Below, one piece after another: positions 1 to 64,000 of a stretch of 64,000 bases of DNA. The stretch is taken from the sequence record NZ_CP137560.1; one strand, 5' to 3'. A program made the translations under genes and the position numbers. Numbering within the stretch: the stretch's first letter is position 1; each line of letters starts with the position of its first letter. This DNA comes from a plasmid. The notes below the pieces were generated by a model. It was not told the origin of the DNA. It did no database searches and was given only the letters and a program-made list of their open reading frames with translations.

Positions 1-2910
1 AACATTGACCTGTACGTTGACCGTAGCCCACACAAGGGTGCTCCGTTCTCCGAACACATCAATCGGGAACGAAATCTGTCCGCTCGACTTGCTTACCATT
101 ACATCTTCGCTAATAGTTTCCGTCCCTATGCTTGAGATGGTAATTCTTGCCTCTCCATCAACATTAGAAATATCACCTTCCACGTTTGTGGATTTTTTCG
201 TCTCATGATTACTTGGAAGAGAAAGATTATTTGCACTTATCTTTTGATTACCCTTATAGACAGTCACAGTCGCATATTTACCGCTTAATGTAGCTGAATC
301 AACAAGACCGTTATCGTCTGTATCGAACACGAGGGTGGCTGGAGATACTTCTACTCTGTAGGCATCCTCGCCAGGTGTACCATCCTCGCCTGTTATCTTC
401 ACAGGTTCTGACCAAGGAAGTACAGCCTTTCCGTCTTTCAAAGTGGCTTGGCTCATCCACACCGTAGATGGCATAGAGACGAGATTGTCGGATAGGTCGA
501 AGCGGAATAAGCCATAGTCTCCGTTGCTATTACCACTGCTGTCCTTACAATAGGAGACATAGAAGAAATGCTGTCCTGCCGTAGTGACATGGTAAGAATA
601 TGAAGTTTCTATTCCATTACCAGATATATATGCAACACCCTTCTTTTGAAGGTTGTTTGAACCAGTTATCTCTGTATCAAGTTCATGAACTTGAACGAAG
701 TCAAAGTTAGCCTCGGAATAAGCCTTAATAACAGCATTAACGTCCAAATTATCTACATTTGTAGAGAAAGACACTTTCATTATTGCCCATCCATAGCTAT
801 CAGACAACCCAGCAGGAGATTTTCGCCATGTTTCTCCACTATCAGAAACTTCCGACCACTCCGAGGTACTATATCCGCTCGTAGTGCTATCGACGCTGTA
901 ATTTCCGTAGCTAACGTTGCTCACCTTGTTATAAGACCCACCTTCCCGAGGTGTGCGAGACCATCCGCCAGACAGCTGAGACAAATCTTCAACGGTTGGT
1001 TTTGAAGGTTGAGACGTAGCGTTTTTGTATGCCATGACCACACCCTCACCGCTCTGACCGAGAGTAAACGAGGCAGCAGCGAGCTTTGTCGTATGATTTG
1101 CATCATCATACAACTCGACGGTAATGTGAGATTTCCCTTCTATCTCGGAAGGGAAAGCGTTATAAATGTCAATATAACTAACATTACTACCATTAAGTCT
1201 GTTGGTCATGCCGTCACTCACTGCGTCATCAACATAAACAACACAGCTACTATCAGGGAGTCCTATCTGTTCCCTCGTGCCGCTCGTAATATCTGAGCCA
1301 ACAGACTTTGTATAGGTTACATACAAAACCTTTCGGTCTGCACCAGCAATACTTCGTGACGCTGTGTACAACTGGATTCCGTAAGATACAGCATCATCAC
1401 CTTTCTCGCCCTTACCTCCGACAAGAACCTTTTTCCAGTTAGGCGAGCTATCTAAAGGCTCATCGGTGACACCAACACCAGAGTTGGCAACACATACCCA
1501 CACGGCATTATCATGATTTACTTGGTCGTTCTTGTGGTAGGTGTTTCCGTCCACCCAATCGCCACGATAGTTGATGATGTTGATAGTGCTGCCATCATCG
1601 GAAATCCACTCGAAACGAGAAGAATTGATTTTCGTTCCTCCTTTTGGAGAGGTCTCAAACACCGACAGAGACACCTCTTTATCACTACCATTTACACTTT
1701 TCGTAAAAGTATGCTTATATTCTGTGATATTGGCAAAACAAGCGATACGAGGGGCATAGTCACCCGTAGTCTCTAAGACGATTACATTCTGTCTGTCCGT
1801 CTTGTCGTATTCCTGCTGACCATTACGATGTCTGTTTCCATCAAGCACGATTGTGTCACCCTCGGCAGGAATGCCTTTTGTCTCAGTAGGTGCTTTATCC
1901 TCTGTAGTATATCCGTCGATGTCTTCAGAATGCTTACCTATGACAATCCATGCGAACGCCTGCCCATCATACAGTTCCACCTGCACTTCCCTTGTCTGCT
2001 CGTTGCCATCCTCATCGCGATAAGTCTCCGTCTTAGTGCCGTATATCTTCTCGTTCTGCGTAGATATACCACCATCAGGGATAGTTCGCCAGTAGCTCTT
2101 GTTGCTTGCATCGTTGTACGTTCCACCAGACGTAATTTCGCCAATAGTCTTGCAGCGCACTTGGTCCCCCTCCTGCCAGTAATTCATCGTAGCAGTAGTT
2201 CCGTCGTCAGCCAAGAGATAGCACTTCCAGCCAACGCATTCCGCATCATCCTCAGTTGTTTCTACCCAAGTTTTCACACCACCATCCGATACCGATTGCT
2301 TGACAGGCACAACCTTGATAAGCTTGCTGCCTGCGCCCGATAGATAGATATTGCCTCCCGAATAAGACAGTTTACGCACCTCTAACTCATGGAATATCGC
2401 CTTGCCCCAAATGGTGAGGTTGGAGAAGAAGGCATGATACTTGCCACTCTTCTCCTTCTCGATAGAAAAACCCTGCTCAGCCGCATTATCGTAATCAATG
2501 GATTTGATAGCGTCAAACACCGCTTCACCCAGCTTAGTAATCTTTGCATTATTGCCGAACTTTGCGCCCATCATTAAATCTGCAAGACCTTTAGCAATAA
2601 GACCTTTCGCAAAGATCACCATACCCTTTACTACCTGAGGATCCACAGTATCTTTCAGACTCAAATACTGCTGTAATATTTCCGCATCCTCATGAAGGTT
2701 GCCCGCCTCAGAGGCGTAGACTGCATTCTGTGCCGATGCAGCCGTACCTGCATAGGTTGCCTGATCTGCAACTTCTGCCCGCTTGGTCTTATCAGCCCTG
2801 GCAGCGTGCTCAGCTTCAGATATAACTCCGGATATATACTTAGTCGAGGAAGATGATCCGGACGAACCTCCCGTCTTCTTTGGCTTGGCAAAAGTCTTAA
2901 TTTCTATCAT
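1..2910 (-). CDS. phage tail fibre / host-specificity protein; 3' part truncated by window edge (>960 aa; ATG at 2908-2910)
   Basis: Manual translation shows an uninterrupted minus-strand frame from the ATG at 2910 to position 1 (MIEIKTFAKPKKTGGSSGSSSST...). It is absent from the ORF track because no stop lies in the window. Ser/Thr/Gly-rich with short G-x-y runs; last gene of the tail module. Confidence 0.55.
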   Translation of the reverse strand, partial: MIEIKTFAKPKKTGGSSGSSSSTKYISGVISEAEHAARADKTKRAEVADQATYAGTAASAQNAVYASEAGNLHEDAEILQQYLSLKDTVDPQVVKGMVIFAKGLIAKGLADLMMGAKFGNNAKITKLGEAVFDAIKSIDYDNAAEQGFSIEKEKSGKYHAFFSNLTIWGKAIFHELEVRKLSYSGGNIYLSGAGSKLIKVVPVKQSVSDGGVKTWVETTEDDAECVGWKCYLLADDGTTATMNYWQEGDQVRCKTIGEITSGGTYNDASNKSYWRTIPDGGISTQNEKIYGTKTETYRDEDGNEQTREVQVELYDGQAFAWIVIGKHSEDIDGYTTEDKAPTETKGIPAEGDTIVLDGNRHRNGQQEYDKTDRQNVIVLETTGDYAPRIACFANITEYKHTFTKSVNGSDKEVSLSVFETSPKGGTKINSSRFEWISDDGSTINIINYRGDWVDGNTYHKNDQVNHDNAVWVCVANSGVGVTDEPLDSSPNWKKVLVGGKGEKGDDAVSYGIQLYTASRSIAGADRKVLYVTYTKSVGSDITSGTREQIGLPDSSCVVYVDDAVSDGMTNRLNGSNVSYIDIYNAFPSEIEGKSHITVELYDDANHTTKLAAASFTLGQSGEGVVMAYKNATSQPSKPTVEDLSQLSGGWSRTPREGGSYNKVSNVSYGNYSVDSTTSGYSTSEWSEVSDSGETWRKSPAGLSDSYGWAIMKVSFSTNVDNLDVNAVIKAYSEANFDFVQVHELDTEITGSNNLQKKGVAYISGNGIETSYSYHVTTAGQHFFYVSYCKDSSGNSNGDYGLFRFDLSDNLVSMPSTVWMSQATLKDGKAVLPWSEPVKITGEDGTPGEDAYRVEVSPATLVFDTDDNGLVDSATLSGKYATVTVYKGNQKISANNLSLPSNHETKKSTNVEGDISNVDGEARITISSIGTETISEDVMVSKSSGQISFPIDVFGERSTLVWATVNVQVNV

Positions 2911-2944
2911 ATTATAATCCTTTTATAACACTATTAAAATCACT

Positions 2945-5665
2945 TTAGAACAACTCTCTCATCGTCACCACAGCAGTACCCTCAGCGAGATTCCTGTCCA
3001 TACCCTGCACATAGAACCGTTTACCGATCACAGGAACACTAAAGATGCTCGCAAAGCTAAGCCCCTTCTTTGGCTCGATGACGTTCTGCGTCATCACCAC
3101 CCTCGGTTCGTGCCATTCCTGCCAGTATGCATCCACATACAACTTCTCCGGCTTATCCGCCAAGTTCTGGTTGCGGTCATAGATGCCGACAAGTGCATTC
3201 TTGGTCGCCTCGTTCTGTGGAGATGATAGTTTCACCGCATTATTTACCCCTAACGCCTTGCACTCCTTCGAGGTGAGCGCGGTGGTAAACCGAAACTCCA
3301 GGTCATCCTTTCGGTTGACGAAGTTTTCGCCGGTATCACTCTTATATACGATATCCTTTTCATCACTTACCGCACCTATCTTGCCGTTGTCGCTGACCAC
3401 CTCTATCTTGAACTCCTTCAGCATGATGCTATTGATCTCCTGCAGGAGAAGATGACTATCCTGATACCACTTGGTGTGTCGCCAGAAAGAAGGGTGCCTT
3501 CTCGTTATCTCATTCCATTCCGCATTTACGGGCCCGAGTATTTTAAACTGCACACTGCCGCTTATGTGGTCAGACATGCGGATAGGTATCGCAGTACCCT
3601 CTGCAGTAATACCCTTTGTATATGGAGCATTCTTGCGGATCTCAAACTCCGTGCCTATAATTTTGTCCCTTAACTTCGGGTCAATGCCGATAGTGAAGCT
3701 CTGTGCGTAGTACTCGTCATCCGTTGCGCATTCGCTCCGCTCCTTGTATTTCTTCCATACAAAATCATTCGTATCGCCTTCGCCCTGACTCGTGCCGCCT
3801 ACCGCATTCTTATCGCCCTTATTGCATTCTACGACGCATTTATCGCCGATAATGAGCATACAGGATATAAGGCCCACTCGCTTGATCGTATCAGTAGCAG
3901 TACCAACTGCACTATACTTATATTCATGCTCCTGAGGACCTGTGCCTGTATAAGGATAGAAGGAATGAGAACTTTCTATTTCATTAGCCTTACCATACAC
4001 CGGTTCCTGGTTCCACTGTTCAGAATACCAATACTTGCGGGTATAATACCTTCCGTCACCATTATTGCGGCTCGGTACGGTCTTATGCCAATAAGAATTA
4101 GGATTCTGAAGTGTCGGTTTCCAGTATCCATCAAGCACCATGTGACCATATATATCCGTAACATTCATTACAGGATTAAGGACCATTTTGCCGCTAATCA
4201 CGATATAATTAATCGTGTCGCTATCAGCAGGCGAAAAAGTACCTCCGCTCTTGTTTCCCGTATATTCCGCTACAGGGCACGACGCAAGAATCTCCTCCTC
4301 GGTTGGGTGTCCACTTCTGCCCATGGTAGAAATGATCAGATAGTTATCCATACTCACCGAAGTAACGAGGGAAGACGAGTTGCCGCCATTTTTGCGTTCT
4401 ATCTTGCCGAAAGCACACACACAAGCACCGATACCAGCTGTAAGACCATTATTCAAGATATCCTGCTGTTTGGTTCCGTCTGCGGGGTATTTCTCGTACA
4501 TATCTATACGACTGCCGTTTTCTATTCCGTAGAACTTCCAGTTCGTTACAGCCTTCGGCCAGCAGAACCAGTCCACCTGACTGGCATCCTGCCAGTCTGT
4601 TTTCTCCCTTCCCGTCGTCATAGCTTTCATGCTATTGTATGCGGTTTTCCCTTCACCTTCAGCTATATACTCGGTCATGTATTTCTGGAAGTTTCCTGCA
4701 GCAATCAGCGAATTATCATCGAGCGGACTTTCTATCATGTCATCCACCTCTGTCACGTTATCAGTAAGCAGCAACTCGTTGTATGTTTCACCAATACTGA
4801 TTTTCGTATCACAGTCAGCCACCTCGATATCCTTACCAACCCGATATGTAGGTATCTCAATACTCTTCTCGGTGCCTTTATCTATTCTATATAAATTCAA
4901 ATAAGAATTTTTCCGTATCGACTCCCAGGAGAATATATAGAAGACAGTACCTTCCTGCACAATATGCAGATTGAGATACTTCAGTATTTCGTTGAGTACG
5001 TCTTCCTGCGTCCACATGTCATCCTCCTTGTCACCAAAGAACAGCAATTCGTTGATACTGATATTCTGGAATATATTATATATTTCGTCACCCGTTCCGT
5101 CACTCAACGCTTTCGAGCCATCATACATTATCTTAAACGTACCTCCTCCCATATAATTAGCCGCTTCGCCTACATCATTCAGTATTTCTGCGATGATATC
5201 ATAGAAAGTACGCTGCGCCGCCTTACCTTTGAGCGCATCATAAAGAACCGCTGCAGCTCCCACATTCCGATAGTTGGAATAAGAGAGGGCAGAAAGGCAG
5301 TCGATACAGGTCAGCTCCACCTCGTCATAGTCTTCATTATAGCCCTGGCTAAACGCCTGCGGCTCTATATACCCTGCAAAAATACATTCCTCGTTTCTGA
5401 GGATATTCACCACAGCATCACGGCAGGAATTACAGAAGAAGTCCGGCACGAAATTCTTGCACAACAGGCGTACACTTGCCTGATAGCAAAGGAGGTGATC
5501 AAACGTATCGTTTACCTGCGAAGTAATCTCCACAGGGTCATCGGTAAAGAATATACCATCCTTTTCGTTGCCAATTTCCACTCTTTGAGAATCATCACCA
5601 TTCGTAATGATGATTACCGTAATCTTATCTTCCCGATTATTATAAAAATCTCCTTCAAAAAGCAT
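2945..5665 (-). CDS. large phage tail/baseplate structural protein (906 aa)
   Basis: Long ORF immediately downstream of the tape measure gene in the minus-strand tail operon. No recognised catalytic motif. Confidence 0.5.
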   Translation of the reverse strand: MLFEGDFYNNREDKITVIIITNGDDSQRVEIGNEKDGIFFTDDPVEITSQVNDTFDHLLCYQASVRLLCKNFVPDFFCNSCRDAVVNILRNEECIFAGYIEPQAFSQGYNEDYDEVELTCIDCLSALSYSNYRNVGAAAVLYDALKGKAAQRTFYDIIAEILNDVGEAANYMGGGTFKIMYDGSKALSDGTGDEIYNIFQNISINELLFFGDKEDDMWTQEDVLNEILKYLNLHIVQEGTVFYIFSWESIRKNSYLNLYRIDKGTEKSIEIPTYRVGKDIEVADCDTKISIGETYNELLLTDNVTEVDDMIESPLDDNSLIAAGNFQKYMTEYIAEGEGKTAYNSMKAMTTGREKTDWQDASQVDWFCWPKAVTNWKFYGIENGSRIDMYEKYPADGTKQQDILNNGLTAGIGACVCAFGKIERKNGGNSSSLVTSVSMDNYLIISTMGRSGHPTEEEILASCPVAEYTGNKSGGTFSPADSDTINYIVISGKMVLNPVMNVTDIYGHMVLDGYWKPTLQNPNSYWHKTVPSRNNGDGRYYTRKYWYSEQWNQEPVYGKANEIESSHSFYPYTGTGPQEHEYKYSAVGTATDTIKRVGLISCMLIIGDKCVVECNKGDKNAVGGTSQGEGDTNDFVWKKYKERSECATDDEYYAQSFTIGIDPKLRDKIIGTEFEIRKNAPYTKGITAEGTAIPIRMSDHISGSVQFKILGPVNAEWNEITRRHPSFWRHTKWYQDSHLLLQEINSIMLKEFKIEVVSDNGKIGAVSDEKDIVYKSDTGENFVNRKDDLEFRFTTALTSKECKALGVNNAVKLSSPQNEATKNALVGIYDRNQNLADKPEKLYVDAYWQEWHEPRVVMTQNVIEPKKGLSFASIFSVPVIGKRFYVQGMDRNLAEGTAVVTMRELF

Positions 5666-5670
5666 AGTTT

Positions 5671-8331
5671 CTAAATTTTAATGTTACTACGTCTGCGATT
5701 GTTTCTCGTTTCGTTCGCTACCGCCATCACTATATCACGCCCACGGAGTCGGCCGCTGATGCCAAGAGTTGCGCTCATGCCGCTACCGATGCCCTGCAGT
5801 CCTGCAGTATTCACCGACACACCCTGTACCGCTGCACCGTTGGCAATGGCAAAGAGTCGTGCCTGCTGGGCTGCATTCAGGATCATCTCGCCAGAGTTAA
5901 CCCTTACCAAGACCTTATCGCCCGATGTCTGATTGCCGCCAACAATACCACCAGTGGCAAACTGACTGATGGTGGATATGATGCTCGTAAGTTGTGCCGT
6001 TCCCGAAATACCGAAAGCAAGCCACTCTATCCAGGTCTTACAGGTACTCATGGCCTGCGCAAAGGAAAGAACAAACTGGCCGATGGCTGCAGCCACCATT
6101 CCCGCCTTGGCCGCTGCTGAGTCTCCACCCAACTGCTGCAGGGCAGAACCAAACATCTCACAACTGGCTCCAGCCGCCGCCATACCCTTGGCAGTAGAAT
6201 CGCTTATGCCGTTGATATCGGCCAAGCCGGTACGCACACTCTCAAAGTTGCTTACGTCTATATTGAAGAGCGAGGAGATATGGTCATAATCCCGTGCCTT
6301 GGCTTCCACTTCTGTGTTGATGACAAGTGGCTTATCTGACAGCCTCTGGCGCATTGTCTCCATTTCTTCATCCAGCTGAGCCTTCAGGTTGATTGCAAAA
6401 GCCTTTACGTCAACCTTCGGAACATCCTCGATACCGACATCCACCTTCAGCATATATAGCTGGCGCTGGAGTCCTTCTATTTCTGCATTCAGAGCACGGG
6501 CAGTCGCCTTGTCGGCTGTGGCGTTGAGCTCCTTCTGCTTCTCGTTGATTTTCTCCTCATACCAGTCGATACTACCTTCTAAGGCTTTCTTGTCCTCAGT
6601 TACTCCAGGAGTATTCCCCGTGTTGGTATTACCGCTGCCTCCGGCATTACCGGTCGAACCGGTTGAGGCATTAAAAGAAGGAGGTGTTGCACTATACCCT
6701 GCAGTATGCTTATAGCTGATATTCTGGTTCTGCTTGACAAGGGCTTCCATACGCTTCTTGATGTTCTGTTCCTGCCGATACAGATTGGTCACCACCTTGT
6801 CCGCCTCTGCCTTCTGGCTGGTGCCAGGCAAGATTTGAAGCCCCTCACCCTTAACATATCCTATTTTATCCCTATTATCAAACTTTTTAACCTTTCCGTT
6901 TTTATCGTGCGTATAGTCGTATCGTTGCTGCTGCAGGTCGGCTGCCCGGTTGGCAAGATTACGGATGGTAATCTCGCTGATCATCTGATTACAGTAAGCC
7001 TTAGAGTTGGCGGTAAGCGCCTGATACCATTGGCTCACGGTAGAGTAGTAGCCCATCGCTTCACCATACTTGGTGTTCATCTGCTGCACCATGGCCTTCT
7101 CCTGTTCCTTGCTTCCCTTGAAGTTCTTCAGGGTAGCGATGTTCTGCGTCATCTCGCTGCGCACGCTCGCCATCTGCTGCGCCGTCTGCTGATGAGCTAT
7201 CTTTGCCCGCTGCTCTGCCTCCGAAAGATTATCTACACTCTTGACCGCATCATCACTGCTATTCATGAGGTAGTTGATAGCCTCGGTAAGCGCCACGATA
7301 GCGATACCTACACCCGTGGAAATCAGCAGGCTTTTGACCGCCACTCCCAATGCCCTCGTTGCTACAGCTGCAGTTGTAGCTCCAACCGCTTCTCCATGCA
7401 TTGTCGCCGTCAGCACCCTCACTACCGCCGTCATACCCACCTTTGCCCTGCTCGTTGCCTCGGTCACCACCGTCAGAGTACTGAAGGCCTTGATGGCAGC
7501 ATACAGCGAAGTAGTGAGCTTTACCACACCCGTTATAGTAATGGTTATCTGCGAAGCCATGGTGACGTATGGCGCGATTCCCTGTACGAGTGCGCCCATC
7601 TGTTCCTTAATATCACCAAGAGTATTCTCCAGTTGCTTCTGCTTGCCTGCATCTGTCTTGGCCAGCTCGGCATTCATGTTGCCTACATTTTGTGTGATAA
7701 CCTTAGCAAGCATGGCTGCACGCTCACTCTCGGTACCATACTGGAGCACTTTCTTCTGGGATTCATCAAAGGTAATACCGACACGCTGCAATACTTCCAC
7801 CTGTCCCTGCATTGCCTTACCCATCATATTTCCGATGCTTACGGCATCCTGATTGGTGGCATTCAGTCCGTTCTGCTGCGCCACAAGGTTATTCATGGCA
7901 GGAATAAGTACGTCGAGACTTCGTTTATTTTGCAGAAAGGTAGCCATCTGCTGCGCACCACTCAACTGCACCTCGTCGCCTATTACACCCAACTCCTGCT
8001 GTGCCGAACAGAGATTTTTTATGCTCTGTATCTGCTCATCGGTGGCTGCCATGCGTTGGCGCATGATAGTCTCTATTTGGGTTTCTGCCACGAGCTGAAC
8101 CTGATAAGCAGAGGTTAAGTCGCTTACCACACCCTGCAACTCACCGATAGAGCTTTGTAGCACATCAATAGCTTGCGATGTTTCCGCCCAGGTCAGCACG
8201 CTGCGTTTAGCCTTCTCGCTCTCATCTTGCACGGATCGTACAGCTCTGCCCAGTTGTTCTGCATCCATGGTTACCTTCTTAAAGGTCCCCCTGTCATCCA
8301 GTTTTATCGTAAAACTTACTTCCTTTGCCAT
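5671..8331 (-). CDS. phage tail tape measure protein (886 aa)
   Basis: Position after the G/GT chaperones. Long Ala/Gln/Glu-rich helical N-terminal half, central hydrophobic segments (GVAVKSLLISTGVGIAIVALTEAINYL), and a C-terminal Gly-rich region. Confidence 0.8.
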   Translation of the reverse strand: MAKEVSFTIKLDDRGTFKKVTMDAEQLGRAVRSVQDESEKAKRSVLTWAETSQAIDVLQSSIGELQGVVSDLTSAYQVQLVAETQIETIMRQRMAATDEQIQSIKNLCSAQQELGVIGDEVQLSGAQQMATFLQNKRSLDVLIPAMNNLVAQQNGLNATNQDAVSIGNMMGKAMQGQVEVLQRVGITFDESQKKVLQYGTESERAAMLAKVITQNVGNMNAELAKTDAGKQKQLENTLGDIKEQMGALVQGIAPYVTMASQITITITGVVKLTTSLYAAIKAFSTLTVVTEATSRAKVGMTAVVRVLTATMHGEAVGATTAAVATRALGVAVKSLLISTGVGIAIVALTEAINYLMNSSDDAVKSVDNLSEAEQRAKIAHQQTAQQMASVRSEMTQNIATLKNFKGSKEQEKAMVQQMNTKYGEAMGYYSTVSQWYQALTANSKAYCNQMISEITIRNLANRAADLQQQRYDYTHDKNGKVKKFDNRDKIGYVKGEGLQILPGTSQKAEADKVVTNLYRQEQNIKKRMEALVKQNQNISYKHTAGYSATPPSFNASTGSTGNAGGSGNTNTGNTPGVTEDKKALEGSIDWYEEKINEKQKELNATADKATARALNAEIEGLQRQLYMLKVDVGIEDVPKVDVKAFAINLKAQLDEEMETMRQRLSDKPLVINTEVEAKARDYDHISSLFNIDVSNFESVRTGLADINGISDSTAKGMAAAGASCEMFGSALQQLGGDSAAAKAGMVAAAIGQFVLSFAQAMSTCKTWIEWLAFGISGTAQLTSIISTISQFATGGIVGGNQTSGDKVLVRVNSGEMILNAAQQARLFAIANGAAVQGVSVNTAGLQGIGSGMSATLGISGRLRGRDIVMAVANETRNNRRRSNIKI

Positions 8332-8341
8332 ATTTATATCA

Positions 8342-8377
8342 ATTTTGTTTGGTCGTTTCTAATTTTATGTTTATATT
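8342..8377 (+). promoter_or_regulatory. Bacteroides-type promoter (TTTG -33 / TAtaTTTG -7) driving antisense moron
   Basis: TTTG at 8342-8349 and TATATTTG at 8370-8377 with 20-nt spacing match the Bacteroidetes consensus TTTG-N19-21-TAnnTTTG. The ATG at 8409 lies ~32 nt downstream. Confidence 0.45.
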
Positions 8378-8408
8378 TGCAGCGTGTCACGTATTAAACA
8401 ATAACACA

Positions 8409-8654
8409 ATGGATAAAAAAACTAAAGTCGTCATCAGGAAAAGAGTCCCAAAGAATAAGATTCCAAAGGGTCTCACACGGATAATGTTCACCCTGGCAAT
8501 ATTCTTCTTTATACTCTGCCAGTGGCAGACCAAGGTATTCTTCGATGGAAAACATTCTTTCGAGGTAGTGGCTGCCATGATGGTTTTCGGCAGTCTGTCC
8601 GGATTATCCCTTCTATTCTTTCTCGGGCTTCTCGTTAGCAAACTGGGCGACTGA
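8409..8654 (+). CDS. small 2-TM membrane protein (81 aa), antisense moron within tail operon
   Basis: ORF MDKKTKVVIRKRVPKNK...FTLAIFFFILCQW...MMVFGSLSGLSLLFFLGLLV has two hydrophobic helices. It sits in the 340-bp gap between the GT stop and the tape measure start, on the opposite strand, with its own promoter. Confidence 0.45.
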   Translation: MDKKTKVVIRKRVPKNKIPKGLTRIMFTLAIFFFILCQWQTKVFFDGKHSFEVVAAMMVFGSLSGLSLLFFLGLLVSKLGD

Positions 8655-8669
8655 ATTATTTAATCCTGG

Positions 8670-9349
8670 TTATCTTAATCCCGCCCGCTTTTTGGCAGCC
8701 CGATACCTCTCCATGATTTCCTCACGGCTCATCGGCTTTTTGTTCTTCACTCCTTCCTCTTCACTCTTCCCTCGTTCCTCCCACGGGAACCTCATGATGT
8801 CCTGTGGCGTAAGCTTCGACTTAGAGTAAGGCTGCATACTGCAGAGACACTGCATCCTTATGCGTTCCCATCTGCCTCGCTCCCTGCTTGTCTGCATCTC
8901 ATTCCATGCCTCATACGCTGCGTAAAACTCCGAAGGGGTGCATCGGCAAAAGTCATCCATACTCATACCAATACACCCCATCGCGATACCCAACAGATGT
9001 TCCGCATCCGTAGGTTCATATTTCTCCGAGTCAGAGCCTATGGCTTCGTCTCGGCTTTTTTTTTCTCACTCTCTTCGTTCATTGCCGCATTCCAGGCACT
9101 CACGTCGTCCGGAGTGATCAGACAACAGAAAGTCTCGAAATCGACATCAAACTCCACTCCGTCGGCCTTACAGGCACTCACGACACAACACCACATGAAC
9201 ATCAGTAACTCTTCTATGTTGTTAGCGTCCATGTCGCTCACGTCTTTCTGCAGATTTCTCTTAAACAGGAGCATCGCTCCCATCGAGAGGCGGCAAGGCA
9301 ATTCCTTGCCGCCTACATTGATCAGCGTTTTTTTCATTAATACATACAA
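8670..9349 (-). CDS. tail assembly chaperone GT, predicted -1 programmed frameshift product (~225 aa)
   Basis: The downstream ORF 8670-8993 is in the -1 frame relative to G (checked by coordinate arithmetic). That frame is open from 9065 through 8670, with the only upstream stop at 9066-9068, immediately 5' of the A9 slippery run. Confidence 0.5.
9038..9349 (-). CDS. tail assembly chaperone G (103 aa)
   Basis: Small acidic protein between the major tail protein and the tape measure. Ends ...EESEKKKAETKP, with an A9 run (GAGAAAAAAAAAGCC on the coding strand, 9056-9064) just before the stop. Confidence 0.6.
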   Translation of the reverse strand: MYVLMKKTLINVGGKELPCRLSMGAMLLFKRNLQKDVSDMDANNIEELLMFMWCCVVSACKADGVEFDVDFETFCCLITPDDVSAWNAAMNEESEKKKAETKP

Positions 9350-9378
9350 TATTTAAAGAAAAATGAAAACAGTATCTT

Positions 9379-9867
9379 TTAACTCAATTCTTCAGAATGG
9401 CCTGTAGCACTGCTTGCGCTACCACTCTGCAAACCGTCGGTCTGTTTCTCCACCTTGCCGTAGTTCTCCAGCTGTACGGTGTACTTGGCATCATCGCCCG
9501 CCTGACCGTCCAGATCGAGAGAGGTAATAATGTACTTACCCTTATATCCACCAGCCGTCTTGCCGGTACGCTTGCCAGCCTCACGGATATTATAGCTGCA
9601 GGTTACAGGTGTGCTACTCAGCATCAGGTCCTTCAACTGGTCGTAGGTAGGAGCACCCGTATCAGCGTCCGTACAAACCAAGCCGTCGGCAGAGATACTC
9701 TCCGAGAAACTCTTCACGTACTTCTCTTTCCACTTCGCACCTGCAGCCTCCTTGGTCATACGTTCACCCGTCTCGGCAGAGGTGGTAATCTTACAACCTG
9801 TACTGAAGGCCAATGCGCCATCATTTACGGAGAGGATAAGATCAGTACCGTCCAATATATTTTCCAT
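9379..9867 (-). CDS. phage major tail protein (162 aa)
   Basis: Size, position directly upstream of G/GT-tape measure, and a Thr/Gly/Ser-rich beta-type sequence. Confidence 0.6.
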   Translation of the reverse strand: MENILDGTDLILSVNDGALAFSTGCKITTSAETGERMTKEAAGAKWKEKYVKSFSESISADGLVCTDADTGAPTYDQLKDLMLSSTPVTCSYNIREAGKRTGKTAGGYKGKYIITSLDLDGQAGDDAKYTVQLENYGKVEKQTDGLQSGSASSATGHSEELS

Positions 9868-9872
9868 ATTGA

Positions 9873-10448
9873 TTACTTTTTATGATAACTTACTAATAGA
9901 TAACCCGCAAGGGCTACCCCTAACCACACACAAATTAATATGATCAACGAACCCTTACCACGTTCGGGAGGTTTCTTCTCTTCCACGCTTTCTACGCTAT
10001 TATAATTGCTTTCTAACGCCGTTCGCCTGACCTTAGAAGAAGAATTTGCCGAAGTAGTACAGGAGTTATTTTCGCCTTCGAGTTTAGCTTGAGCTTTCGC
10101 CGTACCATATCCCTCGATGCTATACCCGCCGCCTTCCAATGGCTTGATGAGCCACGTCTGCTGCCACTGCTGGTCAGTCGTCAGATTTTCCGTTGTCAGA
10201 CTCGTCACCTGTGCCGTGTCGCGGCTTACGCTGCTGTCTCGACTTACGCTGCTTACCAGCCCCGTCTGCTGCGTCTGTGTCACCATCGTCTTCTTGGTTC
10301 TGCAGTTCACCACTAACAGGACAAGAAGCACGATGAGGACAAAGCTGAATGGCCTCGATAGCCCGTGTGAGCCTATTGAGCGCATAGCGGGTGCGGGCAT
10401 TCTCCTTGTTGAGTTCCTCGATAGCTTTTGCATTATCTTCTGCTGCAT
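9873..10448 (-). CDS. overlapping +1-frame ORF with signal-peptide/Cys and C-terminal TM (o-spanin-like?); start uncertain
   Basis: Overlaps the 3' 275 nt of the previous ORF in the +1 frame. Contains FSFVLIVLLVLLVVNC (signal-like hydrophobic stretch ending in Cys), a Ser/Thr/Gln-rich middle and a C-terminal hydrophobic helix. The 300 nt downstream of the overlap have no alternative frame. Confidence 0.3.
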   Translation of the reverse strand: MQQKIMQKLSRNSTRRMPAPAMRSIGSHGLSRPFSFVLIVLLVLLVVNCRTKKTMVTQTQQTGLVSSVSRDSSVSRDTAQVTSLTTENLTTDQQWQQTWLIKPLEGGGYSIEGYGTAKAQAKLEGENNSCTTSANSSSKVRRTALESNYNSVESVEEKKPPERGKGSLIILICVWLGVALAGYLLVSYHKK

Positions 10449-10635
10449 CGTTCAGTTCTTTTTGTTTAGCGAGGAGTTCCTTACTCACGTCGCCATACAT
10501 CTCCTTGAAGGTGTCATGTATGCGCTTCGCCTGCTCAGCCTCCTTCACCTTTCGGTTGGCTATCCAGGCGATGGCAGCACCAATGCCGCCCGATGGGATA
10601 GCCCACTGCAGTATGTTTAGTATGATGTCTGTCAT
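10174..10635 (-). CDS. membrane-anchored coiled-coil protein (i-spanin-like architecture), 153 aa
   Basis: N-terminal TM helix (IILNILQWAIPSGGIGAAIAWIANRKV) followed by a long Glu/Lys/Ala-rich helical segment. Confidence 0.4.
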   Translation of the reverse strand: MTDIILNILQWAIPSGGIGAAIAWIANRKVKEAEQAKRIHDTFKEMYGDVSKELLAKQKELNDAAEDNAKAIEELNKENARTRYALNRLTRAIEAIQLCPHRASCPVSGELQNQEDDGDTDAADGAGKQRKSRQQRKPRHGTGDESDNGKSDD

Positions 10636-10697
10636 CGCCTTTCAACCATTTTAACTAATAACTAACTTATAATATAATGAAGATTTGAAGCCTTTTT

Positions 10698-11756
10698 TTA
10701 AGCCTGATGGCCGCTGTAGATGACACCACCGGCATCCTCCTTCTTAGGCATACAGATGAAGTAATGGCGATAAGAAAGCAGGTTGCGCTGATACTGAGGG
10801 TCGTTCTCTGCAGGACTGTAGTACATCTTGGTAGTACCTGTAGCCTTGAACACACGAGGCACATGGAAAGCAAATGAGCACTGGAACTCACCCGCCTTAG
10901 GCGTTGCGCCCACTGCATTCTTCACACCTGCAGTACTGTAGGTAGGGCAAGCGCCATACTCGTAGATATCGAAGCCATAGAGGCGACCTACGGTGCCGTC
11001 ATTGCGGTTGATGTTATACTGCTCCTTAAATGCCTGATCGATCTCCAAGAGGTCGTTCACATGGTCAGTACAGAGCACAAGGCGGCGGTCAGTCACTGGC
11101 ACGCCTAATGCGTCGAGCTTACGCTTGAGGGCTACAATGTCGTCAATACAGAGCTTAATACGCTTGGTAGCAGTATCCACCGCACCGGTAGTTACGAGCA
11201 CAGGAGTCTTGTCCGTATTCTTGGTAGGACAGAGCGCATGAGCAGCCTTGGCGTACTTAGCGTCATTCAGGGCGTTGGCACAGCTTTCCTTCACGCGCGA
11301 CATCTTGTCGTAGGAGAGTGCATACAACTCATCGTCGGTCACTGGTACCACCTTAGTCTGGAACTTATCGAGCGAGAAGGTCTTGTCGCCGTCCTCTAAC
11401 TCCTGAATATCCAATGGGTACGTGGTGTTATTGATGAGCACCTGCGGATCTGCACCCACATCTACAAGGTGGATCACGTCATTATTGACGATAGAACTCT
11501 GGTCTGGCACACCGTTGAGCCATGATGCATCCAGCTTTCCACGGAGAGCCCTAATCAGCTCACCCGTCCATACTTCCTTCAACACACCCTCACATGCTGC
11601 ATCCTCAGGCATAAAGCCAGGGAGAGCAATGGCGATAAGACAAGCCACAGCTGCACCACCCAAAGGACTACAACCCAACAACACAGCAATAACTCCACCC
11701 ACGATGGCATTAAAAAGCAATGCCGATGTAATCTTGATAAATGTTTTCTTATTCAT
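10698..11756 (-). CDS. phage major capsid protein (HK97-fold family); true start may be Met49 at 11612
   Basis: Immediately follows the prohead protease/scaffold gene and is ~300 aa after the internal Met. The hydrophobic N-terminal 48 aa look like a start-codon over-extension. Confidence 0.55.
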   Translation of the reverse strand: MNKKTFIKITSALLFNAIVGGVIAVLLGCSPLGGAAVACLIAIALPGFMPEDAACEGVLKEVWTGELIRALRGKLDASWLNGVPDQSSIVNNDVIHLVDVGADPQVLINNTTYPLDIQELEDGDKTFSLDKFQTKVVPVTDDELYALSYDKMSRVKESCANALNDAKYAKAAHALCPTKNTDKTPVLVTTGAVDTATKRIKLCIDDIVALKRKLDALGVPVTDRRLVLCTDHVNDLLEIDQAFKEQYNINRNDGTVGRLYGFDIYEYGACPTYSTAGVKNAVGATPKAGEFQCSFAFHVPRVFKATGTTKMYYSPAENDPQYQRNLLSYRHYFICMPKKEDAGGVIYSGHQA

Positions 11757-11806
11757 AGTTATATTTTAGCATTTAAAATTTCTCATTTGTCATTTGTCAT
11801 TTCTCA

Positions 11807-12803
11807 TTATCGAGCGGGTTCAAATCCATACTCCGCCTTATAGAGTCGCACGAATTCGTCGTGGTGATTGTCGTGCAGATCCATCATCACGTTGGCAGGC
11901 ACGGCGCTCAGCTTCTCATACTTGGAGTAGTCTTGTGGTTCTGCCACGATATTGCCCTTATCGGTTCGGTGCAGGGTAGCCGTAATCTTACCCTGAGGCT
12001 GCATGGCAGACAGAGTGATGTTCAACTGATCCAGACCCAACTTCTTACCCAATTCCACGAAGTGATCCTTCATGCCTGCAGCAAGACGTTTCTCGGTAAT
12101 GGCAGTTTCCACCGCACGTGTGATAGCAGCCAACTCCACCGCCTGCTGCTGTGCCTGGAGCGTCTGTACCTGAGTCTCCAAGGCGGTTACCTTACCTGCC
12201 GCGAGACCGAGACTCACGAGCTTCTGATTCACTTCTTCTTCTGTTGCGGTCTCCTTCAGACCCAACTTGATCGCTAAATCTTTTAATTCCATTTCTTTCT
12301 TTTTTAATGGGGTTTTACTTACATTATCTAATAGAGGAAGAACACCGTCGATGGAGTCCTGTCCTGCTGAAAGTGAGATTGTCTTACCTTCATGAGTGAG
12401 CACGATAGCGTCATCATTGCCACCAATATCCACCACACTCACCTCGATGAGCTTAGATTTCGTCACCGTAGGTCTCTGCTGTCCCTCTGCGAGCAACTGC
12501 TTGTCGTCGCTCATCTCTAAGATCTGAAAGTTAGCGCTCACCATTTTCACACTGCCGAACTCCCATTGCTTCTTCAGTTGCTTAGACAGTTCCGTAGCTT
12601 CATCGAACACCAGCTCACCCGTCACGTCCTGACCTTCCACCTTCAGATCCTTCACCATACCGATCACCTTGCCGCGCTCGTGCATATAGAGGAGCACGGG
12701 GTTGCGCTGGTACTGTGCCAGGTCTATACCCGGTGTAAGAATTCGAGTGCCGTAGCAGTTGACGCTCTCGTTACTGATTCTTACTCGTTTACCTTTAGCC
12801 ATA
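11807..12803 (-). CDS. prohead protease fused to scaffold-like coiled coil (~332 aa from ATG 12801-12803)
   Basis: MAKGKRVRISNESVNCYGTRILTPGIDLAQYQRNPVLLYMHERGKVIGMV resembles an HK97-type prohead protease N-terminus. The C-terminal half is Ala/Gln/Glu/Leu-rich coiled coil. The ORF-track upstream extension to 12982 is probably untranslated. Confidence 0.55.
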
Positions 12804-13056
12804 TATACATATTTAAAAAAGTTTCTACTTTCTTTTTCCTGCGAATACCAGCGGAGCGTTCCGCCCGAATTCGACTGCAATATTACTAACTTTTCGCATA
12901 ACCTCCAAAAAAGTATGAAATGGTTGCACACTTCTATGAAACCGCTGCACACTATTTTTGCAGATTGCCCAAAAAGTCGCAATTTTGCAGTACCAAAACC
13001 CGCGAGGCATTAAGTACCTCAGCGGTTTTCTATTCACATTATAATAACATTCGAAT

Positions 13057-13536
13057 ATGACAAAAGCAGAATTAGAACGCAAGAAGAACCTCGCCCGAAC
13101 CCTCTATATGGCGGGTAAAGAACAGGCAGAGATAGCCGAACAGATAGAGGTATCCAGAGTAACAATATCCAAGTGGGCCAACACGGAAGGATGGAAAGAA
13201 CAGCGAGCCGCCAAGAACGTCACACGACCCGAACTGGTCAACAAACTACTCCTTACCATCGACACCCTCATCAGTCAGGTGAACGAGTCCGGCGACCCGG
13301 ATAAGATTTCCGGATTGGGCGACCGACTGGCCAAACTTTCGTCCGTCATTCAGAAACTCGACAAGAAGGCCAACGTGGTAGATGCCATCGAGGTGTTCAT
13401 GGCATTCTCGAAGTGGATGCAGTTCCGCGCACAGACCGACCCGAACATCACACCCGAACTTCTCAAGACATTCAACTATTACCAGGATCTCTTCATCTCC
13501 GACAAGATGAACAATGGCTTCAGCTGTGAGCTCTAA
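13057..13536 (+). CDS. terminase small subunit (HTH-containing)
   Basis: N-terminal HTH-like segment (GKEQAEIAEQIEVSRVTISKWAN) directly upstream of the large terminase. Confidence 0.55.
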   Translation: MTKAELERKKNLARTLYMAGKEQAEIAEQIEVSRVTISKWANTEGWKEQRAAKNVTRPELVNKLLLTIDTLISQVNESGDPDKISGLGDRLAKLSSVIQKLDKKANVVDAIEVFMAFSKWMQFRAQTDPNITPELLKTFNYYQDLFISDKMNNGFSCEL

Positions 13537-13560
13537 TACATAATAATAAAGCAAAGAAGG

Positions 13561-15126
13561 ATGGCAACACAAACTGAAAAGAAACAGGCCATCGAGGCAT
13601 GGCGGGAACACTGCAAGCAGATAGCAGCCCTCACCGACACCTCGCTCATGGCTCCCGAAAGCAAAACGGAGCGAAACAAACGTATTGCTTCCCTGCAGAG
13701 GGACTATGCTGCCTTCTGCGAATATTATTTTCCTCACTTCCTGCAGCTCAAGGACAAGACCACTGGCAAGGTACTGCGCACCATTCACAATGCGCCGTTC
13801 CACAACCAGGCAGCCCGCAAAGTGAAGTCAACGCCCAATCTGAAGGCGGTATTCATGTGGCCCCGTGGTCATGCCAAGAGTACCCATCTGGACGTTTTCC
13901 TGCCCCTGTGGCTCATGTTCCAGCCCCTCAGGCTCATCAACTTCATGGTCATCGTGGGCAAGAGCGAGGACGCTGCCTGCCGACTCCTGGGCGATATCCA
14001 GGCAGAGTTGGAATACAACGACCGACTCAAGGCGGATTTCGGAGAACAGAAACCATCCGGTGGCGACTGGACCGATGGTGAGTTCAAGGCACAGTGCGGG
14101 GTCAAGTTCCTCGCCTGCGGCCGTGGTCAGAGTCCTCGTGGTCTGCGCGACCGTGAGGCACGTCCTGACTATATCGTTATCGACGACCTCGATGATGATG
14201 AGCTCTGCAAGAACGAGAAACGTGTGCGCGAGCTTACCTCATGGGTCAAGTCAGCCCTCTTCGGATCCTTAGACGTGGGACGTGGCCGCTTCATCATGGT
14301 GGGCAACCTTATCTCCAAGAACTCCGTACTCTTCAATATTGCCCACACCAAGGGCGTATTCCTCTCCAAGGTCTATGCCGTGGATAAGAATGGCGACCCG
14401 ACATGGCAGGAGAAATGGACGCGCGAAGAGGTGGATGCTTATCGTGAGTTCGTAGGCTACCGAGACTGGAACAAGGAGATGATGCACAATCCTATCAAGG
14501 ACGGCACCATCTTCCGGCACGAATGGATTAAGTATAAGCGTATGCCGAAACTCTCGAAGTATGAGGCCTTAGTCTGCTATACTGATCCATCCTGGAAATC
14601 GACTACCGAGAACGACTACAAGGCGTGCCGACTCTGGGGCAGTATCGGCAAGGAACTGCACCTCATCGACTGCTTCGTGCGCCAGGACACCACGGGTGCC
14701 ATGGTAAGATGGCTCTACAATCTCTATGAGCGAAGCTTAGAAGAGGGAGCAAGCATCCAGTTCTACATGGAGGCAAACCTGATGCAGGATACTGCCCTCG
14801 ATGAGTTTGCTGCTGAAGGCGACCTGCGTGGCTATCAACTGCCTATCACGGCAGACAACCGCAAGAAGCCCGACAAACTGCAGCGTATCGAGTCCGTAGC
14901 TCCTCTCTGGGAGCGTGGTGTGGTTTTCTACAACGAGGCGCTCAAAGACTCTGAGGATATGCAGGTAGGCATCGACCAGACGCTTTCGCTCGAACATGGC
15001 AGCCGTGCGCACGATGATGCACCCGATGCCGACGAGGGTGCCATCTATATCCTCCAGAAGCAGGGCAGAGTAGCCGCCTTCGTTCCAAGAATAGTGAAGA
15101 GAATGCGCCCTAAAAATTCATGGTAG
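13561..15126 (+). CDS. terminase large subunit
   Basis: 521 aa with an ATPase Walker-A-like segment (WPRGHAKST) and a Walker B-like segment (DYIVIDDLDDDE). Acidic nuclease-like residues in the C-terminal half. Confidence 0.8.
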   Translation: MATQTEKKQAIEAWREHCKQIAALTDTSLMAPESKTERNKRIASLQRDYAAFCEYYFPHFLQLKDKTTGKVLRTIHNAPFHNQAARKVKSTPNLKAVFMWPRGHAKSTHLDVFLPLWLMFQPLRLINFMVIVGKSEDAACRLLGDIQAELEYNDRLKADFGEQKPSGGDWTDGEFKAQCGVKFLACGRGQSPRGLRDREARPDYIVIDDLDDDELCKNEKRVRELTSWVKSALFGSLDVGRGRFIMVGNLISKNSVLFNIAHTKGVFLSKVYAVDKNGDPTWQEKWTREEVDAYREFVGYRDWNKEMMHNPIKDGTIFRHEWIKYKRMPKLSKYEALVCYTDPSWKSTTENDYKACRLWGSIGKELHLIDCFVRQDTTGAMVRWLYNLYERSLEEGASIQFYMEANLMQDTALDEFAAEGDLRGYQLPITADNRKKPDKLQRIESVAPLWERGVVFYNEALKDSEDMQVGIDQTLSLEHGSRAHDDAPDADEGAIYILQKQGRVAAFVPRIVKRMRPKNSW

Positions 15127-15175
15127 CAGCGCCAACTCAATTTCTAATTTCTCATTTCTAATTTCTCATTAAATT

Positions 15176-15601
15176 ATGAGTTTCATCACGCAGGAAGATT
15201 TCAAGGTCGTGAGCAGCGAAGCTTCGCTCAAGGCCATCACGGGTGCAGACCCGGACAACATCAGCAACGCCATCGCAGAGGCACAGGAGGAAGTGGCAGG
15301 GTATCTGCGCCCCAAGTATGATACCGACCGCATCTTTGCCACCGAAGGCGACGACCGCAACCGCCAGTTAGTCATGTACACCGCCGATATTGCACTCTAC
15401 AATATGATAGCATCGCTCCCCAACCGCATGGGCTACGAAACCCGCAAGGAACGCTACGAGCGTGCCATCAAGTGGCTCGAGGGCGTACAGGCGGGTAAGA
15501 TAGTACCCGACCTGCCCATCGCTACAGACGATACCGGCAACGATATCTCACAAGGCGGAGTCTTAGCATACGGCAACGGCCCCGACAACCACAGCTGGTA
15601 A
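15176..15601 (+). CDS. hypothetical phage protein between terminase and portal
   Basis: 141-aa ORF preceded by the ATTTCTM heptamer repeat. Confidence 0.4.
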   Translation: MSFITQEDFKVVSSEASLKAITGADPDNISNAIAEAQEEVAGYLRPKYDTDRIFATEGDDRNRQLVMYTADIALYNMIASLPNRMGYETRKERYERAIKWLEGVQAGKIVPDLPIATDDTGNDISQGGVLAYGNGPDNHSW

Positions 15602-15635
15602 AATTTCTAATTTCTCATTTCTAATTTCTCATTAA

Positions 15636-16982
15636 ATGAAAATGAATATAAATAGAACAAAAGACCGCATAGAGGATGCCTGGAGAGCACTCCTCGGCCG
15701 ACCGCAGCTTTGGAGAACCAAATATGGTGATATCGAACTGGTAGGCAAGAACAACCGCCGACAGGTGGAAAGTATCATCGCCAAACTGCAGCGCACCACC
15801 GAGGCGCTCACCAAGGGCGACATCAAGAAGTGGCGACGTGCCTGGCAACTCGCCATCAGTGTGGAAAGTCCCAACCGTCAGGCACTCTACGACATCTACC
15901 GTGATACCGAGATAGACGCACACCTCTCCGGTTGTATCGACCAGCGCAAGGGCTTCGTCATGGAACGCTCGTTCAAGATAGAAGACAAGAACGGAACACC
16001 AGCCGAAGAACTCAATCACTTCCTCGAGCAGGAATGGTTCGTGGAGTTCTGTCGTCTCGTGCTTACTACTCCTTACTGGGGTCACTCACTCATCGAACTC
16101 GGAGACCTCGGAACCGATGGCGACGGATGCCTCGCTTATAACAATGTAACGTTGGTGGATCGCAAGTACGTCATACCCGAGCACCACCGCGTCATCACCG
16201 ACCTCGGACAGGACTGGACCACTGGCATCGACTACCATGAGCCGGAATGGATGGGCAATCTTGTTGAGGTGGGCAGACCCGACGACCTCGGACTTTTTCT
16301 CAAAGCTTCGCTCCACTGCATACCTAAGAAGAACGTATTGGCTGCATGGGACGTCTTCAGTGAAATCTTCGGTATGCCGCTGCGTGTTGCTACCACAGGA
16401 TCCAGAGACCAGAAGGAGGTGGACCGTATCAGTGACATGATGGAGCGCATGGGGCAGGCCGGCTATGCCGTACTGCCTACAGGTACGGAAATCCAAATCG
16501 TAGAAAGCGCCAAGAGCGACGCATTCAATGTTTACGATAAGCGTGTAGATCGCGCCAACTCCGAAATCTCCAAACTTATCATCGGTCAGACCATGACTAT
16601 CGAGGACGGTAGCAGCCTCTCGCAGAGCCAGACCCACCTGAAGGTGTTTGAGAACCTCGTAGAGAGCGATGCCAAGTTGCTCGCCAACACCATCAACAAC
16701 CAGCTCTTCCCTCGCATGATCAGCCATGGTTTCCCGCTCCAGGGTTATCACTTCGCATGGGACGATAGTCCAAGCTATACCCCGGAGCAGCAGATGGAGT
16801 ACGAGAAGATGATCTCCGACCGATACGAGGTGGACGGCAAGTACTTTGCCGACAAATACAACATGCCCGTAGGCAACCGCATTCAGCAGCCTTCACTCTT
16901 CGGTAGCGAACCTGCAGAAAAGAAAGAAGACCCAAAAGAAGACCCGGAAGACCAAAAGGATCTGAAGAATTTTTTCGATTAA
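15636..16982 (+). CDS. portal protein, Mu gp29-like (DUF935-type)
   Basis: 448 aa located between the large terminase and the MuF-like gene. Acidic low-complexity C-terminus. Confidence 0.65.
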   Translation: MKMNINRTKDRIEDAWRALLGRPQLWRTKYGDIELVGKNNRRQVESIIAKLQRTTEALTKGDIKKWRRAWQLAISVESPNRQALYDIYRDTEIDAHLSGCIDQRKGFVMERSFKIEDKNGTPAEELNHFLEQEWFVEFCRLVLTTPYWGHSLIELGDLGTDGDGCLAYNNVTLVDRKYVIPEHHRVITDLGQDWTTGIDYHEPEWMGNLVEVGRPDDLGLFLKASLHCIPKKNVLAAWDVFSEIFGMPLRVATTGSRDQKEVDRISDMMERMGQAGYAVLPTGTEIQIVESAKSDAFNVYDKRVDRANSEISKLIIGQTMTIEDGSSLSQSQTHLKVFENLVESDAKLLANTINNQLFPRMISHGFPLQGYHFAWDDSPSYTPEQQMEYEKMISDRYEVDGKYFADKYNMPVGNRIQQPSLFGSEPAEKKEDPKEDPEDQKDLKNFFD

Positions 16983-17035
16983 GCCCCGAAGCTTATGAGG
17001 GGCTACACCTGAGATATAAGGAGATACTGAAGGGT

Positions 17036-18451
17036 ATGGACGTGCCCGACACTATTCAACTCATGGGCGAGAAACAATGGGAGGAGATTAAATCACGGCT
17101 CACTGGCAAGTTCAACAAGATGATAAAGGGCCTTTTCCGTCAGAAGGGAGCACAGCTCGACATCAACATTTTAGCAAGCGACGAGGCGCAAGAATTCATC
17201 ACCACCCATGCTGGTATCCTTGATGGCGGCTTCCAGAAGGTAGAGATGAGCGATAAGATGCGCGAGCGCCTTACCCGCTCCAATTATATCTTTTCGGGCA
17301 TCAAGACGTTCCACGAGCTCAACGAGGCTTTCCCTTCCATGCTCGATGAGAATGGCAATAAAAAGCCGTTCGAACGCTTTTTGAACGATGTCCAGAAAAT
17401 CAACGATACCTACAATGCCAACTATCTGCACGCCGAATACAACTTCGTACAGGCTTCTGCTACCATGGCGGCAAAGTGGGAACAGTTCAGCGAGGATGGC
17501 GACCGATACTATCTGCAGTACCGCACAGCCAAGGATGACAAGGTGCGTCCGGAACATGCCGCCCTCGATGGGGTAACACTCCCGATGAGTGATTCTTTCT
17601 GGGAAACCTATTACCCGCCGAATGGATGGAACTGCCGCTGTACCGTGGTACAGGTGCGCAAGCAGAAATATCCGGCCACAGAGCACGCTGAAGCCATGAG
17701 TAGGGGCGAAGAAGCCATGAACGGCGAACGGTATAACATTTTCCGTTTTAACAGTGGCAAGCAGGGCAAAACCATGCCCGACTACAATCCTTACACCATC
17801 AGGCGGTGTAATGACTGCGACGTGGCGAAAGGAGGTGGTGTAAAATTAGGGGCTTTTGTTCCTGATTACCAACTTTGCCGTAGCTGCGTAAAGATTAGAG
17901 AATGCTACGAAAATAGAGAAAAGGCTAATGGTGATCAGAATCTTACTAAGCGCACAAAAGAAGAGAAACATGTAATTTATTCCATGCCAATAGAGGAGCA
18001 ATTCGAAACCCTCTCAAAGAACAAGGAAGGTTATGAAGTATCTCGCCATATACTGAAGGATAAAAAAGAGATGGATTACAACCGTGTGCTTAATACTGCA
18101 AAGTTGCTATCTAAGTTTGATAACGTGAGAATACAGCCCGAGATACACGCCAGCGAGATTGATATAAGAAACCGCCTTGGACTTCCCGAAAAGAAGAACC
18201 CGGACTTGATGTTTGGAAATACTTTCGTGGATGTAAAGTCTCCGTTCTCCAGCAAGAACATTGTTACTAACGCAAACGATGCTTGTAAACAAAATGCCAT
18301 AGCTTGCATCACAGATCATCTTTGCCATATAGACAAAAACAAAATAGGTCTTTTGGCAAGAAAGGTATTAAGTGACAGGAACTACACAAAGGATACCGTA
18401 TTCTTTGTCGTGGAGAATAAACTTTATAAATATACAACAGCCGACCTTTAA
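17036..18451 (+). CDS. MuF-like head morphogenesis protein fused to C-terminal Zn-ribbon + putative PD-(D/E)xK nuclease (toxin-like) domain
   Basis: Conserved MuF/SPP1 gp7 motif region VRPEHAALDGVTLPMSDSFWETYYPPNGWNCRCTV. After ~aa 250: CNDCDV...CRSCVKIREC (CxxC x2), then NPDLMFGNTFVDVKSP (PD...D-x-K). The 3' third of the gene is visibly more AT-rich than the 5' part. Confidence 0.65.
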   Translation: MDVPDTIQLMGEKQWEEIKSRLTGKFNKMIKGLFRQKGAQLDINILASDEAQEFITTHAGILDGGFQKVEMSDKMRERLTRSNYIFSGIKTFHELNEAFPSMLDENGNKKPFERFLNDVQKINDTYNANYLHAEYNFVQASATMAAKWEQFSEDGDRYYLQYRTAKDDKVRPEHAALDGVTLPMSDSFWETYYPPNGWNCRCTVVQVRKQKYPATEHAEAMSRGEEAMNGERYNIFRFNSGKQGKTMPDYNPYTIRRCNDCDVAKGGGVKLGAFVPDYQLCRSCVKIRECYENREKANGDQNLTKRTKEEKHVIYSMPIEEQFETLSKNKEGYEVSRHILKDKKEMDYNRVLNTAKLLSKFDNVRIQPEIHASEIDIRNRLGLPEKKNPDLMFGNTFVDVKSPFSSKNIVTNANDACKQNAIACITDHLCHIDKNKIGLLARKVLSDRNYTKDTVFFVVENKLYKYTTADL

Positions 18452-18624
18452 AAAAGATCGGCTGAGGTTTCCCAACTTCGCGGGCTGGTTCCAGTGGTCA
18501 TGACTCCCACGCTGCAAATATACAATAAACTTTTTAAACTCGCAAGAATATGAGCAAAAAAGAAGAAAAAAAGAGAAAAATCGAATGGAAACGACATTGC
18601 TTTGCCGTTTCCTTGGTAGCAAAT

Positions 18625-18939
18625 CTAAAGAAAGATTGCGATAATAGAGACCAACAGACTAATCACACCCACAACGGTTGCGATAATAACACTATAAAAC
18701 TGGATACGCTCACGTCGGTACTTAGCAACAAAACCACCGTTATCTACAAGAGCCTTACCCTTAAAGGTTATCTTGTAGTGATTGCGAGACTCTTCAAGGA
18801 GGCCTTCCTTCACAAGAAAGCGGATGGCATCGCCAAAGCCTTCTGGGGCATTGTGGAATAACACTTCGCCTGGCACCCATACGTCAGTTTTGAAGCTACT
18901 GATAGCCACGTCGAGTAATTCCGAAGAAAATTTAGTCAT
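18625..18939 (-). CDS. small protein with C-terminal TM helix (candidate immunity/moron), convergent with MuF-toxin gene
   Basis: 104 aa ending VIIATVVGVISLLVSIIAIFL, within an AT-rich island (18450-19150). Confidence 0.4.
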   Translation of the reverse strand: MTKFSSELLDVAISSFKTDVWVPGEVLFHNAPEGFGDAIRFLVKEGLLEESRNHYKITFKGKALVDNGGFVAKYRRERIQFYSVIIATVVGVISLLVSIIAIFL

Positions 18940-19156
18940 AATCTATAAATGTTTTAAGTTATACGATATACATATAACGCCAAAACGGCGACAATATTAT
19001 GCCATTCCAATCCCTACTAAGGCCGAGCCTTCATCCCTACTACCGATGAGCCTCAGTCCCTATTAGGGATGGAGCCTCGTCCCTATAGGGATGCAAAAAC
19101 GATATTCTAACGGTGTTCTATCACCATTATATTAACATTTTAATCTTAAAAAGTAA

Positions 19157-19741
19157 ATGATCAATTACAGTATTGCAATGATGGGCAACCCTGCCAAGAA
19201 GCAGGACCCAAAGAAAGCCTACGGTGTGGCTCAGTACACCGAGAAGATGACGCTCAGCGAATTCAGTGAGCATATCTCAAGCCACGGCAGCACATACGAT
19301 GCAGAAGACGTGGAAGCTATCCTCGGAAAAGCCGTGAAGTGTCTGCGCGAAATGCTCCTTGCCGGCAAGAAAGTGGAGTTAGGCAAGCTCGGAGAATTCT
19401 ACGTAACCCTGCACGGCAAGGGCACAGAACTCGCCAAAGACTACAACCCTGCCACCTGTGTGGAGAAGGTAAACGTGGTGTGGACTCCTGGAAGCCTCTT
19501 CGAGAACCTGAAGAAAGAGGCCACCTTCAGCTTCGTAGCAAGCCGCAACGAACAGGCAGAGGCTAAGCGAAAAGCAAAGGCACAGAACGGTGACACCAAT
19601 CCTGACAATACACCTGACCCCGGAAACAAAGAAAACCCGGACAACAAGGAGAACCCAGACGACAAGGGTAATACCGAGAATAAGGGCGACACTACCGATG
19701 GCACCGACACCGGTTCTGATGGAAGCTACGAGCTACACTAA
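19157..19741 (+). CDS. Bacteroidetes HU-like DNA-binding protein with Asp/Asn/Pro/Lys-rich C-terminal tail
   Basis: YTEKMTLSEFSEHISSHGSTYDAEDVEAILGKAVKCLREMLLAGKKVELGKLGEFYVTL matches my recollection of the Bacteroidales HU/HU-HIG family. Tail is repetitive (PDNKENPDNKENPDDKGN). Confidence 0.5.
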   Translation: MINYSIAMMGNPAKKQDPKKAYGVAQYTEKMTLSEFSEHISSHGSTYDAEDVEAILGKAVKCLREMLLAGKKVELGKLGEFYVTLHGKGTELAKDYNPATCVEKVNVVWTPGSLFENLKKEATFSFVASRNEQAEAKRKAKAQNGDTNPDNTPDPGNKENPDNKENPDDKGNTENKGDTTDGTDTGSDGSYELH

Positions 19742-19762
19742 TCCTCATACAAACAAGTAAAA

Positions 19763-19796
19763 GGGCTGCACCACGCTTGGTGCAGCCCTTCGTTTT
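19763..19796 (+). terminator. intrinsic terminator after HU-like gene
   Basis: 10-bp perfect stem GGGCTGCACC / GGTGCAGCCC with a 6-nt loop, followed by TTCGTTTT. Confidence 0.5.
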
Positions 19797-19892
19797 CACA
19801 CATATCCGGCATAATGAAACTCAAAAGTTTAAAAAATAAACCTAATAACTTAAAACAATTGAAATATAATATCTAAAAATAAGCGTATGCTC

Positions 19893-20318
19893 TTACCACG
19901 TTTTTAAATATTTTACCCTAAAGACATCCACATTCTCCAGCAGTTCCATGTGACTGTGATTGGTGTCTGTCATATAAGGATAGCTCACCTGATACTCAGC
20001 CCCCGGCTCTATGTCCTGCAGAGCTTCCCAGATACTTTCTCCTATCTCGAAGGAGGCGTGATAAGCTTCATCGTTCCAGTCGGTCACAAGATGAAGCCTG
20101 AGATCTCCAGCGCCTCTCACGCACTTCCCGAAACCGGCATCCTTCACTACGTCCCAGCTGATTGTACCGAACTCCACGAATACTGCAGGACGACTCCATT
20201 CACTTTCCTCATCTGCAAAGGCGACGTTCTCATTCCACAGGTCTATATGCTGCACTGCAGGCACCCCGTCTTCTATCGCCCTCTTGATGTCCTTATATAA
20301 GTTTTCTCTTGGATCCAT
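19893..20318 (-). CDS. hypothetical Mu-like phage protein (141 aa)
   Basis: ORF in the minus-strand early/middle cluster. Confidence 0.35.
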   Translation of the reverse strand: MDPRENLYKDIKRAIEDGVPAVQHIDLWNENVAFADEESEWSRPAVFVEFGTISWDVVKDAGFGKCVRGAGDLRLHLVTDWNDEAYHASFEIGESIWEALQDIEPGAEYQVSYPYMTDTNHSHMELLENVDVFRVKYLKTW

Positions 20319-20341
20319 ATCTATGATGTATTAATTGATTT

Positions 20342-20899
20342 CTACTTTTTAAGATCAAGATGATTGAAGTATTCCTCAAGCTCATCCTCGATAATCTTTG
20401 TCACTTCTCTCTCTATTTCCGGAGCCATGCCCAAGAACTGGCGTTTCGGTATTTTGATGGTCTTACCCACCTTCATCAGCGCCATCGCCTTCCAGAATTC
20501 GGCATTGCTCGAGAGTTGCTGGTTCTTTTTGTTGTTCCGAAGTGAGCCGTTCTTTTTACGGCCAAACGACCCCGAAGCTTCGTAGTACTTATGCCAGAAA
20601 TACCGCTTCATCTTCTCCGTTACCTTAATCTCTCCACCTTCGTTATGGATGGCAGCATAGGGAGAGGAAGAGAAGAACGTGATAGAGGTAGCATCGCTCC
20701 GGCTCTGAACGCTCTTTCTCAGGTCGCCCGAGGCTACGAGGATATGCCCGTCGCCTCTTATCGGACTTTTCCGTCTTGCCCAAGCCTTGGTAAAGAACCC
20801 CTGACGCTCAAAGTTCTTGTCGAACTCGTCACCGATCTCCACCCTGATATCACTCAGAATATGTCTGATCACTACCGATAAATCATTATTTCCTGCCAT
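20342..20899 (-). CDS. hypothetical phage protein (possibly Mu gpG-like virion morphogenesis protein)
   Basis: 185 aa. Function guessed from size and Mu-like context only. Confidence 0.3.
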   Translation of the reverse strand: MAGNNDLSVVIRHILSDIRVEIGDEFDKNFERQGFFTKAWARRKSPIRGDGHILVASGDLRKSVQSRSDATSITFFSSSPYAAIHNEGGEIKVTEKMKRYFWHKYYEASGSFGRKKNGSLRNNKKNQQLSSNAEFWKAMALMKVGKTIKIPKRQFLGMAPEIEREVTKIIEDELEEYFNHLDLKK

Positions 20900-20941
20900 G
20901 CCCTACCCATTCAACATTCAACACTCAACATTCAACATTTA

Positions 20942-21184
20942 TTATTCCCATCCTTCAAACTTCAGGAAGGGTTCGTCGTCTTTAGGAATCTCATTACGAG
21001 GGTCGGCGCTCGCATTCAGAATATTATATAGCTGCCGCTCACTGATGGCGTACTTCGGATAGATGTACCGCCTCCAGATTTCACGATTGGATATGCCCAT
21101 TTTGGCATATTCATCGTATATCGCATTGATGTCAGCTACCCGTTTCTTGTAGCTAAGTCCGTTCCTTTGATGAAATTTCCGCAA
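20942..21184 (-). CDS. hypothetical protein (80 aa)
   Basis: ORF flanked by heptamer repeats. Confidence 0.3.
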   Translation of the reverse strand: MRKFHQRNGLSYKKRVADINAIYDEYAKMGISNREIWRRYIYPKYAISERQLYNILNASADPRNEIPKDDEPFLKFEGWE

Positions 21185-21240
21185 AACAACTTTCCCTTCC
21201 TTACTATTTACAAACGTTATAACATGGTCTCTCTTTATTT

Positions 21241-21996
21241 CTACTCTTCTTCAGAGCCTTCCTCCTCTGTCGCTTCCTTCTCGTTTTTCGGTGCGATGAA
21301 GATACGGCAGAAACTTGGCTCCATCCTGTGCCAGATGCCCAACTTCGGATCACGCTTGAAGAAGTAGTAATTGGTAGCATTCTTCTGCACCACATTCGAC
21401 TCCTTGAAAAGCGCCATGATTTCGGCGTATTCCTGGTCGTTGAATTTATCCTCCAACTCGTAGAGTTTACTGATACTCTTGTAGTCGAGATCTCCGGACT
21501 GGTTGCGCTCCAGGAGTGTCATCGCCAACTGATACATCGGGTCGTTCTGTCCCTTCTCGCTTCTCTGCATATACTCCTTCAGGAAGGTGACAAGGCGCTC
21601 GGCTGCAAGGTCTGCACGCTCATCGAAACCCTTCACCTTACTGCAGCTTACCAGGAGTCGGAAGTTTCCGTCCGTAATGGTGTAGTTGCGCTGGTCGTCA
21701 TTCTTTACCTGTCCATACTGTCTCATGATGGCCGTGAATGCCTCCACTTCGCGCTCAAGCCATTGTTTGAAGCTCTTGGTATCAGACATTACCGTGATAA
21801 GATTTTCCTCCACACGGTGCATAAAATCGGCTCGCAGACCCTCATAGGCATCACGCTTGTTGATACGTTCATTCTTGACCTCTGCGTTGAGTTGCTGGCG
21901 GAGCGCCTCTTTCTGTTCGTCACTCAATGATGAGATATCAAACTGTCCCTGCTGAGTATTGCCTTCAGCTGGGCTGATTTTTTCGTTCTTTTCCAT
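21241..21996 (-). CDS. hypothetical Mu-like early-region protein (251 aa, acidic C-terminus)
   Basis: ORF in the early region. Possibly a DUF3164-like family; not verifiable here. Confidence 0.35.
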   Translation of the reverse strand: MEKNEKISPAEGNTQQGQFDISSLSDEQKEALRQQLNAEVKNERINKRDAYEGLRADFMHRVEENLITVMSDTKSFKQWLEREVEAFTAIMRQYGQVKNDDQRNYTITDGNFRLLVSCSKVKGFDERADLAAERLVTFLKEYMQRSEKGQNDPMYQLAMTLLERNQSGDLDYKSISKLYELEDKFNDQEYAEIMALFKESNVVQKNATNYYFFKRDPKLGIWHRMEPSFCRIFIAPKNEKEATEEEGSEEE

Positions 21997-22474
21997 AACC
22001 TAATAGTATTACTTGTGATTGATTAATATTTTGTTCTTTACTCCCAAAGGATTCTTTGCTCTTCACTCTTTCTTCTTCCCTCCCAAGTCCTCCCTTGCGC
22101 TTGATGGCTCTCAGTTTGCGTTCGAGAGCTTCGAGGTCAGGGATATCCAACTGGGCAAACACCTTGCCGCATATTCTCGGGTGAGAGCAGAAGTCATTGA
22201 TGCGCTGCCAGTCTCCGGTGTTGACCCCTAACTCCTGCATCAGACGCAGACAGATGGAGCGGTGCCGCTTGCGCTGATCTCCATACCCGCACATGTTCTC
22301 GAGAGCCTTGCACATGTCGGTATATTCTCTCGTCGTCATCTCGCGAAGATGTGAGGTGCGACCCTTCGTGTACGTTGAGACGAGGGATTCTTTCTGCTCT
22401 TCCTCATCTCCATAGTGCGGTACTTTCTTGAAGGCGGCATAAAAACGCCTGTAGTTCTTAACTGATCCTGCCAT
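21965..22474 (-). CDS. hypothetical Mu-like early-region protein (169 aa; GemA/gp16-like?)
   Basis: Basic protein with CxxC...C...H residues. Assignment is tentative. Confidence 0.3.
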   Translation of the reverse strand: MAGSVKNYRRFYAAFKKVPHYGDEEEQKESLVSTYTKGRTSHLREMTTREYTDMCKALENMCGYGDQRKRHRSICLRLMQELGVNTGDWQRINDFCSHPRICGKVFAQLDIPDLEALERKLRAIKRKGGLGREEERVKSKESFGSKEQNINQSQVILLGYGKERKNQPS

Positions 22475-22557
22475 CCGTATTTCCCTTTAAATTGTACTAC
22501 GTATATCATTCGAAAGCCGTTTTAACGCTGTTCTTACATCTACGAAACCGTTTACCG

Positions 22558-22839
22558 CTAAGATTGAACGGTTATTGATCCGTCGTTCAGAAGACGGTAC
22601 TCTAAGTAATGTTCACGGGCGATCTCGAGTATATAGCCCACACCTCCAGCCAGGTCCATCTCTTGAAGGATTGGTATATTATCAAAACAGAGGTATATTT
22701 TGCCCTCAAATTCTCTCGCCTGCAAGCGGCTAAGTGCCTCACGTTTGATGTTTCGCTCGTGCTTGAGCATCTTCTGACGGTGAGCTTCTTCTGAGATCTT
22801 CTTCCACCATGCCTTAACGGCAAAAAACAATTTCTTCAT
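22558..22839 (-). CDS. hypothetical small protein (93 aa)
   Basis: ORF only. Confidence 0.3.
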   Translation of the reverse strand: MKKLFFAVKAWWKKISEEAHRQKMLKHERNIKREALSRLQAREFEGKIYLCFDNIPILQEMDLAGGVGYILEIAREHYLEYRLLNDGSITVQS

Positions 22840-23082
22840 AATTACAAGTATTATTATTAGTTTATAATTTTGTCGCAGCTTTAGCGCTGCATTGCCTTTA
22901 TCAAATCCCGTCGAGTATATAGTCCATACTGTTCAGGTATTCATTTTTCATCGCATCTGCATTCATATCGGACACCTTGCCCGCTACTTCCTCATAGATC
23001 TGCGACTGGTCCAGATAAGAGAAGTCTTTCGTCTTTCTCTTGATGTATTCTATGATTTCATTTACTACCTCTTCCATAATTC

Positions 23083-23706
23083 TCAAATATTATTACTTGC
23101 CTGGATGAGTCCATCCTCCCATACTCTGAAGGTAGCTCCGGCTTCTCCGATGAATCGACCCTGGCAGACTGCCTCGTAGCCGACTACTCTCACTTTCACG
23201 CCCGCCATATACTTCAGCCTGACTGCAGGCTTGCCCAATGGCTGGCTCTTCGCTTCCTGCGAGATGAAGATAAAACTCTTTCGGGGAAACTCATTCACCA
23301 AGGCTTCTACCTGTGCGTATTCCCAGTGAGAGTACTGGAAGGAGTCCACGATGATGAACTTCGGACCCTTGCGCTGCTTCAGCATTCTTTTCAGGTTCTC
23401 CAGGTCCGAATCGATGCAGACTCTAAACCTGCCTTGCTCTTCCTCCATGTGAAACCGCTCGATACGCTTCTTAAAGCTCATGCTCACTTTCTCTTCATAA
23501 GAACAGTAGAGCACCACGCCGTATTCGCAGAGTTTCTTGGCGAGCTGCATCACGAAAGAGCTCTTACCACCAGCCGAAGGTCCCGAGATAAACCAGGTAT
23601 CATACGTATCCGGCTGCCCGAAGCACCGCTCCCATTCTCCACCCCAGGGTATCGGCTTGTAAGTCATCTTCAGTATCTCCCTGGGACTGTATGCTCTTTT
23701 TGCCAT
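23083..23706 (-). CDS. P-loop NTPase (RecA/KaiC-like fold?), 207 aa
   Basis: Walker A GPSAGGKSS and Walker B-like FIIVDSFQ. Directly downstream of the MuB-like gene. Confidence 0.5.
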   Translation of the reverse strand: MAKRAYSPREILKMTYKPIPWGGEWERCFGQPDTYDTWFISGPSAGGKSSFVMQLAKKLCEYGVVLYCSYEEKVSMSFKKRIERFHMEEEQGRFRVCIDSDLENLKRMLKQRKGPKFIIVDSFQYSHWEYAQVEALVNEFPRKSFIFISQEAKSQPLGKPAVRLKYMAGVKVRVVGYEAVCQGRFIGEAGATFRVWEDGLIQASNNI

Positions 23707-23762
23707 ATTTATCTAAAGCAAGAATGCTCTTTTTACTTTTTTACCTTTTTACTTTTTTACCT

Positions 23763-24641
23763 TTAAGAGATTTTCAGCTTCTCTATCTCGGTATATACTC
23801 GTCTCAATCCGCCTCGGGTCTGTCTCACGATGGTGGCGACGTCATATCCCTCCGGGGCATTCACCTTGGCCACGATGGCAGCCTGCTTCATCAGGAACTT
23901 CTCGCGCTCCTTACCGTCGTCGGGTGTCACCTTACAGTATCGCCCACCGTAACGGCTCAGCATCTCGGTATATCCCACCTTCTTGCAGTCGATGCTTCGG
24001 TTGATCTTCTCCTTCAGTCCGTCGGCTCCCATCATATACCAGCCGCAGCAGTGCTCGGTGGCGTTCCAGAGTGCCTTCAGTTCCAGGAATGCCTCATACT
24101 GCAGATCGCCTGCCTCGTCGAGGATAATAAGCGGTGAGTCGATGGAGCGGAGGTAGTAGGTGAGGTCTTCATATACATCTCCGTAGGTTCCCTTGCTGTC
24201 AAGTCCGAACTCTGCCGCTATCTTGCGTATCAGGCGGCGCTTGGTCTTCACCTGAGAGCAGTCTATATAGGCTGCGTTCTTGTGGCTCTGTACGTAATAC
24301 TTGGCGGTGTAGGTCTTGCCGATATTAGGCTCGTCGCAGAGGATCATCGAGAGAGCAGAGCTCTGTGCGGTCTCCAACTGCTTCGTCACGATGAGGAAGG
24401 TGTCGGTCTTGCCTGTCTTCCATTCTATCTCGTGACGCAGACTTACACCCAAGCGTCTGGCCAGGCGTATCCAGTTGCCGTCGCTGATGGTGCGGTCCGT
24501 CTGTCCCTGCTTTACCATGGAATAGACTGAGGTGGCCAAACCGAGCACCTTTGCGTGCTTGCTGTCACTGTCGAAGCGGACACGGTCTTGGGCCATCGCC
24601 GCCAAAATCTTCTTTTTCTGTTCTGTTGTTATCATTGCCAT
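23763..24641 (-). CDS. MuB-like transposition AAA+ ATPase
   Basis: N-terminal HTH-like region, Walker A EPNIGKTYT, Walker B LIILDEAGD. Follows the transposase in the same orientation, as in Mu A-B. Confidence 0.6.
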   Translation of the reverse strand: MAMITTEQKKKILAAMAQDRVRFDSDSKHAKVLGLATSVYSMVKQGQTDRTISDGNWIRLARRLGVSLRHEIEWKTGKTDTFLIVTKQLETAQSSALSMILCDEPNIGKTYTAKYYVQSHKNAAYIDCSQVKTKRRLIRKIAAEFGLDSKGTYGDVYEDLTYYLRSIDSPLIILDEAGDLQYEAFLELKALWNATEHCCGWYMMGADGLKEKINRSIDCKKVGYTEMLSRYGGRYCKVTPDDGKEREKFLMKQAAIVAKVNAPEGYDVATIVRQTRGGLRRVYTEIEKLKIS

Positions 24642-24657
24642 AAGTTTTTGAAGTTTT

Positions 24658-26742
24658 TTATATCATGTCGATCGCACGCTGCAGGATATCTTCCTCGGTC
24701 TCGTCGTCCGTAAAGACGTCCATCGGTTCCGTGTCTGGTAGTTCTGCAGTAAGTTCCTGTATCTCTTCCGGCTCATCTGCCTGGCTGTCGGTCTTGCCTA
24801 TATCCCTTTCTGCCTCCATCGTTCCGAGAGCGGGAACCATGTTGTTATCTACGTAGGTATTGAACTCCCTTACCTTCTTCTGCTGATGATAGAACTTTCT
24901 GCGGTCTTCCTCGGTCTGTTCTGCCATCACTCGGTTGTAGGTTTCTACCTTCTCCACCTGGTCGATGAATCTGTCGCCCTGGAAGATGAACACATCCTGT
25001 GGCTTCCCGTCCTCATCCGGCAGATAGTAGGCGGTCACCTTGTAGTTGTTAGGCGCTAAGCGCTCCAATACTTCGGGCTTGCTCAGCCACCAGTCTGCAT
25101 AGGCTACTCTTACCGTAGAGTTTCGCCTTACCGAGGTCTCCACCTTCTCGCCGATATATCGGGCAAGGGTAATGGCATCGAATGGGCGCAGATTCGGGTT
25201 GATATGCTCCATCAGCACGTCCCATCGGGTCATACCGGGATATTTCTTCTGATTAGGGTGCAGTGTATGGTTCCACTCGTAGTTGTCGCGGCGGTCGTCC
25301 GCCACAAGCTCATCGAATGAGTAATACTGCTTGTCTTCCCAGGTATCATTGCTCGCATCGCTTATCTTCTTGGATTCCACTCTGTATTTCCACTTGCCGT
25401 AGAATCGGCCGATACCTACGTGATTGCGGTGGATGATGCGCCGCTTCTTGGCTCCGTTGAGGTTTTCCGCCTGTTTCTCCTGCGAGTTGAGAGGCGCACA
25501 GTAGCGCACATAGCTGAACACCGTTCCTTCCTGGAGCAGGGTGTACTTGTATTCAGACATCAGGTGGTTCTCTACCTCAATACCTGCCGGAATGCCCCAG
25601 CCATGCTTGGCTATCAGCCTGAACATCTCTCTGAAGCATTCCTTCACCAGGTTCTGGTCCTTGTCCCTGGAATAGCTGGCGCCTAACACGCACTGGCTCA
25701 CCGAATCATAGGCATAGTAGGCTTTCACCCTCAGTTTCGTATCCTTCAGTTTGCGGGTCAGATCCACGTCATCCATGGTTATCTGGCTCAGCGAGTATTC
25801 TCCGGCATGGCGGTGCATGTGTGGCATACTCTCGTGCATGAAGGCGCTCCAGCTCAGCTGACTCTTATCCCAGATAAGCCTGTTCTTCGGCTTATTCAGG
25901 ATGTTTCTGATGGTACTGTCGCTCAAACTCTTCGGATTCCCATCCTTGTCACAGAAATCTTCCGGGTCGAACAGCTCTCCAGTCTGAACATCATAAACAT
26001 CAAGCTCGCCGCATACGAAGGAGTCATACAGTTCCTTTACCTGGGAGTTATAAGGCTTATTAGGAAGGCATTGCAGGCCGATGACCAGCTTCTCCGTCTT
26101 TACGTCAACCTTTCTGGTGTTCTGGTTGCCGAACTTGCCACTGATTAGTACGCCGTAGCCGCCAGCCTTATACTCATTTACCTTCTTCCTGAATCTCAGT
26201 GTCGATTCGGGTAGGGTATGATGATAGGTCTCCTTCAATATCTTGATGGTACTTGCCATCATGTCCCAGTCGTAGCGTTCGCCCATCAGCTTGCGGTAGG
26301 CGGAGGCTCGTTCGTAGAGCTTGATACAGGTATTGAGTACCGAAGCATTCACCACATACTCCTGGATCTTCTCCGCCGACAGGTCTAACCCTGTCTGCTG
26401 CCTGCTCTGAAAGTAGCACATGGCGTGCTGATCTACCTCATAATTGGAAGTAATCCATCCTCGCAGCCTTACTTCGGGACCTCCGGGGAACTCTACTTCC
26501 ACCGCCTTGCGGTATTTGGTAGGCAAGCTATCTACGGCAATAAGAGCCGTGCAGCCGCTTGCGCCACCGCCTCGACGTACCACATTTAATCTCTTGCGAT
26601 TCACCGAAGAGTCGTAGCAACTCTTGCTCATGATGCCCGTTCCAACAAGTTCTGTCGCAGATATACAAAGTGTATTGCCGTAATATTCCATAACTATAAT
26701 TTCTTTGCGTTTTGATTTTCGTACTTGCCACTTACGAGACAA
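24658..26742 (-). CDS. Mu-type DDE transposase (MuA-like); probable start MEYYGNTL at 26691
   Basis: 694 aa with an N-terminal winged-helix-like DNA-binding region and acidic C-terminus. A MuB-like gene lies downstream and Mu-like portal/MuF genes elsewhere in the same element. Confidence 0.65.
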   Translation of the reverse strand: MSRKWQVRKSKRKEIIVMEYYGNTLCISATELVGTGIMSKSCYDSSVNRKRLNVVRRGGGASGCTALIAVDSLPTKYRKAVEVEFPGGPEVRLRGWITSNYEVDQHAMCYFQSRQQTGLDLSAEKIQEYVVNASVLNTCIKLYERASAYRKLMGERYDWDMMASTIKILKETYHHTLPESTLRFRKKVNEYKAGGYGVLISGKFGNQNTRKVDVKTEKLVIGLQCLPNKPYNSQVKELYDSFVCGELDVYDVQTGELFDPEDFCDKDGNPKSLSDSTIRNILNKPKNRLIWDKSQLSWSAFMHESMPHMHRHAGEYSLSQITMDDVDLTRKLKDTKLRVKAYYAYDSVSQCVLGASYSRDKDQNLVKECFREMFRLIAKHGWGIPAGIEVENHLMSEYKYTLLQEGTVFSYVRYCAPLNSQEKQAENLNGAKKRRIIHRNHVGIGRFYGKWKYRVESKKISDASNDTWEDKQYYSFDELVADDRRDNYEWNHTLHPNQKKYPGMTRWDVLMEHINPNLRPFDAITLARYIGEKVETSVRRNSTVRVAYADWWLSKPEVLERLAPNNYKVTAYYLPDEDGKPQDVFIFQGDRFIDQVEKVETYNRVMAEQTEEDRRKFYHQQKKVREFNTYVDNNMVPALGTMEAERDIGKTDSQADEPEEIQELTAELPDTEPMDVFTDDETEEDILQRAIDMI

Positions 26743-27265
26743 GCATAGCCATTTCTTTCGAACAAATTCATCTTTTCGCGAAGTCTCAAAGGAGATGCCG
26801 GCAACTTATGATCATAATCGGCTCTTAGCTCTTTTACAGCATCTGCCAAAGATATCCAGTCGAACTTATCTCCCATTAACGGCTGCCAATATATACCATG
26901 ATAATAAAGCTTTATACAACATCTCAGCATTGACGCATTTGCTATGCATCTCGCCTTCGCTTCAACTGTCAGGTCCTTATCGAAAAAGAACTCAGAAGCT
27001 TTAGAGTCTATGCAAAGGTTTTCCTTAAGCCATTTTTTATTCTAAGCATATTGCCGCTTGGAATAACCGCTTCTAGTTTAAGGCGATACTTTACAGGTAG
27101 GCTATCAACTTCAACGAGAGCTGTATTTCCTTTTGCGCCACCGCCTCGACGTACCACGTTAATGCGGTTTCTTGTAGCCATCTTTTTGTAATTAGCCGGA
27201 CTCATAATGCCCGCCTCACAAAGTTCTGACACAGATATGCAAAGTGTATTGCCGTAATATTCCAT
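26694..27265 (-). pseudogene. tandem partial duplicate of transposase 5' third, in two frames (ORFs 27008-27265 and 26694-26930)
   Basis: The 85-aa ORF MEYYGNTLCISVSELCEAGIMSPANYKKMATRNRINVVRRGGGAKGNTALVEVDSLPVKY parallels transposase residues 18-80. The 78-aa ORF parallels residues ~135-205 (DWISLADAVKELRADYDHKLPASPLRLREK vs DWDMMASTIKILKETYHHTLPESTLRFRKK). DNA around 27230-27260 repeats 26660-26690 (caaagtgtattgccgtaatattccataactata). Confidence 0.5.
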
Positions 27266-27380
27266 AACTATAACCTTTCTTTATTCTTCACTGGTGAAAT
27301 AATCCCAGTTTCTACCCATACAGATGCCTACAGAGAGACATACGATGACTGTAATCAGATACCAAGTAATGTCCATAACT

Positions 27381-27827
27381 CTATCCTCCAACTCTAAATC
27401 CACGTTCCAGACGTTCTCTCATGCCAGGATTGCCGATGATTTCGGCATCCTTCTGCTTCCACCTTGCTGCCATGATCTGAAGCGACGGCATCTCTCGGAC
27501 CAAGACATTGTCCGCAGATACCATTTCCTTACCCTTGAAGAAGATGGTAGCATTACCCGTCTTCTTGTCGAACTCCAGTACCGCTCCGTTGGAGAAGTAT
27601 TGTCTGAAGCTTCCTTCATGGTCGAAAAGCAAGGTATCACCCTTTTCGGCAACCACCGTCTCCACGCCACCGTTGATTTTGGCGTACTGGCGGATACGCT
27701 TTGCCTTGTCGCTCATGCCCCGCTTGGGGTCGAAGGTGAGAGCAAGCCAGATAGCTTGGTCTGACACCTTGAAGGTCTTGCGTATTCCTTCGCGTACCTT
27801 CGTGCTTACGTCTATTGCTCTTTTCAT
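27381..27827 (-). CDS. hypothetical protein at prophage terminus (148 aa)
   Basis: ORF chosen over the antisense ORF 27324-27764. Function unknown. Confidence 0.35.
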   Translation of the reverse strand: MKRAIDVSTKVREGIRKTFKVSDQAIWLALTFDPKRGMSDKAKRIRQYAKINGGVETVVAEKGDTLLFDHEGSFRQYFSNGAVLEFDKKTGNATIFFKGKEMVSADNVLVREMPSLQIMAARWKQKDAEIIGNPGMRERLERGFRVGG

Positions 27828-27856
27828 ATTCTAACAATATTATAATCCTTTTCTAA

Positions 27857-27885
27857 TGGTGGAGGAAGGCGGAGTCGAACCGCCT
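27857..27885 (-). other. tRNA 3' fragment (T-arm + acceptor 3' strand + CCA), att-site-like remnant
   Basis: Minus-strand sequence AGGCGGTTCGACTCCGCCTTCCTCCACCA: T-stem GGCGG/CCGCC, T-loop TTCGACT, 7-nt acceptor strand, discriminator A, CCA. No complementary 5' acceptor strand or cloverleaf upstream. Confidence 0.5.
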
Positions 27886-28131
27886 TTCTGGCAAATCTTA
27901 CTATGCAGTTATCATGTAAGCTTATCCGTGCCTTTAATCCATTTTCGCTCACTCCGTGCGTCCTGCATTCCAACTACCTCCAAGTTGCCGGGATACGTTG
28001 CCCGGCTCGTTGTTAATCCTGATTCTTTCTACCTTATAAAAACTAAACTTATGGCAAACATTAAGTATTTTTCGCTCAAAATGCTTATCTTTGCATCGAA
28101 ATACATGTTTCACTAAAAATATATATAGCTT

Positions 28132-28521
28132 ATGACAACAAATGAAATGATCCTCCAGGCACAGATTACTAGCCTGCGCCGCGTTGCAGATGTTCTTCTT
28201 CTTCATTTCTGGTCCGATGCGGAGAACAAGACTCAGCTTATCTGGTTCTCTCGCTATTTAAACTACAAATACGAGAGAGATATTCTTGCTTCTTCTGACT
28301 TCGGGCTAACCGATTCAGGACAGCAGCCTGAGCTTCTTGCTCGCAGACGTTACCATTTGCAGGTTCTGATGGACATTGCTTATCTGCAAGGTAATCTTGG
28401 AGAATTGAACATAGTTCGTCGAATTGCTCCTCAAGACGCTGCACTCGCAAATAAAGTTTTTGAGAGCTACGATGGTTTCGACGAATCGCTTTTCCGTGCG
28501 ATTGACGAAATTGACAAATAG
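28132..28521 (+). CDS. hypothetical protein (129 aa)
   Basis: Preceded by TATCTTTG (TAnnTTTG-like) ~40 nt upstream. Overlapping antisense ORF 28238-28531 judged less likely. Confidence 0.35.
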   Translation: MTTNEMILQAQITSLRRVADVLLLHFWSDAENKTQLIWFSRYLNYKYERDILASSDFGLTDSGQQPELLARRRYHLQVLMDIAYLQGNLGELNIVRRIAPQDAALANKVFESYDGFDESLFRAIDEIDK

Positions 28522-28588
28522 ACTTTTTCATCTTAATCTCTTTTTATCAGGAGGAGAACCTATCATTCTCCTCCCTTTGTTAAACACT

Positions 28589-28795
28589 CTATTTCTTCTC
28601 AACCTTGTAGCCCTTACCTCGAAGGTAAGTCGCTACATACTCATCATCGCCCACATCTTCGAGCACATCGAAGAGATACCCCTTCACATATTCAGCAACT
28701 GCGCTTGATGATGCAAGCTCGATGTTCTTGGAGATAAACTCCACTTTCTTTGTTCTACCAAGGCCATTGAAGGCCTTCTCTACATTTTCCATCAT
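28589..28795 (-). CDS. hypothetical small acidic protein (68 aa)
   Basis: ORF in an AT-rich spacer. Confidence 0.3.
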   Translation of the reverse strand: MMENVEKAFNGLGRTKKVEFISKNIELASSSAVAEYVKGYLFDVLEDVGDDEYVATYLRGKGYKVEKK

Positions 28796-28953
28796 TATAA
28801 CTTTTTAAGTTCATAAATTTGCCCAGCTCGCGCTTTTTTAGTATCTTTGGCGCGGTGTTTATCTTAAACACGGTGCAAAGATAAGCAATTTGCGAATAAC
28901 TACCAAATTTTTTGGGAATTATTTTCGCATTTTGAATAAAATAATATCGCAAT

Positions 28954-29691
28954 ATGGATAAAAAAGGCATTTTAGAGGCATTGATCGCCCATTATACAGG
29001 TGGTAATAAGTCGCAATTTGCGAAAATGTTAGGTGTTAAACCCCAAACGATTAATACCTGGGATTCTCGCAGTACCTTTGATATTGAGTTAATATACTCA
29101 AAGTGCGAACATATTTCAGCAGATTGGCTCTTGACAGGCGAAGGACCAATGCTCAAAACGAGTACTTCCGGCGCTGATGAAGCACTATGTCCTGAAGAAA
29201 AGGAGAGAAAAACGGAGAAAAATGGAGAAAAACAGAGAAGACCAGAGAAAAATAGAGAATATTCTTCTCGAATCCATAAGCTGCCGGAGGGAAGCATTGA
29301 GGGAATTCCACTCATACCAGCTAGCGCAATGGCAGGAGCATTCACTTCCGACGTGTCTATAATGGAGTACGAATGCGAGCACTATATCATACCAGACTTC
29401 AAGGGCGCCGACTTCCTTATCAGGGTAAAAGGCGACTCTATGCAGCCTACATACTACTCTGGCGACCTCGTGGCTTGTCAGAAGATACCGATGAACGACG
29501 TCTTCTTCCAATGGAACAAAACCTATGTTCTCGACACCAACCAGGGACCAATCATCAAGCGAGTACTACCGGGCAAGGATGATGATCATATCTGCATCGT
29601 CTCTGATAACGAGAAATACCCACCATTCGAGTTGGAGAAGTCATATCTCCACGCCATCGCCCTCGTTAGGGGCATCATCCGTCTGGAGTAA
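28954..29691 (+). CDS. LexA/CI-like repressor: XRE HTH + low-complexity linker + S24 peptidase domain
   Basis: N-terminal KSQFAKMLGVKPQTINTW (HTH); linker EEKERKTEKNGEKQRRPEKNRE; C-terminal VKGDSMQPTYYSGDLV ... IIKRV (Ser/Lys dyad-type S24 motifs). Confidence 0.75.
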   Translation: MDKKGILEALIAHYTGGNKSQFAKMLGVKPQTINTWDSRSTFDIELIYSKCEHISADWLLTGEGPMLKTSTSGADEALCPEEKERKTEKNGEKQRRPEKNREYSSRIHKLPEGSIEGIPLIPASAMAGAFTSDVSIMEYECEHYIIPDFKGADFLIRVKGDSMQPTYYSGDLVACQKIPMNDVFFQWNKTYVLDTNQGPIIKRVLPGKDDDHICIVSDNEKYPPFELEKSYLHAIALVRGIIRLE

Positions 29692-29949
29692 CCCCGTTTC
29701 ATACCCACCTCCAGGATGCGTATCATTTTCCCGGCTCTGGGAAGATGGTACACCCCCAAAAAGTACCCCCAGAGTGTTCCCCCTCCCCCTGGAAGGCGCT
29801 AAAATAGGCTTAAAAGCCCCTATATACTATATATAATAAGGTGTAAGCGCTAAAAACCGAAGTTCAAAAAGGGTATGTTTCCTGCACATAAAGTGGCAAA
29901 AGTGGTAGTTTTCCTACCCAAGCTATCGTTATGCCGTTTTACCCACTTT

Positions 29950-30006
29950 TGCAAGTCCAGTTTTTGAAAAATGCAAGTCCAGTTTGCAAGTCCACCTGCA
30001 AGTCCA
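29950..30006 (+). repeat. four direct repeats of TGCAAGTCCA (iteron-like)
   Basis: Copies at 29950-29959, 29972-29981, 29985-29994 and 29997-30006. Confidence 0.7.
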
Positions 30007-30031
30007 CTACCCAAAAATGGCCATTTCGGGC

Positions 30032-30060
30032 ACAAAAAAGGGGAGCCGTAAAGCTCCCCG
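30032..30060 (-). terminator. intrinsic terminator (minus strand)
   Basis: Hairpin GGGGAGC-cgtaaa-GCTCCCC; on the minus strand it is followed by TTTTTTG. Confidence 0.45.
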
Positions 30061-30160
30061 AATAACCCAAAATAATCCCAAAAATACCCCCAAAATCATC
30101 CCCGGCTTATAACATCATTCGAACACCGTCCGAATACCCTGTAATTTGCGTTCTAAGCCC

Positions 30161-30406
30161 TCATTCTTCCTCAGCTGATACATCACCCATTCGACCACCC
30201 GAAATGAGCGTAGATTGCTTTATTATAGCGCGTTTCGTGCATACTGTCCCGTTTCCTCCAAGCCCTGCGTGGAGCAGATATCCCTTGGTTGCACCCACCT
30301 CTTCAGCCGTCAGCACGGTATATACGGCCGAGATGGAACTGAAATAGAAGTCTTTCCGTCCTTCATGCTTGCCCACCAACAGGTGGACGTGTACTACTTT
30401 TGCCAT
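30161..30406 (-). CDS. hypothetical protein (81 aa), possibly a gene remnant
   Basis: ORF only. Confidence 0.25.
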   Translation of the reverse strand: MAKVVHVHLLVGKHEGRKDFYFSSISAVYTVLTAEEVGATKGYLLHAGLGGNGTVCTKRAIIKQSTLISGGRMGDVSAEEE

Positions 30407-30558
30407 TTCTTATCGTTTAAAGTTCCACATCGGGAGCCATGCATCATCTAAGCGCATCGCCCTCGTTATCGGTTGCAAATATACCAAATATTTATTATTT
30501 GGAATGTTTTTGCGTCTTAAATATTCCTAAACCCCTTATTTTTCCACACCATAAGGCA

Positions 30559-30582
30559 CAAAAAAAGCGGCTCACAGCCGCC
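30559..30582 (-). terminator. intrinsic terminator downstream of traN (minus strand)
   Basis: GCGGCT-cac-AGCCGC hairpin; on the minus strand it is followed by a T7 run. Confidence 0.55.
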
Positions 30583-30838
30583 CCGTATCATCATTAAGCC
30601 CTCACGCTCTTACAATCTTTCCTGCATCATCAACCCCCACACAGTCCGCCCCGGTACCTCAGATCCTCAAACAGGTCATTTACCCCATGTTAACCCCATG
30701 TTAACCTAATGTAAACTTTCGCCCTATCTTTTCCACCTCCAGGCACTCCAAAATTAAACCAAAATTAAAGCTATGTAAACGTTTCGTTTTGCACCCTCTT
30801 TTCCTCTCTATCTCTGTAACTCTCTGTTATTCATCGTC

Positions 30839-31600
30839 TTACCTCATTTTTCCTCTCATTCTTTTATATACGCTTCGTTTTGTGCCCTTTATCTTCTTCA
30901 ATACTGCAATATTACGATACCCTTTCTTGAAATTGCAACTTCTGTCTAGAAGCAGCGCAGGCTTTAACTCCAATGTTTGGCTATTAGTGGCCTTCTGCTG
31001 CTTCTTGTCCATGAGTTTAAAGCGCAGCTCGTCAATCTCGAATGGAAGATTTGTTTGATTTTCTACCGAGAAATCAACAAAGATATATTCGCCAACCACG
31101 TAAATGTTGTTAAGGCGCATCAGCATCTTGTTATGTTTAGTGAATGTACTTCTATATCTTGCTGGTGAGTTCCATACCTTCATGGCATAAGACACCATAT
31201 CAGTTGTGGACATGGAGACCTCAGGGTTATGGAAGGCGTTGCGCTCAATCAGTTCTACCTCTTTGTCCGTAACAGCCTCTTGCAGTTTACTTGTGTAAAC
31301 AAGGGCGTATTGAACTCTGTAGCGTTCCGTTATAATGGTAACAATCCCCATGAGCTCGCCATCTTTGTGATAACTTGAGGTAGGCTTGAGGCGTATGACA
31401 TTTTCCAGAGGCTTATCACCCACAATGGAGTCTGTAGAGATGTCCACCAGGCGAATTGGCTCAGAGGCCGTGATAATAGTGGATACATGCTCATTCACTG
31501 TAATTTGCTCCATGTCATAACTGGTTTTCTGTGCTTGTGCCGTAGCCACCGAAAGGCATGCAAACAGCAATGCCCATGCTTTATTCTTCAATTTTTTCAT
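30839..31600 (-). CDS. traN: conjugative transposon TraN-like protein (signal peptide; possibly truncated)
   Basis: Signal peptide MKKLKNKAWALLFACLSVATAQA. Position after the traM-like gene in the Bacteroides CTn order traJ-K-L-M-N. Confidence 0.45.
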   Translation of the reverse strand: MKKLKNKAWALLFACLSVATAQAQKTSYDMEQITVNEHVSTIITASEPIRLVDISTDSIVGDKPLENVIRLKPTSSYHKDGELMGIVTIITERYRVQYALVYTSKLQEAVTDKEVELIERNAFHNPEVSMSTTDMVSYAMKVWNSPARYRSTFTKHNKMLMRLNNIYVVGEYIFVDFSVENQTNLPFEIDELRFKLMDKKQQKATNSQTLELKPALLLDRSCNFKKGYRNIAVLKKIKGTKRSVYKRMRGKMR

Positions 31601-31677
31601 ATTGTTCTACTTTATAATATGCGACAGAATCGATATCTTGTCGCAATTGATTTCAATTGATTTATAATTTTGTCGTA

Positions 31678-32922
31678 TTATTTATGAGATGAGTCTATCA
31701 AGTAAACCTTGGTACCATACTTGAGACGGATTCGGTTCTTCTTGATTCCCTTTCCCAGGGCACTCATGGCTTTTTGGGTAGCGTTAGACATAGCTTGGCT
31801 TGCCCAACTCTTGATACCAGCGCCTCCAGTACTGGATTCCGTCAGATTACTTCCCTGGGTGGCAGACGAGGCTATGTCCTTGGTTGTTTCACGAAAGTTA
31901 CTTTGTGGAACATAAAGTCCTTCCAATCCATCAGTATCATAAATGTTCAAGCTCACCCTATGAATCTCTTCTTCGAAGAAGATGTTTTCTACCTTTCCCT
32001 TGACCCGTTGCTTGCCAAAGCCACTCATTTGAGCATATAGATAGGTTCCTTTCTTGACCGTAAGGTTACCTATTTCAATGTCATCCAACAGGCGAAGACG
32101 GACGCGACTTCCATCCACGGCTTTCACATCTTCATCAATAATGGCGGAAATGAGCTTGGTTTTTCCCTTTTCCATACCCAAGGTATTGAAATACTCAGAT
32201 ACCTCCTTGGTCTTCTTTGCAACTTTTTGAGGTTTCTCCTCATCTGTTTCCTTGCTCTTTGGATATGGTGTATTTGTATCCATGCTTTTTCCCGATTGAT
32301 ACGTCTGTTCTCGTTTGAAAGTCCCTCTATCATATTTGTCTGCCACATGGCTTGGATAGTTCTGTTCATCCAGTTCAGAATTGGTATATCCGGCTAGGTT
32401 CCGATTCATTTCCTCCCATTCTCTGTTCCTGCGTTGTCGCTGAAGCCTTGCGATTTCAGAGTCACTTACAGGAGCTACAAACTCATTAGAGGATGACGAA
32501 TTTCGGCTTGCATTTTGACGAACCTTATTCTGCATGGCACGAAGTTTCTTCAGTTCTTCCTGTTCTGCCTGCTGTTGCTGGATAAGTTCAGCCTCCTTCT
32601 CGTTATATTGACTCTCATAGTTTTCCTTCTTATTGACGGAATCACGGTCGTTTTCAACACTCTCAATACCGGAGAGGTCTGTTATCTTACCATACTGTCG
32701 CTCCGTGTTATCCATCTTGCTACCAAGCAGTGAGTCTGTCTTGGCATCTGGAAGCGCACTGGATAGGTAGTCCGTGGTCTTGAGATTGGCATTGCCTGTA
32801 TCCTTAATATCCAAGTTGAAGGTATCGATTACGAAATATCCCACGAAGAGAGAAAGTACGTAAACAAGAAGGGGCATCCAATACTTTCCTTCCTTAAAGT
32901 TTATATTCTTAACTTTCATCAT
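31678..32922 (-). CDS. traM: conjugative transposon TraM-like protein
   Basis: 414 aa with an N-terminal TM, a long Gln/Glu/Arg-rich coiled-coil middle and a conserved C-terminal domain. Gene order and size match. Confidence 0.5.
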   Translation of the reverse strand: MMKVKNINFKEGKYWMPLLVYVLSLFVGYFVIDTFNLDIKDTGNANLKTTDYLSSALPDAKTDSLLGSKMDNTERQYGKITDLSGIESVENDRDSVNKKENYESQYNEKEAELIQQQQAEQEELKKLRAMQNKVRQNASRNSSSSNEFVAPVSDSEIARLQRQRRNREWEEMNRNLAGYTNSELDEQNYPSHVADKYDRGTFKREQTYQSGKSMDTNTPYPKSKETDEEKPQKVAKKTKEVSEYFNTLGMEKGKTKLISAIIDEDVKAVDGSRVRLRLLDDIEIGNLTVKKGTYLYAQMSGFGKQRVKGKVENIFFEEEIHRVSLNIYDTDGLEGLYVPQSNFRETTKDIASSATQGSNLTESSTGGAGIKSWASQAMSNATQKAMSALGKGIKKNRIRLKYGTKVYLIDSSHK

Positions 32923-32933
32923 TGCAATGCGTA

Positions 32934-33254
32934 TTAATTGTTATGCTGTGGCTTATGCAAGGCTGAATCTACCTTTTCTACGGCCGTTATTCGTTCATGA
33001 CTTCGTTGCTTGTAAGACTTGACCAGATTCACCACATTGATGGTAAAACATCCAATGACTATGGTAAATACGGTAGCAAGAAATCCAATGCGATGTTTAT
33101 TAGCCGTCATCTGTAGGCGAGCTGCCAAGAAATTGATTCCGGATTTCTCAGCGAATTTCATACCTGCTCGTTTTTCCTTTTCGTAACGTTCCTTATATTT
33201 TGGATCGTCCTTGCTGGGCATTTGCTCGCCCAAGACCATTCTCTTTAAGCTCAT
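32934..33254 (-). CDS. traL: conjugative transposon TraL-like small membrane protein
   Basis: 106 aa with a single TM (FLATVFTIVIGCFTINVVNLV), between the traK-like and traM-like genes. Confidence 0.4.
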   Translation of the reverse strand: MSLKRMVLGEQMPSKDDPKYKERYEKEKRAGMKFAEKSGINFLAARLQMTANKHRIGFLATVFTIVIGCFTINVVNLVKSYKQRSHERITAVEKVDSALHKPQHNN

Positions 33255-33272
33255 ATATTTTTCATTTATATG

Positions 33273-33914
33273 TTAGTATTCCGTTTTCTTTTTCTCTTCC
33301 AAGTCCTTGTTCAGAAGCGTTCTCCAGTTGGTAATCAAAATGCCATGAGGATTATTCTCCGTTCGGGGAACTTTCTTCAAGCTGCCAGCAGTCACAATCT
33401 GGCGCATCAGGATATTGGTTCTTCGCTCTATTCTCTGCCTGCCATAGTAGGTGAATGAAAGTGAGTCCTTGTTGAGTTTGATGCTGTCACAGAAAATACT
33501 GCAGATGGTGGAAGTACCAATGAGATTATTGTAGAATCCCTTTTCCTTGAGCGCATTATATTGTGCCAAGCCTGTTTCGTCAATGAGATACATGGCTTTC
33601 TCCATAGTGTATCGAATGTACTTATCGTCAGGAGCGAGCGTAAAGAATAAATGATGGAACATCTCAATATCACTCTTGGCTTCCACTTCAAAGGTCTCTT
33701 CCATGGATGTTTGTCTAACCAACACTGGTACATTTCCATCCAGCACATATACTTTTTTATGGGCATCGCTGACCATGCCTCTGGCTATGATGATGCTGCC
33801 CAAGCTGATGACGATACAGCCCATGAGAAAAAGGCTGCTGATGATCATCACCATCTTAATTTTGTTTTCTACGTTTTTTAATACTGCCATAATAGTATTT
33901 TCGTTATTAATCAA
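33273..33914 (-). CDS. traK: conjugative transposon TraK-like protein
   Basis: 213 aa with an N-terminal TM, immediately downstream of the traJ 3' fragment. Matches the size and order of Bacteroides TraK. Confidence 0.5.
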   Translation of the reverse strand: MINNENTIMAVLKNVENKIKMVMIISSLFLMGCIVISLGSIIIARGMVSDAHKKVYVLDGNVPVLVRQTSMEETFEVEAKSDIEMFHHLFFTLAPDDKYIRYTMEKAMYLIDETGLAQYNALKEKGFYNNLIGTSTICSIFCDSIKLNKDSLSFTYYGRQRIERRTNILMRQIVTAGSLKKVPRTENNPHGILITNWRTLLNKDLEEKKKTEY

Positions 33915-33916
33915 AT

Positions 33917-34264
33917 TTATCCCTTTGGTAATAGGCTCATGGCACTTTGCTTGGCCGACGCAGCCACACCCTCACCGAAATTTCTGGTACTGAAGGCTGT
34001 GTCACTTTCAGGAATCATCCAAGCTGCCAGGTCTGGAACCAGGTTCAAGCACTTCAGCGAGACAATTGATGCCACAAGTAAATAGCCGCAAGTCATAAAG
34101 GCATTATGAATGTAGCCTGTCATCTCACCCTTACCAGCTGTTATCACGGTTAAGTTTTCCACCTGAACGCTGATGACAATGTCAAAAAGCAGAAGGACAT
34201 AAAAACCTACGAAGTAGAGGATATTATGGCATAAAACAAAGTCGTAATAAATCAAAAGAAACAC
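33917..34264 (-). pseudogene. traJ: traJ 3' fragment (C-terminal part of TraJ-like membrane protein), separated from its 5' part by a ~17.9-kb insertion
   Basis: The hydrophobic C-terminal region continues the reading sense of the 52118-52861 fragment. Both pieces share the junction peptide LYFVG. Confidence 0.5.
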
Positions 34265-34345
34265 ACGTTATCCAATTGATACACAGATACTTCTTTGATT
34301 TGATTTCTTTTATTTCCTTGACTGTTAAAAATCTATTTTTGGTGC

Positions 34346-34368
34346 ATTTTTGTTGCACGTTTGTTACG
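34346..34368 (+). repeat. subterminal direct repeat ATTTTTGTTGCACGTTTGTTACG (left copy)
   Basis: Exact 23-mer also found at 52062-52084; lies 86 bp upstream of the first integrase start. Confidence 0.7.
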
Positions 34369-34453
34369 CGAAATAAAATAATCTTTATAACTTTGACCTC
34401 AGAGAAACCCGAATGGGGGCATAAAATAGAAACAAATAAAAGCATATAACAGC

Positions 34454-35620
34454 ATGGGAAGACAAAAGAAAGTATCAAAACCAAAAGAGCCTGTTCGCAT
34501 TCGTCAGCGCAAGTTGAAGAATGGAAATATCAGCCTCTATCTCGACATTTATTCAGATGGTATCAGAAAATACGAGTCGCTGTCGCTCTACCTCGTTCCT
34601 GAGAAAGACCCGATTTCAAAAGACCAGAACAGACACGCTATGCAGGTGGCAAACAAGGTGAAGTCAGAAAGAATATTGGGGCTGCAGAACCGTGGCATCA
34701 AACAATGGGAGAAAATCAAGCAGGAGAATATGCCACTGCTGACTTGGCTCTGCAAATATGAGCAGTCGGACGGCAACTTTGCCAAATCCACATTGAAAGG
34801 CAGAAAGGAGATGCGCCACAAGATAGAACAGTACCTTGCCACGACTGGCGACATCAATATCTGTTTGTCAGAAATAGATGTGGATTTCTGCCGTGGCTTC
34901 GTGAAGTTTTTGAAAACGGCACATCATGGAGTGAAGAAAGACGCTACAGCTGTAATCAGTCAAGGTTGCGCCCATCATCATCAGGCGGTATTCAATGGAG
35001 CGTTGAACAAGGCGGTGCGTGAGGGTATCATAGCAAGCAATCCAATGAAACTGTTGGATGCTAAGGAGAAGCATCAGCCAGCCGAAAGCGTAAGAGAATA
35101 TCTGACCATTGACGAGTTGAAAGCCATTATGAAAGCGGACTGCGCCAACACGGAAGTAAAAAAGGCTTTTATCTTCTCTTGCTTTGCAGGATTGCGCTTG
35201 GGAGATGTACGTGCGCTCACATGGAACAAGGTGTTTCTCGCATCTGACGGAAAGACAAAATTTGTCCGCACGATCATGGAGAAGACAAACAAGCTCGTTA
35301 ATGTTCCACTATCAAAAGAGGCTCTGAACTGCCTTAATGAAAAGGAAGACCCGAACGAGCCGATATTCACTTTGCCAGGCACTCCAACGGTATGTCACGA
35401 CATCCGTAAATGGATGCAAAATGCTGATATTAAAAAGCACATCTCGTTTCACTGCTCACGGCACACCTTCGCCACGATGATGCTGACACTTGGAGTTGAC
35501 ATCTATACAACAAGCAAATTATTGGGGCATAGCAATGTCTCTACAACACAGATATACAGCAAGATAGTGGACGAGAAAAAAGTGGAGGCAGTCAACAAGG
35601 TTGATAATCTATTTGATTAG
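34454..35620 (+). CDS. tyrosine-type site-specific integrase (Bacteroides CTn/NBU-type), 388 aa
   Basis: C-terminal catalytic region HCSRHTFATMMLTLGVDIYTTSKLLGHSNVSTTQIYSKI (R...HxxR...Y). Confidence 0.85.
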   Translation: MGRQKKVSKPKEPVRIRQRKLKNGNISLYLDIYSDGIRKYESLSLYLVPEKDPISKDQNRHAMQVANKVKSERILGLQNRGIKQWEKIKQENMPLLTWLCKYEQSDGNFAKSTLKGRKEMRHKIEQYLATTGDINICLSEIDVDFCRGFVKFLKTAHHGVKKDATAVISQGCAHHHQAVFNGALNKAVREGIIASNPMKLLDAKEKHQPAESVREYLTIDELKAIMKADCANTEVKKAFIFSCFAGLRLGDVRALTWNKVFLASDGKTKFVRTIMEKTNKLVNVPLSKEALNCLNEKEDPNEPIFTLPGTPTVCHDIRKWMQNADIKKHISFHCSRHTFATMMLTLGVDIYTTSKLLGHSNVSTTQIYSKIVDEKKVEAVNKVDNLFD

Positions 35621-35644
35621 CACTAATAAAAAAGGTAACTGAAA

Positions 35645-36799
35645 ATGAGTATAGAGATAAGAACAAGAGTGTTAAAAAATGGTAGTCAGTCGCTATACCT
35701 TGACTGCTATGAGAATGGTAAAAGGGAATATGAGGCATTGCATTTGTACCTTATTCCAGAGGTGAACGAAGACGCAAAGCGAGAGAACAAGAACGCCATG
35801 AAAAAGGCGGTCGCTATAAAGGCTGAAAGACTCCTTGGTATTCGTAAGGAGGCAAAGTCTCCAGATGAAACGGCATTAAGAAAGGCATCGCCTGTTTTCT
35901 ATGAATGGCTGCTTGATTATCACAAGGGATTGATTGACAGCCAAGCGTATTCTCAGAACTACATCAAGAATGTATGGAAGCTGATAGCCATCATGCACCA
36001 ATATATGAAATACAGCCATAAAAGTGGCATACGATTGATAGACTTCAATAAAAACGTATATATGGGCTTCTTGAACTACATGAGGGACATCTATGTTTCG
36101 CCAAAGTCTCCAAGCAACCCTCAGAAGTTGGCACAGTCCACCATGCACCAAATGCAGACCACACTCAACACCATATTGAACAAGGCGGTCAGAAACGGTC
36201 TGATAAGTGCAAATCCTTTTGCTTCATTGGATATAAGGGAAAGGGTCAGCAAGGCAGAAAGTAATATCGTTGCATTGACAAAAGAAGAGGTCATGTCATT
36301 GGCTTCCGTAGAAACAGGCAGTCCTGCAACTAAACAATGTTATATGTTCTGTTGCTTTACAGGTTTAAGACATAGTGACATATCCAACTTAAGATGGAAG
36401 GATATTCGCCAAACTGATGCGGGATTGGCTATCTATCTGCCTCGTATGCAGAAAACCAAGCACCCCATTCTGATACCATTAGGCAAAAAGGCATTGGAAT
36501 GGTTGCCCGACAGGGAAGATAAAAGTGAAGATAGCCTTGTGTTTAACACACCGCAAATCTGCAACTGTGACAGAGCCCTGAAACACATGGCAAAACGAGC
36601 TGGCATTACAAAGGTTCTCGGATTTCACACAAGTCGGCACACTTTTGGAACATTGGCTATCCTCGCAGGATGTGACATCTTGACTGTGAGCAAACTATTG
36701 GGTCATAAAAGTGTTAAGACAACACAGATATATGCTTCCGTAGCCATGCAGATGAGAGCGGATGCCGTTAAGCGAGTGGAAAAAGTATTTGGAAATTAG
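35645..36799 (+). CDS. tyrosine-type site-specific integrase, second of tandem pair, 384 aa
   Basis: HTSRHTFGTLAILAGCDILTVSKLLGHKSVKTTQIYASV; paralogous to the upstream integrase. Confidence 0.85.
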   Translation: MSIEIRTRVLKNGSQSLYLDCYENGKREYEALHLYLIPEVNEDAKRENKNAMKKAVAIKAERLLGIRKEAKSPDETALRKASPVFYEWLLDYHKGLIDSQAYSQNYIKNVWKLIAIMHQYMKYSHKSGIRLIDFNKNVYMGFLNYMRDIYVSPKSPSNPQKLAQSTMHQMQTTLNTILNKAVRNGLISANPFASLDIRERVSKAESNIVALTKEEVMSLASVETGSPATKQCYMFCCFTGLRHSDISNLRWKDIRQTDAGLAIYLPRMQKTKHPILIPLGKKALEWLPDREDKSEDSLVFNTPQICNCDRALKHMAKRAGITKVLGFHTSRHTFGTLAILAGCDILTVSKLLGHKSVKTTQIYASVAMQMRADAVKRVEKVFGN

Positions 36800-36965
36800 G
36801 GAAGAAAAGAAAGGGAGTAAGGAGGATAAAATCTCTTTATTCCCTTATTTCGTATCAAATGGGTGTAAAAGTGTGAAATATCGTTATATTTTTGCCTATT
36901 AGAGCCACATAACGAATTATTATCGCAAAATTTAATGTATATTTGCAGTAAAATTCGGTGAAAAT

Positions 36966-37172
36966 ATGAAACTGAACAGAATAAAAGATACGTTGGAAGA
37001 AAAAGGCATCTCTCAGACATGGCTTGCAAAACAGCTTGGGAAGAGCTTTAGTACAGTAAACTGCTACGCCAGGAATAAATACCAGCCAGATTTGGAAACA
37101 TTGCTTGAAATATCCAAAATTCTACAAGTCGATTTGAAGGACTTGATAACAGACGAGGACGAGCGAGAGTAA
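36966..37172 (+). CDS. XRE-family HTH transcriptional regulator (68 aa)
   Basis: ISQTWLAKQLGKSFSTVNCYARNK HTH; TATATTTG -7 box at 36942-36949. Confidence 0.6.
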   Translation: MKLNRIKDTLEEKGISQTWLAKQLGKSFSTVNCYARNKYQPDLETLLEISKILQVDLKDLITDEDERE

Positions 37173-37232
37173 AAACGCCAAATGCTGGATTTTTAGAACT
37201 GGACAAAATAACTTCCGATAATAAAACGTTAT

Positions 37233-39635
37233 TTGAACATGGGCATAAGCAAAGAACTTACAGAAGAGGACATCAAGTTCCGCTATATCAACGAAGCCAT
37301 CACAAGCAAGGGATGGTCAAAGGATAGTATATTCATGGAACAGAAGGTTAAATTTACTGACGGTAAAATTAGCCTTCATGGTAATCTTGTGCATAGAGAG
37401 AAACCGAAGTTTGCCGACTATGTACTTTATGCAAATAAGGCAACACCCATTGCTATTGTAGAAGCAAAGGATGCCAATCATTCTGTTTCTCATGGATTGC
37501 AACAAGCCATGACCTATGCCCAAATGCTTGATGTGAAGTTTGCATACAGTTCAAATGGTGAAGGTTTTGCCGAACATGACTTCTTGACAGGCAGGGAACG
37601 CACTTTTGCTATGAACGAATTTCCAACAAAAGAAGAACTTGTCGAAAGATATAAAAATGAGGCTAACGATGGAAACGGACTTAACGAACAAGAGCTGGCT
37701 ATTATAGAGCAGCCTTTTTGCACTGGTCAGAATATATTTCCGCCACGATATTATCAGCGCAATGCAGTAAACCGCACAGTTGGTGCCATTGCCAAAGGAC
37801 AAAACCGTGTGCTCCTTGTCATGGCAACTGGCACAGGCAAGACATATACTGCATTTCAGATTGTATGGCGTTTGCTTAAAAGTGGTTTGAAGAAGAAAGT
37901 GTTGTATCTTGCAGACCGAAACATATTGGTTGACCAATCCATACAGCAGGATTTCAAGCCATTAGAAAAGGTGACACACAAGATTGACTACTCAAAAGAT
38001 AAGAACCACTTGGAAGAACTTGGCTCTTATCAAGTGTTCTTTGCACTCTATCAACAGTTGATTGGACAGAATGATGCCAAAAACTATAAGGAGCTGTTTC
38101 CTAATCCAGACTATTTTGACCTTGTTATCGTTGATGAGTGTCATAGAGGTAGCGCAAAGGATGATAGCAACTGGCGAAACATCTTGGAATACTTTTCTTC
38201 GGCTACTCATATAGGTATGACTGCCACACCTAAAGAAACAAAATATCAGTCAAGTATTGGCTACTTTGGTGAACCAGTCTATACTTACAGTCTTAAAAAC
38301 GGAATTGAGGACGGTTTCCTTGCTCCTTTCAAGGTTATCAACATCACAACGAACATCGGTGACGAGTGGAGACCGACAAAGGGACAAAAGGATATATACG
38401 GCAACGAGATAGAAGACCGCATTTATAATAACAGCGACTATGATTATAACATTGTCATAGAAGATCGTATAAGGGAAGTTGCGAAAGAGATAACCAACTA
38501 TCTGAAAAGTACAGATCGCATGGCTAAGACCATAGTGTTCTGTGCTGATGAAACTCATGCGGAACGTATGCGTATGGCTTTGGCTAATGCCAATGCTGAC
38601 ATGTGCAAGAAAAATCCCGACTATGTGGTTCGTATAACTGGTAGTGACGAATACGGAAAAGGCAAGTTGGATTATTTCATTTCTGTTGCCGAGAAATATC
38701 CTGTCATAGCAACTACAAGTAAGTTGCTTTCAACAGGTGTTGATTGCAAAATGACAAAACTGATTGTGCTTGACCAACAAATCGGCTCTATGACAGAGTT
38801 CAAACAAATAATTGGTCGTGGCACTCGTCTTCGTGAGAAAGAAGGAAAGACATACTTCACAGTAATGGACTTCCGCAACGTAACACGATTGTTTGCTGAC
38901 CCTGATTGGGATGGACCGATTGAGATAGACCCGAATTATCCGCCTAAACCACATATTTGTCCTGTATGTGGACAGAATCCATGCGTGTGTCCCAAACCGA
39001 CACCAGAACCCTGCCCAGTATGTGGTCAGATACCATGTATTTGCCAACAACCGCCCAAACTGCCTAAGCCAATAGTCAACTCGGACGGTTGTACAGTAAA
39101 GGTCATTAACAAGGTCGTTTCTGTCTATGACACAAATGGTAAGTTGCTTCGCACGGAAAGCATTACCGACTATACAAAGAAAAGTATCATAGACACATAC
39201 GCTACGATTGATACATTCACTTCCAAGTGGCAAGAAACCAAGAAAAAGTCAGATATTGCTGAAATGCTTAAAGACAGTGGTATTGATCTTGCAGCATTGA
39301 AGCACGACCAAGACATGGACGATGTGGATGATTTCGATTTCATCTGCCATATAGCCTACGGCAAGAAAACACTTACACGACATGAGCGTGCCGAACAAGT
39401 GAAGAAACGAGACATATTCAGCAAGTATGGTGAACAGGCACGACTTGTGCTTGAAGCCCTGTTGGATAAGTACACCAAGGAAGGTGTGTCTGAATTGGAA
39501 AGCCTTACTGTGCTTGAAAATGACCCATTCCGCAAATTGGGCTCAAAGGCAAACATCGTGAAGTTCTTTGGTGGCAAGCAAGGCTATCTTGATGCCGTAA
39601 AGGAACTGGAACAATACATATATAATATAGCATAA
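37233..39635 (+). CDS. hsdR: Type I restriction enzyme R subunit (HsdR), with Cys-rich tandem insert
   Basis: N-terminal PD-(D/E)xK region (ADYVLY...IAIVEAKD), helicase motifs (MATGTGKT, VIVDECHRG), and location upstream of hsdM. Confidence 0.85.
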   Translation: MNMGISKELTEEDIKFRYINEAITSKGWSKDSIFMEQKVKFTDGKISLHGNLVHREKPKFADYVLYANKATPIAIVEAKDANHSVSHGLQQAMTYAQMLDVKFAYSSNGEGFAEHDFLTGRERTFAMNEFPTKEELVERYKNEANDGNGLNEQELAIIEQPFCTGQNIFPPRYYQRNAVNRTVGAIAKGQNRVLLVMATGTGKTYTAFQIVWRLLKSGLKKKVLYLADRNILVDQSIQQDFKPLEKVTHKIDYSKDKNHLEELGSYQVFFALYQQLIGQNDAKNYKELFPNPDYFDLVIVDECHRGSAKDDSNWRNILEYFSSATHIGMTATPKETKYQSSIGYFGEPVYTYSLKNGIEDGFLAPFKVINITTNIGDEWRPTKGQKDIYGNEIEDRIYNNSDYDYNIVIEDRIREVAKEITNYLKSTDRMAKTIVFCADETHAERMRMALANANADMCKKNPDYVVRITGSDEYGKGKLDYFISVAEKYPVIATTSKLLSTGVDCKMTKLIVLDQQIGSMTEFKQIIGRGTRLREKEGKTYFTVMDFRNVTRLFADPDWDGPIEIDPNYPPKPHICPVCGQNPCVCPKPTPEPCPVCGQIPCICQQPPKLPKPIVNSDGCTVKVINKVVSVYDTNGKLLRTESITDYTKKSIIDTYATIDTFTSKWQETKKKSDIAEMLKDSGIDLAALKHDQDMDDVDDFDFICHIAYGKKTLTRHERAEQVKKRDIFSKYGEQARLVLEALLDKYTKEGVSELESLTVLENDPFRKLGSKANIVKFFGGKQGYLDAVKELEQYIYNIA

Positions 39636-39649
39636 AATAGAAACAAAAT

Positions 39650-41161
39650 ATGAGTTTATCAAATTTCGTAAAACGAGTACGCAATATAATGCGCAATGAT
39701 GCCGGTATCAACGGTGATGCGCAACGCATAGAACAAATGGCGTGGATGCTGTTTTTGAAAGTCTATGACGAGAAAGAGAATGACTGGGAGTTGGACGATG
39801 ATGATTACAAGTCTATTATTCCAGAAGAATGCCGTTGGCGCAACTGGGCGCATGACGATGGAAGCGGTAAAGCCTTGACTGGTGATGAGCTACTTTCGTT
39901 TGTCAACAACACATTGTTTGTGGAACTCAAAAACATAGAGATAACACCAACTACCCCTATCCGTCAGGCGATTGTAAAGACCACATTTGAGGATGCCAAC
40001 CAATATATGAAAGACGGAGTTCAACTTCGTCAAGTGCTGAATGTGATTGACGGTTTGAACCTTGGTGACTATGAGGAAAGTCATGCTTTCGGTGAGATAT
40101 ACGAGACTATTCTCAAAGAAATGCAGTCGGCTGGTTCTTCTGGTGAGTTCTACACCCCAAGAGCCTTAACCGAATTTATGGCAGAGATAGTCAATCCGCA
40201 GATTGGTGAGAAAATGGCAGACTTCGCTTGTGGTACAGGAGGTTTCATCACAAGTTGGTTGGGTGAATTGGACAAGAAGGTAAAGACTGCAGAAGACCGC
40301 AAAGAGTACAATCAGTCTGTATTTGGCATAGAAAAGAAACAGTTCCCATATATGTTATGTGTAACAAACCTGTTGCTGCATGGCATTGATACACCATTGG
40401 TATATCACGACAACTCGCTTACAAAAGATGTACTCAACTATACAGACGGAGACAAGTTTGATGTTGTGTTGATGAACCCACCATACGGTGGTAACGAGAA
40501 ATCGGATGTCAAGTCACACTTCCCTTCAGATATGCGCAGTAGCGAGACTGCCGACCTCTTCATGGTGCTTATCATGTATCGCTTGAAGAAGAATGGTCGT
40601 GCAGCGGTCATTGTCCCAGACGGTTTCCTGTTTGGAGCAGACAACACAAAGATAGCCATCAAGACCAAGCTGCTTAGAGATTTCAACTTGCATACCATTA
40701 TCCGTTTGCCAGGCAGCATCTTTGCGCCCTACACTTCCATTGCCACGAACATTCTATTCTTCGACAATACCAGTGCGGAGGGTGCTCCAGAGGGCTATTC
40801 TACAAAGGAAACGTGGTTCTATCGTTTGGATATGCCAGAGGGTTACAAGCATTTCTCCAAGACAAAGTCCATGAAGTCGGAACATTGCGACCCAATCCGT
40901 GAGTGGTGGAACGACCGTAAGGAGATTATTATTGCTGATGGTGACGAGAAATCTCGTTGCTATTCAGTTGAAGACCTTATCGCCACCGATTGCAACTTCG
41001 ACTTGTGCAAGTTCCCGAAAGAGGATGAAGAAATCTTGCCTCCTGCCGAACTGCTTGCCGACTATTTCAAGAAGCGCAAAGCTCTTGATCATGAAATTGA
41101 TAAGACATTGGCGGAGATACAGCGTATCTTGGGAATAAATGTAAATGTGGACGAATTGTAA
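39650..41161 (+). CDS. hsdM: Type I R-M N6-adenine DNA methyltransferase (HsdM)
   Basis: NPPYGG motif and AdoMet-binding region FACGTGGF. Confidence 0.9.
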   Translation: MSLSNFVKRVRNIMRNDAGINGDAQRIEQMAWMLFLKVYDEKENDWELDDDDYKSIIPEECRWRNWAHDDGSGKALTGDELLSFVNNTLFVELKNIEITPTTPIRQAIVKTTFEDANQYMKDGVQLRQVLNVIDGLNLGDYEESHAFGEIYETILKEMQSAGSSGEFYTPRALTEFMAEIVNPQIGEKMADFACGTGGFITSWLGELDKKVKTAEDRKEYNQSVFGIEKKQFPYMLCVTNLLLHGIDTPLVYHDNSLTKDVLNYTDGDKFDVVLMNPPYGGNEKSDVKSHFPSDMRSSETADLFMVLIMYRLKKNGRAAVIVPDGFLFGADNTKIAIKTKLLRDFNLHTIIRLPGSIFAPYTSIATNILFFDNTSAEGAPEGYSTKETWFYRLDMPEGYKHFSKTKSMKSEHCDPIREWWNDRKEIIIADGDEKSRCYSVEDLIATDCNFDLCKFPKEDEEILPPAELLADYFKKRKALDHEIDKTLAEIQRILGINVNVDEL

Positions 41162-41198
41162 AATGTGGAACGGTGTTCCACAAATCTAAAAGATTGGC

Positions 41199-42224
41199 AT
41201 GGAGAATAAAGGTTTGACAAACATAAATGATGCTGCCTATCAGAAGTTGATAGACAACATAACCACGCTATGGGGTGAGGCGAAGTCAAAAGCCATTGCT
41301 GCGGTCAATACGGAATTGCTTGATGCCAACTGGCAAACAGGAAAGTATATTGTTGAATTTGAACAGGGTGGTAAACAAAGAGCAGAATATGGCAAAAGGT
41401 TACTTGTAAACCTTGCAAAGGATTTGACAGCAAGAAACGGAAAAGGTTTTAACCGAACAAACCTTACCTATATGCGCAAGTTGTACTTGGCTTTCCCAAA
41501 ATGTGGGACACTGTCCCACAAATTGACATGGAGCCATTATTATGAACTGTTGAAGTGTGATAATGCGCTTGAAATGCAGTTCTATTATAAGGAATCCATC
41601 AAGGAATGTTGGAAAGTTAGGGAACTAAAAAGACAGATGAAAAGTTGTCTGTTTCAGCGACTTGCACTAAGCACAGACAAGGCTGGAGTTCTTTCTTTGG
41701 CAAACGAGGGGCATCAAGTACAAACACCGCAAGACATCATCCGTGACCCTTTCGTGCTTGAATTTGCAGGACTTCCCAAACAGAAACGCTATAAGGAGAG
41801 TGACTTAGAAAAGGCTCTTAAAGACCACATGGAGCAGTTCCTTTTGGAAATGGGACGTGGTTTTGCATTTGTGGGCAGACAATACTCCATGCAGATAGGA
41901 AGCCGACAGTTCAAGGTGGATTTGGTGTTCTACCACTGTATCTTGAAGTGCTATGTGTTGATTGATTTGAAGCGAGCAGAGATAAAGCATGGTGATATTG
42001 GGCAGATGAACCTCTACTTGAACTACTTCAAAACAGAAGTGTGTCAACCTGACGATAATCCACCCATTGGCATAGTTTTGGGAGCAAGAAAAGACGAACT
42101 TCTGATGGAGTATGCCTTGGAAGGCATAACCAATCAATTGTTTGTAGCACGTTACCAACTCTATTTGCCAAAGCGTGAAGAACTGCAAGCGCAACTTGAC
42201 AAATTATTGGACGAAGCAGAGTAA
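41199..42224 (+). CDS. DUF1016/YhcG-like PD-(D/E)xK protein embedded in R-M operon
   Basis: Putative nuclease-like motif VDLVFYHCILKCYVLIDLKRAEIKHGDIGQ. Typical placement between hsdM and hsdS. Confidence 0.6.
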   Translation: MENKGLTNINDAAYQKLIDNITTLWGEAKSKAIAAVNTELLDANWQTGKYIVEFEQGGKQRAEYGKRLLVNLAKDLTARNGKGFNRTNLTYMRKLYLAFPKCGTLSHKLTWSHYYELLKCDNALEMQFYYKESIKECWKVRELKRQMKSCLFQRLALSTDKAGVLSLANEGHQVQTPQDIIRDPFVLEFAGLPKQKRYKESDLEKALKDHMEQFLLEMGRGFAFVGRQYSMQIGSRQFKVDLVFYHCILKCYVLIDLKRAEIKHGDIGQMNLYLNYFKTEVCQPDDNPPIGIVLGARKDELLMEYALEGITNQLFVARYQLYLPKREELQAQLDKLLDEAE

Positions 42225-42264
42225 CAACAATAAAATAAGGACATTTCGATTTTATAGAATAATT

Positions 42265-42771
42265 ATGAAAAGTAACATTGGAATACTAATCATTTTGTCT
42301 ATTGTACTGACTATGTGCAGTATCAATATAAATGCACAAACGGTTGGATATACATATCGACCTTTGGCTGCCGAGGGATGCAATATGAAATATAGCGTTG
42401 CAAAGCAAGATACGGCATATTACATTATCGCAACCGTAAAGTCAGACAGACTGAATTTCCTGAAAGAATCAACCATGTTGTTGAAAACATTCGATGGTGA
42501 AGTTATTAAACTTTATGGTTCTCAGATTGGTAGCGGTTCCGAAACGGCAGGTATTGTTTCTGGCAATATAGTCCTTCCAGTGACAGAAATCAGTTCTACA
42601 GCTCAATTCAAGATAAGTCCACAACAATTTGAGTTGTTGAAAAAAGGCGTGGCTAAGATAAGGTTATCTACCATACCTATTGAGCATGAGCGGACATTTG
42701 CCAAAGATAAAATAGGCAAGAAACTTTATCAGTTCTTCTTGAAGCAGAAGAATAAGGACAATGATTTCTAA
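42265..42771 (+). CDS. exported/lipoprotein-like protein of unknown function (~168 aa)
   Basis: Signal peptide MKSNIGILIILSIVLTMCSININAQ. AT-rich gene sitting between the DUF1016 gene and hsdS. Confidence 0.45.
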   Translation: MKSNIGILIILSIVLTMCSININAQTVGYTYRPLAAEGCNMKYSVAKQDTAYYIIATVKSDRLNFLKESTMLLKTFDGEVIKLYGSQIGSGSETAGIVSGNIVLPVTEISSTAQFKISPQQFELLKKGVAKIRLSTIPIEHERTFAKDKIGKKLYQFFLKQKNKDNDF

Positions 42772-42786
42772 CGATAGAAAATTACA

Positions 42787-44343
42787 ATGAACGGAAAGCA
42801 ATTAAAGAATAGCATATTACAATGGGCGATACAGGGAAAACTTGTGCCGCAAGACCCTAATGACGAACCAGCAAGCGTTTTGCTTGATAAGATTCGCCAA
42901 GAGAAAGAACGCTTGATCAAGGAGAAGAAAATCAAGCGTGACAAGAACGCATCCATTATCTACCGTGGTGAGGACAATTCCTATTATGAGAAGATGCTCG
43001 CCACAGGGGAGGTGAAGTGCATAGATGAGGAAGTGGCGTTTGATATACCACAGGGGTGGGAATGGACTCGTATAGGCAATATATTCAACCATACAAGCGG
43101 AAAGCAACAGAGTAGTAGCAATAAAGGTGGTGGAACCCCACAAAAGTTCATAACGACCTCTAATCTATATTGGGGACACTTTATCCTTGATAATGTAAAG
43201 GTTATGAATTTTACTGACGAAGAGATTAAGACTTGTTCGGCTACAAAAGGAGATTTGCTTGTTTGTGAAGGTGGTGCTGGTTATGGACGTTCAGCAATAT
43301 GGAATGAAGATTATGATATTTGTCTTCAAAATCATGTTCATAGATTGCGTCCGTGTGTTAGCGGCATATGTGAATATGTATATCATTTCATTTACCTATT
43401 GAAAGAAAGCAACAATTTGGCATCTGTTGGAACTGCCATGCCTGGACTGTCTGCAAATCGTTTGAAAGGATTACTTTTGCCTTTTCCACCTCTATCAGAA
43501 CAAAGAAGAATTGTGGCAAAGTTAGCTGAACTATTACCACAAATAGAGAAATATAATAATGTTCAGAACAAATTGGACGAACTGAACACTACTATAAAGG
43601 ATTGTCTTAAAAAGAGCATCTTACAAGAGGCAATACAAGGTAAGCTCGTTCCGCAACTTGCAGAAGAAGGCACAGCGCAAGAACTGCTTGAACAAATAAA
43701 GACAGAGAAGCAGAAACTCGTTAAAGAGGGCAAACTAAAGAAGTCTGCCCTCAAAGATTCCGTTATCTTCAAAGGTGACGATAACAAGTATTGGGAGAAG
43801 TCAACTGAATGTATGGAGTGTATTGACGATAAAATTCCATTTGAAATACCTTCAACATGGTGTTGGGTTAGGCACAATCAATTGTTTGAAATATCAGGCG
43901 GTTCACAGCCTCCTAAATCTCAGTTTGTTGATAGTCCTAAATCAGGATATATAAGACTGTATCAAATCAGAGATTATGGTTCAAATCCTATGCCTGTTTA
44001 TATACCACAAGAAAAAGCAAATAAAATAACAAAAGAAGGTGATATTATATTAGCAAGGTATGGCGGTTCTTTAGGTAAAGTCTTTTGGGCTAAAGATGGA
44101 GCATATAATGTAGCGATGGCAAAGGTAATTCCTCTTTTTGACTCTGAGTTCGTGAACAAACAGTATTTATTCTTGTTTTATCAGTCAAGCATATACCAAT
44201 ATTTAGTAAAAGATCATTCTAGAAGTGCCCAAGCAGGATTTAACAAAGACGATTTGAAGGATTTGTTTTTTCCATTGCCTCCTTTAGAGGAACAATCTCG
44301 AATTGTTGAAATATACAAGTCTGTAACAAGTATTATGAGTTGA
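42787..44343 (+). CDS. hsdS: Type I R-M specificity subunit (HsdS), expressed copy with two target-recognition domains
   Basis: Conserved repeats SILQ(W/E)AIQGKLVPQ... flanking two variable domains; C-terminal LPLPPLEEQSRIVE. Confidence 0.85.
   Translation: MNGKQLKNSILQWAIQGKLVPQDPNDEPASVLLDKIRQEKERLIKEKKIKRDKNASIIYRGEDNSYYEKMLATGEVKCIDEEVAFDIPQGWEWTRIGNIFNHTSGKQQSSSNKGGGTPQKFITTSNLYWGHFILDNVKVMNFTDEEIKTCSATKGDLLVCEGGAGYGRSAIWNEDYDICLQNHVHRLRPCVSGICEYVYHFIYLLKESNNLASVGTAMPGLSANRLKGLLLPFPPLSEQRRIVAKLAELLPQIEKYNNVQNKLDELNTTIKDCLKKSILQEAIQGKLVPQLAEEGTAQELLEQIKTEKQKLVKEGKLKKSALKDSVIFKGDDNKYWEKSTECMECIDDKIPFEIPSTWCWVRHNQLFEISGGSQPPKSQFVDSPKSGYIRLYQIRDYGSNPMPVYIPQEKANKITKEGDIILARYGGSLGKVFWAKDGAYNVAMAKVIPLFDSEFVNKQYLFLFYQSSIYQYLVKDHSRSAQAGFNKDDLKDLFFPLPPLEEQSRIVEIYKSVTSIMS
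43729..43770 (+). repeat. 42-nt exact inverted repeat (arm 1) in hsdS central conserved region
   Basis: GGCAAACTAAAGAAGTCTGCCCTCAAAGATTCCGTTATCTTC. The reverse complement occurs at 45971-46012. Confidence 0.85.
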
Positions 44344-44930
44344 TAGACAACAGCCCTGTTTGTATAGACGAGTTTTTGCCGTTCCAAATACCCGAAACAT
44401 GGGCTTGGTGCAAGGTCAAAGACCTGTTGGAAATACAAACAGGGGCTTCGTTCAAAAAAGAACAAGTAAACGCAAATAAAAAAGGCATTAGAATATTGCG
44501 TGGGGAAAATATTTTGCCCAATAAGTATATATTCAAAAATAATGATGTATTTGTGTCAGATGAGTTTGTCAATACGAATACCCTTCTGAAGAAGAATTGC
44601 ATCATTACTCCTGCTGTAACCAGTTTGGAGAATATTGGTAAAATGGCTGTGATAGAAAAAGACTACAATAATGTTAGTGCTGGCGGTTTTGTATTCATCT
44701 TTAGCCCATACATTCAAGACTTTAATCACTCCTTGTTACTTGCGTATTTTCTTCAAAGTCCATTTCTGATAGAGGCTATGCGAGGAATAACCAAGAAGTC
44801 TGGTGCTGCTTTTTATAATCTTGGGAAAGAACGACTGAAAGAGCTGTATCTACCATTGCCTCCAATGGCAGAACAAAGTAGAGTAGTAGCCAAAATAAAA
44901 GAGGTTTTATCAAGTATTATGAGCAGATAG
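44340..44930 (+). CDS. silent hsdS half-gene (single TRD + conserved C-terminal helix)
   Basis: Begins at the CIDE.LPF.IP..W.W junction motif and ends LPLPPMAEQSRVVAKIKEVLSSIMSR. Overlaps the hsdS stop. Confidence 0.7.
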   Translation: MIDNSPVCIDEFLPFQIPETWAWCKVKDLLEIQTGASFKKEQVNANKKGIRILRGENILPNKYIFKNNDVFVSDEFVNTNTLLKKNCIITPAVTSLENIGKMAVIEKDYNNVSAGGFVFIFSPYIQDFNHSLLLAYFLQSPFLIEAMRGITKKSGAAFYNLGKERLKELYLPLPPMAEQSRVVAKIKEVLSSIMSR

Positions 44931-45022
44931 GGAGCGAAATAACTGAGATTGACCTTCCTTTTGAGTTTCCAAGTTCTTGGTCTATTGCTCGATTAAATGC
45001 AGTTTGCCAACTTACAGACGGC

Positions 45023-45415
45023 TTGAAAACCACAGGCAAGCAGTGCTTGTTAGATGCTAAATACTTACGTGGTAAAAGTTCTGAAACTATTCTAGAACAT
45101 GGTAAATTTGTATATAAAGGTGACAATATAATGCTTGTGGACGGTGAAAACTCTGGTGAAGTTTTCATCGTTCCACAAGACGGTTATATGGGTAGTACTT
45201 TCAAGCAATTATGGATAAGTTCCTCTATGTACGAACCTTATATTTTGGCTTTCATACAGTTCTACAAAGAAACTTTGCGCAATTCTAAGAAAGGTGCAGC
45301 TATACCACACCTCAACAAGGAATTGTTTTATGGGCTTATTATTGGTATTCCGCCACTACAAGAGCAGAAAAGAATCTTCCAAAAGATAGAGGATTCATCA
45401 CAATTGCTCAAATAG
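45023..45415 (+). CDS. second silent hsdS TRD cassette (open frame probably extends 5' to ~44933, without a start codon)
   Basis: Ends GIPPLQEQKRIFQKIEDS. Preceded by the EIDLPFEFPSSW junction motif in frame. Confidence 0.6.
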   Translation: MKTTGKQCLLDAKYLRGKSSETILEHGKFVYKGDNIMLVDGENSGEVFIVPQDGYMGSTFKQLWISSSMYEPYILAFIQFYKETLRNSKKGAAIPHLNKELFYGLIIGIPPLQEQKRIFQKIEDSSQLLK

Positions 45416-46762
45416 AGTTTCAATTCTTTCGACAATGCGTTTCTGCTCATTTAAAGGAGGTAAAGGTATCAAGTGCTCAACTAATTTGACACGTGATATG
45501 TTTGGTTGGGCACCACCTTCACCTTTCTTGATAAATGTATCTCGACTTGCCATTAAGAAATAAAACAAGAACCAATTATAAACAATATAGGGAGTACAGC
45601 CACAACACGCTTGATTGGTAGTTAATTCCTTGCCTACAATAGCCAACTTTCCTATTGTAGCTCCATACATAGCAATAAGAACGTCACCTATTTTATTCAT
45701 ACGTAGAGAGCATTCTTGAAAAGCTCTCTGCGTTATTCTTTCTTCAGTATCACATATGACACCATTGTTCAACTCCCCTGTTTTAAGCCACAAAATATTG
45801 CCTCCATAATAATCTTGGTTGCTGCGCTGAGGTGTAGAACCTGCGCCCCAATCTCCAATCTGTCCCATTCTTGTCCAAGTCCAACTATTAGGGATTTCAA
45901 AGGGAATTAGCTCTGTTATATCCAAGCATTTTTTGCCTATCTGCTCATAATACTTGTTATCGTCACCACGGAAGATAACGGAATCTTTGAGGGCAGACTT
46001 CTTTAGTTTGCCCCCTTTTACGAGTTTCAGCTTTTCTTCTTTTATCTGTTTGAGCAGATCTTGGGCTGTACCTTCTTCGGCAATTTGCGGAACGAGTTTG
46101 CCTTGGATGGCTTCTTGCAGAATAGCCTTCTTCAAGCGTTGGTACATATTAGAATTTAACTTATTAAGTTCTTCTTGCTTATTGCTGTAAATACCAAGAA
46201 AATGTGTTAACTCTGTAATGTTCGCAACAATTCTTTCCTGTTCATTTATTGGTGGTAAAGGGAACAACAAAGTTTCCCAATTACCCCTATTGATTATAGG
46301 GGTTGCTGTTCCTGTAGCCTTATCCATTATTGCCAACCTAAAGTATTCTGAATGCAAAACTATATGGACAAACTCCACATTACACAAATAGGGCGTTATA
46401 GAATTTATCTGCTGATTAAAAGTAACAGGCTTGTCTGTTATGGCGCATTTACCAATAGAACCTCCAATGCAGACTTGCAAAATAGTATTCTTTGGTACAA
46501 TACGCCCATAATCAACTCCAATATCTGACAATCCCTGTGTTACACTTACAATTTTGGAATTTAGTATGTTTGCAGGACCTAAAAATGGAATATAATCACC
46601 AAAGTATTCAGGATGAGATTTGGATGGTGTTGTACCTGTTTCTGTTTTTCCAACCTCAACTAATCTACACCATTCCCACCCCTGGGGTACCTCAAACGGT
46701 ATCTCCTCATCAATACATTTCACCTTCCCCGTAGCAAGCCACTTCTCATAATAGGAACTCAT
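45398..46762 (-). CDS. inverted hsdS copy (two TRDs), 5'-truncated relative to the expressed hsdS
   Basis: Starts within the conserved SYYEKWLATGKVKCIDEEIPFEVPQGWEW region. Contains the conserved central repeat ILQEAIQGKLVPQIAEEGTAQDLLKQIKEEKLKLVKGGKLKKSALKDSVIF. Confidence 0.8.
   Translation of the reverse strand: MSSYYEKWLATGKVKCIDEEIPFEVPQGWEWCRLVEVGKTETGTTPSKSHPEYFGDYIPFLGPANILNSKIVSVTQGLSDIGVDYGRIVPKNTILQVCIGGSIGKCAITDKPVTFNQQINSITPYLCNVEFVHIVLHSEYFRLAIMDKATGTATPIINRGNWETLLFPLPPINEQERIVANITELTHFLGIYSNKQEELNKLNSNMYQRLKKAILQEAIQGKLVPQIAEEGTAQDLLKQIKEEKLKLVKGGKLKKSALKDSVIFRGDDNKYYEQIGKKCLDITELIPFEIPNSWTWTRMGQIGDWGAGSTPQRSNQDYYGGNILWLKTGELNNGVICDTEERITQRAFQECSLRMNKIGDVLIAMYGATIGKLAIVGKELTTNQACCGCTPYIVYNWFLFYFLMASRDTFIKKGEGGAQPNISRVKLVEHLIPLPPLNEQKRIVERIETLFEQL
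45971..46012 (-). repeat. 42-nt exact inverted repeat (arm 2)
   Basis: Reverse complement of 43729-43770. A second, ~80% identical inverted pair covers the N-terminal conserved regions (~42990-43075 vs ~46665-46750). Confidence 0.85.
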
Positions 46763-46822
46763 AGAACAAATCCATGCCTATTTATTAGGACAACTTAATG
46801 TTTCACTAATAAACGAATAGAA

Positions 46823-47629
46823 ATGGAATTAGACAAATTTGAAGAGTTCCTAAGCCAAGGCAATATGGCTAAGAACACGATTTCGGCATATCTGTATGCT
46901 GTGAAGGAGTTTGGCTCTCGACACAAAGAGTTGAACAAGAGAAACCTGTTGATTTACAAGACCTACTTGATTGAGACTTACAAGCCCAAGACGGTGAACC
47001 TCCGTATTCAGGCGATGAACAAGTACCTTGTATTTGTAGGCAAGACGAAACTCCGCTTGAAGTCGGTCAAGGTGCAGCAACGTTCTTATTTGGAGAATGT
47101 CATCAGCAATGCCGACTACACCTTCCTGAAGAACAAGTTGAAGAAGGAAGACAACTTGGAGTGGTACTTTGTGGTGCGTTTCTTGGCTGCGACTGGTGCC
47201 AGAGTGAGCGAACTTGTGCAAATCAAAATTGAGCATGTGCAAGTAGGCTATTATGACATCTACACCAAGGGTGGCAAGATACGGCGTATCTATATCCCCA
47301 AGACATTGCGCACGGAAACAGAAAAGTGGTTGCAGACACTCAACCGTACAAGTGGCTATCTCTTTCTCAATCGCTTTGGCGAGCGCATCACGACAAGAGG
47401 CATATCACAGCAGTTGAAGAACTATGCGGTGAAGTATGGCTTGAATGAGAAAGTGGTTTACCCTCACTCATTCCGCCATCGTTATGCCAAAAATTTCTTG
47501 GAGAAGTTCAACGACATTGCCCTGCTTGCAGACCTTATGGGGCATGAAAGCATCGAAACGACACGTATCTATCTACGAAGAAGCAGCATTGAGCAACAAG
47601 AGATAGTTGACAAAGTGATAACCTGGTAA
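46823..47629 (+). CDS. tyrosine recombinase (XerD-like) adjacent to hsdS cassettes; likely hsdS invertase
   Basis: C-terminal HSFRHRYAKNFL...LMGHESIETTRIYL catalytic signature. 268 aa. Confidence 0.8.
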   Translation: MELDKFEEFLSQGNMAKNTISAYLYAVKEFGSRHKELNKRNLLIYKTYLIETYKPKTVNLRIQAMNKYLVFVGKTKLRLKSVKVQQRSYLENVISNADYTFLKNKLKKEDNLEWYFVVRFLAATGARVSELVQIKIEHVQVGYYDIYTKGGKIRRIYIPKTLRTETEKWLQTLNRTSGYLFLNRFGERITTRGISQQLKNYAVKYGLNEKVVYPHSFRHRYAKNFLEKFNDIALLADLMGHESIETTRIYLRRSSIEQQEIVDKVITW

Positions 47630-47761
47630 TCGGAGCATATTCTATATCTTTTGATATGTTATCCATGCTATTAAACTATGCAAACGAGTATATGCTTTTT
47701 ACAACAAGTAGAATTGATTATCAGCGTTTTGCATTACCTTTGCACTCAAAAGGAAATACGC

Positions 47762-48709
47762 ATGGGACTATTCAAGAAGATAAAAGACATATTCAGCAAC
47801 GACAAAGGCAAGGAGACAAACACGCAAGAGAAAGTTTCCTTGCCTTCTTCTATAAATGTACCTCAACAGTCCATCAAGCAGCCTTTGGTAATGCCTGGTG
47901 TTACAGAGGTTATAAAGGCAAGGTCATATCTGAAAGCAAATGACACAGAACAGACTAAATGCCAATACGAGAGTGCGGTTCAAAAAGGATATTCATTGAA
48001 CCTTGAACCCTATAATTGGCTACTTCGCCATTATACAAGCAAAGAACAATGGAGCGATGCCAAGCGTGTTCTATTGCTTGTCCCTGCAAAATTCAGCCAA
48101 GATGCGCTTGTTGTCGAATTTAGGGAAGTAATAAGGCAACGAGAAGACAAACTACCCAAACAAGCCAATCTCCACAGAAACATTACCACCAAAGATACAT
48201 TGGCAAACCGATACAAAAGTTTGATTGCTCAACTGCCCGAATTTGATTTCTATACAAATGGAAACGACACATTGTTTTCAGAAGACGTTCCAGTGTGCCA
48301 TCAGATAGAAGATATAATCAGCCATATAGAGAATGAACTACGCAAGGCAAAGGTTGCCGAAAAAAGCAAGGATTACATCACTGCAACCAATATCTATGAA
48401 GAGCTGATTGCCAATGGCTATTGGAAGCCAGAGCCTTACAACCGTCTGCTTTATATCTATGATAAGGCAGGGCTTACAAATGGTATAAAGGAGTTGCTTA
48501 TTCTTGCAATAAGTTTCTTTGAAAATCAGCAAAAGAAACAGAAACAGGAATTGTTACGCCTTGCCGACAAGTACAAAAGCAGAGCCTATGCAGAGGCGAA
48601 AATAAATCAAGGAAAGACAGTGGCATATTTCGATGGTTTCTTTGAAATATACATGCCTTTCCCTGATATTGATGTCTGGAAGCGAATACTCGCTGATACT
48701 ACCGCTTAA
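47762..48709 (+). CDS. hypothetical protein with TPR-like helical repeats (~315 aa from MGLFKK)
   Basis: ORF only. Convergent overlap of a few bp with the relaxase 3' end. Confidence 0.35.
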   Translation: MGLFKKIKDIFSNDKGKETNTQEKVSLPSSINVPQQSIKQPLVMPGVTEVIKARSYLKANDTEQTKCQYESAVQKGYSLNLEPYNWLLRHYTSKEQWSDAKRVLLLVPAKFSQDALVVEFREVIRQREDKLPKQANLHRNITTKDTLANRYKSLIAQLPEFDFYTNGNDTLFSEDVPVCHQIEDIISHIENELRKAKVAEKSKDYITATNIYEELIANGYWKPEPYNRLLYIYDKAGLTNGIKELLILAISFFENQQKKQKQELLRLADKYKSRAYAEAKINQGKTVAYFDGFFEIYMPFPDIDVWKRILADTTA

Positions 48710-50135
48710 TGCCCGAACTCTTTTTGGGATAGTGTTTGCTGTGGGCGAATCTCATGCAGCGTCTGGCAAAGCTGAAAATATCCTCGTCCTTATCCCTCCA
48801 AGGCAATTCCGAATTGGAGCCACCGCCACCTCCCGACTGCGTGATGCTTGTTGCCCCATTGATGCCCTCAATGAACATCTTGACGGCTGTGCCAAGTACA
48901 TCTTTGAAACGCATATCGCACATATCTTCAATAATGGTGTTCTCTGCCATTTTCTTGGCTTCGGGTACATTGGCGCAAATTCTACTGCTCATCGTCAGCA
49001 GTTCTTGAAAACTGCCTGCAAGGATAGAGGCTTGGGCGTATGTTTGCAATGTCCGTGAAGTCTGCTCCTGCACGACACGCAAAGTTTCAGCCTCAGACTT
49101 CTGCGCCCTTGTCATGGCTCTGAACTCGGCAAGGGCTTCATCGGCTGCACTCAGTTTTTCTCGTTTGTCCGTCAGTTTGAACTCCAAGGTGGACAACTGA
49201 CTTTTGAGCCGTTCCAGTTCTTTTGACAACTCGGAATGTTCGCCATTCTGTTGTTCCAACAATTTCTCAACCTCATGAATTTTATTCTCCACCTCGGACT
49301 TCTGGTGAGTGAGGTTTTCTATCATCGTTTTCAGACCTTTAACGGCATTCTCCTTTCTGCGAATGTCAAGTTCCAGTTTGCCATTTGCGATTTCCAACTC
49401 ACGGCTTTCGGCTTGGAGTTGTCTATACCATTCGTCACGAGGGACATGCTGGGCATTGGTAGCCGAAACTGATTCGCCACGTACCAAGCCCCACTTTTTG
49501 TTGACCTCTGCCAAGTAGTCGTGGATAGCATCCAGTTTGTTTGCGTCACCACCAAAAGTATCTCGGTATTTGATACGCATCTTCTGTTTCTTTTCATCGT
49601 ACATAATTGGCGTGACAAGGCAATGGATATGCGGTGAAGACTCGTCAAGATGAACGGAAAAGTCTATGATGTTGTCTTCGCCCCATGCATCGGCAACAGC
49701 CTTGTAGATGTCCTTTGCCCACAATTCTATCTCCGCTTTGCGCTTGACATGACTGTTGTCTGCGCCTTTCGCTCGCTCCACATTTTGGTCTCCGAAAGCC
49801 ATTTCTCGCATTCTGTCGGCATCGCCCGAAAATATCATGTTGCAGGCAATGCGATATTTGGGCGTTTCAAGCCCTTTGTTAGGGTCTTCCGCACCAGTGA
49901 CTTCCAAACGGTCTTGAAACCGCTCCAAAATGGGCTTAGAAGAGCCGAGAGGTACAATCTTACCGCCCTTGACTATCTCAAAGTTGAGATGCGCACGGCT
50001 CTTGTCGTAGTTAAACTTCTTGTTGGAGGCTTTTGCTTCCCATTGGGATTCCGTCCAACGCCTCTGATGTTCGTTATCTTCACCTGCCGAAAACGACTTG
50101 ACGGCTTGTTGGTGAAACACTTGGTATTCTGGCAT
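48699..50135 (-). CDS. mobilisation relaxase (Bacteroides MobB-type)
   Basis: HLDESSPHIHCLVTPI histidine-triad motif. Coiled-coil middle. Gly-run plus RDKDEDIFSFARRC C-terminal motif shared with the relaxase at 62741-63964. Confidence 0.75.
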   Translation of the reverse strand: MPEYQVFHQQAVKSFSAGEDNEHQRRWTESQWEAKASNKKFNYDKSRAHLNFEIVKGGKIVPLGSSKPILERFQDRLEVTGAEDPNKGLETPKYRIACNMIFSGDADRMREMAFGDQNVERAKGADNSHVKRKAEIELWAKDIYKAVADAWGEDNIIDFSVHLDESSPHIHCLVTPIMYDEKKQKMRIKYRDTFGGDANKLDAIHDYLAEVNKKWGLVRGESVSATNAQHVPRDEWYRQLQAESRELEIANGKLELDIRRKENAVKGLKTMIENLTHQKSEVENKIHEVEKLLEQQNGEHSELSKELERLKSQLSTLEFKLTDKREKLSAADEALAEFRAMTRAQKSEAETLRVVQEQTSRTLQTYAQASILAGSFQELLTMSSRICANVPEAKKMAENTIIEDMCDMRFKDVLGTAVKMFIEGINGATSITQSGGGGGSNSELPWRDKDEDIFSFARRCMRFAHSKHYPKKSSGIKR

Positions 50136-50331
50136 AATGTTATTTCTAAGATGGGGTAATGAAATTTATAAAACGAGCTTGCTCTGGTGTCCTCCTAAGG
50201 GCTTGCCCGATGGAGCATAATTCGGTTGGTGATAACCATACCGAGGATTATGTTCCCCATCTACATTATGCGTACATATAGGCAAGCCTCTTCTGTTGTG
50301 TACCATCACTGCTCTAAAACGGTTTTGATGA

Positions 50332-50389
50332 AGTCTTGGCATTGCGTTCTTACTGGCAAACTGACATCATGAAGGCAAATGCCAAGACT
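50332..50389. promoter_or_regulatory. candidate oriT: 12-bp perfect inverted repeat AGTCTTGGCATT ... AATGCCAAGACT
   Basis: Arms at 50332-50343 and 50378-50389, in the 274-bp spacer between the relaxase and the upstream mobilisation accessory gene. Confidence 0.35.
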
Positions 50390-50409
50390 AAAAATGAATG
50401 AACGGTAGG

Positions 50410-51018
50410 TTACATTTCACGTTGCTCGTGGAATTGCTCCATATCTTCCGCCAACAACTGCTCTCTCACATCATCAGGGATTTCTTCCAAGGAATGGATT
50501 TGCTCCATTTCCGAAGGAGTGATTTCTGATGAATCGGAAGAAGGCAAAGGCAAAGTTGAAGAAGTCGGATCTGAAACAGACTTGTTCGGGTTCTGTTCCG
50601 ACTTCGCTTTGCCGTTGTCTCGCTTATAAAGGGCATTGGCTGTATAAACCGTTTCACCCTCATGCTTCCACGCTGCTATGCACCTCATATCCATAATGGT
50701 GGTAAGGCAATCAGTTTTTATTGTTACGATACCCAACTGTTCCAACTGTTTCAAGAAGCGGATAACTGTCTTTCGGTTGCAGTTCCATTCCTTTGAAAGT
50801 TCAAGGGCAGATACACAAGTTTGTCCTTGCATTAGTGGTTTGGATATGCCACGCTTGGTATAGGTGGTATCGGCAGTTGCCGTGTGGTGAAGCAGTCTGC
50901 GGAAACATTGTATTCTGTTGATGCCTCCCTCGTTGCTACTGAGAAAATTCAGTTGTTCGTCCGTCAATGACAAATAGTAAGTGACAGGGCGAGTTTTGTC
51001 TATCTCTTTTCTTTCCAT
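50410..51018 (-). CDS. HTH-containing mobilisation accessory protein (MobA-like?), start probably MERKEID
   Basis: HTH-like VSALELSKEWNCNRKTVIRFLKQLEQLGIV; acidic Ser/Pro-rich tail. Located upstream of the relaxase. Confidence 0.4.
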   Translation of the reverse strand: MERKEIDKTRPVTYYLSLTDEQLNFLSSNEGGINRIQCFRRLLHHTATADTTYTKRGISKPLMQGQTCVSALELSKEWNCNRKTVIRFLKQLEQLGIVTIKTDCLTTIMDMRCIAAWKHEGETVYTANALYKRDNGKAKSEQNPNKSVSDPTSSTLPLPSSDSSEITPSEMEQIHSLEEIPDDVREQLLAEDMEQFHEQREM

Positions 51019-51062
51019 GTCCGAATGGTTTATAAATGGTGAATGACTGAAAGGACAACAAA

Positions 51063-51371
51063 TCATCGGTGAAGACCATGCTGTTGCCGTGGCATATCCT
51101 CACTGACAATCTTCATGAGTTTTCTATCCAAGCGTTGAAGTTCATCTTTGTTAAGACTGTTTATTGCCTCTATGCTTACTCGTAATGCAACGGCACGTCT
51201 TCCATACAAAATGGCTTGTTCGTCATTGTCTATGGCATGGTTTGCACCAGTTGCTTCAATGTAATCATTGACGGCATCCCTCATGGATAGTTCACGAAGT
51301 CCTGTCTTAGCCCAGAGGACAGACAGTTTGACTGCCTGTTCCTTCTTGGCTTCAAATTCTGTTGTCCTCAT
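51063..51371 (-). CDS. hypothetical protein (~102 aa from MRTTEFE)
   Basis: ORF trimmed to its internal Met to avoid overlap with the excisionase-like gene. Confidence 0.3.
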   Translation of the reverse strand: MRTTEFEAKKEQAVKLSVLWAKTGLRELSMRDAVNDYIEATGANHAIDNDEQAILYGRRAVALRVSIEAINSLNKDELQRLDRKLMKIVSEDMPRQQHGLHR

Positions 51372-51373
51372 GA

Positions 51374-51784
51374 CTACTTGACACTTAAATTTTTCAAGAT
51401 ACGGTTGGCTTCTTCTGAAACCTGCGCCTTTGACGCAATCGCATTTCTGCGAATCCATGTCAAGAGTTCCGCTTTCTCGAAATACACCATCTTGCCATTC
51501 GGCTTGTAATAAGGAATGGTCTGCTCATGGGTCATCTTGTAGAGCGAACTTTTTGTCACTCCCATAAATCGGGCAGCTTCTTCCAAAGTCAGCACTTCCT
51601 TACCTGCTGACAGGGTATTTTCAAGCACTTCTACTCGCTTGGCGAGTTTTAGGTTCTCCAGCATGAGCGCTTGAACATCTGGAGTTACACTTTGATTGGT
51701 TCGTGATTCCATAATCTGTTGATGTTTTAATTTGACTATTTCATCATGACCATTGTTTGTGATTGCAAGTTGAAAGTGGTGCAA
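51374..51784 (-). CDS. excisionase/MerR-like HTH_17 DNA-binding protein
   Basis: LTLEEAARFMGVTKSSLYKMTHEQTIPYYKPNGKMVYFEKAELLTWI. Confidence 0.6.
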   Translation of the reverse strand: MHHFQLAITNNGHDEIVKLKHQQIMESRTNQSVTPDVQALMLENLKLAKRVEVLENTLSAGKEVLTLEEAARFMGVTKSSLYKMTHEQTIPYYKPNGKMVYFEKAELLTWIRRNAIASKAQVSEEANRILKNLSVK

Positions 51785-52061
51785 AGGTATGTAAGATATT
51801 TCTCATTCTGTTAGAAATGCTTGGTCAATGACGAAATCTTAAGCTATATTATAATAATGAAGTTATTTCATACTCTAAATCATACTTGGATGAAATAAAG
51901 TGAGGACAAAATCAAACTTAGAAACGATAGTAAGAATACAAGAGAAACGCTGTTTTTGGAACTTGGTTGTCAAATCCTCAAAACAGCCATAAAATGCAGA
52001 AATGGTGCTTGGGCTGTAATTTTATAGTTGCAAATACGCAATTATCTCTTTTTATTTGGAA

Positions 52062-52084
52062 ATTTTTGTTGCACGTTTGTTACG
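52062..52084 (+). repeat. subterminal direct repeat ATTTTTGTTGCACGTTTGTTACG (right copy)
   Basis: Exact match to 34346-34368; lies ~60 bp inside the right junction. Confidence 0.7.
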
Positions 52085-52117
52085 TGGAGGTGTTTTGTGA
52101 AATAGCAACACTGATAA

Positions 52118-52861
52118 TCAGCGAGTTACATAGCGAAATAATCCCACGAAGTAAAGCATTGCACCATAGAAATGAACCGTCAAATACCTAGTAAGCCACT
52201 TAGCCCAGGCTCCCTCCCATTTTGGAAGGACAGAAAAAGCCCATTGGATAGGGCCAAAGATAGTGAGCATACCCAACAATATCTGCTGACAGAAGATGGT
52301 ACTCCACCATCCTACACGATAAATGACGAGAGCAAAGAACATCACTATCTTATCCAGTCCTATGATAAGACCTGCAAAAACGGAACGGTCAGCGGCCTCC
52401 TGCACCATGGCTTCTCCTTCTTGCTTACTCTCGATGTCTTCCACTTGCATGGAGGCATCTTGAACGATTTCACTTAGAATCAATTCCTTGGCAACCTCTT
52501 GCTTGGGTGCTATTTTTCGATAGAGTGAGTCACGTTTCTGTACCAGCGGCATCAACTCATTATATTTCTCACTCACCTGTATGGCCTCCGCCTCATATAG
52601 GTCATGTGTATAGGAACCTATGCAGTTAGGTATAAATGCGAGGGCATCCAAGATGCTTCCATTATTGTTGGTAGAAGAAGGATACCAGAAGCACATAACC
52701 AGTGCGATACCCATCACTTTCATGATTTTGATCACGTCAATGGGTTCCCCTTTGACAAGCATCTTGTAACACATGCCACCAGCCACAAGAATGGAGAAAA
52801 GTGCTCCAAGAGCCATGCACATCTGCAAAATCCACCAATTATCCCAAGCGGGTCTAACCAT
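52118..52861 (-). pseudogene. traJ: traJ 5' fragment (N-terminal ~250 aa of TraJ-like membrane protein), truncated by insertion
   Basis: Multi-TM protein. Motifs EPIDVIKIMKVMGIALVMCFWYP and GPIQWAFSVLPKW...WLTRYLTVHFYG resemble the Bacteroidetes TraJ family as I recall it. Ends LYFVG + LFRYVTR-stop, the tail being contributed by the inserted element. Confidence 0.5.
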
Positions 52862-53085
52862 CGGAAATGAAAGGATAGTAAAGTGATGTAATATCGCTGA
52901 TTTACAGTCTATTAGGAATGAAAGCCGGTTTTGGATTGGTTCGTTATTCTTTCCTAAATTAGCGGATTGTTTACCCACTTTTGTCTCGTTTTTGTCCCTC
53001 GTTGTATTATCTTTGTATCGCAAGTTAAATGCTTGATAATCAGTGATAAAAGAATATATTAACATCAGAAAAGAAAGGAAATAAA

Positions 53086-54267
53086 ATGGGACGAAAGAAG
53101 AAGGAAATCCGTTTGAAGGAGCCAGTGCGCATCCGAGAAAAGAAGATAGCTGGTGGCAACATCAGCCTCTATCTTGACATTTACCAAAAGGGATTGAGAA
53201 AGAAAGAGACGTTGAAACTCTATCTTGTGCCAGAAATCAACGCTGCTACCAAGTTGCAAAACGCCAATACAAGAAAGTTGGCAGAGCAAATCAAGGCGCA
53301 GCGCATTCTTGACATCCAGAGAGAGGGTCTTGTGGATTGGGACAAGGTGAAGAAGTCACGCATGACACTTACCAAGTGGATGGATGACTTTGTGAAGTAC
53401 AATGCCGAGTTGTCTGAGTCTTCCATGAAGACAAAGCGCAACACTCATGCTCGCATTGACCAATACCTATTACATATAGGCAAGCCAGAGTTTCTGTTGA
53501 AAGACGTGGACAAGGAGTTTTGCAAAGGCTTCATTACTTTTTTGAAGACTTGCACCTACAATGATGGAAAGAAACAACTCAGCACCACCACTTGCCGTAT
53601 GTTCGTCAACTATTTCGGCTCGTCATTGGCAAAGGCAGTAAGGGACGGACTGATTGAGCAAAATCCATTCTTGCTGTTGGAGGCAAAGGAGAAGCCACAG
53701 AAGCGAGTGGCTGAGCGTGAGTTTCTGACGATAGAGGAAATAAAGAAGGTGATGAACACACCATGCCGTTATGAACTGGTGAAGAAAGCCTTTCTATTCT
53801 CCTGTTTCACCGGTCTGCGATATAGCGACATGAAAGCCTTGAACTGGAGTGAAATCCACAAGGCTGCTGACGGCAAGACAGAATACATTGACCATATCCA
53901 AGTCAAGACCAAGGATAGAGTAACCATCCCCTTGTCGGAAGAAACAAAGAAGTGGATGCCTAAAAGAGAAGAAGGCATAGACAACATCTTCCACAACTTG
54001 ACAATCACATCTACAACTGTAGAAGTGGTGCTGAAAGAATGGATGGAGGCAGCAGGAATAACCAAGCATATAACCTACCATTGCTCACGACATACAGCGG
54101 CTACGATGCTCCTGACTCTTGGTGCAAGTATCTATGTAGTAAGCAAGATACTTGGACACAAGAGCATCAAGATGACGGAGATTTACGCGAAGATAGTTGA
54201 CAAGAAGAAGTTGGAAACCGTGAACCTCGTGAACGGAATGTTTGACCAAATACCAGTAATACAATGA
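53086..54267 (+). CDS. tyrosine-type site-specific integrase (393 aa)
   Basis: HCSRHTAATMLLTLGASIYVVSKILGHKSIKMTEIYAKI. Homologous to the 34454-35620 integrase. Confidence 0.85.
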   Translation: MGRKKKEIRLKEPVRIREKKIAGGNISLYLDIYQKGLRKKETLKLYLVPEINAATKLQNANTRKLAEQIKAQRILDIQREGLVDWDKVKKSRMTLTKWMDDFVKYNAELSESSMKTKRNTHARIDQYLLHIGKPEFLLKDVDKEFCKGFITFLKTCTYNDGKKQLSTTTCRMFVNYFGSSLAKAVRDGLIEQNPFLLLEAKEKPQKRVAEREFLTIEEIKKVMNTPCRYELVKKAFLFSCFTGLRYSDMKALNWSEIHKAADGKTEYIDHIQVKTKDRVTIPLSEETKKWMPKREEGIDNIFHNLTITSTTVEVVLKEWMEAAGITKHITYHCSRHTAATMLLTLGASIYVVSKILGHKSIKMTEIYAKIVDKKKLETVNLVNGMFDQIPVIQ

Positions 54268-55424
54268 AGATAGAAATCAAGGAACGTAAGCTGACGGAAG
54301 GCAAAAGAGCCTTATATCTGGAATACTACGAGACTGGCTTCCGCAAGAGAGAAAACCTGCACCTCTATCTCTTGCCCGATGATGCCGTTGGTGCTGCAAA
54401 GCACAATCGGCTTACATACAACAAGGCTATGGAGATACGAGCAGAGCGCATCCTCACCCCTCCTGTATTGGAGAAAGAGAATGCCAAAAGCGAAGAACAA
54501 GGCAACGGCTTGACTTGGCTGCAATGGTGCGATGACTATATCAAATGGTCTGTTGATTGTGGCAACTGCAAGAAGATGATAGGTCATAAGAATGTTGTCC
54601 GTAAGCGTATAGCCACTTATCTGCGAAGAGTAGATAAGAAAGAAATCCTGCTGAAAGATGTCAGTAAAGATGAAATTTGCGGTCTTTTTGATTATATGCG
54701 CAACAAGTATCGCAACAAACGCCAAATCAAGACCAACGGAGGACGGTTGGCTGATTACACATTACTGTTGTTTGAGGAAACTGTCAAAGCGATATTTAAT
54801 AAGGCTATGCGTGAAGGACTTGTAAAATTCAATCCTGTACACAGTCTAAACAAGTTGGAACGCTTCCATGCTCCTGACAAACACAGAGAGTATCTTACGC
54901 CCGAAGAACTCACACGTTTCCTGGCGGTGGAAGCTGAATGCGAGAATGAACGAACCGTACAACTCGCATTTGGCTTATCATCCATGACAGCCCTTCGCCT
55001 TGGCGATATGCAGCATCTGAGGTGGTGTGATATTAAAATGATAGATGGCGTACCGACAATCAGCATCATACAGCGAAAGACAAAGCGTCCTGCCATTATT
55101 CCGCTCAATGAAATGGCGCAATCGTTGTTGCCACCTCGGGCGGATGACAATCCGGAAAGTCTTGTGTTTCACCTTGTCAAGAAGTCAGACAACGTATCTA
55201 AATACGTAAGAAGACTTAAAGAAAAGGCTGGCATAGAAAAGGATTTGACCTACCATTGCTCACGGCATACGACAGCATCGTTGGCTATCTCAGCAGGAGC
55301 AGACATATCAGCAGTGAAGGATGTTTTGGGACATGGAAGCATCACTTCAACCGAAGTTTATGCAAAAGTGGCTCTTGAAAAGAAGATAGGGGCGGTCAAT
55401 CTGTTTAATGGCGTGTTTGATTGA
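54264..55424 (+). CDS. tyrosine-type site-specific integrase, second of pair (386 aa)
   Basis: HCSRHTTASLAISAGADISAVKDVLGHGSITSTEVYAKV. Followed by a hairpin (GGGAAG...CTTCCC) plus TTTT. Confidence 0.85.
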   Translation: MKIEIKERKLTEGKRALYLEYYETGFRKRENLHLYLLPDDAVGAAKHNRLTYNKAMEIRAERILTPPVLEKENAKSEEQGNGLTWLQWCDDYIKWSVDCGNCKKMIGHKNVVRKRIATYLRRVDKKEILLKDVSKDEICGLFDYMRNKYRNKRQIKTNGGRLADYTLLLFEETVKAIFNKAMREGLVKFNPVHSLNKLERFHAPDKHREYLTPEELTRFLAVEAECENERTVQLAFGLSSMTALRLGDMQHLRWCDIKMIDGVPTISIIQRKTKRPAIIPLNEMAQSLLPPRADDNPESLVFHLVKKSDNVSKYVRRLKEKAGIEKDLTYHCSRHTTASLAISAGADISAVKDVLGHGSITSTEVYAKVALEKKIGAVNLFNGVFD

Positions 55425-55573
55425 GACATACAGCAGGGAGCGAACAATGGGGAAGTCTTACTTCTTCCCTTTTGTTGGTAAATTGCCGTCAGGCTGTATT
55501 CAAAAAACGCTTGTGTTCAAATAAATCTGCAAGACTTATCTGGGCACAGGCTTTTTCATGTTCTATTTAATCT

Positions 55574-56227
55574 TTGATAAAGATGACAACAGGGGTAATA
55601 TACGCTCGTGTCTCCAGTATTGGTGACAGACAGAGCACGGAAAGACAGATCAAGGACTTGTCGGAGTATGCAAAATATAAGGGTATAGAAGTCCGCAAGG
55701 TCTTTGAGGAACACATTTCTGGCGCAAAGAAGAATGATGAGCGTCCAGTGTTGTGTGAAGCAATGGAATACTGCAAGGCAAACCGCATTGGAATCCTACT
55801 TGTCAGTGAACTGTCAAGATTGGGGCGTAATGCGTTTGAGGTGCTTGCCTCTGTCAAGGAACTCATAGACTGTGGCATTAACCTCTACATACAAAAGGAA
55901 CAGCTTACATTATTGGACGAAGAAGGACATCCGTCCCTCTTTGCCCCGATAATGATAGCCACGCTTTCGACCTGTGCGCAATTGGAACGTGACAATATCT
56001 CATTCCGATTGCAGTCAGGAAGGAAGCAGTATATAGAGAAAGGTGGAAAACTCGGACGCAAGATAGGCTCTGTAAAAACGGAAGAACAGATGAAAGCCGA
56101 ATATAGGGAAGTAATAAGTCTGCTTCGCAAGGGATATTCAATTCGGGATGTGGCGAAGTTGAGTGGTAAAGGGGTAAGTACCGTACAACGAGTTAAGCGA
56201 TTAATAAAAGTACAATCATCGCAATAA
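55574..56227 (+). CDS. serine recombinase (resolvase/invertase family) with C-terminal HTH
   Basis: N-terminal GVIYARVSSIGDRQSTERQ catalytic-serine motif; C-terminal HTH (YSIRDVAKLSGKGVSTVQR). Confidence 0.85.
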   Translation: MIKMTTGVIYARVSSIGDRQSTERQIKDLSEYAKYKGIEVRKVFEEHISGAKKNDERPVLCEAMEYCKANRIGILLVSELSRLGRNAFEVLASVKELIDCGINLYIQKEQLTLLDEEGHPSLFAPIMIATLSTCAQLERDNISFRLQSGRKQYIEKGGKLGRKIGSVKTEEQMKAEYREVISLLRKGYSIRDVAKLSGKGVSTVQRVKRLIKVQSSQ

Positions 56228-56368
56228 TACTATTGATTTTACGTTCTTTTCAAAGAAAGGGGTTGTGCAATAGTGGCTTAAAGGCTAAAAGCACTACCTT
56301 TGTATACAATAATAAGTAACAACACGTTTAAGGTCACAAATTGTGATCTCAAAAATAAAGATAGAAAT

Positions 56369-57325
56369 ATGGCAGATAATATAGAACATCAAGATAAAGG
56401 AGAACTGGTCGCAAATTGTGACCAGTTACAAAATGATGAAGTCGTAGTTACCACTCCTGTAGAAAGTCGAATAATGTCTATTCGTGGAAAGCAGATTATG
56501 ATAGACAGAGACTTGGCTGAACTTTATGGAGTGGAAACTAAAAGATTAAACGAGGCTGTAAAACGTAATATAGAACGTTTCCCTGAGCGTTTCCGTTTTC
56601 AACTGATTAAGGAGGAAATGGCTGAACTGGTCGCAAATTGCGACCGGTTCAATAGTTTGAAGCACTCAACAGTTCGTTCATATGCTTTCACGGAGCAGGG
56701 AGTGGCTATGCTCTCCACTGTTCTTAGAAGTGAAACCGCAATTCGTGTAAGCATACGAATTATGGATGCATTTGTTGCAATGAGACGCTTCATGGTGACA
56801 AATGCAGAAGTTTTCCAACGTCTTTCAACAATGGAGTACCATCAACTGGAAATGCAGCAACATCAGCAAGAAACAGACAAACGCATAGACGAGGTGTTTC
56901 GCAGATTGGACGAGGGCAACGCAAAGCCGAAGCAGGGTGTGTTCTACAATGGGCAAGTTTATGATGCCTATACTTTCGTGTCCGACTTGATTAAGAGTGC
57001 GAAGAAACGTATTGTCCTTATCGACAACTATGTTGACGAGACTGTACTGACATTGCTCGATAAAAGAGATAATAACGTGTCTGCAATCATCTACACTCAG
57101 CAGATAAGCCGTCAGTTACAACTTGACATAGACCGTCATAATGCTCAATATGCACCGATTGATGTTGAAACATTCCGTTTATCACATGACCGCTTCCTTT
57201 GTATAGACGATGATGTGTATCATATAGGAGCATCCATAAAGGACTTGGGCAAAAAGTGGTTTGGCTTCTCAAAGATGGAGATTCTTACACCAGATGAATT
57301 GGTGGAACGAATCAACAAAGAGTAA
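56369..57325 (+). CDS. ORF6N-domain protein (KilA-N/antirepressor-like N-terminus)
   Basis: IRGKQIMIDRDLAELYGVETKRLNEAVKRNIERFPERF ... YAFTEQGVAMLSTVLRSETAIRVSIRIMDAFVAMRRF. Start taken at MADNIEH (56369). Confidence 0.65.
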   Translation: MADNIEHQDKGELVANCDQLQNDEVVVTTPVESRIMSIRGKQIMIDRDLAELYGVETKRLNEAVKRNIERFPERFRFQLIKEEMAELVANCDRFNSLKHSTVRSYAFTEQGVAMLSTVLRSETAIRVSIRIMDAFVAMRRFMVTNAEVFQRLSTMEYHQLEMQQHQQETDKRIDEVFRRLDEGNAKPKQGVFYNGQVYDAYTFVSDLIKSAKKRIVLIDNYVDETVLTLLDKRDNNVSAIIYTQQISRQLQLDIDRHNAQYAPIDVETFRLSHDRFLCIDDDVYHIGASIKDLGKKWFGFSKMEILTPDELVERINKE

Positions 57326-57371
57326 TCAATACGCAATATTTCAAGAATATAAACATTAAAAATTACGAATT

Positions 57372-58751
57372 ATGAAAAGCAATTTAGATATACTATTAAT
57401 GAAACGGATAGTATTTTTATTTTCCATTGTTCTCATGCTTTGCTCATGCAAATCATTTGAAGACCACAGCAACGAAAAGGCAGTGGGTACTTACAAGAAT
57501 GGGTATATCCTCAATCTAAACAAGGAGATTGTTGCGACATATAGAAATGGATATGTCTTTAGTGAAAAGGCGTTAGGAACTCCTAATGATTATGGTTTGG
57601 GGTTGGAACAAGACATATATACAACAGGAAAAATAGATACCCTAATGCTGAAATCAAAATATTTTGATTTCAAGCGTAAAGTGTTTGTATATTTGCCTCC
57701 TTTCTATCCTTATTTTGATGCAAATGACTTTGATGTGGTTTATACAACTGATGCACAAACAATGGAACAGTTTTTCATGACTTGTGCATGGCCTTTGTTT
57801 CAGAATAAGTATAAGTGGTTTATTGTTGTTGGTATATGCAGTCCACAGACAGAAACGTATAGTCGCCAAGATGATTTCTTGCCAAACGATAGCGCTACCA
57901 TCAAGAGCTACGATGGACATGGAGGACATTCTGAGAAATTGATGAATTTTGTTAAGTATGAGTTGATACCTTATATCCATAGTCATTATAGGACTACAGA
58001 ACGAAGCTTAGGTGTTGGGCATTCTTTGGGGGCTTCTTTTATGATGCAATGTCTCATGAATGGTAATCCATTTACAGATTATTTTTTTCTTTCTCCAAAT
58101 TTGACTTTTGGCAATGATAAGTTGATGCTTGCCTCGCAATTTTGCAATTATAAATTTGATGTAAACAAGCGATGCTATCTCTTTTTCAGCGATGCGGGAG
58201 AAGAAAGACTGTCTCATGGGTGGAGAGCATGGAAACCTGCACGAGAAATGGTTTATCATTATCTTGACACCCAACAACTACCGAGCAACATTGTATGGAA
58301 AAGGAAATCATATTTGAATTATAACCATCTCACCTCATTCCCTATGGCTCTTCATGATGCCTATCAAGGGTATTTTGATTATATTGACTCTATCAAATCT
58401 TTGGCTCCAAACGATACGACTACGCTTTCAAAACAAGTATATCGTAAGCATATTGAGATTGTGGTAAAAGATGCCAAGCAAGAAGTTTATATCACAGGAA
58501 ACCAAAAGTCCTTAGGTATGTGGAATCCAGGCTTGATTAAGCTAAAACATATTAATGACTCTATCCGCGCCATAGATGTTGATTTGCATTTGCCAGCATT
58601 ATTTAAGTTTACTCTTGGAAGTTGGAAATACGAAGCAGGCTTTGAAAATTCCTATTATGGAGATAATCTTGAAATAAATAATACTGAGCGGAAGAACTAT
58701 CGTTATATATTGACTGAGTGGATGAACATAGAAGATGATGAAAATCAATAA
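57372..58751 (+). CDS. lipoprotein, alpha/beta-hydrolase (esterase-type) with C-terminal beta-rich (CBM-like?) domain
   Basis: Lipoprotein signal (LMLCSC) and a GxSxG nucleophile elbow (GVGHSLGASFMMQ). The C-terminal domain VYITGNQKSLGMWNPGLIKL resembles starch-binding-type modules; this is speculative. Confidence 0.45.
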   Translation: MKSNLDILLMKRIVFLFSIVLMLCSCKSFEDHSNEKAVGTYKNGYILNLNKEIVATYRNGYVFSEKALGTPNDYGLGLEQDIYTTGKIDTLMLKSKYFDFKRKVFVYLPPFYPYFDANDFDVVYTTDAQTMEQFFMTCAWPLFQNKYKWFIVVGICSPQTETYSRQDDFLPNDSATIKSYDGHGGHSEKLMNFVKYELIPYIHSHYRTTERSLGVGHSLGASFMMQCLMNGNPFTDYFFLSPNLTFGNDKLMLASQFCNYKFDVNKRCYLFFSDAGEERLSHGWRAWKPAREMVYHYLDTQQLPSNIVWKRKSYLNYNHLTSFPMALHDAYQGYFDYIDSIKSLAPNDTTTLSKQVYRKHIEIVVKDAKQEVYITGNQKSLGMWNPGLIKLKHINDSIRAIDVDLHLPALFKFTLGSWKYEAGFENSYYGDNLEINNTERKNYRYILTEWMNIEDDENQ

Positions 58752-58856
58752 TTATTAGTTTACTTCACCTATAGATTTGGTAGAACGAATCAATAGAGGA
58801 TAATACTTACGAAAATTTCAAGAAAAAGAACTTAATACATAAATATAAAGTAAGCA

Positions 58857-60305
58857 ATGAAAAGGATTTGGATTTTTCTGATGGCGATGCTCTGCATCGT
58901 TTCTTTTACAGGTTGTGATAAGACTGAGGAACCTAACGGACCGGTTATTGACTATGACAATCTGTTCGATAGAACTTATTCTATTAACGACGATGGCTGC
59001 TGTGTGCTCGAAAGTTGCGAGCCCACAAGAGCTACAGTTATTGAGGATGAGGTAAAGGGATATGGATGGAAAGTCATTGGCATATATGAAGTTCAGAATG
59101 ACGGCAGGCTTTCACAGAAAGATTATCGCGAAACAGTTTGTGGTGGAGGATATGAAGATTACTGGTTTGAGTCAGACAGTCGGCTTGTCGTTTTCCACCA
59201 TAGTGACATCCCAGGCAAATTCTATAATAAGACAACGTGGCGCTACGATGCTACAAAGGGTTTCATCATGCGTGGCACAGAAAGCGAAAGTTTGCAAAAC
59301 CGCTATATGCAAGTGCTGGCTTTGACCACTCTCCAAGGAAAGAAATTCTATATGTACACCATGCAAAATATTGGTGTCAAATTCGACGAACACGGTAATC
59401 AGAAACCTTTTTATTGCATGGTTGTCTATCAACGCATGACCGACAATGAACTTGCCAAAATGAAGAAAGCATACGATTATGATGCAAACTTTGATTTTAC
59501 CGGTGCCGTTCCTGACGACTGCAAGTTCCGTGTAAGTGCAAGATACTACAATCCCGACGATTTTGAAGAAGGTACCAACGGAAGTGTCATCGTCGCTTTT
59601 GGAAATGTAGAATTCTCACTGACCGACCATCTCGGCACGGCAATGCTTCCAAACCCAGCATTGGAATATTTCGACTCCATCGTTTGGAGAGCCAACGACA
59701 GAATTGTTCCAGACAGATATGTCATACACCGCAACAATCAGAGCAAGGCGCAGACTGTCCTGACATGGACTACCCGTTTCTTCTATACGAACCCAAACCT
59801 GACCACATACTTTGAGGGTTACAAGAAAGGTCGCATCGTCTATACATACACGATGCACCACGACATCTACTTCGACAAATTCTTGTGCTTCGATTGGGGA
59901 AAGTTTTCGATGAGCAAGCCAAGAGAGTTTACTGCTACATGTTTGCTTGACAAAAGCCGGAGTTTCACCGTTTACGAACCAAGGACATACAACAATGATA
60001 TGAACAAGGTGTATGCCGAACTGCGCTACAATTCCGAAGAAAAAGGCAAGGGCAACGATATTGCCATCCTGGAAAAGGAAATCAGTGAACTGACGGAACT
60101 TATGATTAACCATTATGGCAAGGGAACCGAAGTGGGTAAGCAGGTAGAGCATTACCGCACCTTATTCAAGGCTCTTCCTGAAAAAGCGCATATTATTACA
60201 TACTGGGCAACTGCTGATACAAGAATTGCACTTGTTTTCAATCGCGACGATGCTGACTCCAAGAATGATTACTATTACGTTCATGCAGAACCAGTTCAAC
60301 AATAA
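58857..60305 (+). CDS. lipoprotein of unknown function (482 aa)
   Basis: Signal peptide with FTGC lipobox. Confidence 0.4.
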   Translation: MKRIWIFLMAMLCIVSFTGCDKTEEPNGPVIDYDNLFDRTYSINDDGCCVLESCEPTRATVIEDEVKGYGWKVIGIYEVQNDGRLSQKDYRETVCGGGYEDYWFESDSRLVVFHHSDIPGKFYNKTTWRYDATKGFIMRGTESESLQNRYMQVLALTTLQGKKFYMYTMQNIGVKFDEHGNQKPFYCMVVYQRMTDNELAKMKKAYDYDANFDFTGAVPDDCKFRVSARYYNPDDFEEGTNGSVIVAFGNVEFSLTDHLGTAMLPNPALEYFDSIVWRANDRIVPDRYVIHRNNQSKAQTVLTWTTRFFYTNPNLTTYFEGYKKGRIVYTYTMHHDIYFDKFLCFDWGKFSMSKPREFTATCLLDKSRSFTVYEPRTYNNDMNKVYAELRYNSEEKGKGNDIAILEKEISELTELMINHYGKGTEVGKQVEHYRTLFKALPEKAHIITYWATADTRIALVFNRDDADSKNDYYYVHAEPVQQ

Positions 60306-60418
60306 CAAAGCAATCCATTCACAACTGGAGGTTTAATCCGCAAAATAGTTGATGGAACGAATCGCTATAGTATAGTGGTGAATTACATTATTAATACGGA
60401 ACTATAAATCAAAATAAT

Positions 60419-61585
60419 ATGAGAATAAAAAAAATATTGCCTTTTATACTATTGGTATTCTTATTTATTTCATGTGAAAAAGAAGACTTTGAAATAGAAA
60501 CCAATAATCAAAGAACAGTTTTTATGTATCTCCCATGGTCAACAAATCTGACAAGTTATTTTTATAATAACATTTCTGATATGGAAGAAGCTATACAAGA
60601 AAAAGGATTAGAGAATGAAAGAATTATAGTGTTTTTATCTACAAGCCCTTCTGAATCGGAGATGTTTGAAATAACTTTAAATAACGGTTCGTGTAAAAGG
60701 ACTATCTTAAAAGAATATGTAAATCCTTCTTTTACCACAGAAGCTGGTTTGACAGAGATTCTCGGAGATATGAAAACATTTGCTCCTGCTGAAAGTTATT
60801 CAATGATTATCGGTTGTCACGGCATGGGCTGGCTTCCTGTTGTACAAAGCCGTAGCAAAGCGAAGGAAGATTTTGTTTATCATTGGGATTTTGAGAATGT
60901 TCCTATGACACGTTTTTTTGGCGGATTAACAGCAGAATACCAAACAAACATAAGCACTCTTGCTCAAAGCTTATCTAATAACGGATTGTCAATGGAGTAT
61001 ATTCTATTTGATGATTGCTATATGTCATCGTTGGAAGTTGCCTATGAGTTACGCCATGTAACCAACTATATGATTGCCTGTCCAACAGAAGTGATGGTCT
61101 TTGGTATGCCATATTCCACAATAGGCAAATATCTCTTATCAGAAAAACCAGATTACAAAGCTATATGTGAGTCATTTTATCAGTTTTATTCTAACTATCA
61201 ATATCCTTATGGAACGTTGGCTGTAACAGACTGCTCTTACTTGGATGAGTTGGCAGAACTAATGAAATATATTCACTCTAATTATTCTTTTGATAGTACA
61301 CAAGCTATAAATATTCAACGTATGGATGGCTACTCCCCTGTGATATTCTATGATTTCGGAGATTATGTACAGACTTTATGTGGTACAGACACAGAAATAT
61401 ATAATAATTTTAAAACACTATTGGAGAAAGTTATCCCTTACAAAACTCATACCAAAGAATTCTACACGGCATCAAGAGGTCCTATTACAGTTGAAAGATA
61501 TTCAGGAATAACAACCTCTGAACCAAGTACAAATAGCAAGATGGTAGATTACCCAAAAACATCATGGTGCATTGACACACATTAA
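60419..61585 (+). CDS. lipoprotein, putative C11 (clostripain/fragipain-like) cysteine peptidase
   Basis: Lipobox FISC. Candidate catalytic His (SMIIGCHGMGW) and Cys (ILFDDCYMSS) at spacing typical of the clostripain family. Confidence 0.4.
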   Translation: MRIKKILPFILLVFLFISCEKEDFEIETNNQRTVFMYLPWSTNLTSYFYNNISDMEEAIQEKGLENERIIVFLSTSPSESEMFEITLNNGSCKRTILKEYVNPSFTTEAGLTEILGDMKTFAPAESYSMIIGCHGMGWLPVVQSRSKAKEDFVYHWDFENVPMTRFFGGLTAEYQTNISTLAQSLSNNGLSMEYILFDDCYMSSLEVAYELRHVTNYMIACPTEVMVFGMPYSTIGKYLLSEKPDYKAICESFYQFYSNYQYPYGTLAVTDCSYLDELAELMKYIHSNYSFDSTQAINIQRMDGYSPVIFYDFGDYVQTLCGTDTEIYNNFKTLLEKVIPYKTHTKEFYTASRGPITVERYSGITTSEPSTNSKMVDYPKTSWCIDTH

Positions 61586-62054
61586 ATTATCACTCTGAAC
61601 CAAGTTGTGATATAGTCCAAAATCTCCAACGAAGTAACTATCCGTGGGGGGCTTGACCCTTGCACATATAAAAAGCAAAAAGAAAGCGTTATCGGAGTAT
61701 TACACAAAAAACAGCTGGCTATTACATAATGAAACAACATACTTGACTGATTGGTACGCTTCTCCTACCATGCGGACAAATCCCGGTAACAAAATGACAA
61801 AGCGGACAATGTTCTTAACATGCCAACTTGTAAATGGGATGAATGATTTTCGTTTTTCGCAAGTTGATTTTATAAAATTGCTGCCAACAGTTCGTACTTT
61901 CGGAAAAAGATGTTATATTTGCAAATGAAAGAGTTATTTGACAGCATAGCAACGCAAAACGCTGAAATTCGCACAGTTGCCAAATCGTTACCTCTATTTC
62001 TCAAATAATTCGCTAATAGTTTATTTCTCAATCGGTTAAGTCAAACCGATAAAA

Positions 62055-62105
62055 ATCTAAAATAAACTGTGTCAGGCTATAAAAGTTATAGTTAGACACG
62101 GTTTA
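62055..62105 (-). terminator. hairpin/terminator downstream of minus-strand mob operon
   Basis: Nested inverted repeats AAACTGTGTC...GACACGGTTT around CTATAA-aagt-TTATAG. T-rich on the minus strand after the stem. Confidence 0.3.
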
Positions 62106-62156
62106 TTTACATTTCTATCCTTTCCTTTGCAGAGTATAATTCTTCCCATCCTCAGC

Positions 62157-62777
62157 TTACTTGTCTATGTATGATGCAACAAAATATACAATCGAAATGA
62201 CCGTATAAAGGAAACACGGCAAGAATATCCAAAGCAAAGTCTTTACCCAACCGTTTGACAACCACACACCTTCATTCCTTGACATCATATTAGACATATC
62301 ATAGAAATGGCGAGTGAGGATTTCTTTGTTTTTCTTTCGGTGGTCTTCAAGAAGTTTGGACTCGTTTTCAATGAGTTTCTTCCTGTTGTTGATTGCCTGT
62401 TCCATATCGGCATCATCAATCTTTGCTTTGACAGTTATGTCTTTTACTTTGCCGATGTAGGCTTCAATAGCTTTGGTGACAGTATTCGCTTTATCTGAGG
62501 CTTCACTCAATTTGTCTTTTGCTTCATGCATGGAAGCAGTAGCCATTTCAACGCCACTTTTTGCCAAAGTCAAACTATTGCCAGCATCCTTGTAGGCTTG
62601 AAGTTGTTGGTCAAACTTGTCCGAGGTCTTGTCCGTTTCGATATTCTTGTCTATCGTGTTCTCGAAAGATCCGAAATCCATATCTGAGATTTTACTTTTA
62701 CCTATTGGCATAATATCAGTGCTGTTGGTTGAACATTCGGTTATCTGCCATACCCTTGCTTCTTGCGAGGTCTGCAC
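62157..62777 (-). CDS. hypothetical coiled-coil protein with C-terminal TM, downstream of relaxase
   Basis: 206 aa ending LLWIFLPCFLYTVISIVYFVASYI. Confidence 0.35.
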   Translation of the reverse strand: MQTSQEARVWQITECSTNSTDIMPIGKSKISDMDFGSFENTIDKNIETDKTSDKFDQQLQAYKDAGNSLTLAKSGVEMATASMHEAKDKLSEASDKANTVTKAIEAYIGKVKDITVKAKIDDADMEQAINNRKKLIENESKLLEDHRKKNKEILTRHFYDMSNMMSRNEGVWLSNGWVKTLLWIFLPCFLYTVISIVYFVASYIDK

Positions 62778-63964
62778 AGTCGATTAGCCATCATAGCGCA
62801 ACGATACGCCCAAGACAGTTCATCCTCGTCCTTGTCACGTCCCCAACCTGAGGTAGCACCACCTCCGCCACCGCCAGACTGGGCGGCAATGGTTGTGGCA
62901 GCATCAATGTATTCAGCAAAGAGAAGAATGGCGGTCTTCTGCACATCACCTATCTTGGCAAATACATTGTCGGCATCCAAAGCTATATTCTTATCGATGA
63001 TATCCAGACAATTCTGAGGAATATCAACAGGGTAATGATGAAACTCGTCCGTATAGAAGTCGAAGTGACGTATCTTTGGAGAGTTGTCCGCAGTAGGCAT
63101 GGGTTTGGGTACAGTCATAATCTTTGGCTGTTGGGTATTCTTTGTTGGAGTTGAAACTGGTTTCTCCAATTCTTGATGATGCAGTTTTGCCCAAGTACCT
63201 TCAATCTTTGAGGGCATCAGACAACGACCTTTGCCAAGTTCCGAGGACTTATAAATGGAGTTACCACGCTTGATGGCATAGCCACGCATTTGTCCTTTAT
63301 TGTCAGATTGTAGTTTGACATCATATCCCATTTGCGTGAGGCATTTTGTGTATAGTCCCCAATCAAAGTACGACATCTTAGCCAAAACGGAAAGGCAATC
63401 ATTGGTTATCGCTTCCTTATTTTGGCGGCTCACCTCTTGTGCATCTTTCCATCCACGCTGTTGCCCAACCTTGGCGGCAGCAGCCATCGCTCGCTCATAG
63501 ATATAATGGGCATCATTCACGTTGCCCCTTATGTCTATGCGGTTCGCATCAATGTGAAGGTGCATAATGCCACTCTTGCTGTCACGATGAAGCGCAACAA
63601 CATATTGGCTGTCTTTGAGGTTGGTTGTCTTTGCACTCTTGCGCTTCGACTTGGCTGAAAGGTCAACAGCATCAAACTCACGGATAAAGTCATCCGCCAA
63701 CCTCTGCCAGTCCTCCATTGTCCAACCTTGCGTTTCCTCCGAGGTTGGGGAAACCTCGATACGTATCATGTTCCGTTTGAGCGGATGATAACGGTTCAAC
63801 TTGTCCTCAAACTTCTTCTGCAAGGCAAGCATTCTCGCCCACATTGCCGTTGGGGAAATATCATCGGGCAAGAGATTGGTCTTTACAATCTCTGCCTTGT
63901 CCTTATCTACTGAGTAACGTATGGCATTTGCGCCATGACTTATTACCTTTGCTTTTGCTATCAT
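62741..63964 (-). CDS. mobilisation relaxase (MobB-type), second copy
   Basis: HLHIDANRIDI histidine motif. C-terminal SGGGGGGATSGWGRDKDEDELSWAYRC, shared with the relaxase at 48699-50135. Confidence 0.75.
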   Translation of the reverse strand: MIAKAKVISHGANAIRYSVDKDKAEIVKTNLLPDDISPTAMWARMLALQKKFEDKLNRYHPLKRNMIRIEVSPTSEETQGWTMEDWQRLADDFIREFDAVDLSAKSKRKSAKTTNLKDSQYVVALHRDSKSGIMHLHIDANRIDIRGNVNDAHYIYERAMAAAAKVGQQRGWKDAQEVSRQNKEAITNDCLSVLAKMSYFDWGLYTKCLTQMGYDVKLQSDNKGQMRGYAIKRGNSIYKSSELGKGRCLMPSKIEGTWAKLHHQELEKPVSTPTKNTQQPKIMTVPKPMPTADNSPKIRHFDFYTDEFHHYPVDIPQNCLDIIDKNIALDADNVFAKIGDVQKTAILLFAEYIDAATTIAAQSGGGGGGATSGWGRDKDEDELSWAYRCAMMANRLCRPRKKQGYGR

Positions 63965-64000
63965 ATATGTCGTATGTTCTATTGTGTTAAGTATTTCTCT

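Follow-up and report, generated by a model that had tools for sequence, protein, structure and literature searches.

Two putative tandem-integrase mobilizable elements in the traJ gene of a Prevotellaceae/Bacteroidales conjugative transposon

Known mobilizable elements and conjugative hosts

NBU1 and NBU2 share a short common core with their target, carry a single integrase and integrate without disrupting a gene. They are mobilized by conjugative transposons (PMC5704250). MTnPi1, MTnPi2 and MTnPi3 of Prevotella intermedia are "Tyr duo" mobilizable transposons (Naito et al. 2016, PMC4755523; Guedon et al. 2017, PMC5704250); they excise as circles, as detected by PCR, and their authors suggested that both integrases are needed (PMC4755523). 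The Prevotella conjugative transposons CTnPi2 and CTnPi3 contain multiple internal integrase genes, in CTnPi3 together with a Type I restriction-modification (R-M) system, and the authors' guess was that these came from inserted MTn-like elements (PMC4755523). In Firmicutes, mobilizable elements occupy conserved genes of Tn5252-superfamily ICEs (IME_Sco1050_traG_site1 and site2, Tn6104 and IMESp2907), and IME_oriT is also described (PMC5704250). Tandem-integrase mobilizable transposons are already known from P. intermedia and elements targeting conjugation genes from Firmicutes; the literature searched describes no traJ-specific family in the Bacteroidales. Here we analysed a 64,000-nucleotide stretch of plasmid record NZ_CP137560.1 (the window), in which two tandem-integrase elements, designated element 1 and element 2, lie within traJ (Table 1).

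Interruption of traJ and content of the elements

The traJ gene is in three pieces, the first of which lies beyond the window. Its product is a 389-aa membrane protein with several hydrophobic segments that takes the place of TraJ in a conjugative transposon of gut Prevotellaceae/Bacteroidales. An earlier note, made from the letters alone, had read two minus-strand ORFs as parts of one TraJ-like protein, and homology bears this out: by tblastn, residues 63-296 of the intact homologue P0004 (388 aa) matched 52837-52136 and residues 289-388 matched 34222-33923, and nine proteins aligned colinearly across the junction, with HFYGAMLYFVGFYVLLLFDIV near-invariant and single-copy in the intact proteins. 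The peptide LYFVG is present at both fragment ends, as had been described. However, the upper ORF had been wrongly taken for the N-terminal ~250 residues; it corresponds to residues 63-293, residues 1-62 are absent from the window by tblastn with the intact homologue, and the ATG at 52861 with the next eight codons (MVRPAWDN) is element 2 sequence rather than traJ. Among the genes proposed as traK to traN, traK, traM and traN passed their NCBIfam cut-offs, whereas the traL-position gene had no family match in profile searches and the curated TraJ model matched the traJ product only weakly (25 bits against a cut-off of 290).

Contigs encoding an identical 414-aa TraM carry an uninterrupted 389-aa traJ with a single TACTTCGT. 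One of these empty-site contigs, L035, matched the window at 99.9% identity over 30891-34222 (L035 8701-12032) and at 100% over 52146-52838, with the two stretches overlapping at the core. Since the core stands at both junctions yet is single in the empty site, the split of traJ is a real insertion, and we consider this observation decisive. The note's claim of site-specific integration with a short duplicated core is strongly supported by the uninterrupted traJ that it implied and by the recurrence of the same junction in dozens of diverged transposons. Metagenome-type assemblies can misjoin repeats and related transposons may coexist in a sample, so that an assembly chimera, or homologous recombination between two transposon copies, might be suspected. 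The probability of such an artefact is almost nil, as both traJ pieces are 99.9-100% identical to one contiguous transposon and meet at the core shared with the element ends, and an isolate genome, as well as >80 independent contigs drawn from many samples, shows identical junctions.

The plus strand reads ACGAAGTA at the core and the minus strand, which is the coding one, TACTTCGT; the positions in the note are right, but its label "forward" is wrong. It spans codons Tyr291-Phe292-Val293, inside a predicted transmembrane helix. By itself the 8-mer is unremarkable: the window has four copies where 1.2 are expected, and chance could account for the two at 1350 and 61629. The flanks of the core in element 1 partly mimic traJ (attP, ATCCTC-TACTTCGT-GGGATTATT; attB, ATGCTT-TACTTCGT-AGGTTTTTA). 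The 23-bp subterminal direct repeats are, as reported before, exact in both copies (0 expected by chance); they are kept with 0-1 mismatch in 25/25 other element 1 copies, and an extra ATTTTTGGTGC unit at 34335-34345 precedes the left one.

Table 1. Coordinates of features in the window (strand and basis where given).
Feature	Position	Strand	Basis
Mu-like transposable prophage, partial, runs off the window's left end	1..30890	.	gene content
Prophage MuB-like AAA protein	23763-24641		
Prophage transposase phrog_310	24658-26742		
Prophage S24/cI-like repressor	28954-29691		
traN, 3'-truncated, last 139 nt of intact gene missing	30891..31600	-	TIGR03780, 185 bits (cut-off 164)
traM	31678..32922	-	TIGR03779, 189 bits (cut-off 172); PF12508
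Small traL-position gene, 106 aa	32934..33254	-	between traK and traM in all related loci
traK	33273..33914	-	TIGR03781, 262.7 bits (cut-off 152)
traJ 3' piece, codons 291-389 and stop, including one core copy	33917..34216	-	tblastn with intact homologue; 99.9% to L035
Element 1 core, integrase-end junction (TACTTCGT on coding strand)	34209..34216	-	
Element 1, putative tandem-integrase integrative mobilizable element, 17,929 bp	34217..52145	.	boundaries from L035 empty site and at least 35 other junctions
23-bp subterminal direct repeat, left copy	34346..34368	+	
Integrase A, tyrosine recombinase, Arm-DNA-bind_5 N-terminus	34454..35620	+	PF00589, PF17293, PF13102
Integrase B, 33% identical to integrase A	35645..36799	+	Pfam
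Small XRE-type HTH gene, 68 aa, upstream of hsdR	36966..37172	+	ORF; same-position 68-aa gene in L008-L013 is PF01381/PF13443
hsdR, Type I R-M	37233..39635	+	Pfam; PADLOC REase_I, 934 bits
hsdM, Type I R-M	39650..41161	+	Pfam; PADLOC MTase_I, 551 bits
DUF1016/YhcG PD-(D/E)xK nuclease gene (PADLOC candidate PDC-S02) and PDC-M59C-type small gene	41199..42771	+	
hsdS, full-length	42787..44343	+	PF01420
hsdS, half	44340..44930	+	PF01420
hsdS, full-length, inverted	45398..46762	-	PF01420
Small third tyrosine recombinase, 268 aa, adjoins inverted hsdS; candidate hsdS invertase	46823..47629	+	PF00589
Conserved 343-aa gene	47678..48709	+	present in other element 1 copies
Relaxase, Mob_Pre (MobV) type	48699..50135	-	PF01076
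HTH protein, 218 aa	50410..51066	-	weak HTH matches
Small ORF	51063..51458	-	
HTH_17 excisionase-like gene, called as 112 aa in other copies (L018-L026)	51374..51712	-	PF12728
23-bp subterminal direct repeat, right copy	52062..52084	+	
Element 1 core, excisionase/relaxase-end junction	52146..52153	-	
traJ middle piece, codons 63-293	52146..52838	-	100% to L035 8022-8714; tblastn
Element 2 core TTGGTGG (coding strand), Trp63-Trp64 of TraJ	52832..52838	-	
Element 2, second putative tandem-integrase mobilizable element, right end beyond window	52839..64000	.	full structure in L027-L034
Element 2 TTTTGTCNCG repeats	52976-53009		
Element 2 integrase A	53086-54267		
Element 2 integrase B	54264-55424		
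Element 2 serine resolvase	55574-56227		
Element 2 ORF6N / PADLOC PDC-S05	56300-57325		
Element 2 esterase/CBM20	57372-58751		
Element 2 482-aa gene	58857-60305		
Element 2 C11-peptidase-like gene	60419-61585		
Element 2 206-aa ORF	62157-62777	-	
Element 2 PF03432-type relaxase, partial MbpB and TraI/MobA(P) similarity	62741-63964	-	

Pfam and PADLOC searches recovered the cargo listed in the earlier note, namely two integrases, an HTH_17 gene, a Mob_Pre relaxase and a Type I R-M system, and in the alignment both integrases retain the catalytic residues R...HxxR...Y. The nuclease gene and the PDC-M59C-type gene sit between hsdM and hsdS. The region encoding the 218-aa HTH protein and the small ORF is conserved in 23 contigs, the 343-aa gene had no Pfam, NCBIfam or PADLOC match, and element 1 showed no primase domain. 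The arrangement of three hsdS copies with a recombinase of their own had been overlooked. Recombinase-linked, phase-variable Type I R-M systems with multiple hsdS genes include the Streptococcus pneumoniae ivr locus, Mycoplasma pulmonis hsd and systems of Bacteroides fragilis; like them, element 1 has several opposed hsdS genes, inverted repeats (192, 88, 27 and 24 nt) and an adjacent small tyrosine recombinase. The long repeats are just 82-83% identical, the near-exact ones being those of 24-27 nt. Six of nine contigs with the identical 268-aa recombinase end within or close beside the neighbouring hsdS, and no hsdS inversion variant was demonstrated. A role in defence or stabilisation is probable for the R-M cargo with its several hsdS copies.

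Elements 1 and 2 are members of one family. In element 2, integrases A and B are 44% and 35% identical to their counterparts in element 1, the cargo is different and the relaxase is of the PF03432 rather than the Mob_Pre type. That a related tandem-integrase element had also struck the tra operon was therefore rightly proposed, although, rather than abutting the start codon, this element disrupts traJ at the codons for Trp63-Trp64, further 5' than element 1 and in the same orientation, with TGGTGG duplicated at its junctions. A third breakpoint lies in traN at 30890/30891, next to a Mu-like prophage that had escaped the earlier note; the match to the intact transposon ends at 30891, and intact traN in L035 (11323-12171) aligns only up to 12032. 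Subterminal direct repeats at 30776-30797 and 30867-30888 adjoin the prophage terminus, and the prophage also has terminase, portal, Mu-F-like, major head and tape-measure genes, DUF3164 and a Phage_tail_S (virion morphogenesis family) protein. The description of the transposon as a remnant is not established, since the visible breakpoints are all mobile-element junctions and the same transposon is complete elsewhere.

Target specificity and the nature of the elements

Within one transposon lineage, the elements show presence/absence polymorphism: contigs L035-L041 have neither, L043 and L044 have element 2 alone, L042 has element 1 with the element 2 site outside the contig, and the window has both. 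The traJ junction of element 1 is shared by ten contigs with an identical integrase A, by 8/10 contigs found via the right-end gene and by four genome loci (Leyella stercorea DSM 18206, a Prevotella MAG, a Bacteroides xylanisolvens MAG and one mislabelled MAG). A metagenome search with the right end of element 1 gave 80 matches, 73 of them real element ends; 67 lie in traJ at the same nucleotide, five elsewhere, and one was too short to classify. Element 1 therefore occupies the same traJ codon in 67/72 other metagenome copies. The 67 traJ flanks comprise 35 different 33-nt sequences, and all encode HFYGAMLYF except for one that encodes HFYGACLYF. Taken together, these data establish the insertion points, the single-copy core of empty sites and a strong specificity for traJ. 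The target is nonetheless preferred rather than obligatory, since 5/72 element 1 copies lie outside traJ and about half of the sampled element 2 copies are at a chromosomal site.

The few copies at other sites could suggest low-specificity insertion, with traJ being merely where insertions are tolerated or selected. We consider this extremely improbable, given that 67/72 copies share one nucleotide position across 35 flank variants and that the core is flanked in the element ends by sequence resembling that of the target. Moreover, three of the six off-target flanks read NA[A/G]CAT directly after the core, like traJ flanks, which points to sequence recognition.

The integrase end of element 1 is 97-99.7% identical where the adjoining tra genes are only ~67-72% identical, and near-identical element 1 has thus spread among diverged transposons. 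Such spread bears on whether the integrase/R-M segment is instead a fixed internal module of the transposon, old, vertically inherited and no longer mobile, much as the internal integrases of CTnPi2 and CTnPi3 were described, lacking recognisable att sites. Consistent with a fixed module, the excised circular junction was not recovered (0 matches to the exact 23-nt attP in the metagenome collection and none among 147 fetched loci), and CTnPi3 has internal integrases and Type I R-M without att sequences beside them (Naito et al., PMC4755523). It is nevertheless very unlikely in view of the empty sites in a 99.9-100% identical transposon, the identity gap between element and transposon, the copies outside traJ, and the sharp ends, duplicated core and conserved subterminal repeats.

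We are thus highly confident that element 1 is an integrated site-specific mobilizable element of the tandem-tyrosine-integrase type, lodged in traJ via its 8-bp core, and that element 2 is likewise one at Trp63-Trp64. The attachment site of element 1 would have recombined with TACTTCGT inside traJ, with integrases A and B jointly catalysing integration and excision. The subterminal repeats may be arm-type sites for the Arm-DNA-bind_5 domains of the integrases and the HTH_17 protein a directionality factor, while the MobV relaxase would allow the excised circle to use the type IV secretion system of the transposon. The integrated element would abolish TraJ, and hence transfer of the transposon, and precise excision would restore traJ. 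Since the target gene is found on conjugative transposons only, choosing a site in traJ would guarantee a co-resident helper element in the same cell.

The skin element and "active lysogeny" prophages are parallels for a further possibility, that the element acts as a regulated genetic switch whose excision is tied to transposon induction, so that traJ is rebuilt at transfer and both leave together. The insertion lies at a codon inside a conjugation gene, which conservative recombination would restore exactly, two family members occupy two different traJ sites in the same orientation, and a similar idea has been raised for Firmicutes elements within ICE genes (PMC5704250). However, a traJ with two elements and a traN broken at a prophage end look more like accumulated damage, and some copies lie outside traJ; we therefore regard a switch as possible but rather unlikely.

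Comparison with described elements

Compared by description, MTnPi1-3 resemble element 1 in their Prevotellaceae host, in their relaxase and variable cargo, in the tandem pair of tyrosine integrases, only distantly related to each other, at one end, and in integrating by a short att sequence. They differ in having degenerate 11-bp motifs (TTAC N5 AA and similar) as att sites, whereas element 1 uses a coding segment of traJ, and in having a primase-family gene. Judged from the published description, the internal regions of CTnPi2 and CTnPi3 may represent the same phenomenon; that description names neither att sites nor an insertion gene or a specificity, whereas two traJ sites, their cores and empty sites are defined here.

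NBU1 and NBU2 are, like element 1, tyrosine-integrase mobilizable elements of the Bacteroidales (PMC5704250). The NBU/CTn-type integration suggested in the earlier note is a loose likeness, as NBU1 and NBU2 carry MobP relaxases and insert at the 3' ends of genes for tRNA-Leu or tRNA-Ser (PMC5704250), in contrast with the two integrases, 8-bp core and internal coding-sequence target of element 1.

The Firmicutes elements follow the same "hitch-hiker or pirate" logic, their specific target being a gene (or oriT) of a conjugative element, and up to two of them occur at two sites of one conjugation gene (traG), as elements 1 and 2 do in traJ. They use serine recombinases, except for IME_oriT with its one tyrosine integrase, and target VirD4 coupling protein, Maff2-like and SNF2-like genes, whereas the elements described here have two tyrosine integrases and enter a membrane-protein gene of a Bacteroidota-type T4SS.

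The interrupted traJ-like gene and its empty site

The earlier note had read two minus-strand ORFs as the pieces of one TraJ-like protein split by a mobile element; both ORFs are present, this main observation is confirmed, and the accompanying interpretation proved largely right. When P0004, a 388-aa intact homologue from the protein collection with 91% identity to the joined traJ fragments, was used as a tblastn query, residues 63-296 aligned to 52837-52136 and residues 289-388 to 34222-33923, with no match in the rest of the window beyond those two blocks. The joined fragments were colinear with intact proteins in a nine-protein alignment, which bears out a single split protein, and HFYGAMLYFVGFYVLLLFDIV was near-invariant and single-copy in the intact proteins of this alignment. 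The peptide LYFVG, previously noted at the ends of both fragments, was found at each because the underlying DNA is duplicated.

We next considered the identity of this protein. The neighbouring traK, traM and traN genes scored above their curated NCBIfam cut-offs, and the gene at the traL position matched no family. The intact 389-aa protein scored 25.3 bits (E 7e-6) against TIGR03782 (Bacteroidetes conjugative transposon protein TraJ), below the curated cut-off of 289.95 bits, with colinearity over model positions 31-307, and the window fragment scored 25.7 bits. The gene sits between a DUF5045 (traI-position) gene and traK in contigs L001, L006 and L035, and its product is a multi-pass membrane protein with at least five hydrophobic segments (Kyte-Doolittle) and a weak match to the CD3337/EF1877 mobilome membrane family. 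Since a Pfam search of both fragments gave no match and the intact protein had no meaningful counterpart among PDB sequences, the TraJ label rests on gene order, hydropathy and the weak colinear TIGR03782 match. As the TIGR03782 cut-off is missed, TraJ-like or TraJ-position is the name that these sequence data warrant.

Six contigs with an intact, more distant traJ read unbroken ...ATGCTnTAyTTyGTnGGnTTyTAyGT... across the interrupted region. The decisive comparison came from a look-up of the window's exact 414-aa TraM, which retrieved seven contigs (L035-L041) with a full tra operon consisting of two small genes (DUF4134, DUF4133), traG, an 893-aa gene, a 271-aa gene, the DUF5045 gene, a 389-aa traJ, traK, a 106-aa gene, traM, traN and more. 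Window positions 30891-34222 matched L035 12032-8701 at 99.9% identity and 52146-52838 matched L035 8714-8022 at 100%, and the two matches overlap at the core, the 8-bp segment common to traJ and the ends of the insert (element 1). Base by base, the empty site reads GCAATGCTT-TACTTCGT-AGGTTTTTATG, while the window junctions read GCAATGCTT-TACTTCGT-GGGATTATTTCGC at the excisionase/relaxase end and CCATAATATCCTC-TACTTCGT-AGGTTTTTATG at the integrase end. The insert is therefore 34217-52145 (17,929 bp), and, as placed by these alignments, the crossover falls within the 8-bp core.

The core (ACGAAGTA on the plus strand, TACTTCGT on the coding strand) was found in both of the copies described before, at 34209-34216 and 52146-52153. 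The window holds four copies in all compared with 1.2 expected, a number that alone is not improbable; the further two lie at 1350-1357 and 61629-61636. Beyond the core, the ends of element 1 partly mimic the traJ target, and core plus partial mimicry account for what had been described as an imperfect ~18-bp duplication. The perfect 23-bp direct repeat ascribed to the element is exact in both copies, none being expected by chance, and is kept in all 25 other copies of element 1 (25/25). Its copies, in direct orientation, are set inward from the cores by 130 bp (left) and 62 bp (right), and we infer that they fit putative arm-type integrase sites.

We considered whether the two traJ pieces derive from different transposons because flanking identities to contigs L002-L005, which share a junction with the second inserted element (element 2), were unequal (93% vs 73%). 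Compared piecewise, both pieces were ~77-80% identical to L002-L005, the 93% having stemmed from element 2, and L035 matches both at 99.9-100%. We therefore rejected an origin from two transposons.

Gene content, recurrence and spread of element 1

The two integrases of element 1 are 33% identical to each other, and both have the R...HxxR...Y residues. They are followed from left to right by a small XRE-type HTH gene, hsdR, hsdM, a DUF1016/YhcG PD-(D/E)xK nuclease gene (PADLOC candidate PDC-S02), a PDC-M59C-type gene, three hsdS genes (one inverted), a 268-aa recombinase, a 343-aa gene, the relaxase, a 218-aa HTH protein, a small ORF and an HTH_17 excisionase-like gene. Element 1 thus holds everything attributed to it: two tandem integrases, an excisionase-like gene, a relaxase and a complete Type I R-M system, with HsdR, HsdM and HsdS all found. 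No T4SS domain was detected among scanned ORFs between 34217 and 52145, so with mating-pore genes absent the element is by composition mobilizable and not conjugative. Three of the features that define an IME were found, namely its own integrases, a relaxase without mating-pore genes, and defined ends with a duplicated core and a single-copy empty site. Scanned element 1 ORFs showed no primase domain, and the 343-aa, 218-aa and 131-aa proteins had no informative matches.

Coordinates of features in the window and, where marked, in contig L007
Feature	Position	Location or domains
Integrase A	34454-35620	Element 1; PF00589, Arm-DNA-bind_5 domain
Integrase B	35645-36799	Element 1; PF00589, Arm-DNA-bind_5 domain
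PDC-S02 nuclease gene and PDC-M59C-type gene	41199-42771	Element 1; between hsdM and hsdS
hsdS locus	42787-47629	Element 1
Mob_Pre relaxase	48699-50135	Element 1
ORF6N gene matching PADLOC candidate PDC-S05	56300-57325	Element 2
Different Type I R-M	about 8.7-13.2 kb	L007

The hsdS locus comprises one full, one half and one inverted gene with inverted repeats of 24-192 nt and the adjacent 268-aa tyrosine recombinase, a layout that, judged by its arrangement, is typical of a phase-variable specificity locus. An identical recombinase occurs on nine contigs, six of which (6/9) break off within the adjacent hsdS or right next to it, the pattern that mixed arrangements within samples would give. 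When an inverted hsdS arrangement was sought in contig L141 relative to the window, replaced target-recognition segments were found instead of an inversion. Contigs L007, L014 and L016 carry an identical integrase A but a different Type I R-M system (HsdR 1061 aa, HsdM 556 aa); defence cargo is therefore exchanged on one and the same backbone.

All ten contigs fetched via the identical integrase A (10/10) were flanked by a 3' fragment of traJ and, beyond it, traK, traM and traN, and 8/10 contigs fetched via the 218-aa protein had a 286-287-aa traJ 5' fragment after upstream tra genes, without the second element. On the element side, both junctions show conservation as far as the core; on the target side there are many synonymous differences. 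The same junction was present in all four genome matches (4/4), from Leyella stercorea DSM 18206 (NZ_JH379330.1), a Prevotella MAG, a Bacteroides xylanisolvens MAG and a "Lachnospiraceae" contig. The last of these (L048, CAVKNU010000329.1, binned as "Lachnospiraceae bacterium") combines a traJ junction of Bacteroidales type with an integrase of 95% identity and is probably mis-binned.

A metagenome pattern search for the right end of element 1 (AAATAATCCCACGAAGTA) returned 80 loci, of which seven were chance matches (element-side identity <=0.36) and 73 were kept as real ends. Sixty-seven of the 73 lie in traJ at the same nucleotide, five lie at other sites, and one contig was too short to classify. 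The 67 traJ flanks comprise 35 distinct 33-nt sequences, 66 flanks encoding HFYGAMLYF and one HFYGACLYF. None of the off-target copies (L017, L026, L060, L066, L075, L082 and L085) has traJ in the flank that follows the core, and three of six readable off-target flanks (L066, L075, L082) begin NA[A/G]CAT right after the core, like traJ. The neighbour of the L017 copy is a gene for a 2287-aa protein.

The integrase module is 97-99.7% identical to that of the window where adjacent tra genes are only about 67-72% identical, and element 1 has therefore moved among diverged transposons. Taken together, these comparisons of junctions and flanks show site-specific insertion with a short shared core and a strong preference for traJ, together with horizontal spread and recent gain or loss of element 1 within one transposon lineage. 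The exact circular junction AATAATCCCACGAAGTAGAGGAT had no matches in the metagenome collection, and with three mismatches allowed the 147 fetched loci yielded nothing but integrase-end junctions in which the traJ side looks like the opposite end of the element. Indirect pointers to excision as a circle and to mobilization by a helper element are the presence/absence polymorphism of element 1 and its spread among diverged transposons.

A second insertion and a probable third in the tra operon

Homology to intact traJ ends at 52838, and residues 1-62 are absent from the window. The upper ORF had been taken as the traJ N-terminus, a reading that fails here, as ATG 52861 and the codons after it (MVRPAWDN) are inserted DNA. 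The second tandem-integrase element proposed earlier is real and related, but it sits at Trp63-Trp64, the start of the first hydrophobic segment, and not at the traJ start. Its end DNA matches the corresponding junction of L002-L005 at 97-98% identity, against only about 77% for traJ in those loci, and the motif reported at 52976-53009 is genuine, with TTTTGTCNCG units recurring at the element's other end. Integrases A and B of element 2 share 44% and 35% identity with their element 1 counterparts and have the same tandem layout, and both elements share one orientation relative to traJ.

Complete copies of element 2 (L027-L034) carry, in order, an HTH_17 gene, a 115-aa gene, a 216-aa gene, a NikA-like gene, a PF03432 relaxase, a 174-aa gene, a C11 peptidase gene, a 482-aa gene, an esterase gene, an ORF6N gene, a serine resolvase, integrase B and integrase A; the window shows this order reversed and only to the relaxase. 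The junctions read ...GGnCCnTTyTGGTGG|TTACTGGTGGTTGCCG... on the traJ 5' side and ...GGGATAATTGGTGG|ATTTTGCAGATG... on the 3' side. The attachment site, GATAATTGGTGG-TTAC-TGGTGGTTGCCG, is directly visible in L028, where two related elements are in tandem; at about 21116-21160 element 2 runs from its integrase end directly into the excisionase end of the related element, a tandem accretion. Crossover occurs at either TGGTGG, the first copy in the window, L027, L029 and L030 and the second in L002-L005 and L034. Of the copies sampled, roughly half are inserted in traJ and the remainder at a TGGTGG site in the chromosome next to efflux genes.

The core copy at 61629-61636 has CC upstream, like the junction copies, lies inside element 2 cargo and is consistent with chance. 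We rejected this TACTTCGT copy as the right end of element 2: complete copies continue past the relaxase to the HTH_17 gene, the core of element 2 is TGGTGG, and the 8-mer occurs at chance rate.

In the element 2 end (window 52839-53065), in-frame ATGs at 52861 and 53065 read into traJ codon 63, and 403-411-aa fusion proteins are therefore called in loci with element 2 only. A 322-aa truncated TraJ (cluster P0006, 145 member sequences) is encoded in L006 and also called at the element 2 junction of L002-L005. In L006, which lacks element 2, traJ carries a frameshifting deletion of 82 nt at about 9987 whose right edge coincides with the TGGTGG core of element 2; this deletion may be a scar of aberrant excision.

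Homology to traN ends at 30891, 139 nt short of the gene end, placing a breakpoint at 30890/30891. To its left (1-30890) are genes for a cI/S24-type repressor, a MuA-like transposase, a MuB-like ATPase, DUF3164, Phage_tail_S (virion morphogenesis family), terminase, portal, Mu-F-like, head and tape-measure proteins, so that this neighbour has the transposase, ATPase, repressor and Mu-type head genes of a Mu-like phage. Two 22-nt subterminal direct repeats (30776-30797 and 30867-30888) lie at the prophage terminus. The traN 3' remainder was absent from window 1-30890, the other end of the prophage being beyond the left edge, and a look-up with the repressor to define the phage end returned short contigs only. 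The arrangement is most simply read as a Mu-like prophage inserted in traN with its other end beyond the window. It would be a third mobile-element strike on the same tra operon. Each of the three breaks is a mobile-element junction, and intact copies of the transposon occur elsewhere; its description as a conjugative-transposon remnant is therefore not established.

Predicted consequences and relation to known elements

By analogy with tyrosine-recombinase elements, integrases A and B would carry out integration and excision with the HTH_17 protein, and, as in mobilizable transposons, the relaxase would nick oriT on the excised circle, the mating pore being supplied by a co-resident transposon. 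Conservative recombination would mean that excision rebuilds traJ exactly: the element 1 circle junction would read ...GAAATAATCCC-ACGAAGTA-GAGGATATTATGG... and the restored traJ ...GCAATGCTT-TACTTCGT-AGGTTTTTATG..., and for element 2 the predicted attP is GATAATTGGTGGTTACTGGTGGTTGCCG and the predicted attB CCGTTTTGGTGGATTTTGCAG. Integration of element 1 deprives TraJ of its last two hydrophobic segments, and element 2, where it too is present, takes away the conserved N-terminal 62 residues and the operon promoter. Conjugation would presumably be lost while the elements are integrated.

It is conceivable, and in our judgement unlikely, that both elements are dedicated parasites of one Bacteroidales conjugative-transposon family, using two conserved transmembrane-coding traJ segments, such that integration turns the mating pore off and precise excision turns it on. 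If so, the hitch-hiker would decide when its helper can transfer, and the defence cargo (Type I R-M with multiple hsdS) would enter every transposon-holding cell. Conjugative transposons account for a large share of gene flow among gut Bacteroidales and Prevotellaceae, and a widespread element specific for a pore gene would cap or gate that flow. A single pattern search placed element 1 in 73 metagenome contigs, and it also occurs in genomes of Leyella, Prevotella and Bacteroides; the same elements carry defence systems between genera. For annotation, gene callers produce truncated or fused TraJ at the junctions, such as the 322-aa P0006, and transposons labelled "degraded" may be only interrupted. 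With attB and attP defined to the base, PCR can test the hypotheses of excision and transfer directly.

In the literature searched, whose coverage was incomplete so that this is absence of evidence only, we found no paper on a traJ-targeting element family in Bacteroidota. NBU-type elements have a single integrase and integrate at the 3' end of a tRNA gene, whereas element 1 has two integrases and an internal traJ codon target. Some mobilizable elements of Firmicutes have genes of Tn5252-type ICEs as their specific targets, among them traG at two sites (PMC5704250).

The MTnPi1-3 elements of Prevotella intermedia are tandem-integrase ("Tyr duo") mobilizable transposons that excise, with a hint that both integrases are needed (PMC4755523). 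Elements 1 and 2 resemble them in having two tandem, distantly related tyrosine recombinase genes (A and B of element 1 as compared above), but the MTnPi att sites are of an 11-bp TTAC N5 AA type, in contrast with TACTTCGT for element 1 and TTGGTGG for element 2. MTnPi1-3 also have a primase-family gene beside the relaxase; in element 1 the scanned ORFs showed no primase domain, the 343-aa, 218-aa and 131-aa proteins being those with no informative match. The comparison covered layout and att description. CTnPi2 and CTnPi3 have internal integrases and Type I R-M inside them, with no att sites identified (PMC4755523). Elements that target traJ may account for these "internal integrases" of Prevotella transposons, noted in 2015 without an attachment site.

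Follow-up and report, generated by a model that had tools for sequence, protein, structure and literature searches.

The pneumococcal SpnD39III system (ivr/cod locus) has several repeat classes, including a short one of 15 bp, and its alleles have specific methylomes. In Bacteroides fragilis NCTC 9343, the Type I locus Bfa9343I (BF1839–BF1843 / BF9343_1753–1761) contains six half-genes and four repeat pairs of 16–47 bp, which yield 2 × 4 = 8 alleles in 16 configurations (PMC7641763, PMC7672463). Inversion of this architecture, with allele-specific methylation, was shown experimentally (PMC7672463, PMC7641763).

Here we analyse a locus of the same architecture, found on a 64-kb stretch of plasmid DNA (NZ_CP137560.1; hereafter the window). 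It is a restriction–modification (R-M) system of gut Bacteroidales in which flipping of gene segments changes the DNA sequence that is recognised. We conclude, with a probability of about 0.9, that it is a phase-variable Type I (EcoAI-like) system in which nested, reversible inversions of DNA reassemble hsdS.

Organisation of the locus

The genes are ordered hsdR, hsdM, two extra genes, a two-TRD hsdS, two single-TRD cassettes, an inverted hsdS′ and a tyrosine recombinase gene (Table 1). The block from 37233 to 47629 spans about 10.4 kb, and the locus sits within a block of mobile-element genes. Profile searches identified HsdR, HsdM and a two-TRD HsdS, as expected of a Type I system. An earlier note on this DNA had described a full two-TRD hsdS and two same-orientation single-TRD cassettes downstream of hsdR–hsdM, and a 5′-truncated two-TRD hsdS on the opposite strand followed by a recombinase. 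ORFs and Pfam matches bear out each of these elements; the order of hsdR, hsdM and hsdS was also correct, with the omission of the two intervening genes.

Table 1. Positions of genes, modules and repeat sites in the window.
Feature	Position	Strand	Evidence or remark
XRE-type HTH gene	36966..37172	+	Pfam HTH_3, E = 4.7e-11; head of presumed operon
hsdR, EcoAI/FtnUII family (Type IB-like)	37233..39635	+	NCBIfam NF046051; Pfam ResIII, EcoEI_R_C, HSDR_N_2
hsdM, N6-adenine methyltransferase subunit	39650..41161	+	Pfam N6_Mtase, E = 5e-62; HsdM_N
YhcG/DUF1016 PD-(D/E)XK nuclease-like gene	41199..42224	+	YhcG_C, E = 4.4e-61; DUF1016_N, E = 1.2e-42
168-aa ORF, hydrophobic N-terminus	42265..42771	+	Stops 15 nt 5′ of hsdS
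hsdS, presumed expressed slot, 518 aa (1557 nt)	42787..44343	+	Two Methylase_S stretches, E = 3.8e-33
N core TTCCTATTATGAGAAG, 16 nt	42978..42993	+	Outer edge of 88-nt repeat; exact inverted pair with 46742–46757
Second inverted pair, 88 nt, 82%	42978–43065 vs 46670–46757		Repeat comparison
Perfect inverted repeat, 43 nt, central conserved region	43728..43770 vs 45971..46013	+ / −	Exact repeat
C site of hsdS, 19-nt exact block GGTGACGATAACAAGTATT then GGGAG	43774..43797	+	Inverted pair with 45949–45967
Cassette A (T2b), one TRD2-type module	44325..44930	+	Methylase_S, E = 1.2e-14
J1 core CAAGTATTATGAG, cassette A 5′ junction	44327..44339	+	Overlaps the hsdS 3′ end, stop included (SIMS*), in another frame
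J2 site, cassette B 5′ junction	44911..44931	+	21-nt exact inverted repeat with 45936–45956
Cassette B (T2c), one TRD2-type module	about 44912..45415	+	Methylase_S, E = 1.6e-10
hsdS′, presumed silent slot, 454 aa	45398..46762	−	Two Methylase_S stretches
C′ core CAAGTATTATGAG	45944..45956	−	Partner of C, J1 and J2 sites
N′ core TTCCTATTATGAGAAG	46742..46757	−	66–81 nt upstream of recombinase start
Tyrosine recombinase, presumed invertase, 268 aa	46823..47629	+	PF00589 Phage_integrase, E = 1.9e-26; divergent from hsdS′

The HTH gene is closely preceded by two −7 motifs of the Bacteroides type (TAnnTTTG), at 36887 and 36938. The hsdR product scored 1086.6 bits against the NF046051 equivalog, ‘EcoAI/FtnUII family type I restriction enzyme subunit R’ (cutoff 550; model positions 1–768 of 768); its start is likely the ATG at 37239, and gene callers give a product of 798 aa on related contigs. 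Related loci keep the YhcG/DUF1016 gene between hsdM and hsdS, and one survey describes DUF1016 as enriched beside inversion targets (PMC9881135). The 168-aa ORF had no match in Pfam or NCBIfam; a 168-aa gene was called at the same position on related contigs.

The hsdS gene encodes an N-terminal conserved region, TRD1 (T1a), a central conserved region and TRD2 (T2a). Cassette A, whose ORF was called at 44340–44930, reads in the KYYE frame from NKYYELIDNSPVCIDE... to ...SSIMSR*, and cassette B from KYYEQIGSEITEIDLPFEFP... to ...SSQLLK* in a frame of its own that has no start codon; the 3′ ends of cassette B and hsdS′ overlap tail-to-tail by 18 nt. The motif CIDE..PF.IP..W.W, which the earlier note assigned to each cassette junction, is complete in cassette A, while cassette B has EIDLPFEFPSSWSI instead. 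hsdS′ comprises TRD1 (T1b), a central conserved region and TRD2 (T2d); it lacks the N-terminal conserved region, about the first 62 residues of hsdS. The six TRDs are mutually 23–34% identical. Antisense ORFs at 43563–43877 and 45954–46190 both carry KITESLRADFFSLP and, as had been proposed, are by-products of the inverted repeat.

The junction of a cassette is dual-coded. One frame encodes the KYYE of the downstream TRD and another the SIMS end of the upstream TRD, whose stop codon comes from the downstream module.

Recombination sites and alternative arrangements

Exact inverted repeats of 43, 21, 19, 16, 16 and 15 nt occur within the locus. The longest had been noticed as a 42-nt perfect repeat (43729–43770 / 45971–46012); it is real, and its length is 43 nt. 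Such a perfect run within the surrounding 192-nt alignment of 83% identity had a simulated probability of about 0.009, and the block is atypical, given that the longest exact run had a median of 25 nt across 89 related loci. The second inverted pair, placed in the N-terminal conserved region at ~80% identity, was recovered as well.

The recombination sites fall into two classes. All have TATTATGAG in common, and their left four bases are TTCC at sites of TRD1 exchange versus CAAG at sites of TRD2 exchange, a difference that could hold the two exchange reactions apart. The exact N-class 16-mer TTCCTATTATGAGAAG is present in two copies that form an inverted pair, against a chance expectation of 0.03 when up to two mismatches are allowed. 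Sites of the C class consist of CAAGTATT followed by ATGAG or GGGAG, and each TRD2-type module has one at its 5′ end; the core variant of the C site in hsdS is CAAGTATTGGGAG at 43785–43797. The exact 13-mer CAAGTATTATGAG has three copies in the window, every one within the locus. It extends at J1 to a 16-nt exact inverted repeat (44324–44339 vs 45944–45959) and is contained in J2 at 44911–44923. Across 79 distinct cassette junctions of related loci, CAAGTATTATGAG was the only common sequence, and the flanking contexts on both sides were reassorted.

Crossovers could be mapped by comparing flank markers between loci. The marker switch falls within the 16-nt N core in all nine loci that carry T1a in the silent slot, and between 43773 and 43793 in all five T1a–T2d junctions. 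TRD1 exchange maps to the 16-nt core TTCCTATTATGAGAAG, and TRD2 exchange to the 19-nt block GGTGACGATAACAAGTATT and the 13-nt core CAAGTATTATGAG. The mapped TRD2 crossover is the 19-nt block just 3′ of the 43-nt perfect repeat, which itself lies outside it. The shuffling anticipated in the earlier note is upheld by this mapping; its placement of the exchange in the long repeats is not, since the crossovers of the recombinants observed lie in short cores, at the outer edge of the 88-nt repeat and just 3′ of the 43-nt one. The GG dinucleotide of the C site always moves together with TRD2. GG-type TRD2 modules such as T2a (‘KYWEK’) occupied slots linked to the central conserved region in 69 of 70 cases and a cassette slot in one. 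This near absence from cassette slots indicates that not all site pairs may be equivalent, and the dual-coded junction could explain why the ‘KYWEK’ modules are limited in this way.

Taken together, the anatomy suggests how the system would operate. Within the HTH-hsdR-hsdM-yhcG-orfX-hsdS operon, the terminal hsdS is the one copy that combines an N-terminal conserved region with a place behind the operon genes, from which we infer that hsdS is expressed and that the cassettes and hsdS′ are silent, although hsdS′ retains a conserved ATG. Four other TRD modules would be stored silently, two as cassettes and two as the TRDs of hsdS′. Recombination between the N-class site in hsdS and its inverted counterpart in hsdS′ is predicted to flip the whole 3.7-kb block and change TRD1. 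Any pair of C-class sites in opposite orientation would, on recombining, swap the TRD2 modules downstream of them. Successive inversions would give 2 TRD1 × 4 TRD2 = 8 expressed combinations in 16–24 DNA configurations. Each combination should specify a different bipartite 6mA target, for which the low identity among the TRDs (23–34%) is indirect support; a change of target would alter the cell's methylome as well as its restriction barrier. Simulated inversions produced 8 alleles in 16–24 configurations, and a restricted simulation gave 16 configurations and 8 alleles.

Public assemblies with modules 95–100% identical contain six of the DNA arrangements that inversion predicts, and five of the eight HsdS alleles; the proposal that inversion at repeats within hsdS brings other TRDs into the expressed gene is thereby directly supported. 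In the following, N5 denotes the fixed 5′ end of hsdS, T1x a second TRD1 unlike T1b of the window, and arrows the orientation of modules. The window-type arrangement was found on contig L169, the J2 × C′ inversion on L168 and L092, the N × N′ inversion on L106, L170–172, L174 and L004, and both inversions on L173 and L175. The C × C′ product, with T1a–T2d in the expressed slot, occurs on L190, and the arrangement N5-T1x-T2a>T2b>T2c><T2d-T1a on L191–194. The inverted segment of L168, which is 99.4–99.8% identical to the window, is bounded exactly by the 21-nt J2 repeat, and those of L168, L170 and L106 are all bounded by exact inverted repeats.

At the protein level, the T1a–T2d chimera predicted from the window is a real 518-aa protein (P0121; 100% identity, 100% coverage) and is also present in a 456-aa silent-slot form (P0183). 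Conversely, the T1a–T2a pair of the window lies in the truncated slot (456 aa, 100% identity) on at least 13 other contigs. T2c occupies the expressed TRD2 slot on L173 and L175 (≥95% identity) and also on L091. Cassettes related to A occur in both orientations, one of them in the expressed slot (L102). Alleles T1a–T2b, T1a–T2c and T1x–T2b were not found with near-identical modules among the public assemblies.

Catalysis of inversion and alternative explanations

The recombinase encoded next to hsdS′ aligns to XerA (4a8e, E = 1.6e-23), with R127, K149/152, H215, R218, H241 and Y250 conserved. A catalytically dead enzyme, named in the earlier note as a reason to abandon the inversion reading, is not what we found: the full catalytic set, including R127, R218 and Y250, is intact. 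The label ‘XerD-like’ holds for the fold, the superfamily and the catalytic residues, whereas the scores lie far under the NCBIfam Xer cutoffs. Orthology to XerD (TIGR02225, 95.5 vs 329.6 bits) or XerC (TIGR02224, 101.7 vs 335.15) was rejected, as was identity as XerA (NF040815, 139.6 bits; cutoff 220). With a complete hsdS and partial copies, intragenic inverted repeats, an invertase gene with intact catalytic residues and alternative arrangements, the locus has the hallmarks of an hsdS inverton.

Linkage and the intact catalytic residues make this adjacent 268-aa protein the most likely catalyst. The inversions could instead be real and catalysed by RecA-dependent homologous recombination, a tandem element integrase or a global invertase encoded elsewhere, which we consider unlikely. 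According to background given in PMC9881135, S. pneumoniae lacking the locus recombinase still undergoes inversion at the long repeats; for B. fragilis, the candidates are three tyrosine recombinases encoded nearby, none of them genetically proven (PMC7641763). Four other tyrosine integrases are encoded within the window, and central conserved regions that accompany one and the same TRD1 are mosaic, which shows that some exchange takes place inside the conserved region too. Against this, the cassette junctions and their partner have just 13–21 nt in common, and N-class exchange is restricted to the 16-nt core, although this core borders a full 88 nt of 82% identity; short shared cores and a confined crossover are a signature of site-specific rather than homologous recombination. 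The large Arm-DNA-binding integrases of the window are typical element integrases. The recombinase and the N′ core also form a conserved unit: allowing up to two mismatches, the core lies upstream of the recombinase gene in 50 of 53 species genomes (62–70 nt upstream in 48) and is exactly conserved in 46 of these 50, despite divergence of the recombinases to 83% identity.

It is far less probable still that the hsdS paralogues and remnants form a static array, with variants arising from rare rearrangement or horizontal exchange between strains. No two arrangements come from one sample, so that fixed strain differences are conceivable, and each of two sample series has a single stable arrangement (ERR106414xx, 18 contigs; SRR8535xxx, at least 20 samples), which implies switching too slow to break every assembly. 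The second TRD1 varies between otherwise near-identical elements, so exchange between elements does occur. Nevertheless, the six arrangements, with modules 99–100% identical, differ by inversions alone, with breakpoints at the predicted cores, and among related loci all orientation classes of cassettes are represented (3+/1−, 1+/3−, 2+/2−). Half of the fetched contigs (81/160) end within the ~4-kb shufflon, often exactly at a core (37 of the 81 have a core ≤150 nt from the contig end), which fits assembly-graph branching from mixed orientations. Clonal cultures of B. fragilis undergo inversion at a locus of this architecture (PMC7672463), and long reads confirmed a Type I locus of the same gene order with a 517-aa HsdS (PMC9881135).

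Somewhat less doubtful, though still improbable, is that the same sites also drive excision and deletion, with cassettes leaving as circles and reintegrating as in the pneumococcal tvr locus. The C, J1 and J2 sites (cores at 43785, 44327 and 44911) currently face the same way as direct repeats, and related loci vary in cassette number, with shufflon lengths of ~2.2, 2.7, 3.2 and 3.8 kb and 2–4 cores. Excision and reintegration at hsdS loci are documented (PMC6265443, PMC7672463). Inversions alone, however, explain all six observed arrangements. Many invertases are biased against deletion, which also counts against excision here.

Proteins identical to the 518-aa HsdS occur in three Bacteroidales genera, in Segatella hominis, Bacteroides ovatus and Phocaeicola massiliensis. 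We put forward, tentatively and at slightly less than even odds for the combination as a whole, that one small invertase acts through two minimal site classes on a portable eight-specificity module, with a dual-coded junction, that is spreading among gut Bacteroidales. If so, it would constitute an ever-changing, transferable restriction barrier in these bacteria.

Comparison with known systems

As proposed for this locus, the hsd1/hsd2 loci of Mycoplasma pulmonis and the R64 pilV shufflon are multiple-inversion systems: a single recombinase, acting at several short sites, reassorts the 3′ or 5′ segments of one expressed gene. Both differ from it in organism and recombinase family, and R64 also in the target gene. 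In SpnD39III of S. pneumoniae (CreX/PsrA), the expressed hsdS is likewise rebuilt through tyrosine-recombinase inversions with silent partial hsdS genes, according to general background and the introduction of PMC7672463. There, three hsdS genes give six alleles, and both the Type I family and the invertase clade are different; the system is chromosomal in a Gram-positive pathogen, whereas here same-strand cassettes with dual-coded junctions extend the TRD2 pool.

By its published description, a long-read-confirmed Type I locus at CP046428.1:3453614-3464013 (Milman et al. 2023, PMC9881135) resembles ours in its HsdR-HsdM-HsdS order and in a DUF1016 gene between the core genes. Its targeted HsdS CDS has 1554 nt vs 1557 nt here, and both loci measure about 10.4 kb.

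Bfa9343I shares the architecture of this locus. Both begin with an XRE regulator and have hsdR, hsdM and a nuclease-like gene in the operon (PMC7641763, PMC7672463), followed by a full two-TRD hsdS, two single-TRD half-genes, a 5′-less two-TRD hsdS and an adjacent tyrosine invertase gene. Its repeats IR1–IR4, as printed in PMC7672463, had no match in the window at ≤20% mismatches. We therefore rejected orthology by site sequence; the repeats are unrelated, and the resemblance is one of architecture. The hsdS genes of Bfa9343I are 1119 and 1143 bp long, compared with 1557 bp here, and its nuclease-like gene lies between hsdR and hsdM rather than between hsdM and hsdS. Its four repeats are described as mutually dissimilar, whereas all sites of the present locus contain TATTATGAG. 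Systems of this kind are well known from earlier work; what is new here is one further member, EcoAI-like and with repeat sequences of its own.

Module architecture of the hsdS locus

The gene order of the locus was derived from an ORF listing together with Pfam and NCBIfam scans of the window, which recovered all the restriction–modification and hsdS elements described in the earlier note. Its gene list was correct for the genes it named, but hsdM and hsdS are separated by two further genes that it omitted, one of them YhcG/DUF1016 nuclease-like and the other an ORF of 168 aa. Both (41199-42771) are kept in related loci. DUF1016 genes are enriched beside programmed-inversion targets, according to PMC9881135. 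A 26-nt direct repeat with a hairpin (AAAATGTGGAACGGTGTTCCACAAAT; 85% identity) occurs at 41160-41185, in the hsdM–yhcG spacer, and at 41498-41523, inside yhcG.

Genes and modules of the hsdS locus and its flanks (window coordinates)
Feature	Position	Strand	Remarks
TraM	31678-32922	-	left of the locus
Tandem Arm-binding tyrosine integrases	34454-35620, 35645-36799		left of the locus
XRE-type HTH gene	36966-37172	+	ORF listing, Pfam/NCBIfam
hsdR	37233-39635	+	EcoAI/FtnUII equivalog passed, 1086.6 bits vs cutoff 550
hsdM	39650-41161	+	ORF listing, Pfam/NCBIfam
YhcG/DUF1016 nuclease-like gene	41199-42224	+	between hsdM and hsdS
168-aa ORF	42265-42771	+	between hsdM and hsdS; no family, hydrophobic N-terminus
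Full hsdS, 518 aa	42787-44343	+	two Methylase_S domains
Cassette A	to 44930	+	one TRD
Cassette B	to 45415	+	one TRD; without a start codon of its own
hsdS', 454 aa	45398-46762	-	two TRDs; N-terminal conserved region (~62 residues) missing
Tyrosine recombinase gene, 268 aa	46823-47629		divergent from hsdS'
Mob_Pre relaxase	48699-50135	-	right of the locus
Second tandem integrase pair	53086-54267, 54264-55424		right of the locus

HsdS is built from two repeats, in each of which a conserved helical region precedes a TRD. Translation and an inverted-repeat search showed the N-terminal conserved region (ILQWAIQGKLVPQ...GEDNSYYE) to be a paralogue of the central one (ILQEAIQGKLVPQ...GDDNKYWE). First and second TRDs are termed T1 and T2: the expressed hsdS carries T1a-T2a, cassettes A and B carry T2b and T2c, and the truncated hsdS' in the silent slot carries T1b and T2d. 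Every TRD2-type module opens with ...KYYE or ...KYWE. At both cassette junctions, AAGTATTATGAG encodes the K-Y-Y-E of the downstream module and, in a different frame, the S-I-M-S that ends the upstream module, whose stop codon (TGA or TAG) is provided by the downstream module's first codons. The CIDE..PF.IP..W.W motif, which had been described for the cassettes in general, is complete in the translation of cassette A only. Cassette B and hsdS' overlap tail to tail by 18 nt. Pairwise identity among the six TRDs is only 23–34%, which makes six different half-specificities plausible.

Bacteroidales promoters differ from the sigma-70 type. A simple search for the motif TAnnTTTG, which provides weak evidence, returned candidate promoter motifs upstream of the HTH gene, and none in the 60-nt spacer before hsdS' or directly before cassettes A and B.

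Rearranged modules in public assemblies

The earlier note had proposed that TRDs are shuffled into hsdS by inversion. Using module probes derived from the window, we typed 194 loci from public assemblies (L numbers), collected by exact look-up of the recombinase protein, a scan for relatives in genome and metagenome collections, retrieval of contigs encoding given HsdS variants, and later look-ups. Among loci with modules 95–100% identical to those of the window, six arrangements were found. Arrangement 0 is the window's own order (L169). In arrangement 1, T2c and T2d are swapped and inverted (L168, L092); in L168, a 21-nt repeat (44911-44931 / 45936-45956) forms the exact bounds of the inverted segment. 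Arrangement 2 has the block between the N sites (N and N', the inverted pair for the TRD1 swap) inverted, with T1a-T2a beside the recombinase (L106, L170-172, L174; also L004). In arrangement 3, which combines arrangements 1 and 2, cassette B occupies the expressed slot (L173, L175); in arrangement 4 that slot holds T1a-T2d (L190). Arrangement 5 reads N5-T1x-T2a>T2b>T2c><T2d-T1a, where N5 stands for the invariant 5' end of hsdS, T1x for a second TRD1 differing from T1b, and > and < give module orientation. It corresponds to one inversion at N x N' and another at C x C' (L191-194), C and C' being sites for the TRD2 swap.

Copies of the T1a-T2a pair with 100% identity exist in the 518-aa expressed form and in a truncated form of 456 aa. 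The chimera that C x C' inversion should produce (T1a + T2d) was searched for after it had been predicted, and was found with 100% identity over 100% of its length (P0121); it also occurs in the truncated slot (P0183). With near-identical modules, five of the eight predicted expressed alleles were seen. In relatives that are further removed (~90% TRDs), both cassettes, A and B, appear in every orientation and also in the expressed slot. Three orientation classes are seen among the complete loci: 3+/1-, 1+/3- and 2+/2-. The occurrence of six of the predicted arrangements, together with the predicted chimera, supports the proposed shuffling: the original observation is confirmed, and its interpretation is supported and sharpened by the crossover mapping.

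Two unusual forms were encountered. In L109 (CDYZ01031230.1, 1987-8935), a set of hsdS cassettes lies between two copies of the recombinase gene in inverted orientation, which may reflect either chimeric assembly across the inverted repeats or a true duplication. Two HsdS relatives from outside the window (P0152, P0180; ~620 aa) also carry a GIY-YIG nuclease domain (PF01541), and may represent a fusion or a read-through into the neighbouring gene.

A comparison of the sample lists for the 518-aa and 456-aa forms revealed no shared sample, and thus no case of both orientations in one sample. Each of two series showed one unchanged arrangement (ERR106414xx, 18 contigs; SRR8535xxx, 20 or more samples). 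This suggests that switching is not extremely fast, or that one form dominates. Contig ends were also informative: 81 of the 160 fetched contigs stop inside the ~4-kb shufflon, and in 37 of these 81 a core lies at most 150 nt from the end, with frequent k-mer-like offsets, twelve of them exactly 42 nt. These breaks match the behaviour of an assembly graph with two coexisting continuations, which is indirect support for both being present. The shufflon disrupts short-read assemblies.

Crossover sites and the recombinase

The earlier note had assigned recombination to two pairs of inverted repeats, one of them perfect. The perfect repeat exists, although it is 43 nt long (43728-43770 vs 45971-46013) and not 42 nt, and the antisense ORFs reported with it are present as its by-products. 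Crossovers in the observed recombinants map to short cores instead. For the TRD1 swap, all loci with T1a in the silent slot (9/9) are of silent-slot type up to a 16-nt core, TTCCTATTATGAGAAG, and of expressed-slot type from the first diagnostic base past it; the remainder of the '88-nt, 82%' repeat moves along with its own TRD1. The 79 distinct cassette junctions of related loci have only CAAGTATTATGAG in common to all, and the contexts up- and downstream are reassorted.

For C x C', all five T1a-T2d junctions retain the window's hsdS markers across the central conserved region. The three bases at 43771-43773, between the 43-nt block and a 19-nt block (GGTGACGATAACAAGTATT), stay with TRD1 in 5/5 of them, and the junctions change to hsdS' type at an AT/GG dinucleotide, whose state goes with the downstream TRD2 cluster without exception. 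This places the C x C' crossover within 43774-43792, outside the 43-nt repeat. If all events of the C class (C, J1, J2 and C') used a single position, it would fall within CAAGTATT.

The 43-nt repeat is ruled out as the C x C' site of the observed recombinants, as the diagnostic bases stay with TRD1 and the block is atypical among 89 loci with two such sites; in these, median lengths are 22 nt for the core-anchored exact match and 25 nt for the longest exact run. The probability that such a block arises by chance in 192 nt at 83% identity is ~0.009, and local conversion may have produced it. Some central regions linked to the same TRD1 are mosaics, indicating some exchange deeper inside the conserved region over evolutionary time. 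The mapping supplies concrete candidate minimal sites for the invertase.

The two core types are distributed differently. Of 70 occurrences of KYWEK TRD2 modules (GG-type; core CAAGTATTGGGAG, like T2a), 69 are in slots linked to the central conserved region; KYYE modules were counted 113 times in cassette slots and 89 times in slots linked to the central conserved region. A GG core that locks T2a to T1a, leaving only four alleles, is ruled out by the up to 11 different TRD1 partners of each GG-type TRD2 cluster and by the T1a-T2d and T1x-T2a recombinants. Because GG-type modules swap TRD1 partners, their sites are recombination-proficient. Two explanations for their rarity in cassette slots remain. 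The cassette junction shares only 8–11 nt with the GG-type site; alternatively, selection may act, as the out-of-frame stop is missing, and a GG-type module behind another TRD2 would be predicted to lengthen that protein by roughly 50 residues. A state-graph simulation yielded 24 configurations if all sites are equivalent and 16 if GG-type modules are barred from cassette slots, with eight expressed alleles in both cases.

The recombinase, previously described as XerD-like, aligns with archaeal XerA (4a8e, E = 1.6e-23), and R127, K149/152, H215, R218, H241 and Y250 are all present, which addresses the concern that it might be catalytically dead. The Xer fold thus stands, but the score is well below the curated XerA, XerC and XerD cutoffs; judged from its sequence, the protein is a putative Xer-fold invertase and not a Xer orthologue. 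We infer that it catalyses the inversions. Its relatives number 313 among species genomes and at least 511 among metagenome contigs in our scans. The N' core (at most two mismatches) lies upstream of the recombinase start codon in 50 of the 53 species genomes with enough upstream sequence, 62–70 nt from the start in 48 of those 50 and exact in 46/50, with recombinases diverging to 83% identity.

In three genomes with recombinases 94–98% identical (loci L017, L033, L041), no N' core lies within 400 nt upstream, which may reflect rearrangement or decay of the locus. Immediately downstream of the recombinase lies a 343-aa ORF (47678-48709) with no Pfam or NCBIfam match; a gene of 315–343 aa is found at the same position on most related contigs reaching that far.

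Mobile context and known systems

The mobile-gene block around the locus (31678-36799, 47678-55424) looks like a mobilizable element nested in or beside a conjugative transposon. The 518-aa HsdS (P0001-P0003) is 100% identical in records of Segatella hominis, Bacteroides ovatus and Phocaeicola massiliensis, the first labelled as a plasmid (one source); a PLSDB plasmid search with the 10.8-kb locus gave no match. The identical HsdS in three genera points to a very recent movement of a mobilizable element between genera. Members of the recombinase/shufflon family are abundant in Prevotellaceae and Bacteroidaceae of the human gut. Switching of hsdS is predicted to alter which incoming DNA and phages get restricted, as well as the genome-wide 6mA pattern; in other species, a changed 6mA pattern alters gene expression (phasevarions). 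As the locus appears to be on a mobile element, its possible effects in the gut concern phage susceptibility, gene flow and strain heterogeneity.

A literature search returned no paper on this hsdS shufflon family in Segatella or Prevotella copri. Hundreds of such loci are known in Bacteroidetes from surveys, and they also occur across bacteria (PMC7394358; PMC9881135). One long-read-confirmed Type I locus in PMC9881135 spans 10.4 kb, has an HsdS of 1554 nt and carries a DUF1016 gene between its core genes; by this description it may belong to the same family. Bfa9343I of B. fragilis comprises an XRE regulator, hsdR, a nuclease-like gene, hsdM, four complete or partial hsdS genes that together hold six modules, and a tyrosine invertase gene next to them; four repeat pairs of 16–47 bp give 16 configurations and eight alleles. 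PCR demonstrated the inversions, and SMRT sequencing the allele-specific motifs (PMC7641763, PMC7672463). The architecture is alike. However, none of the B. fragilis repeat sequences occurs in the window, and the B. fragilis hsdS genes are shorter; the two loci are thus analogous and not orthologous, the one studied here belonging to a different Type I family (EcoAI-like). The known picture of phase-variable Type I systems is unchanged, this kind being already well known. What the locus usefully adds to it are its minimal sites, its dual-coded junction, the GG/AT asymmetry and a mobile setting that crosses genera.
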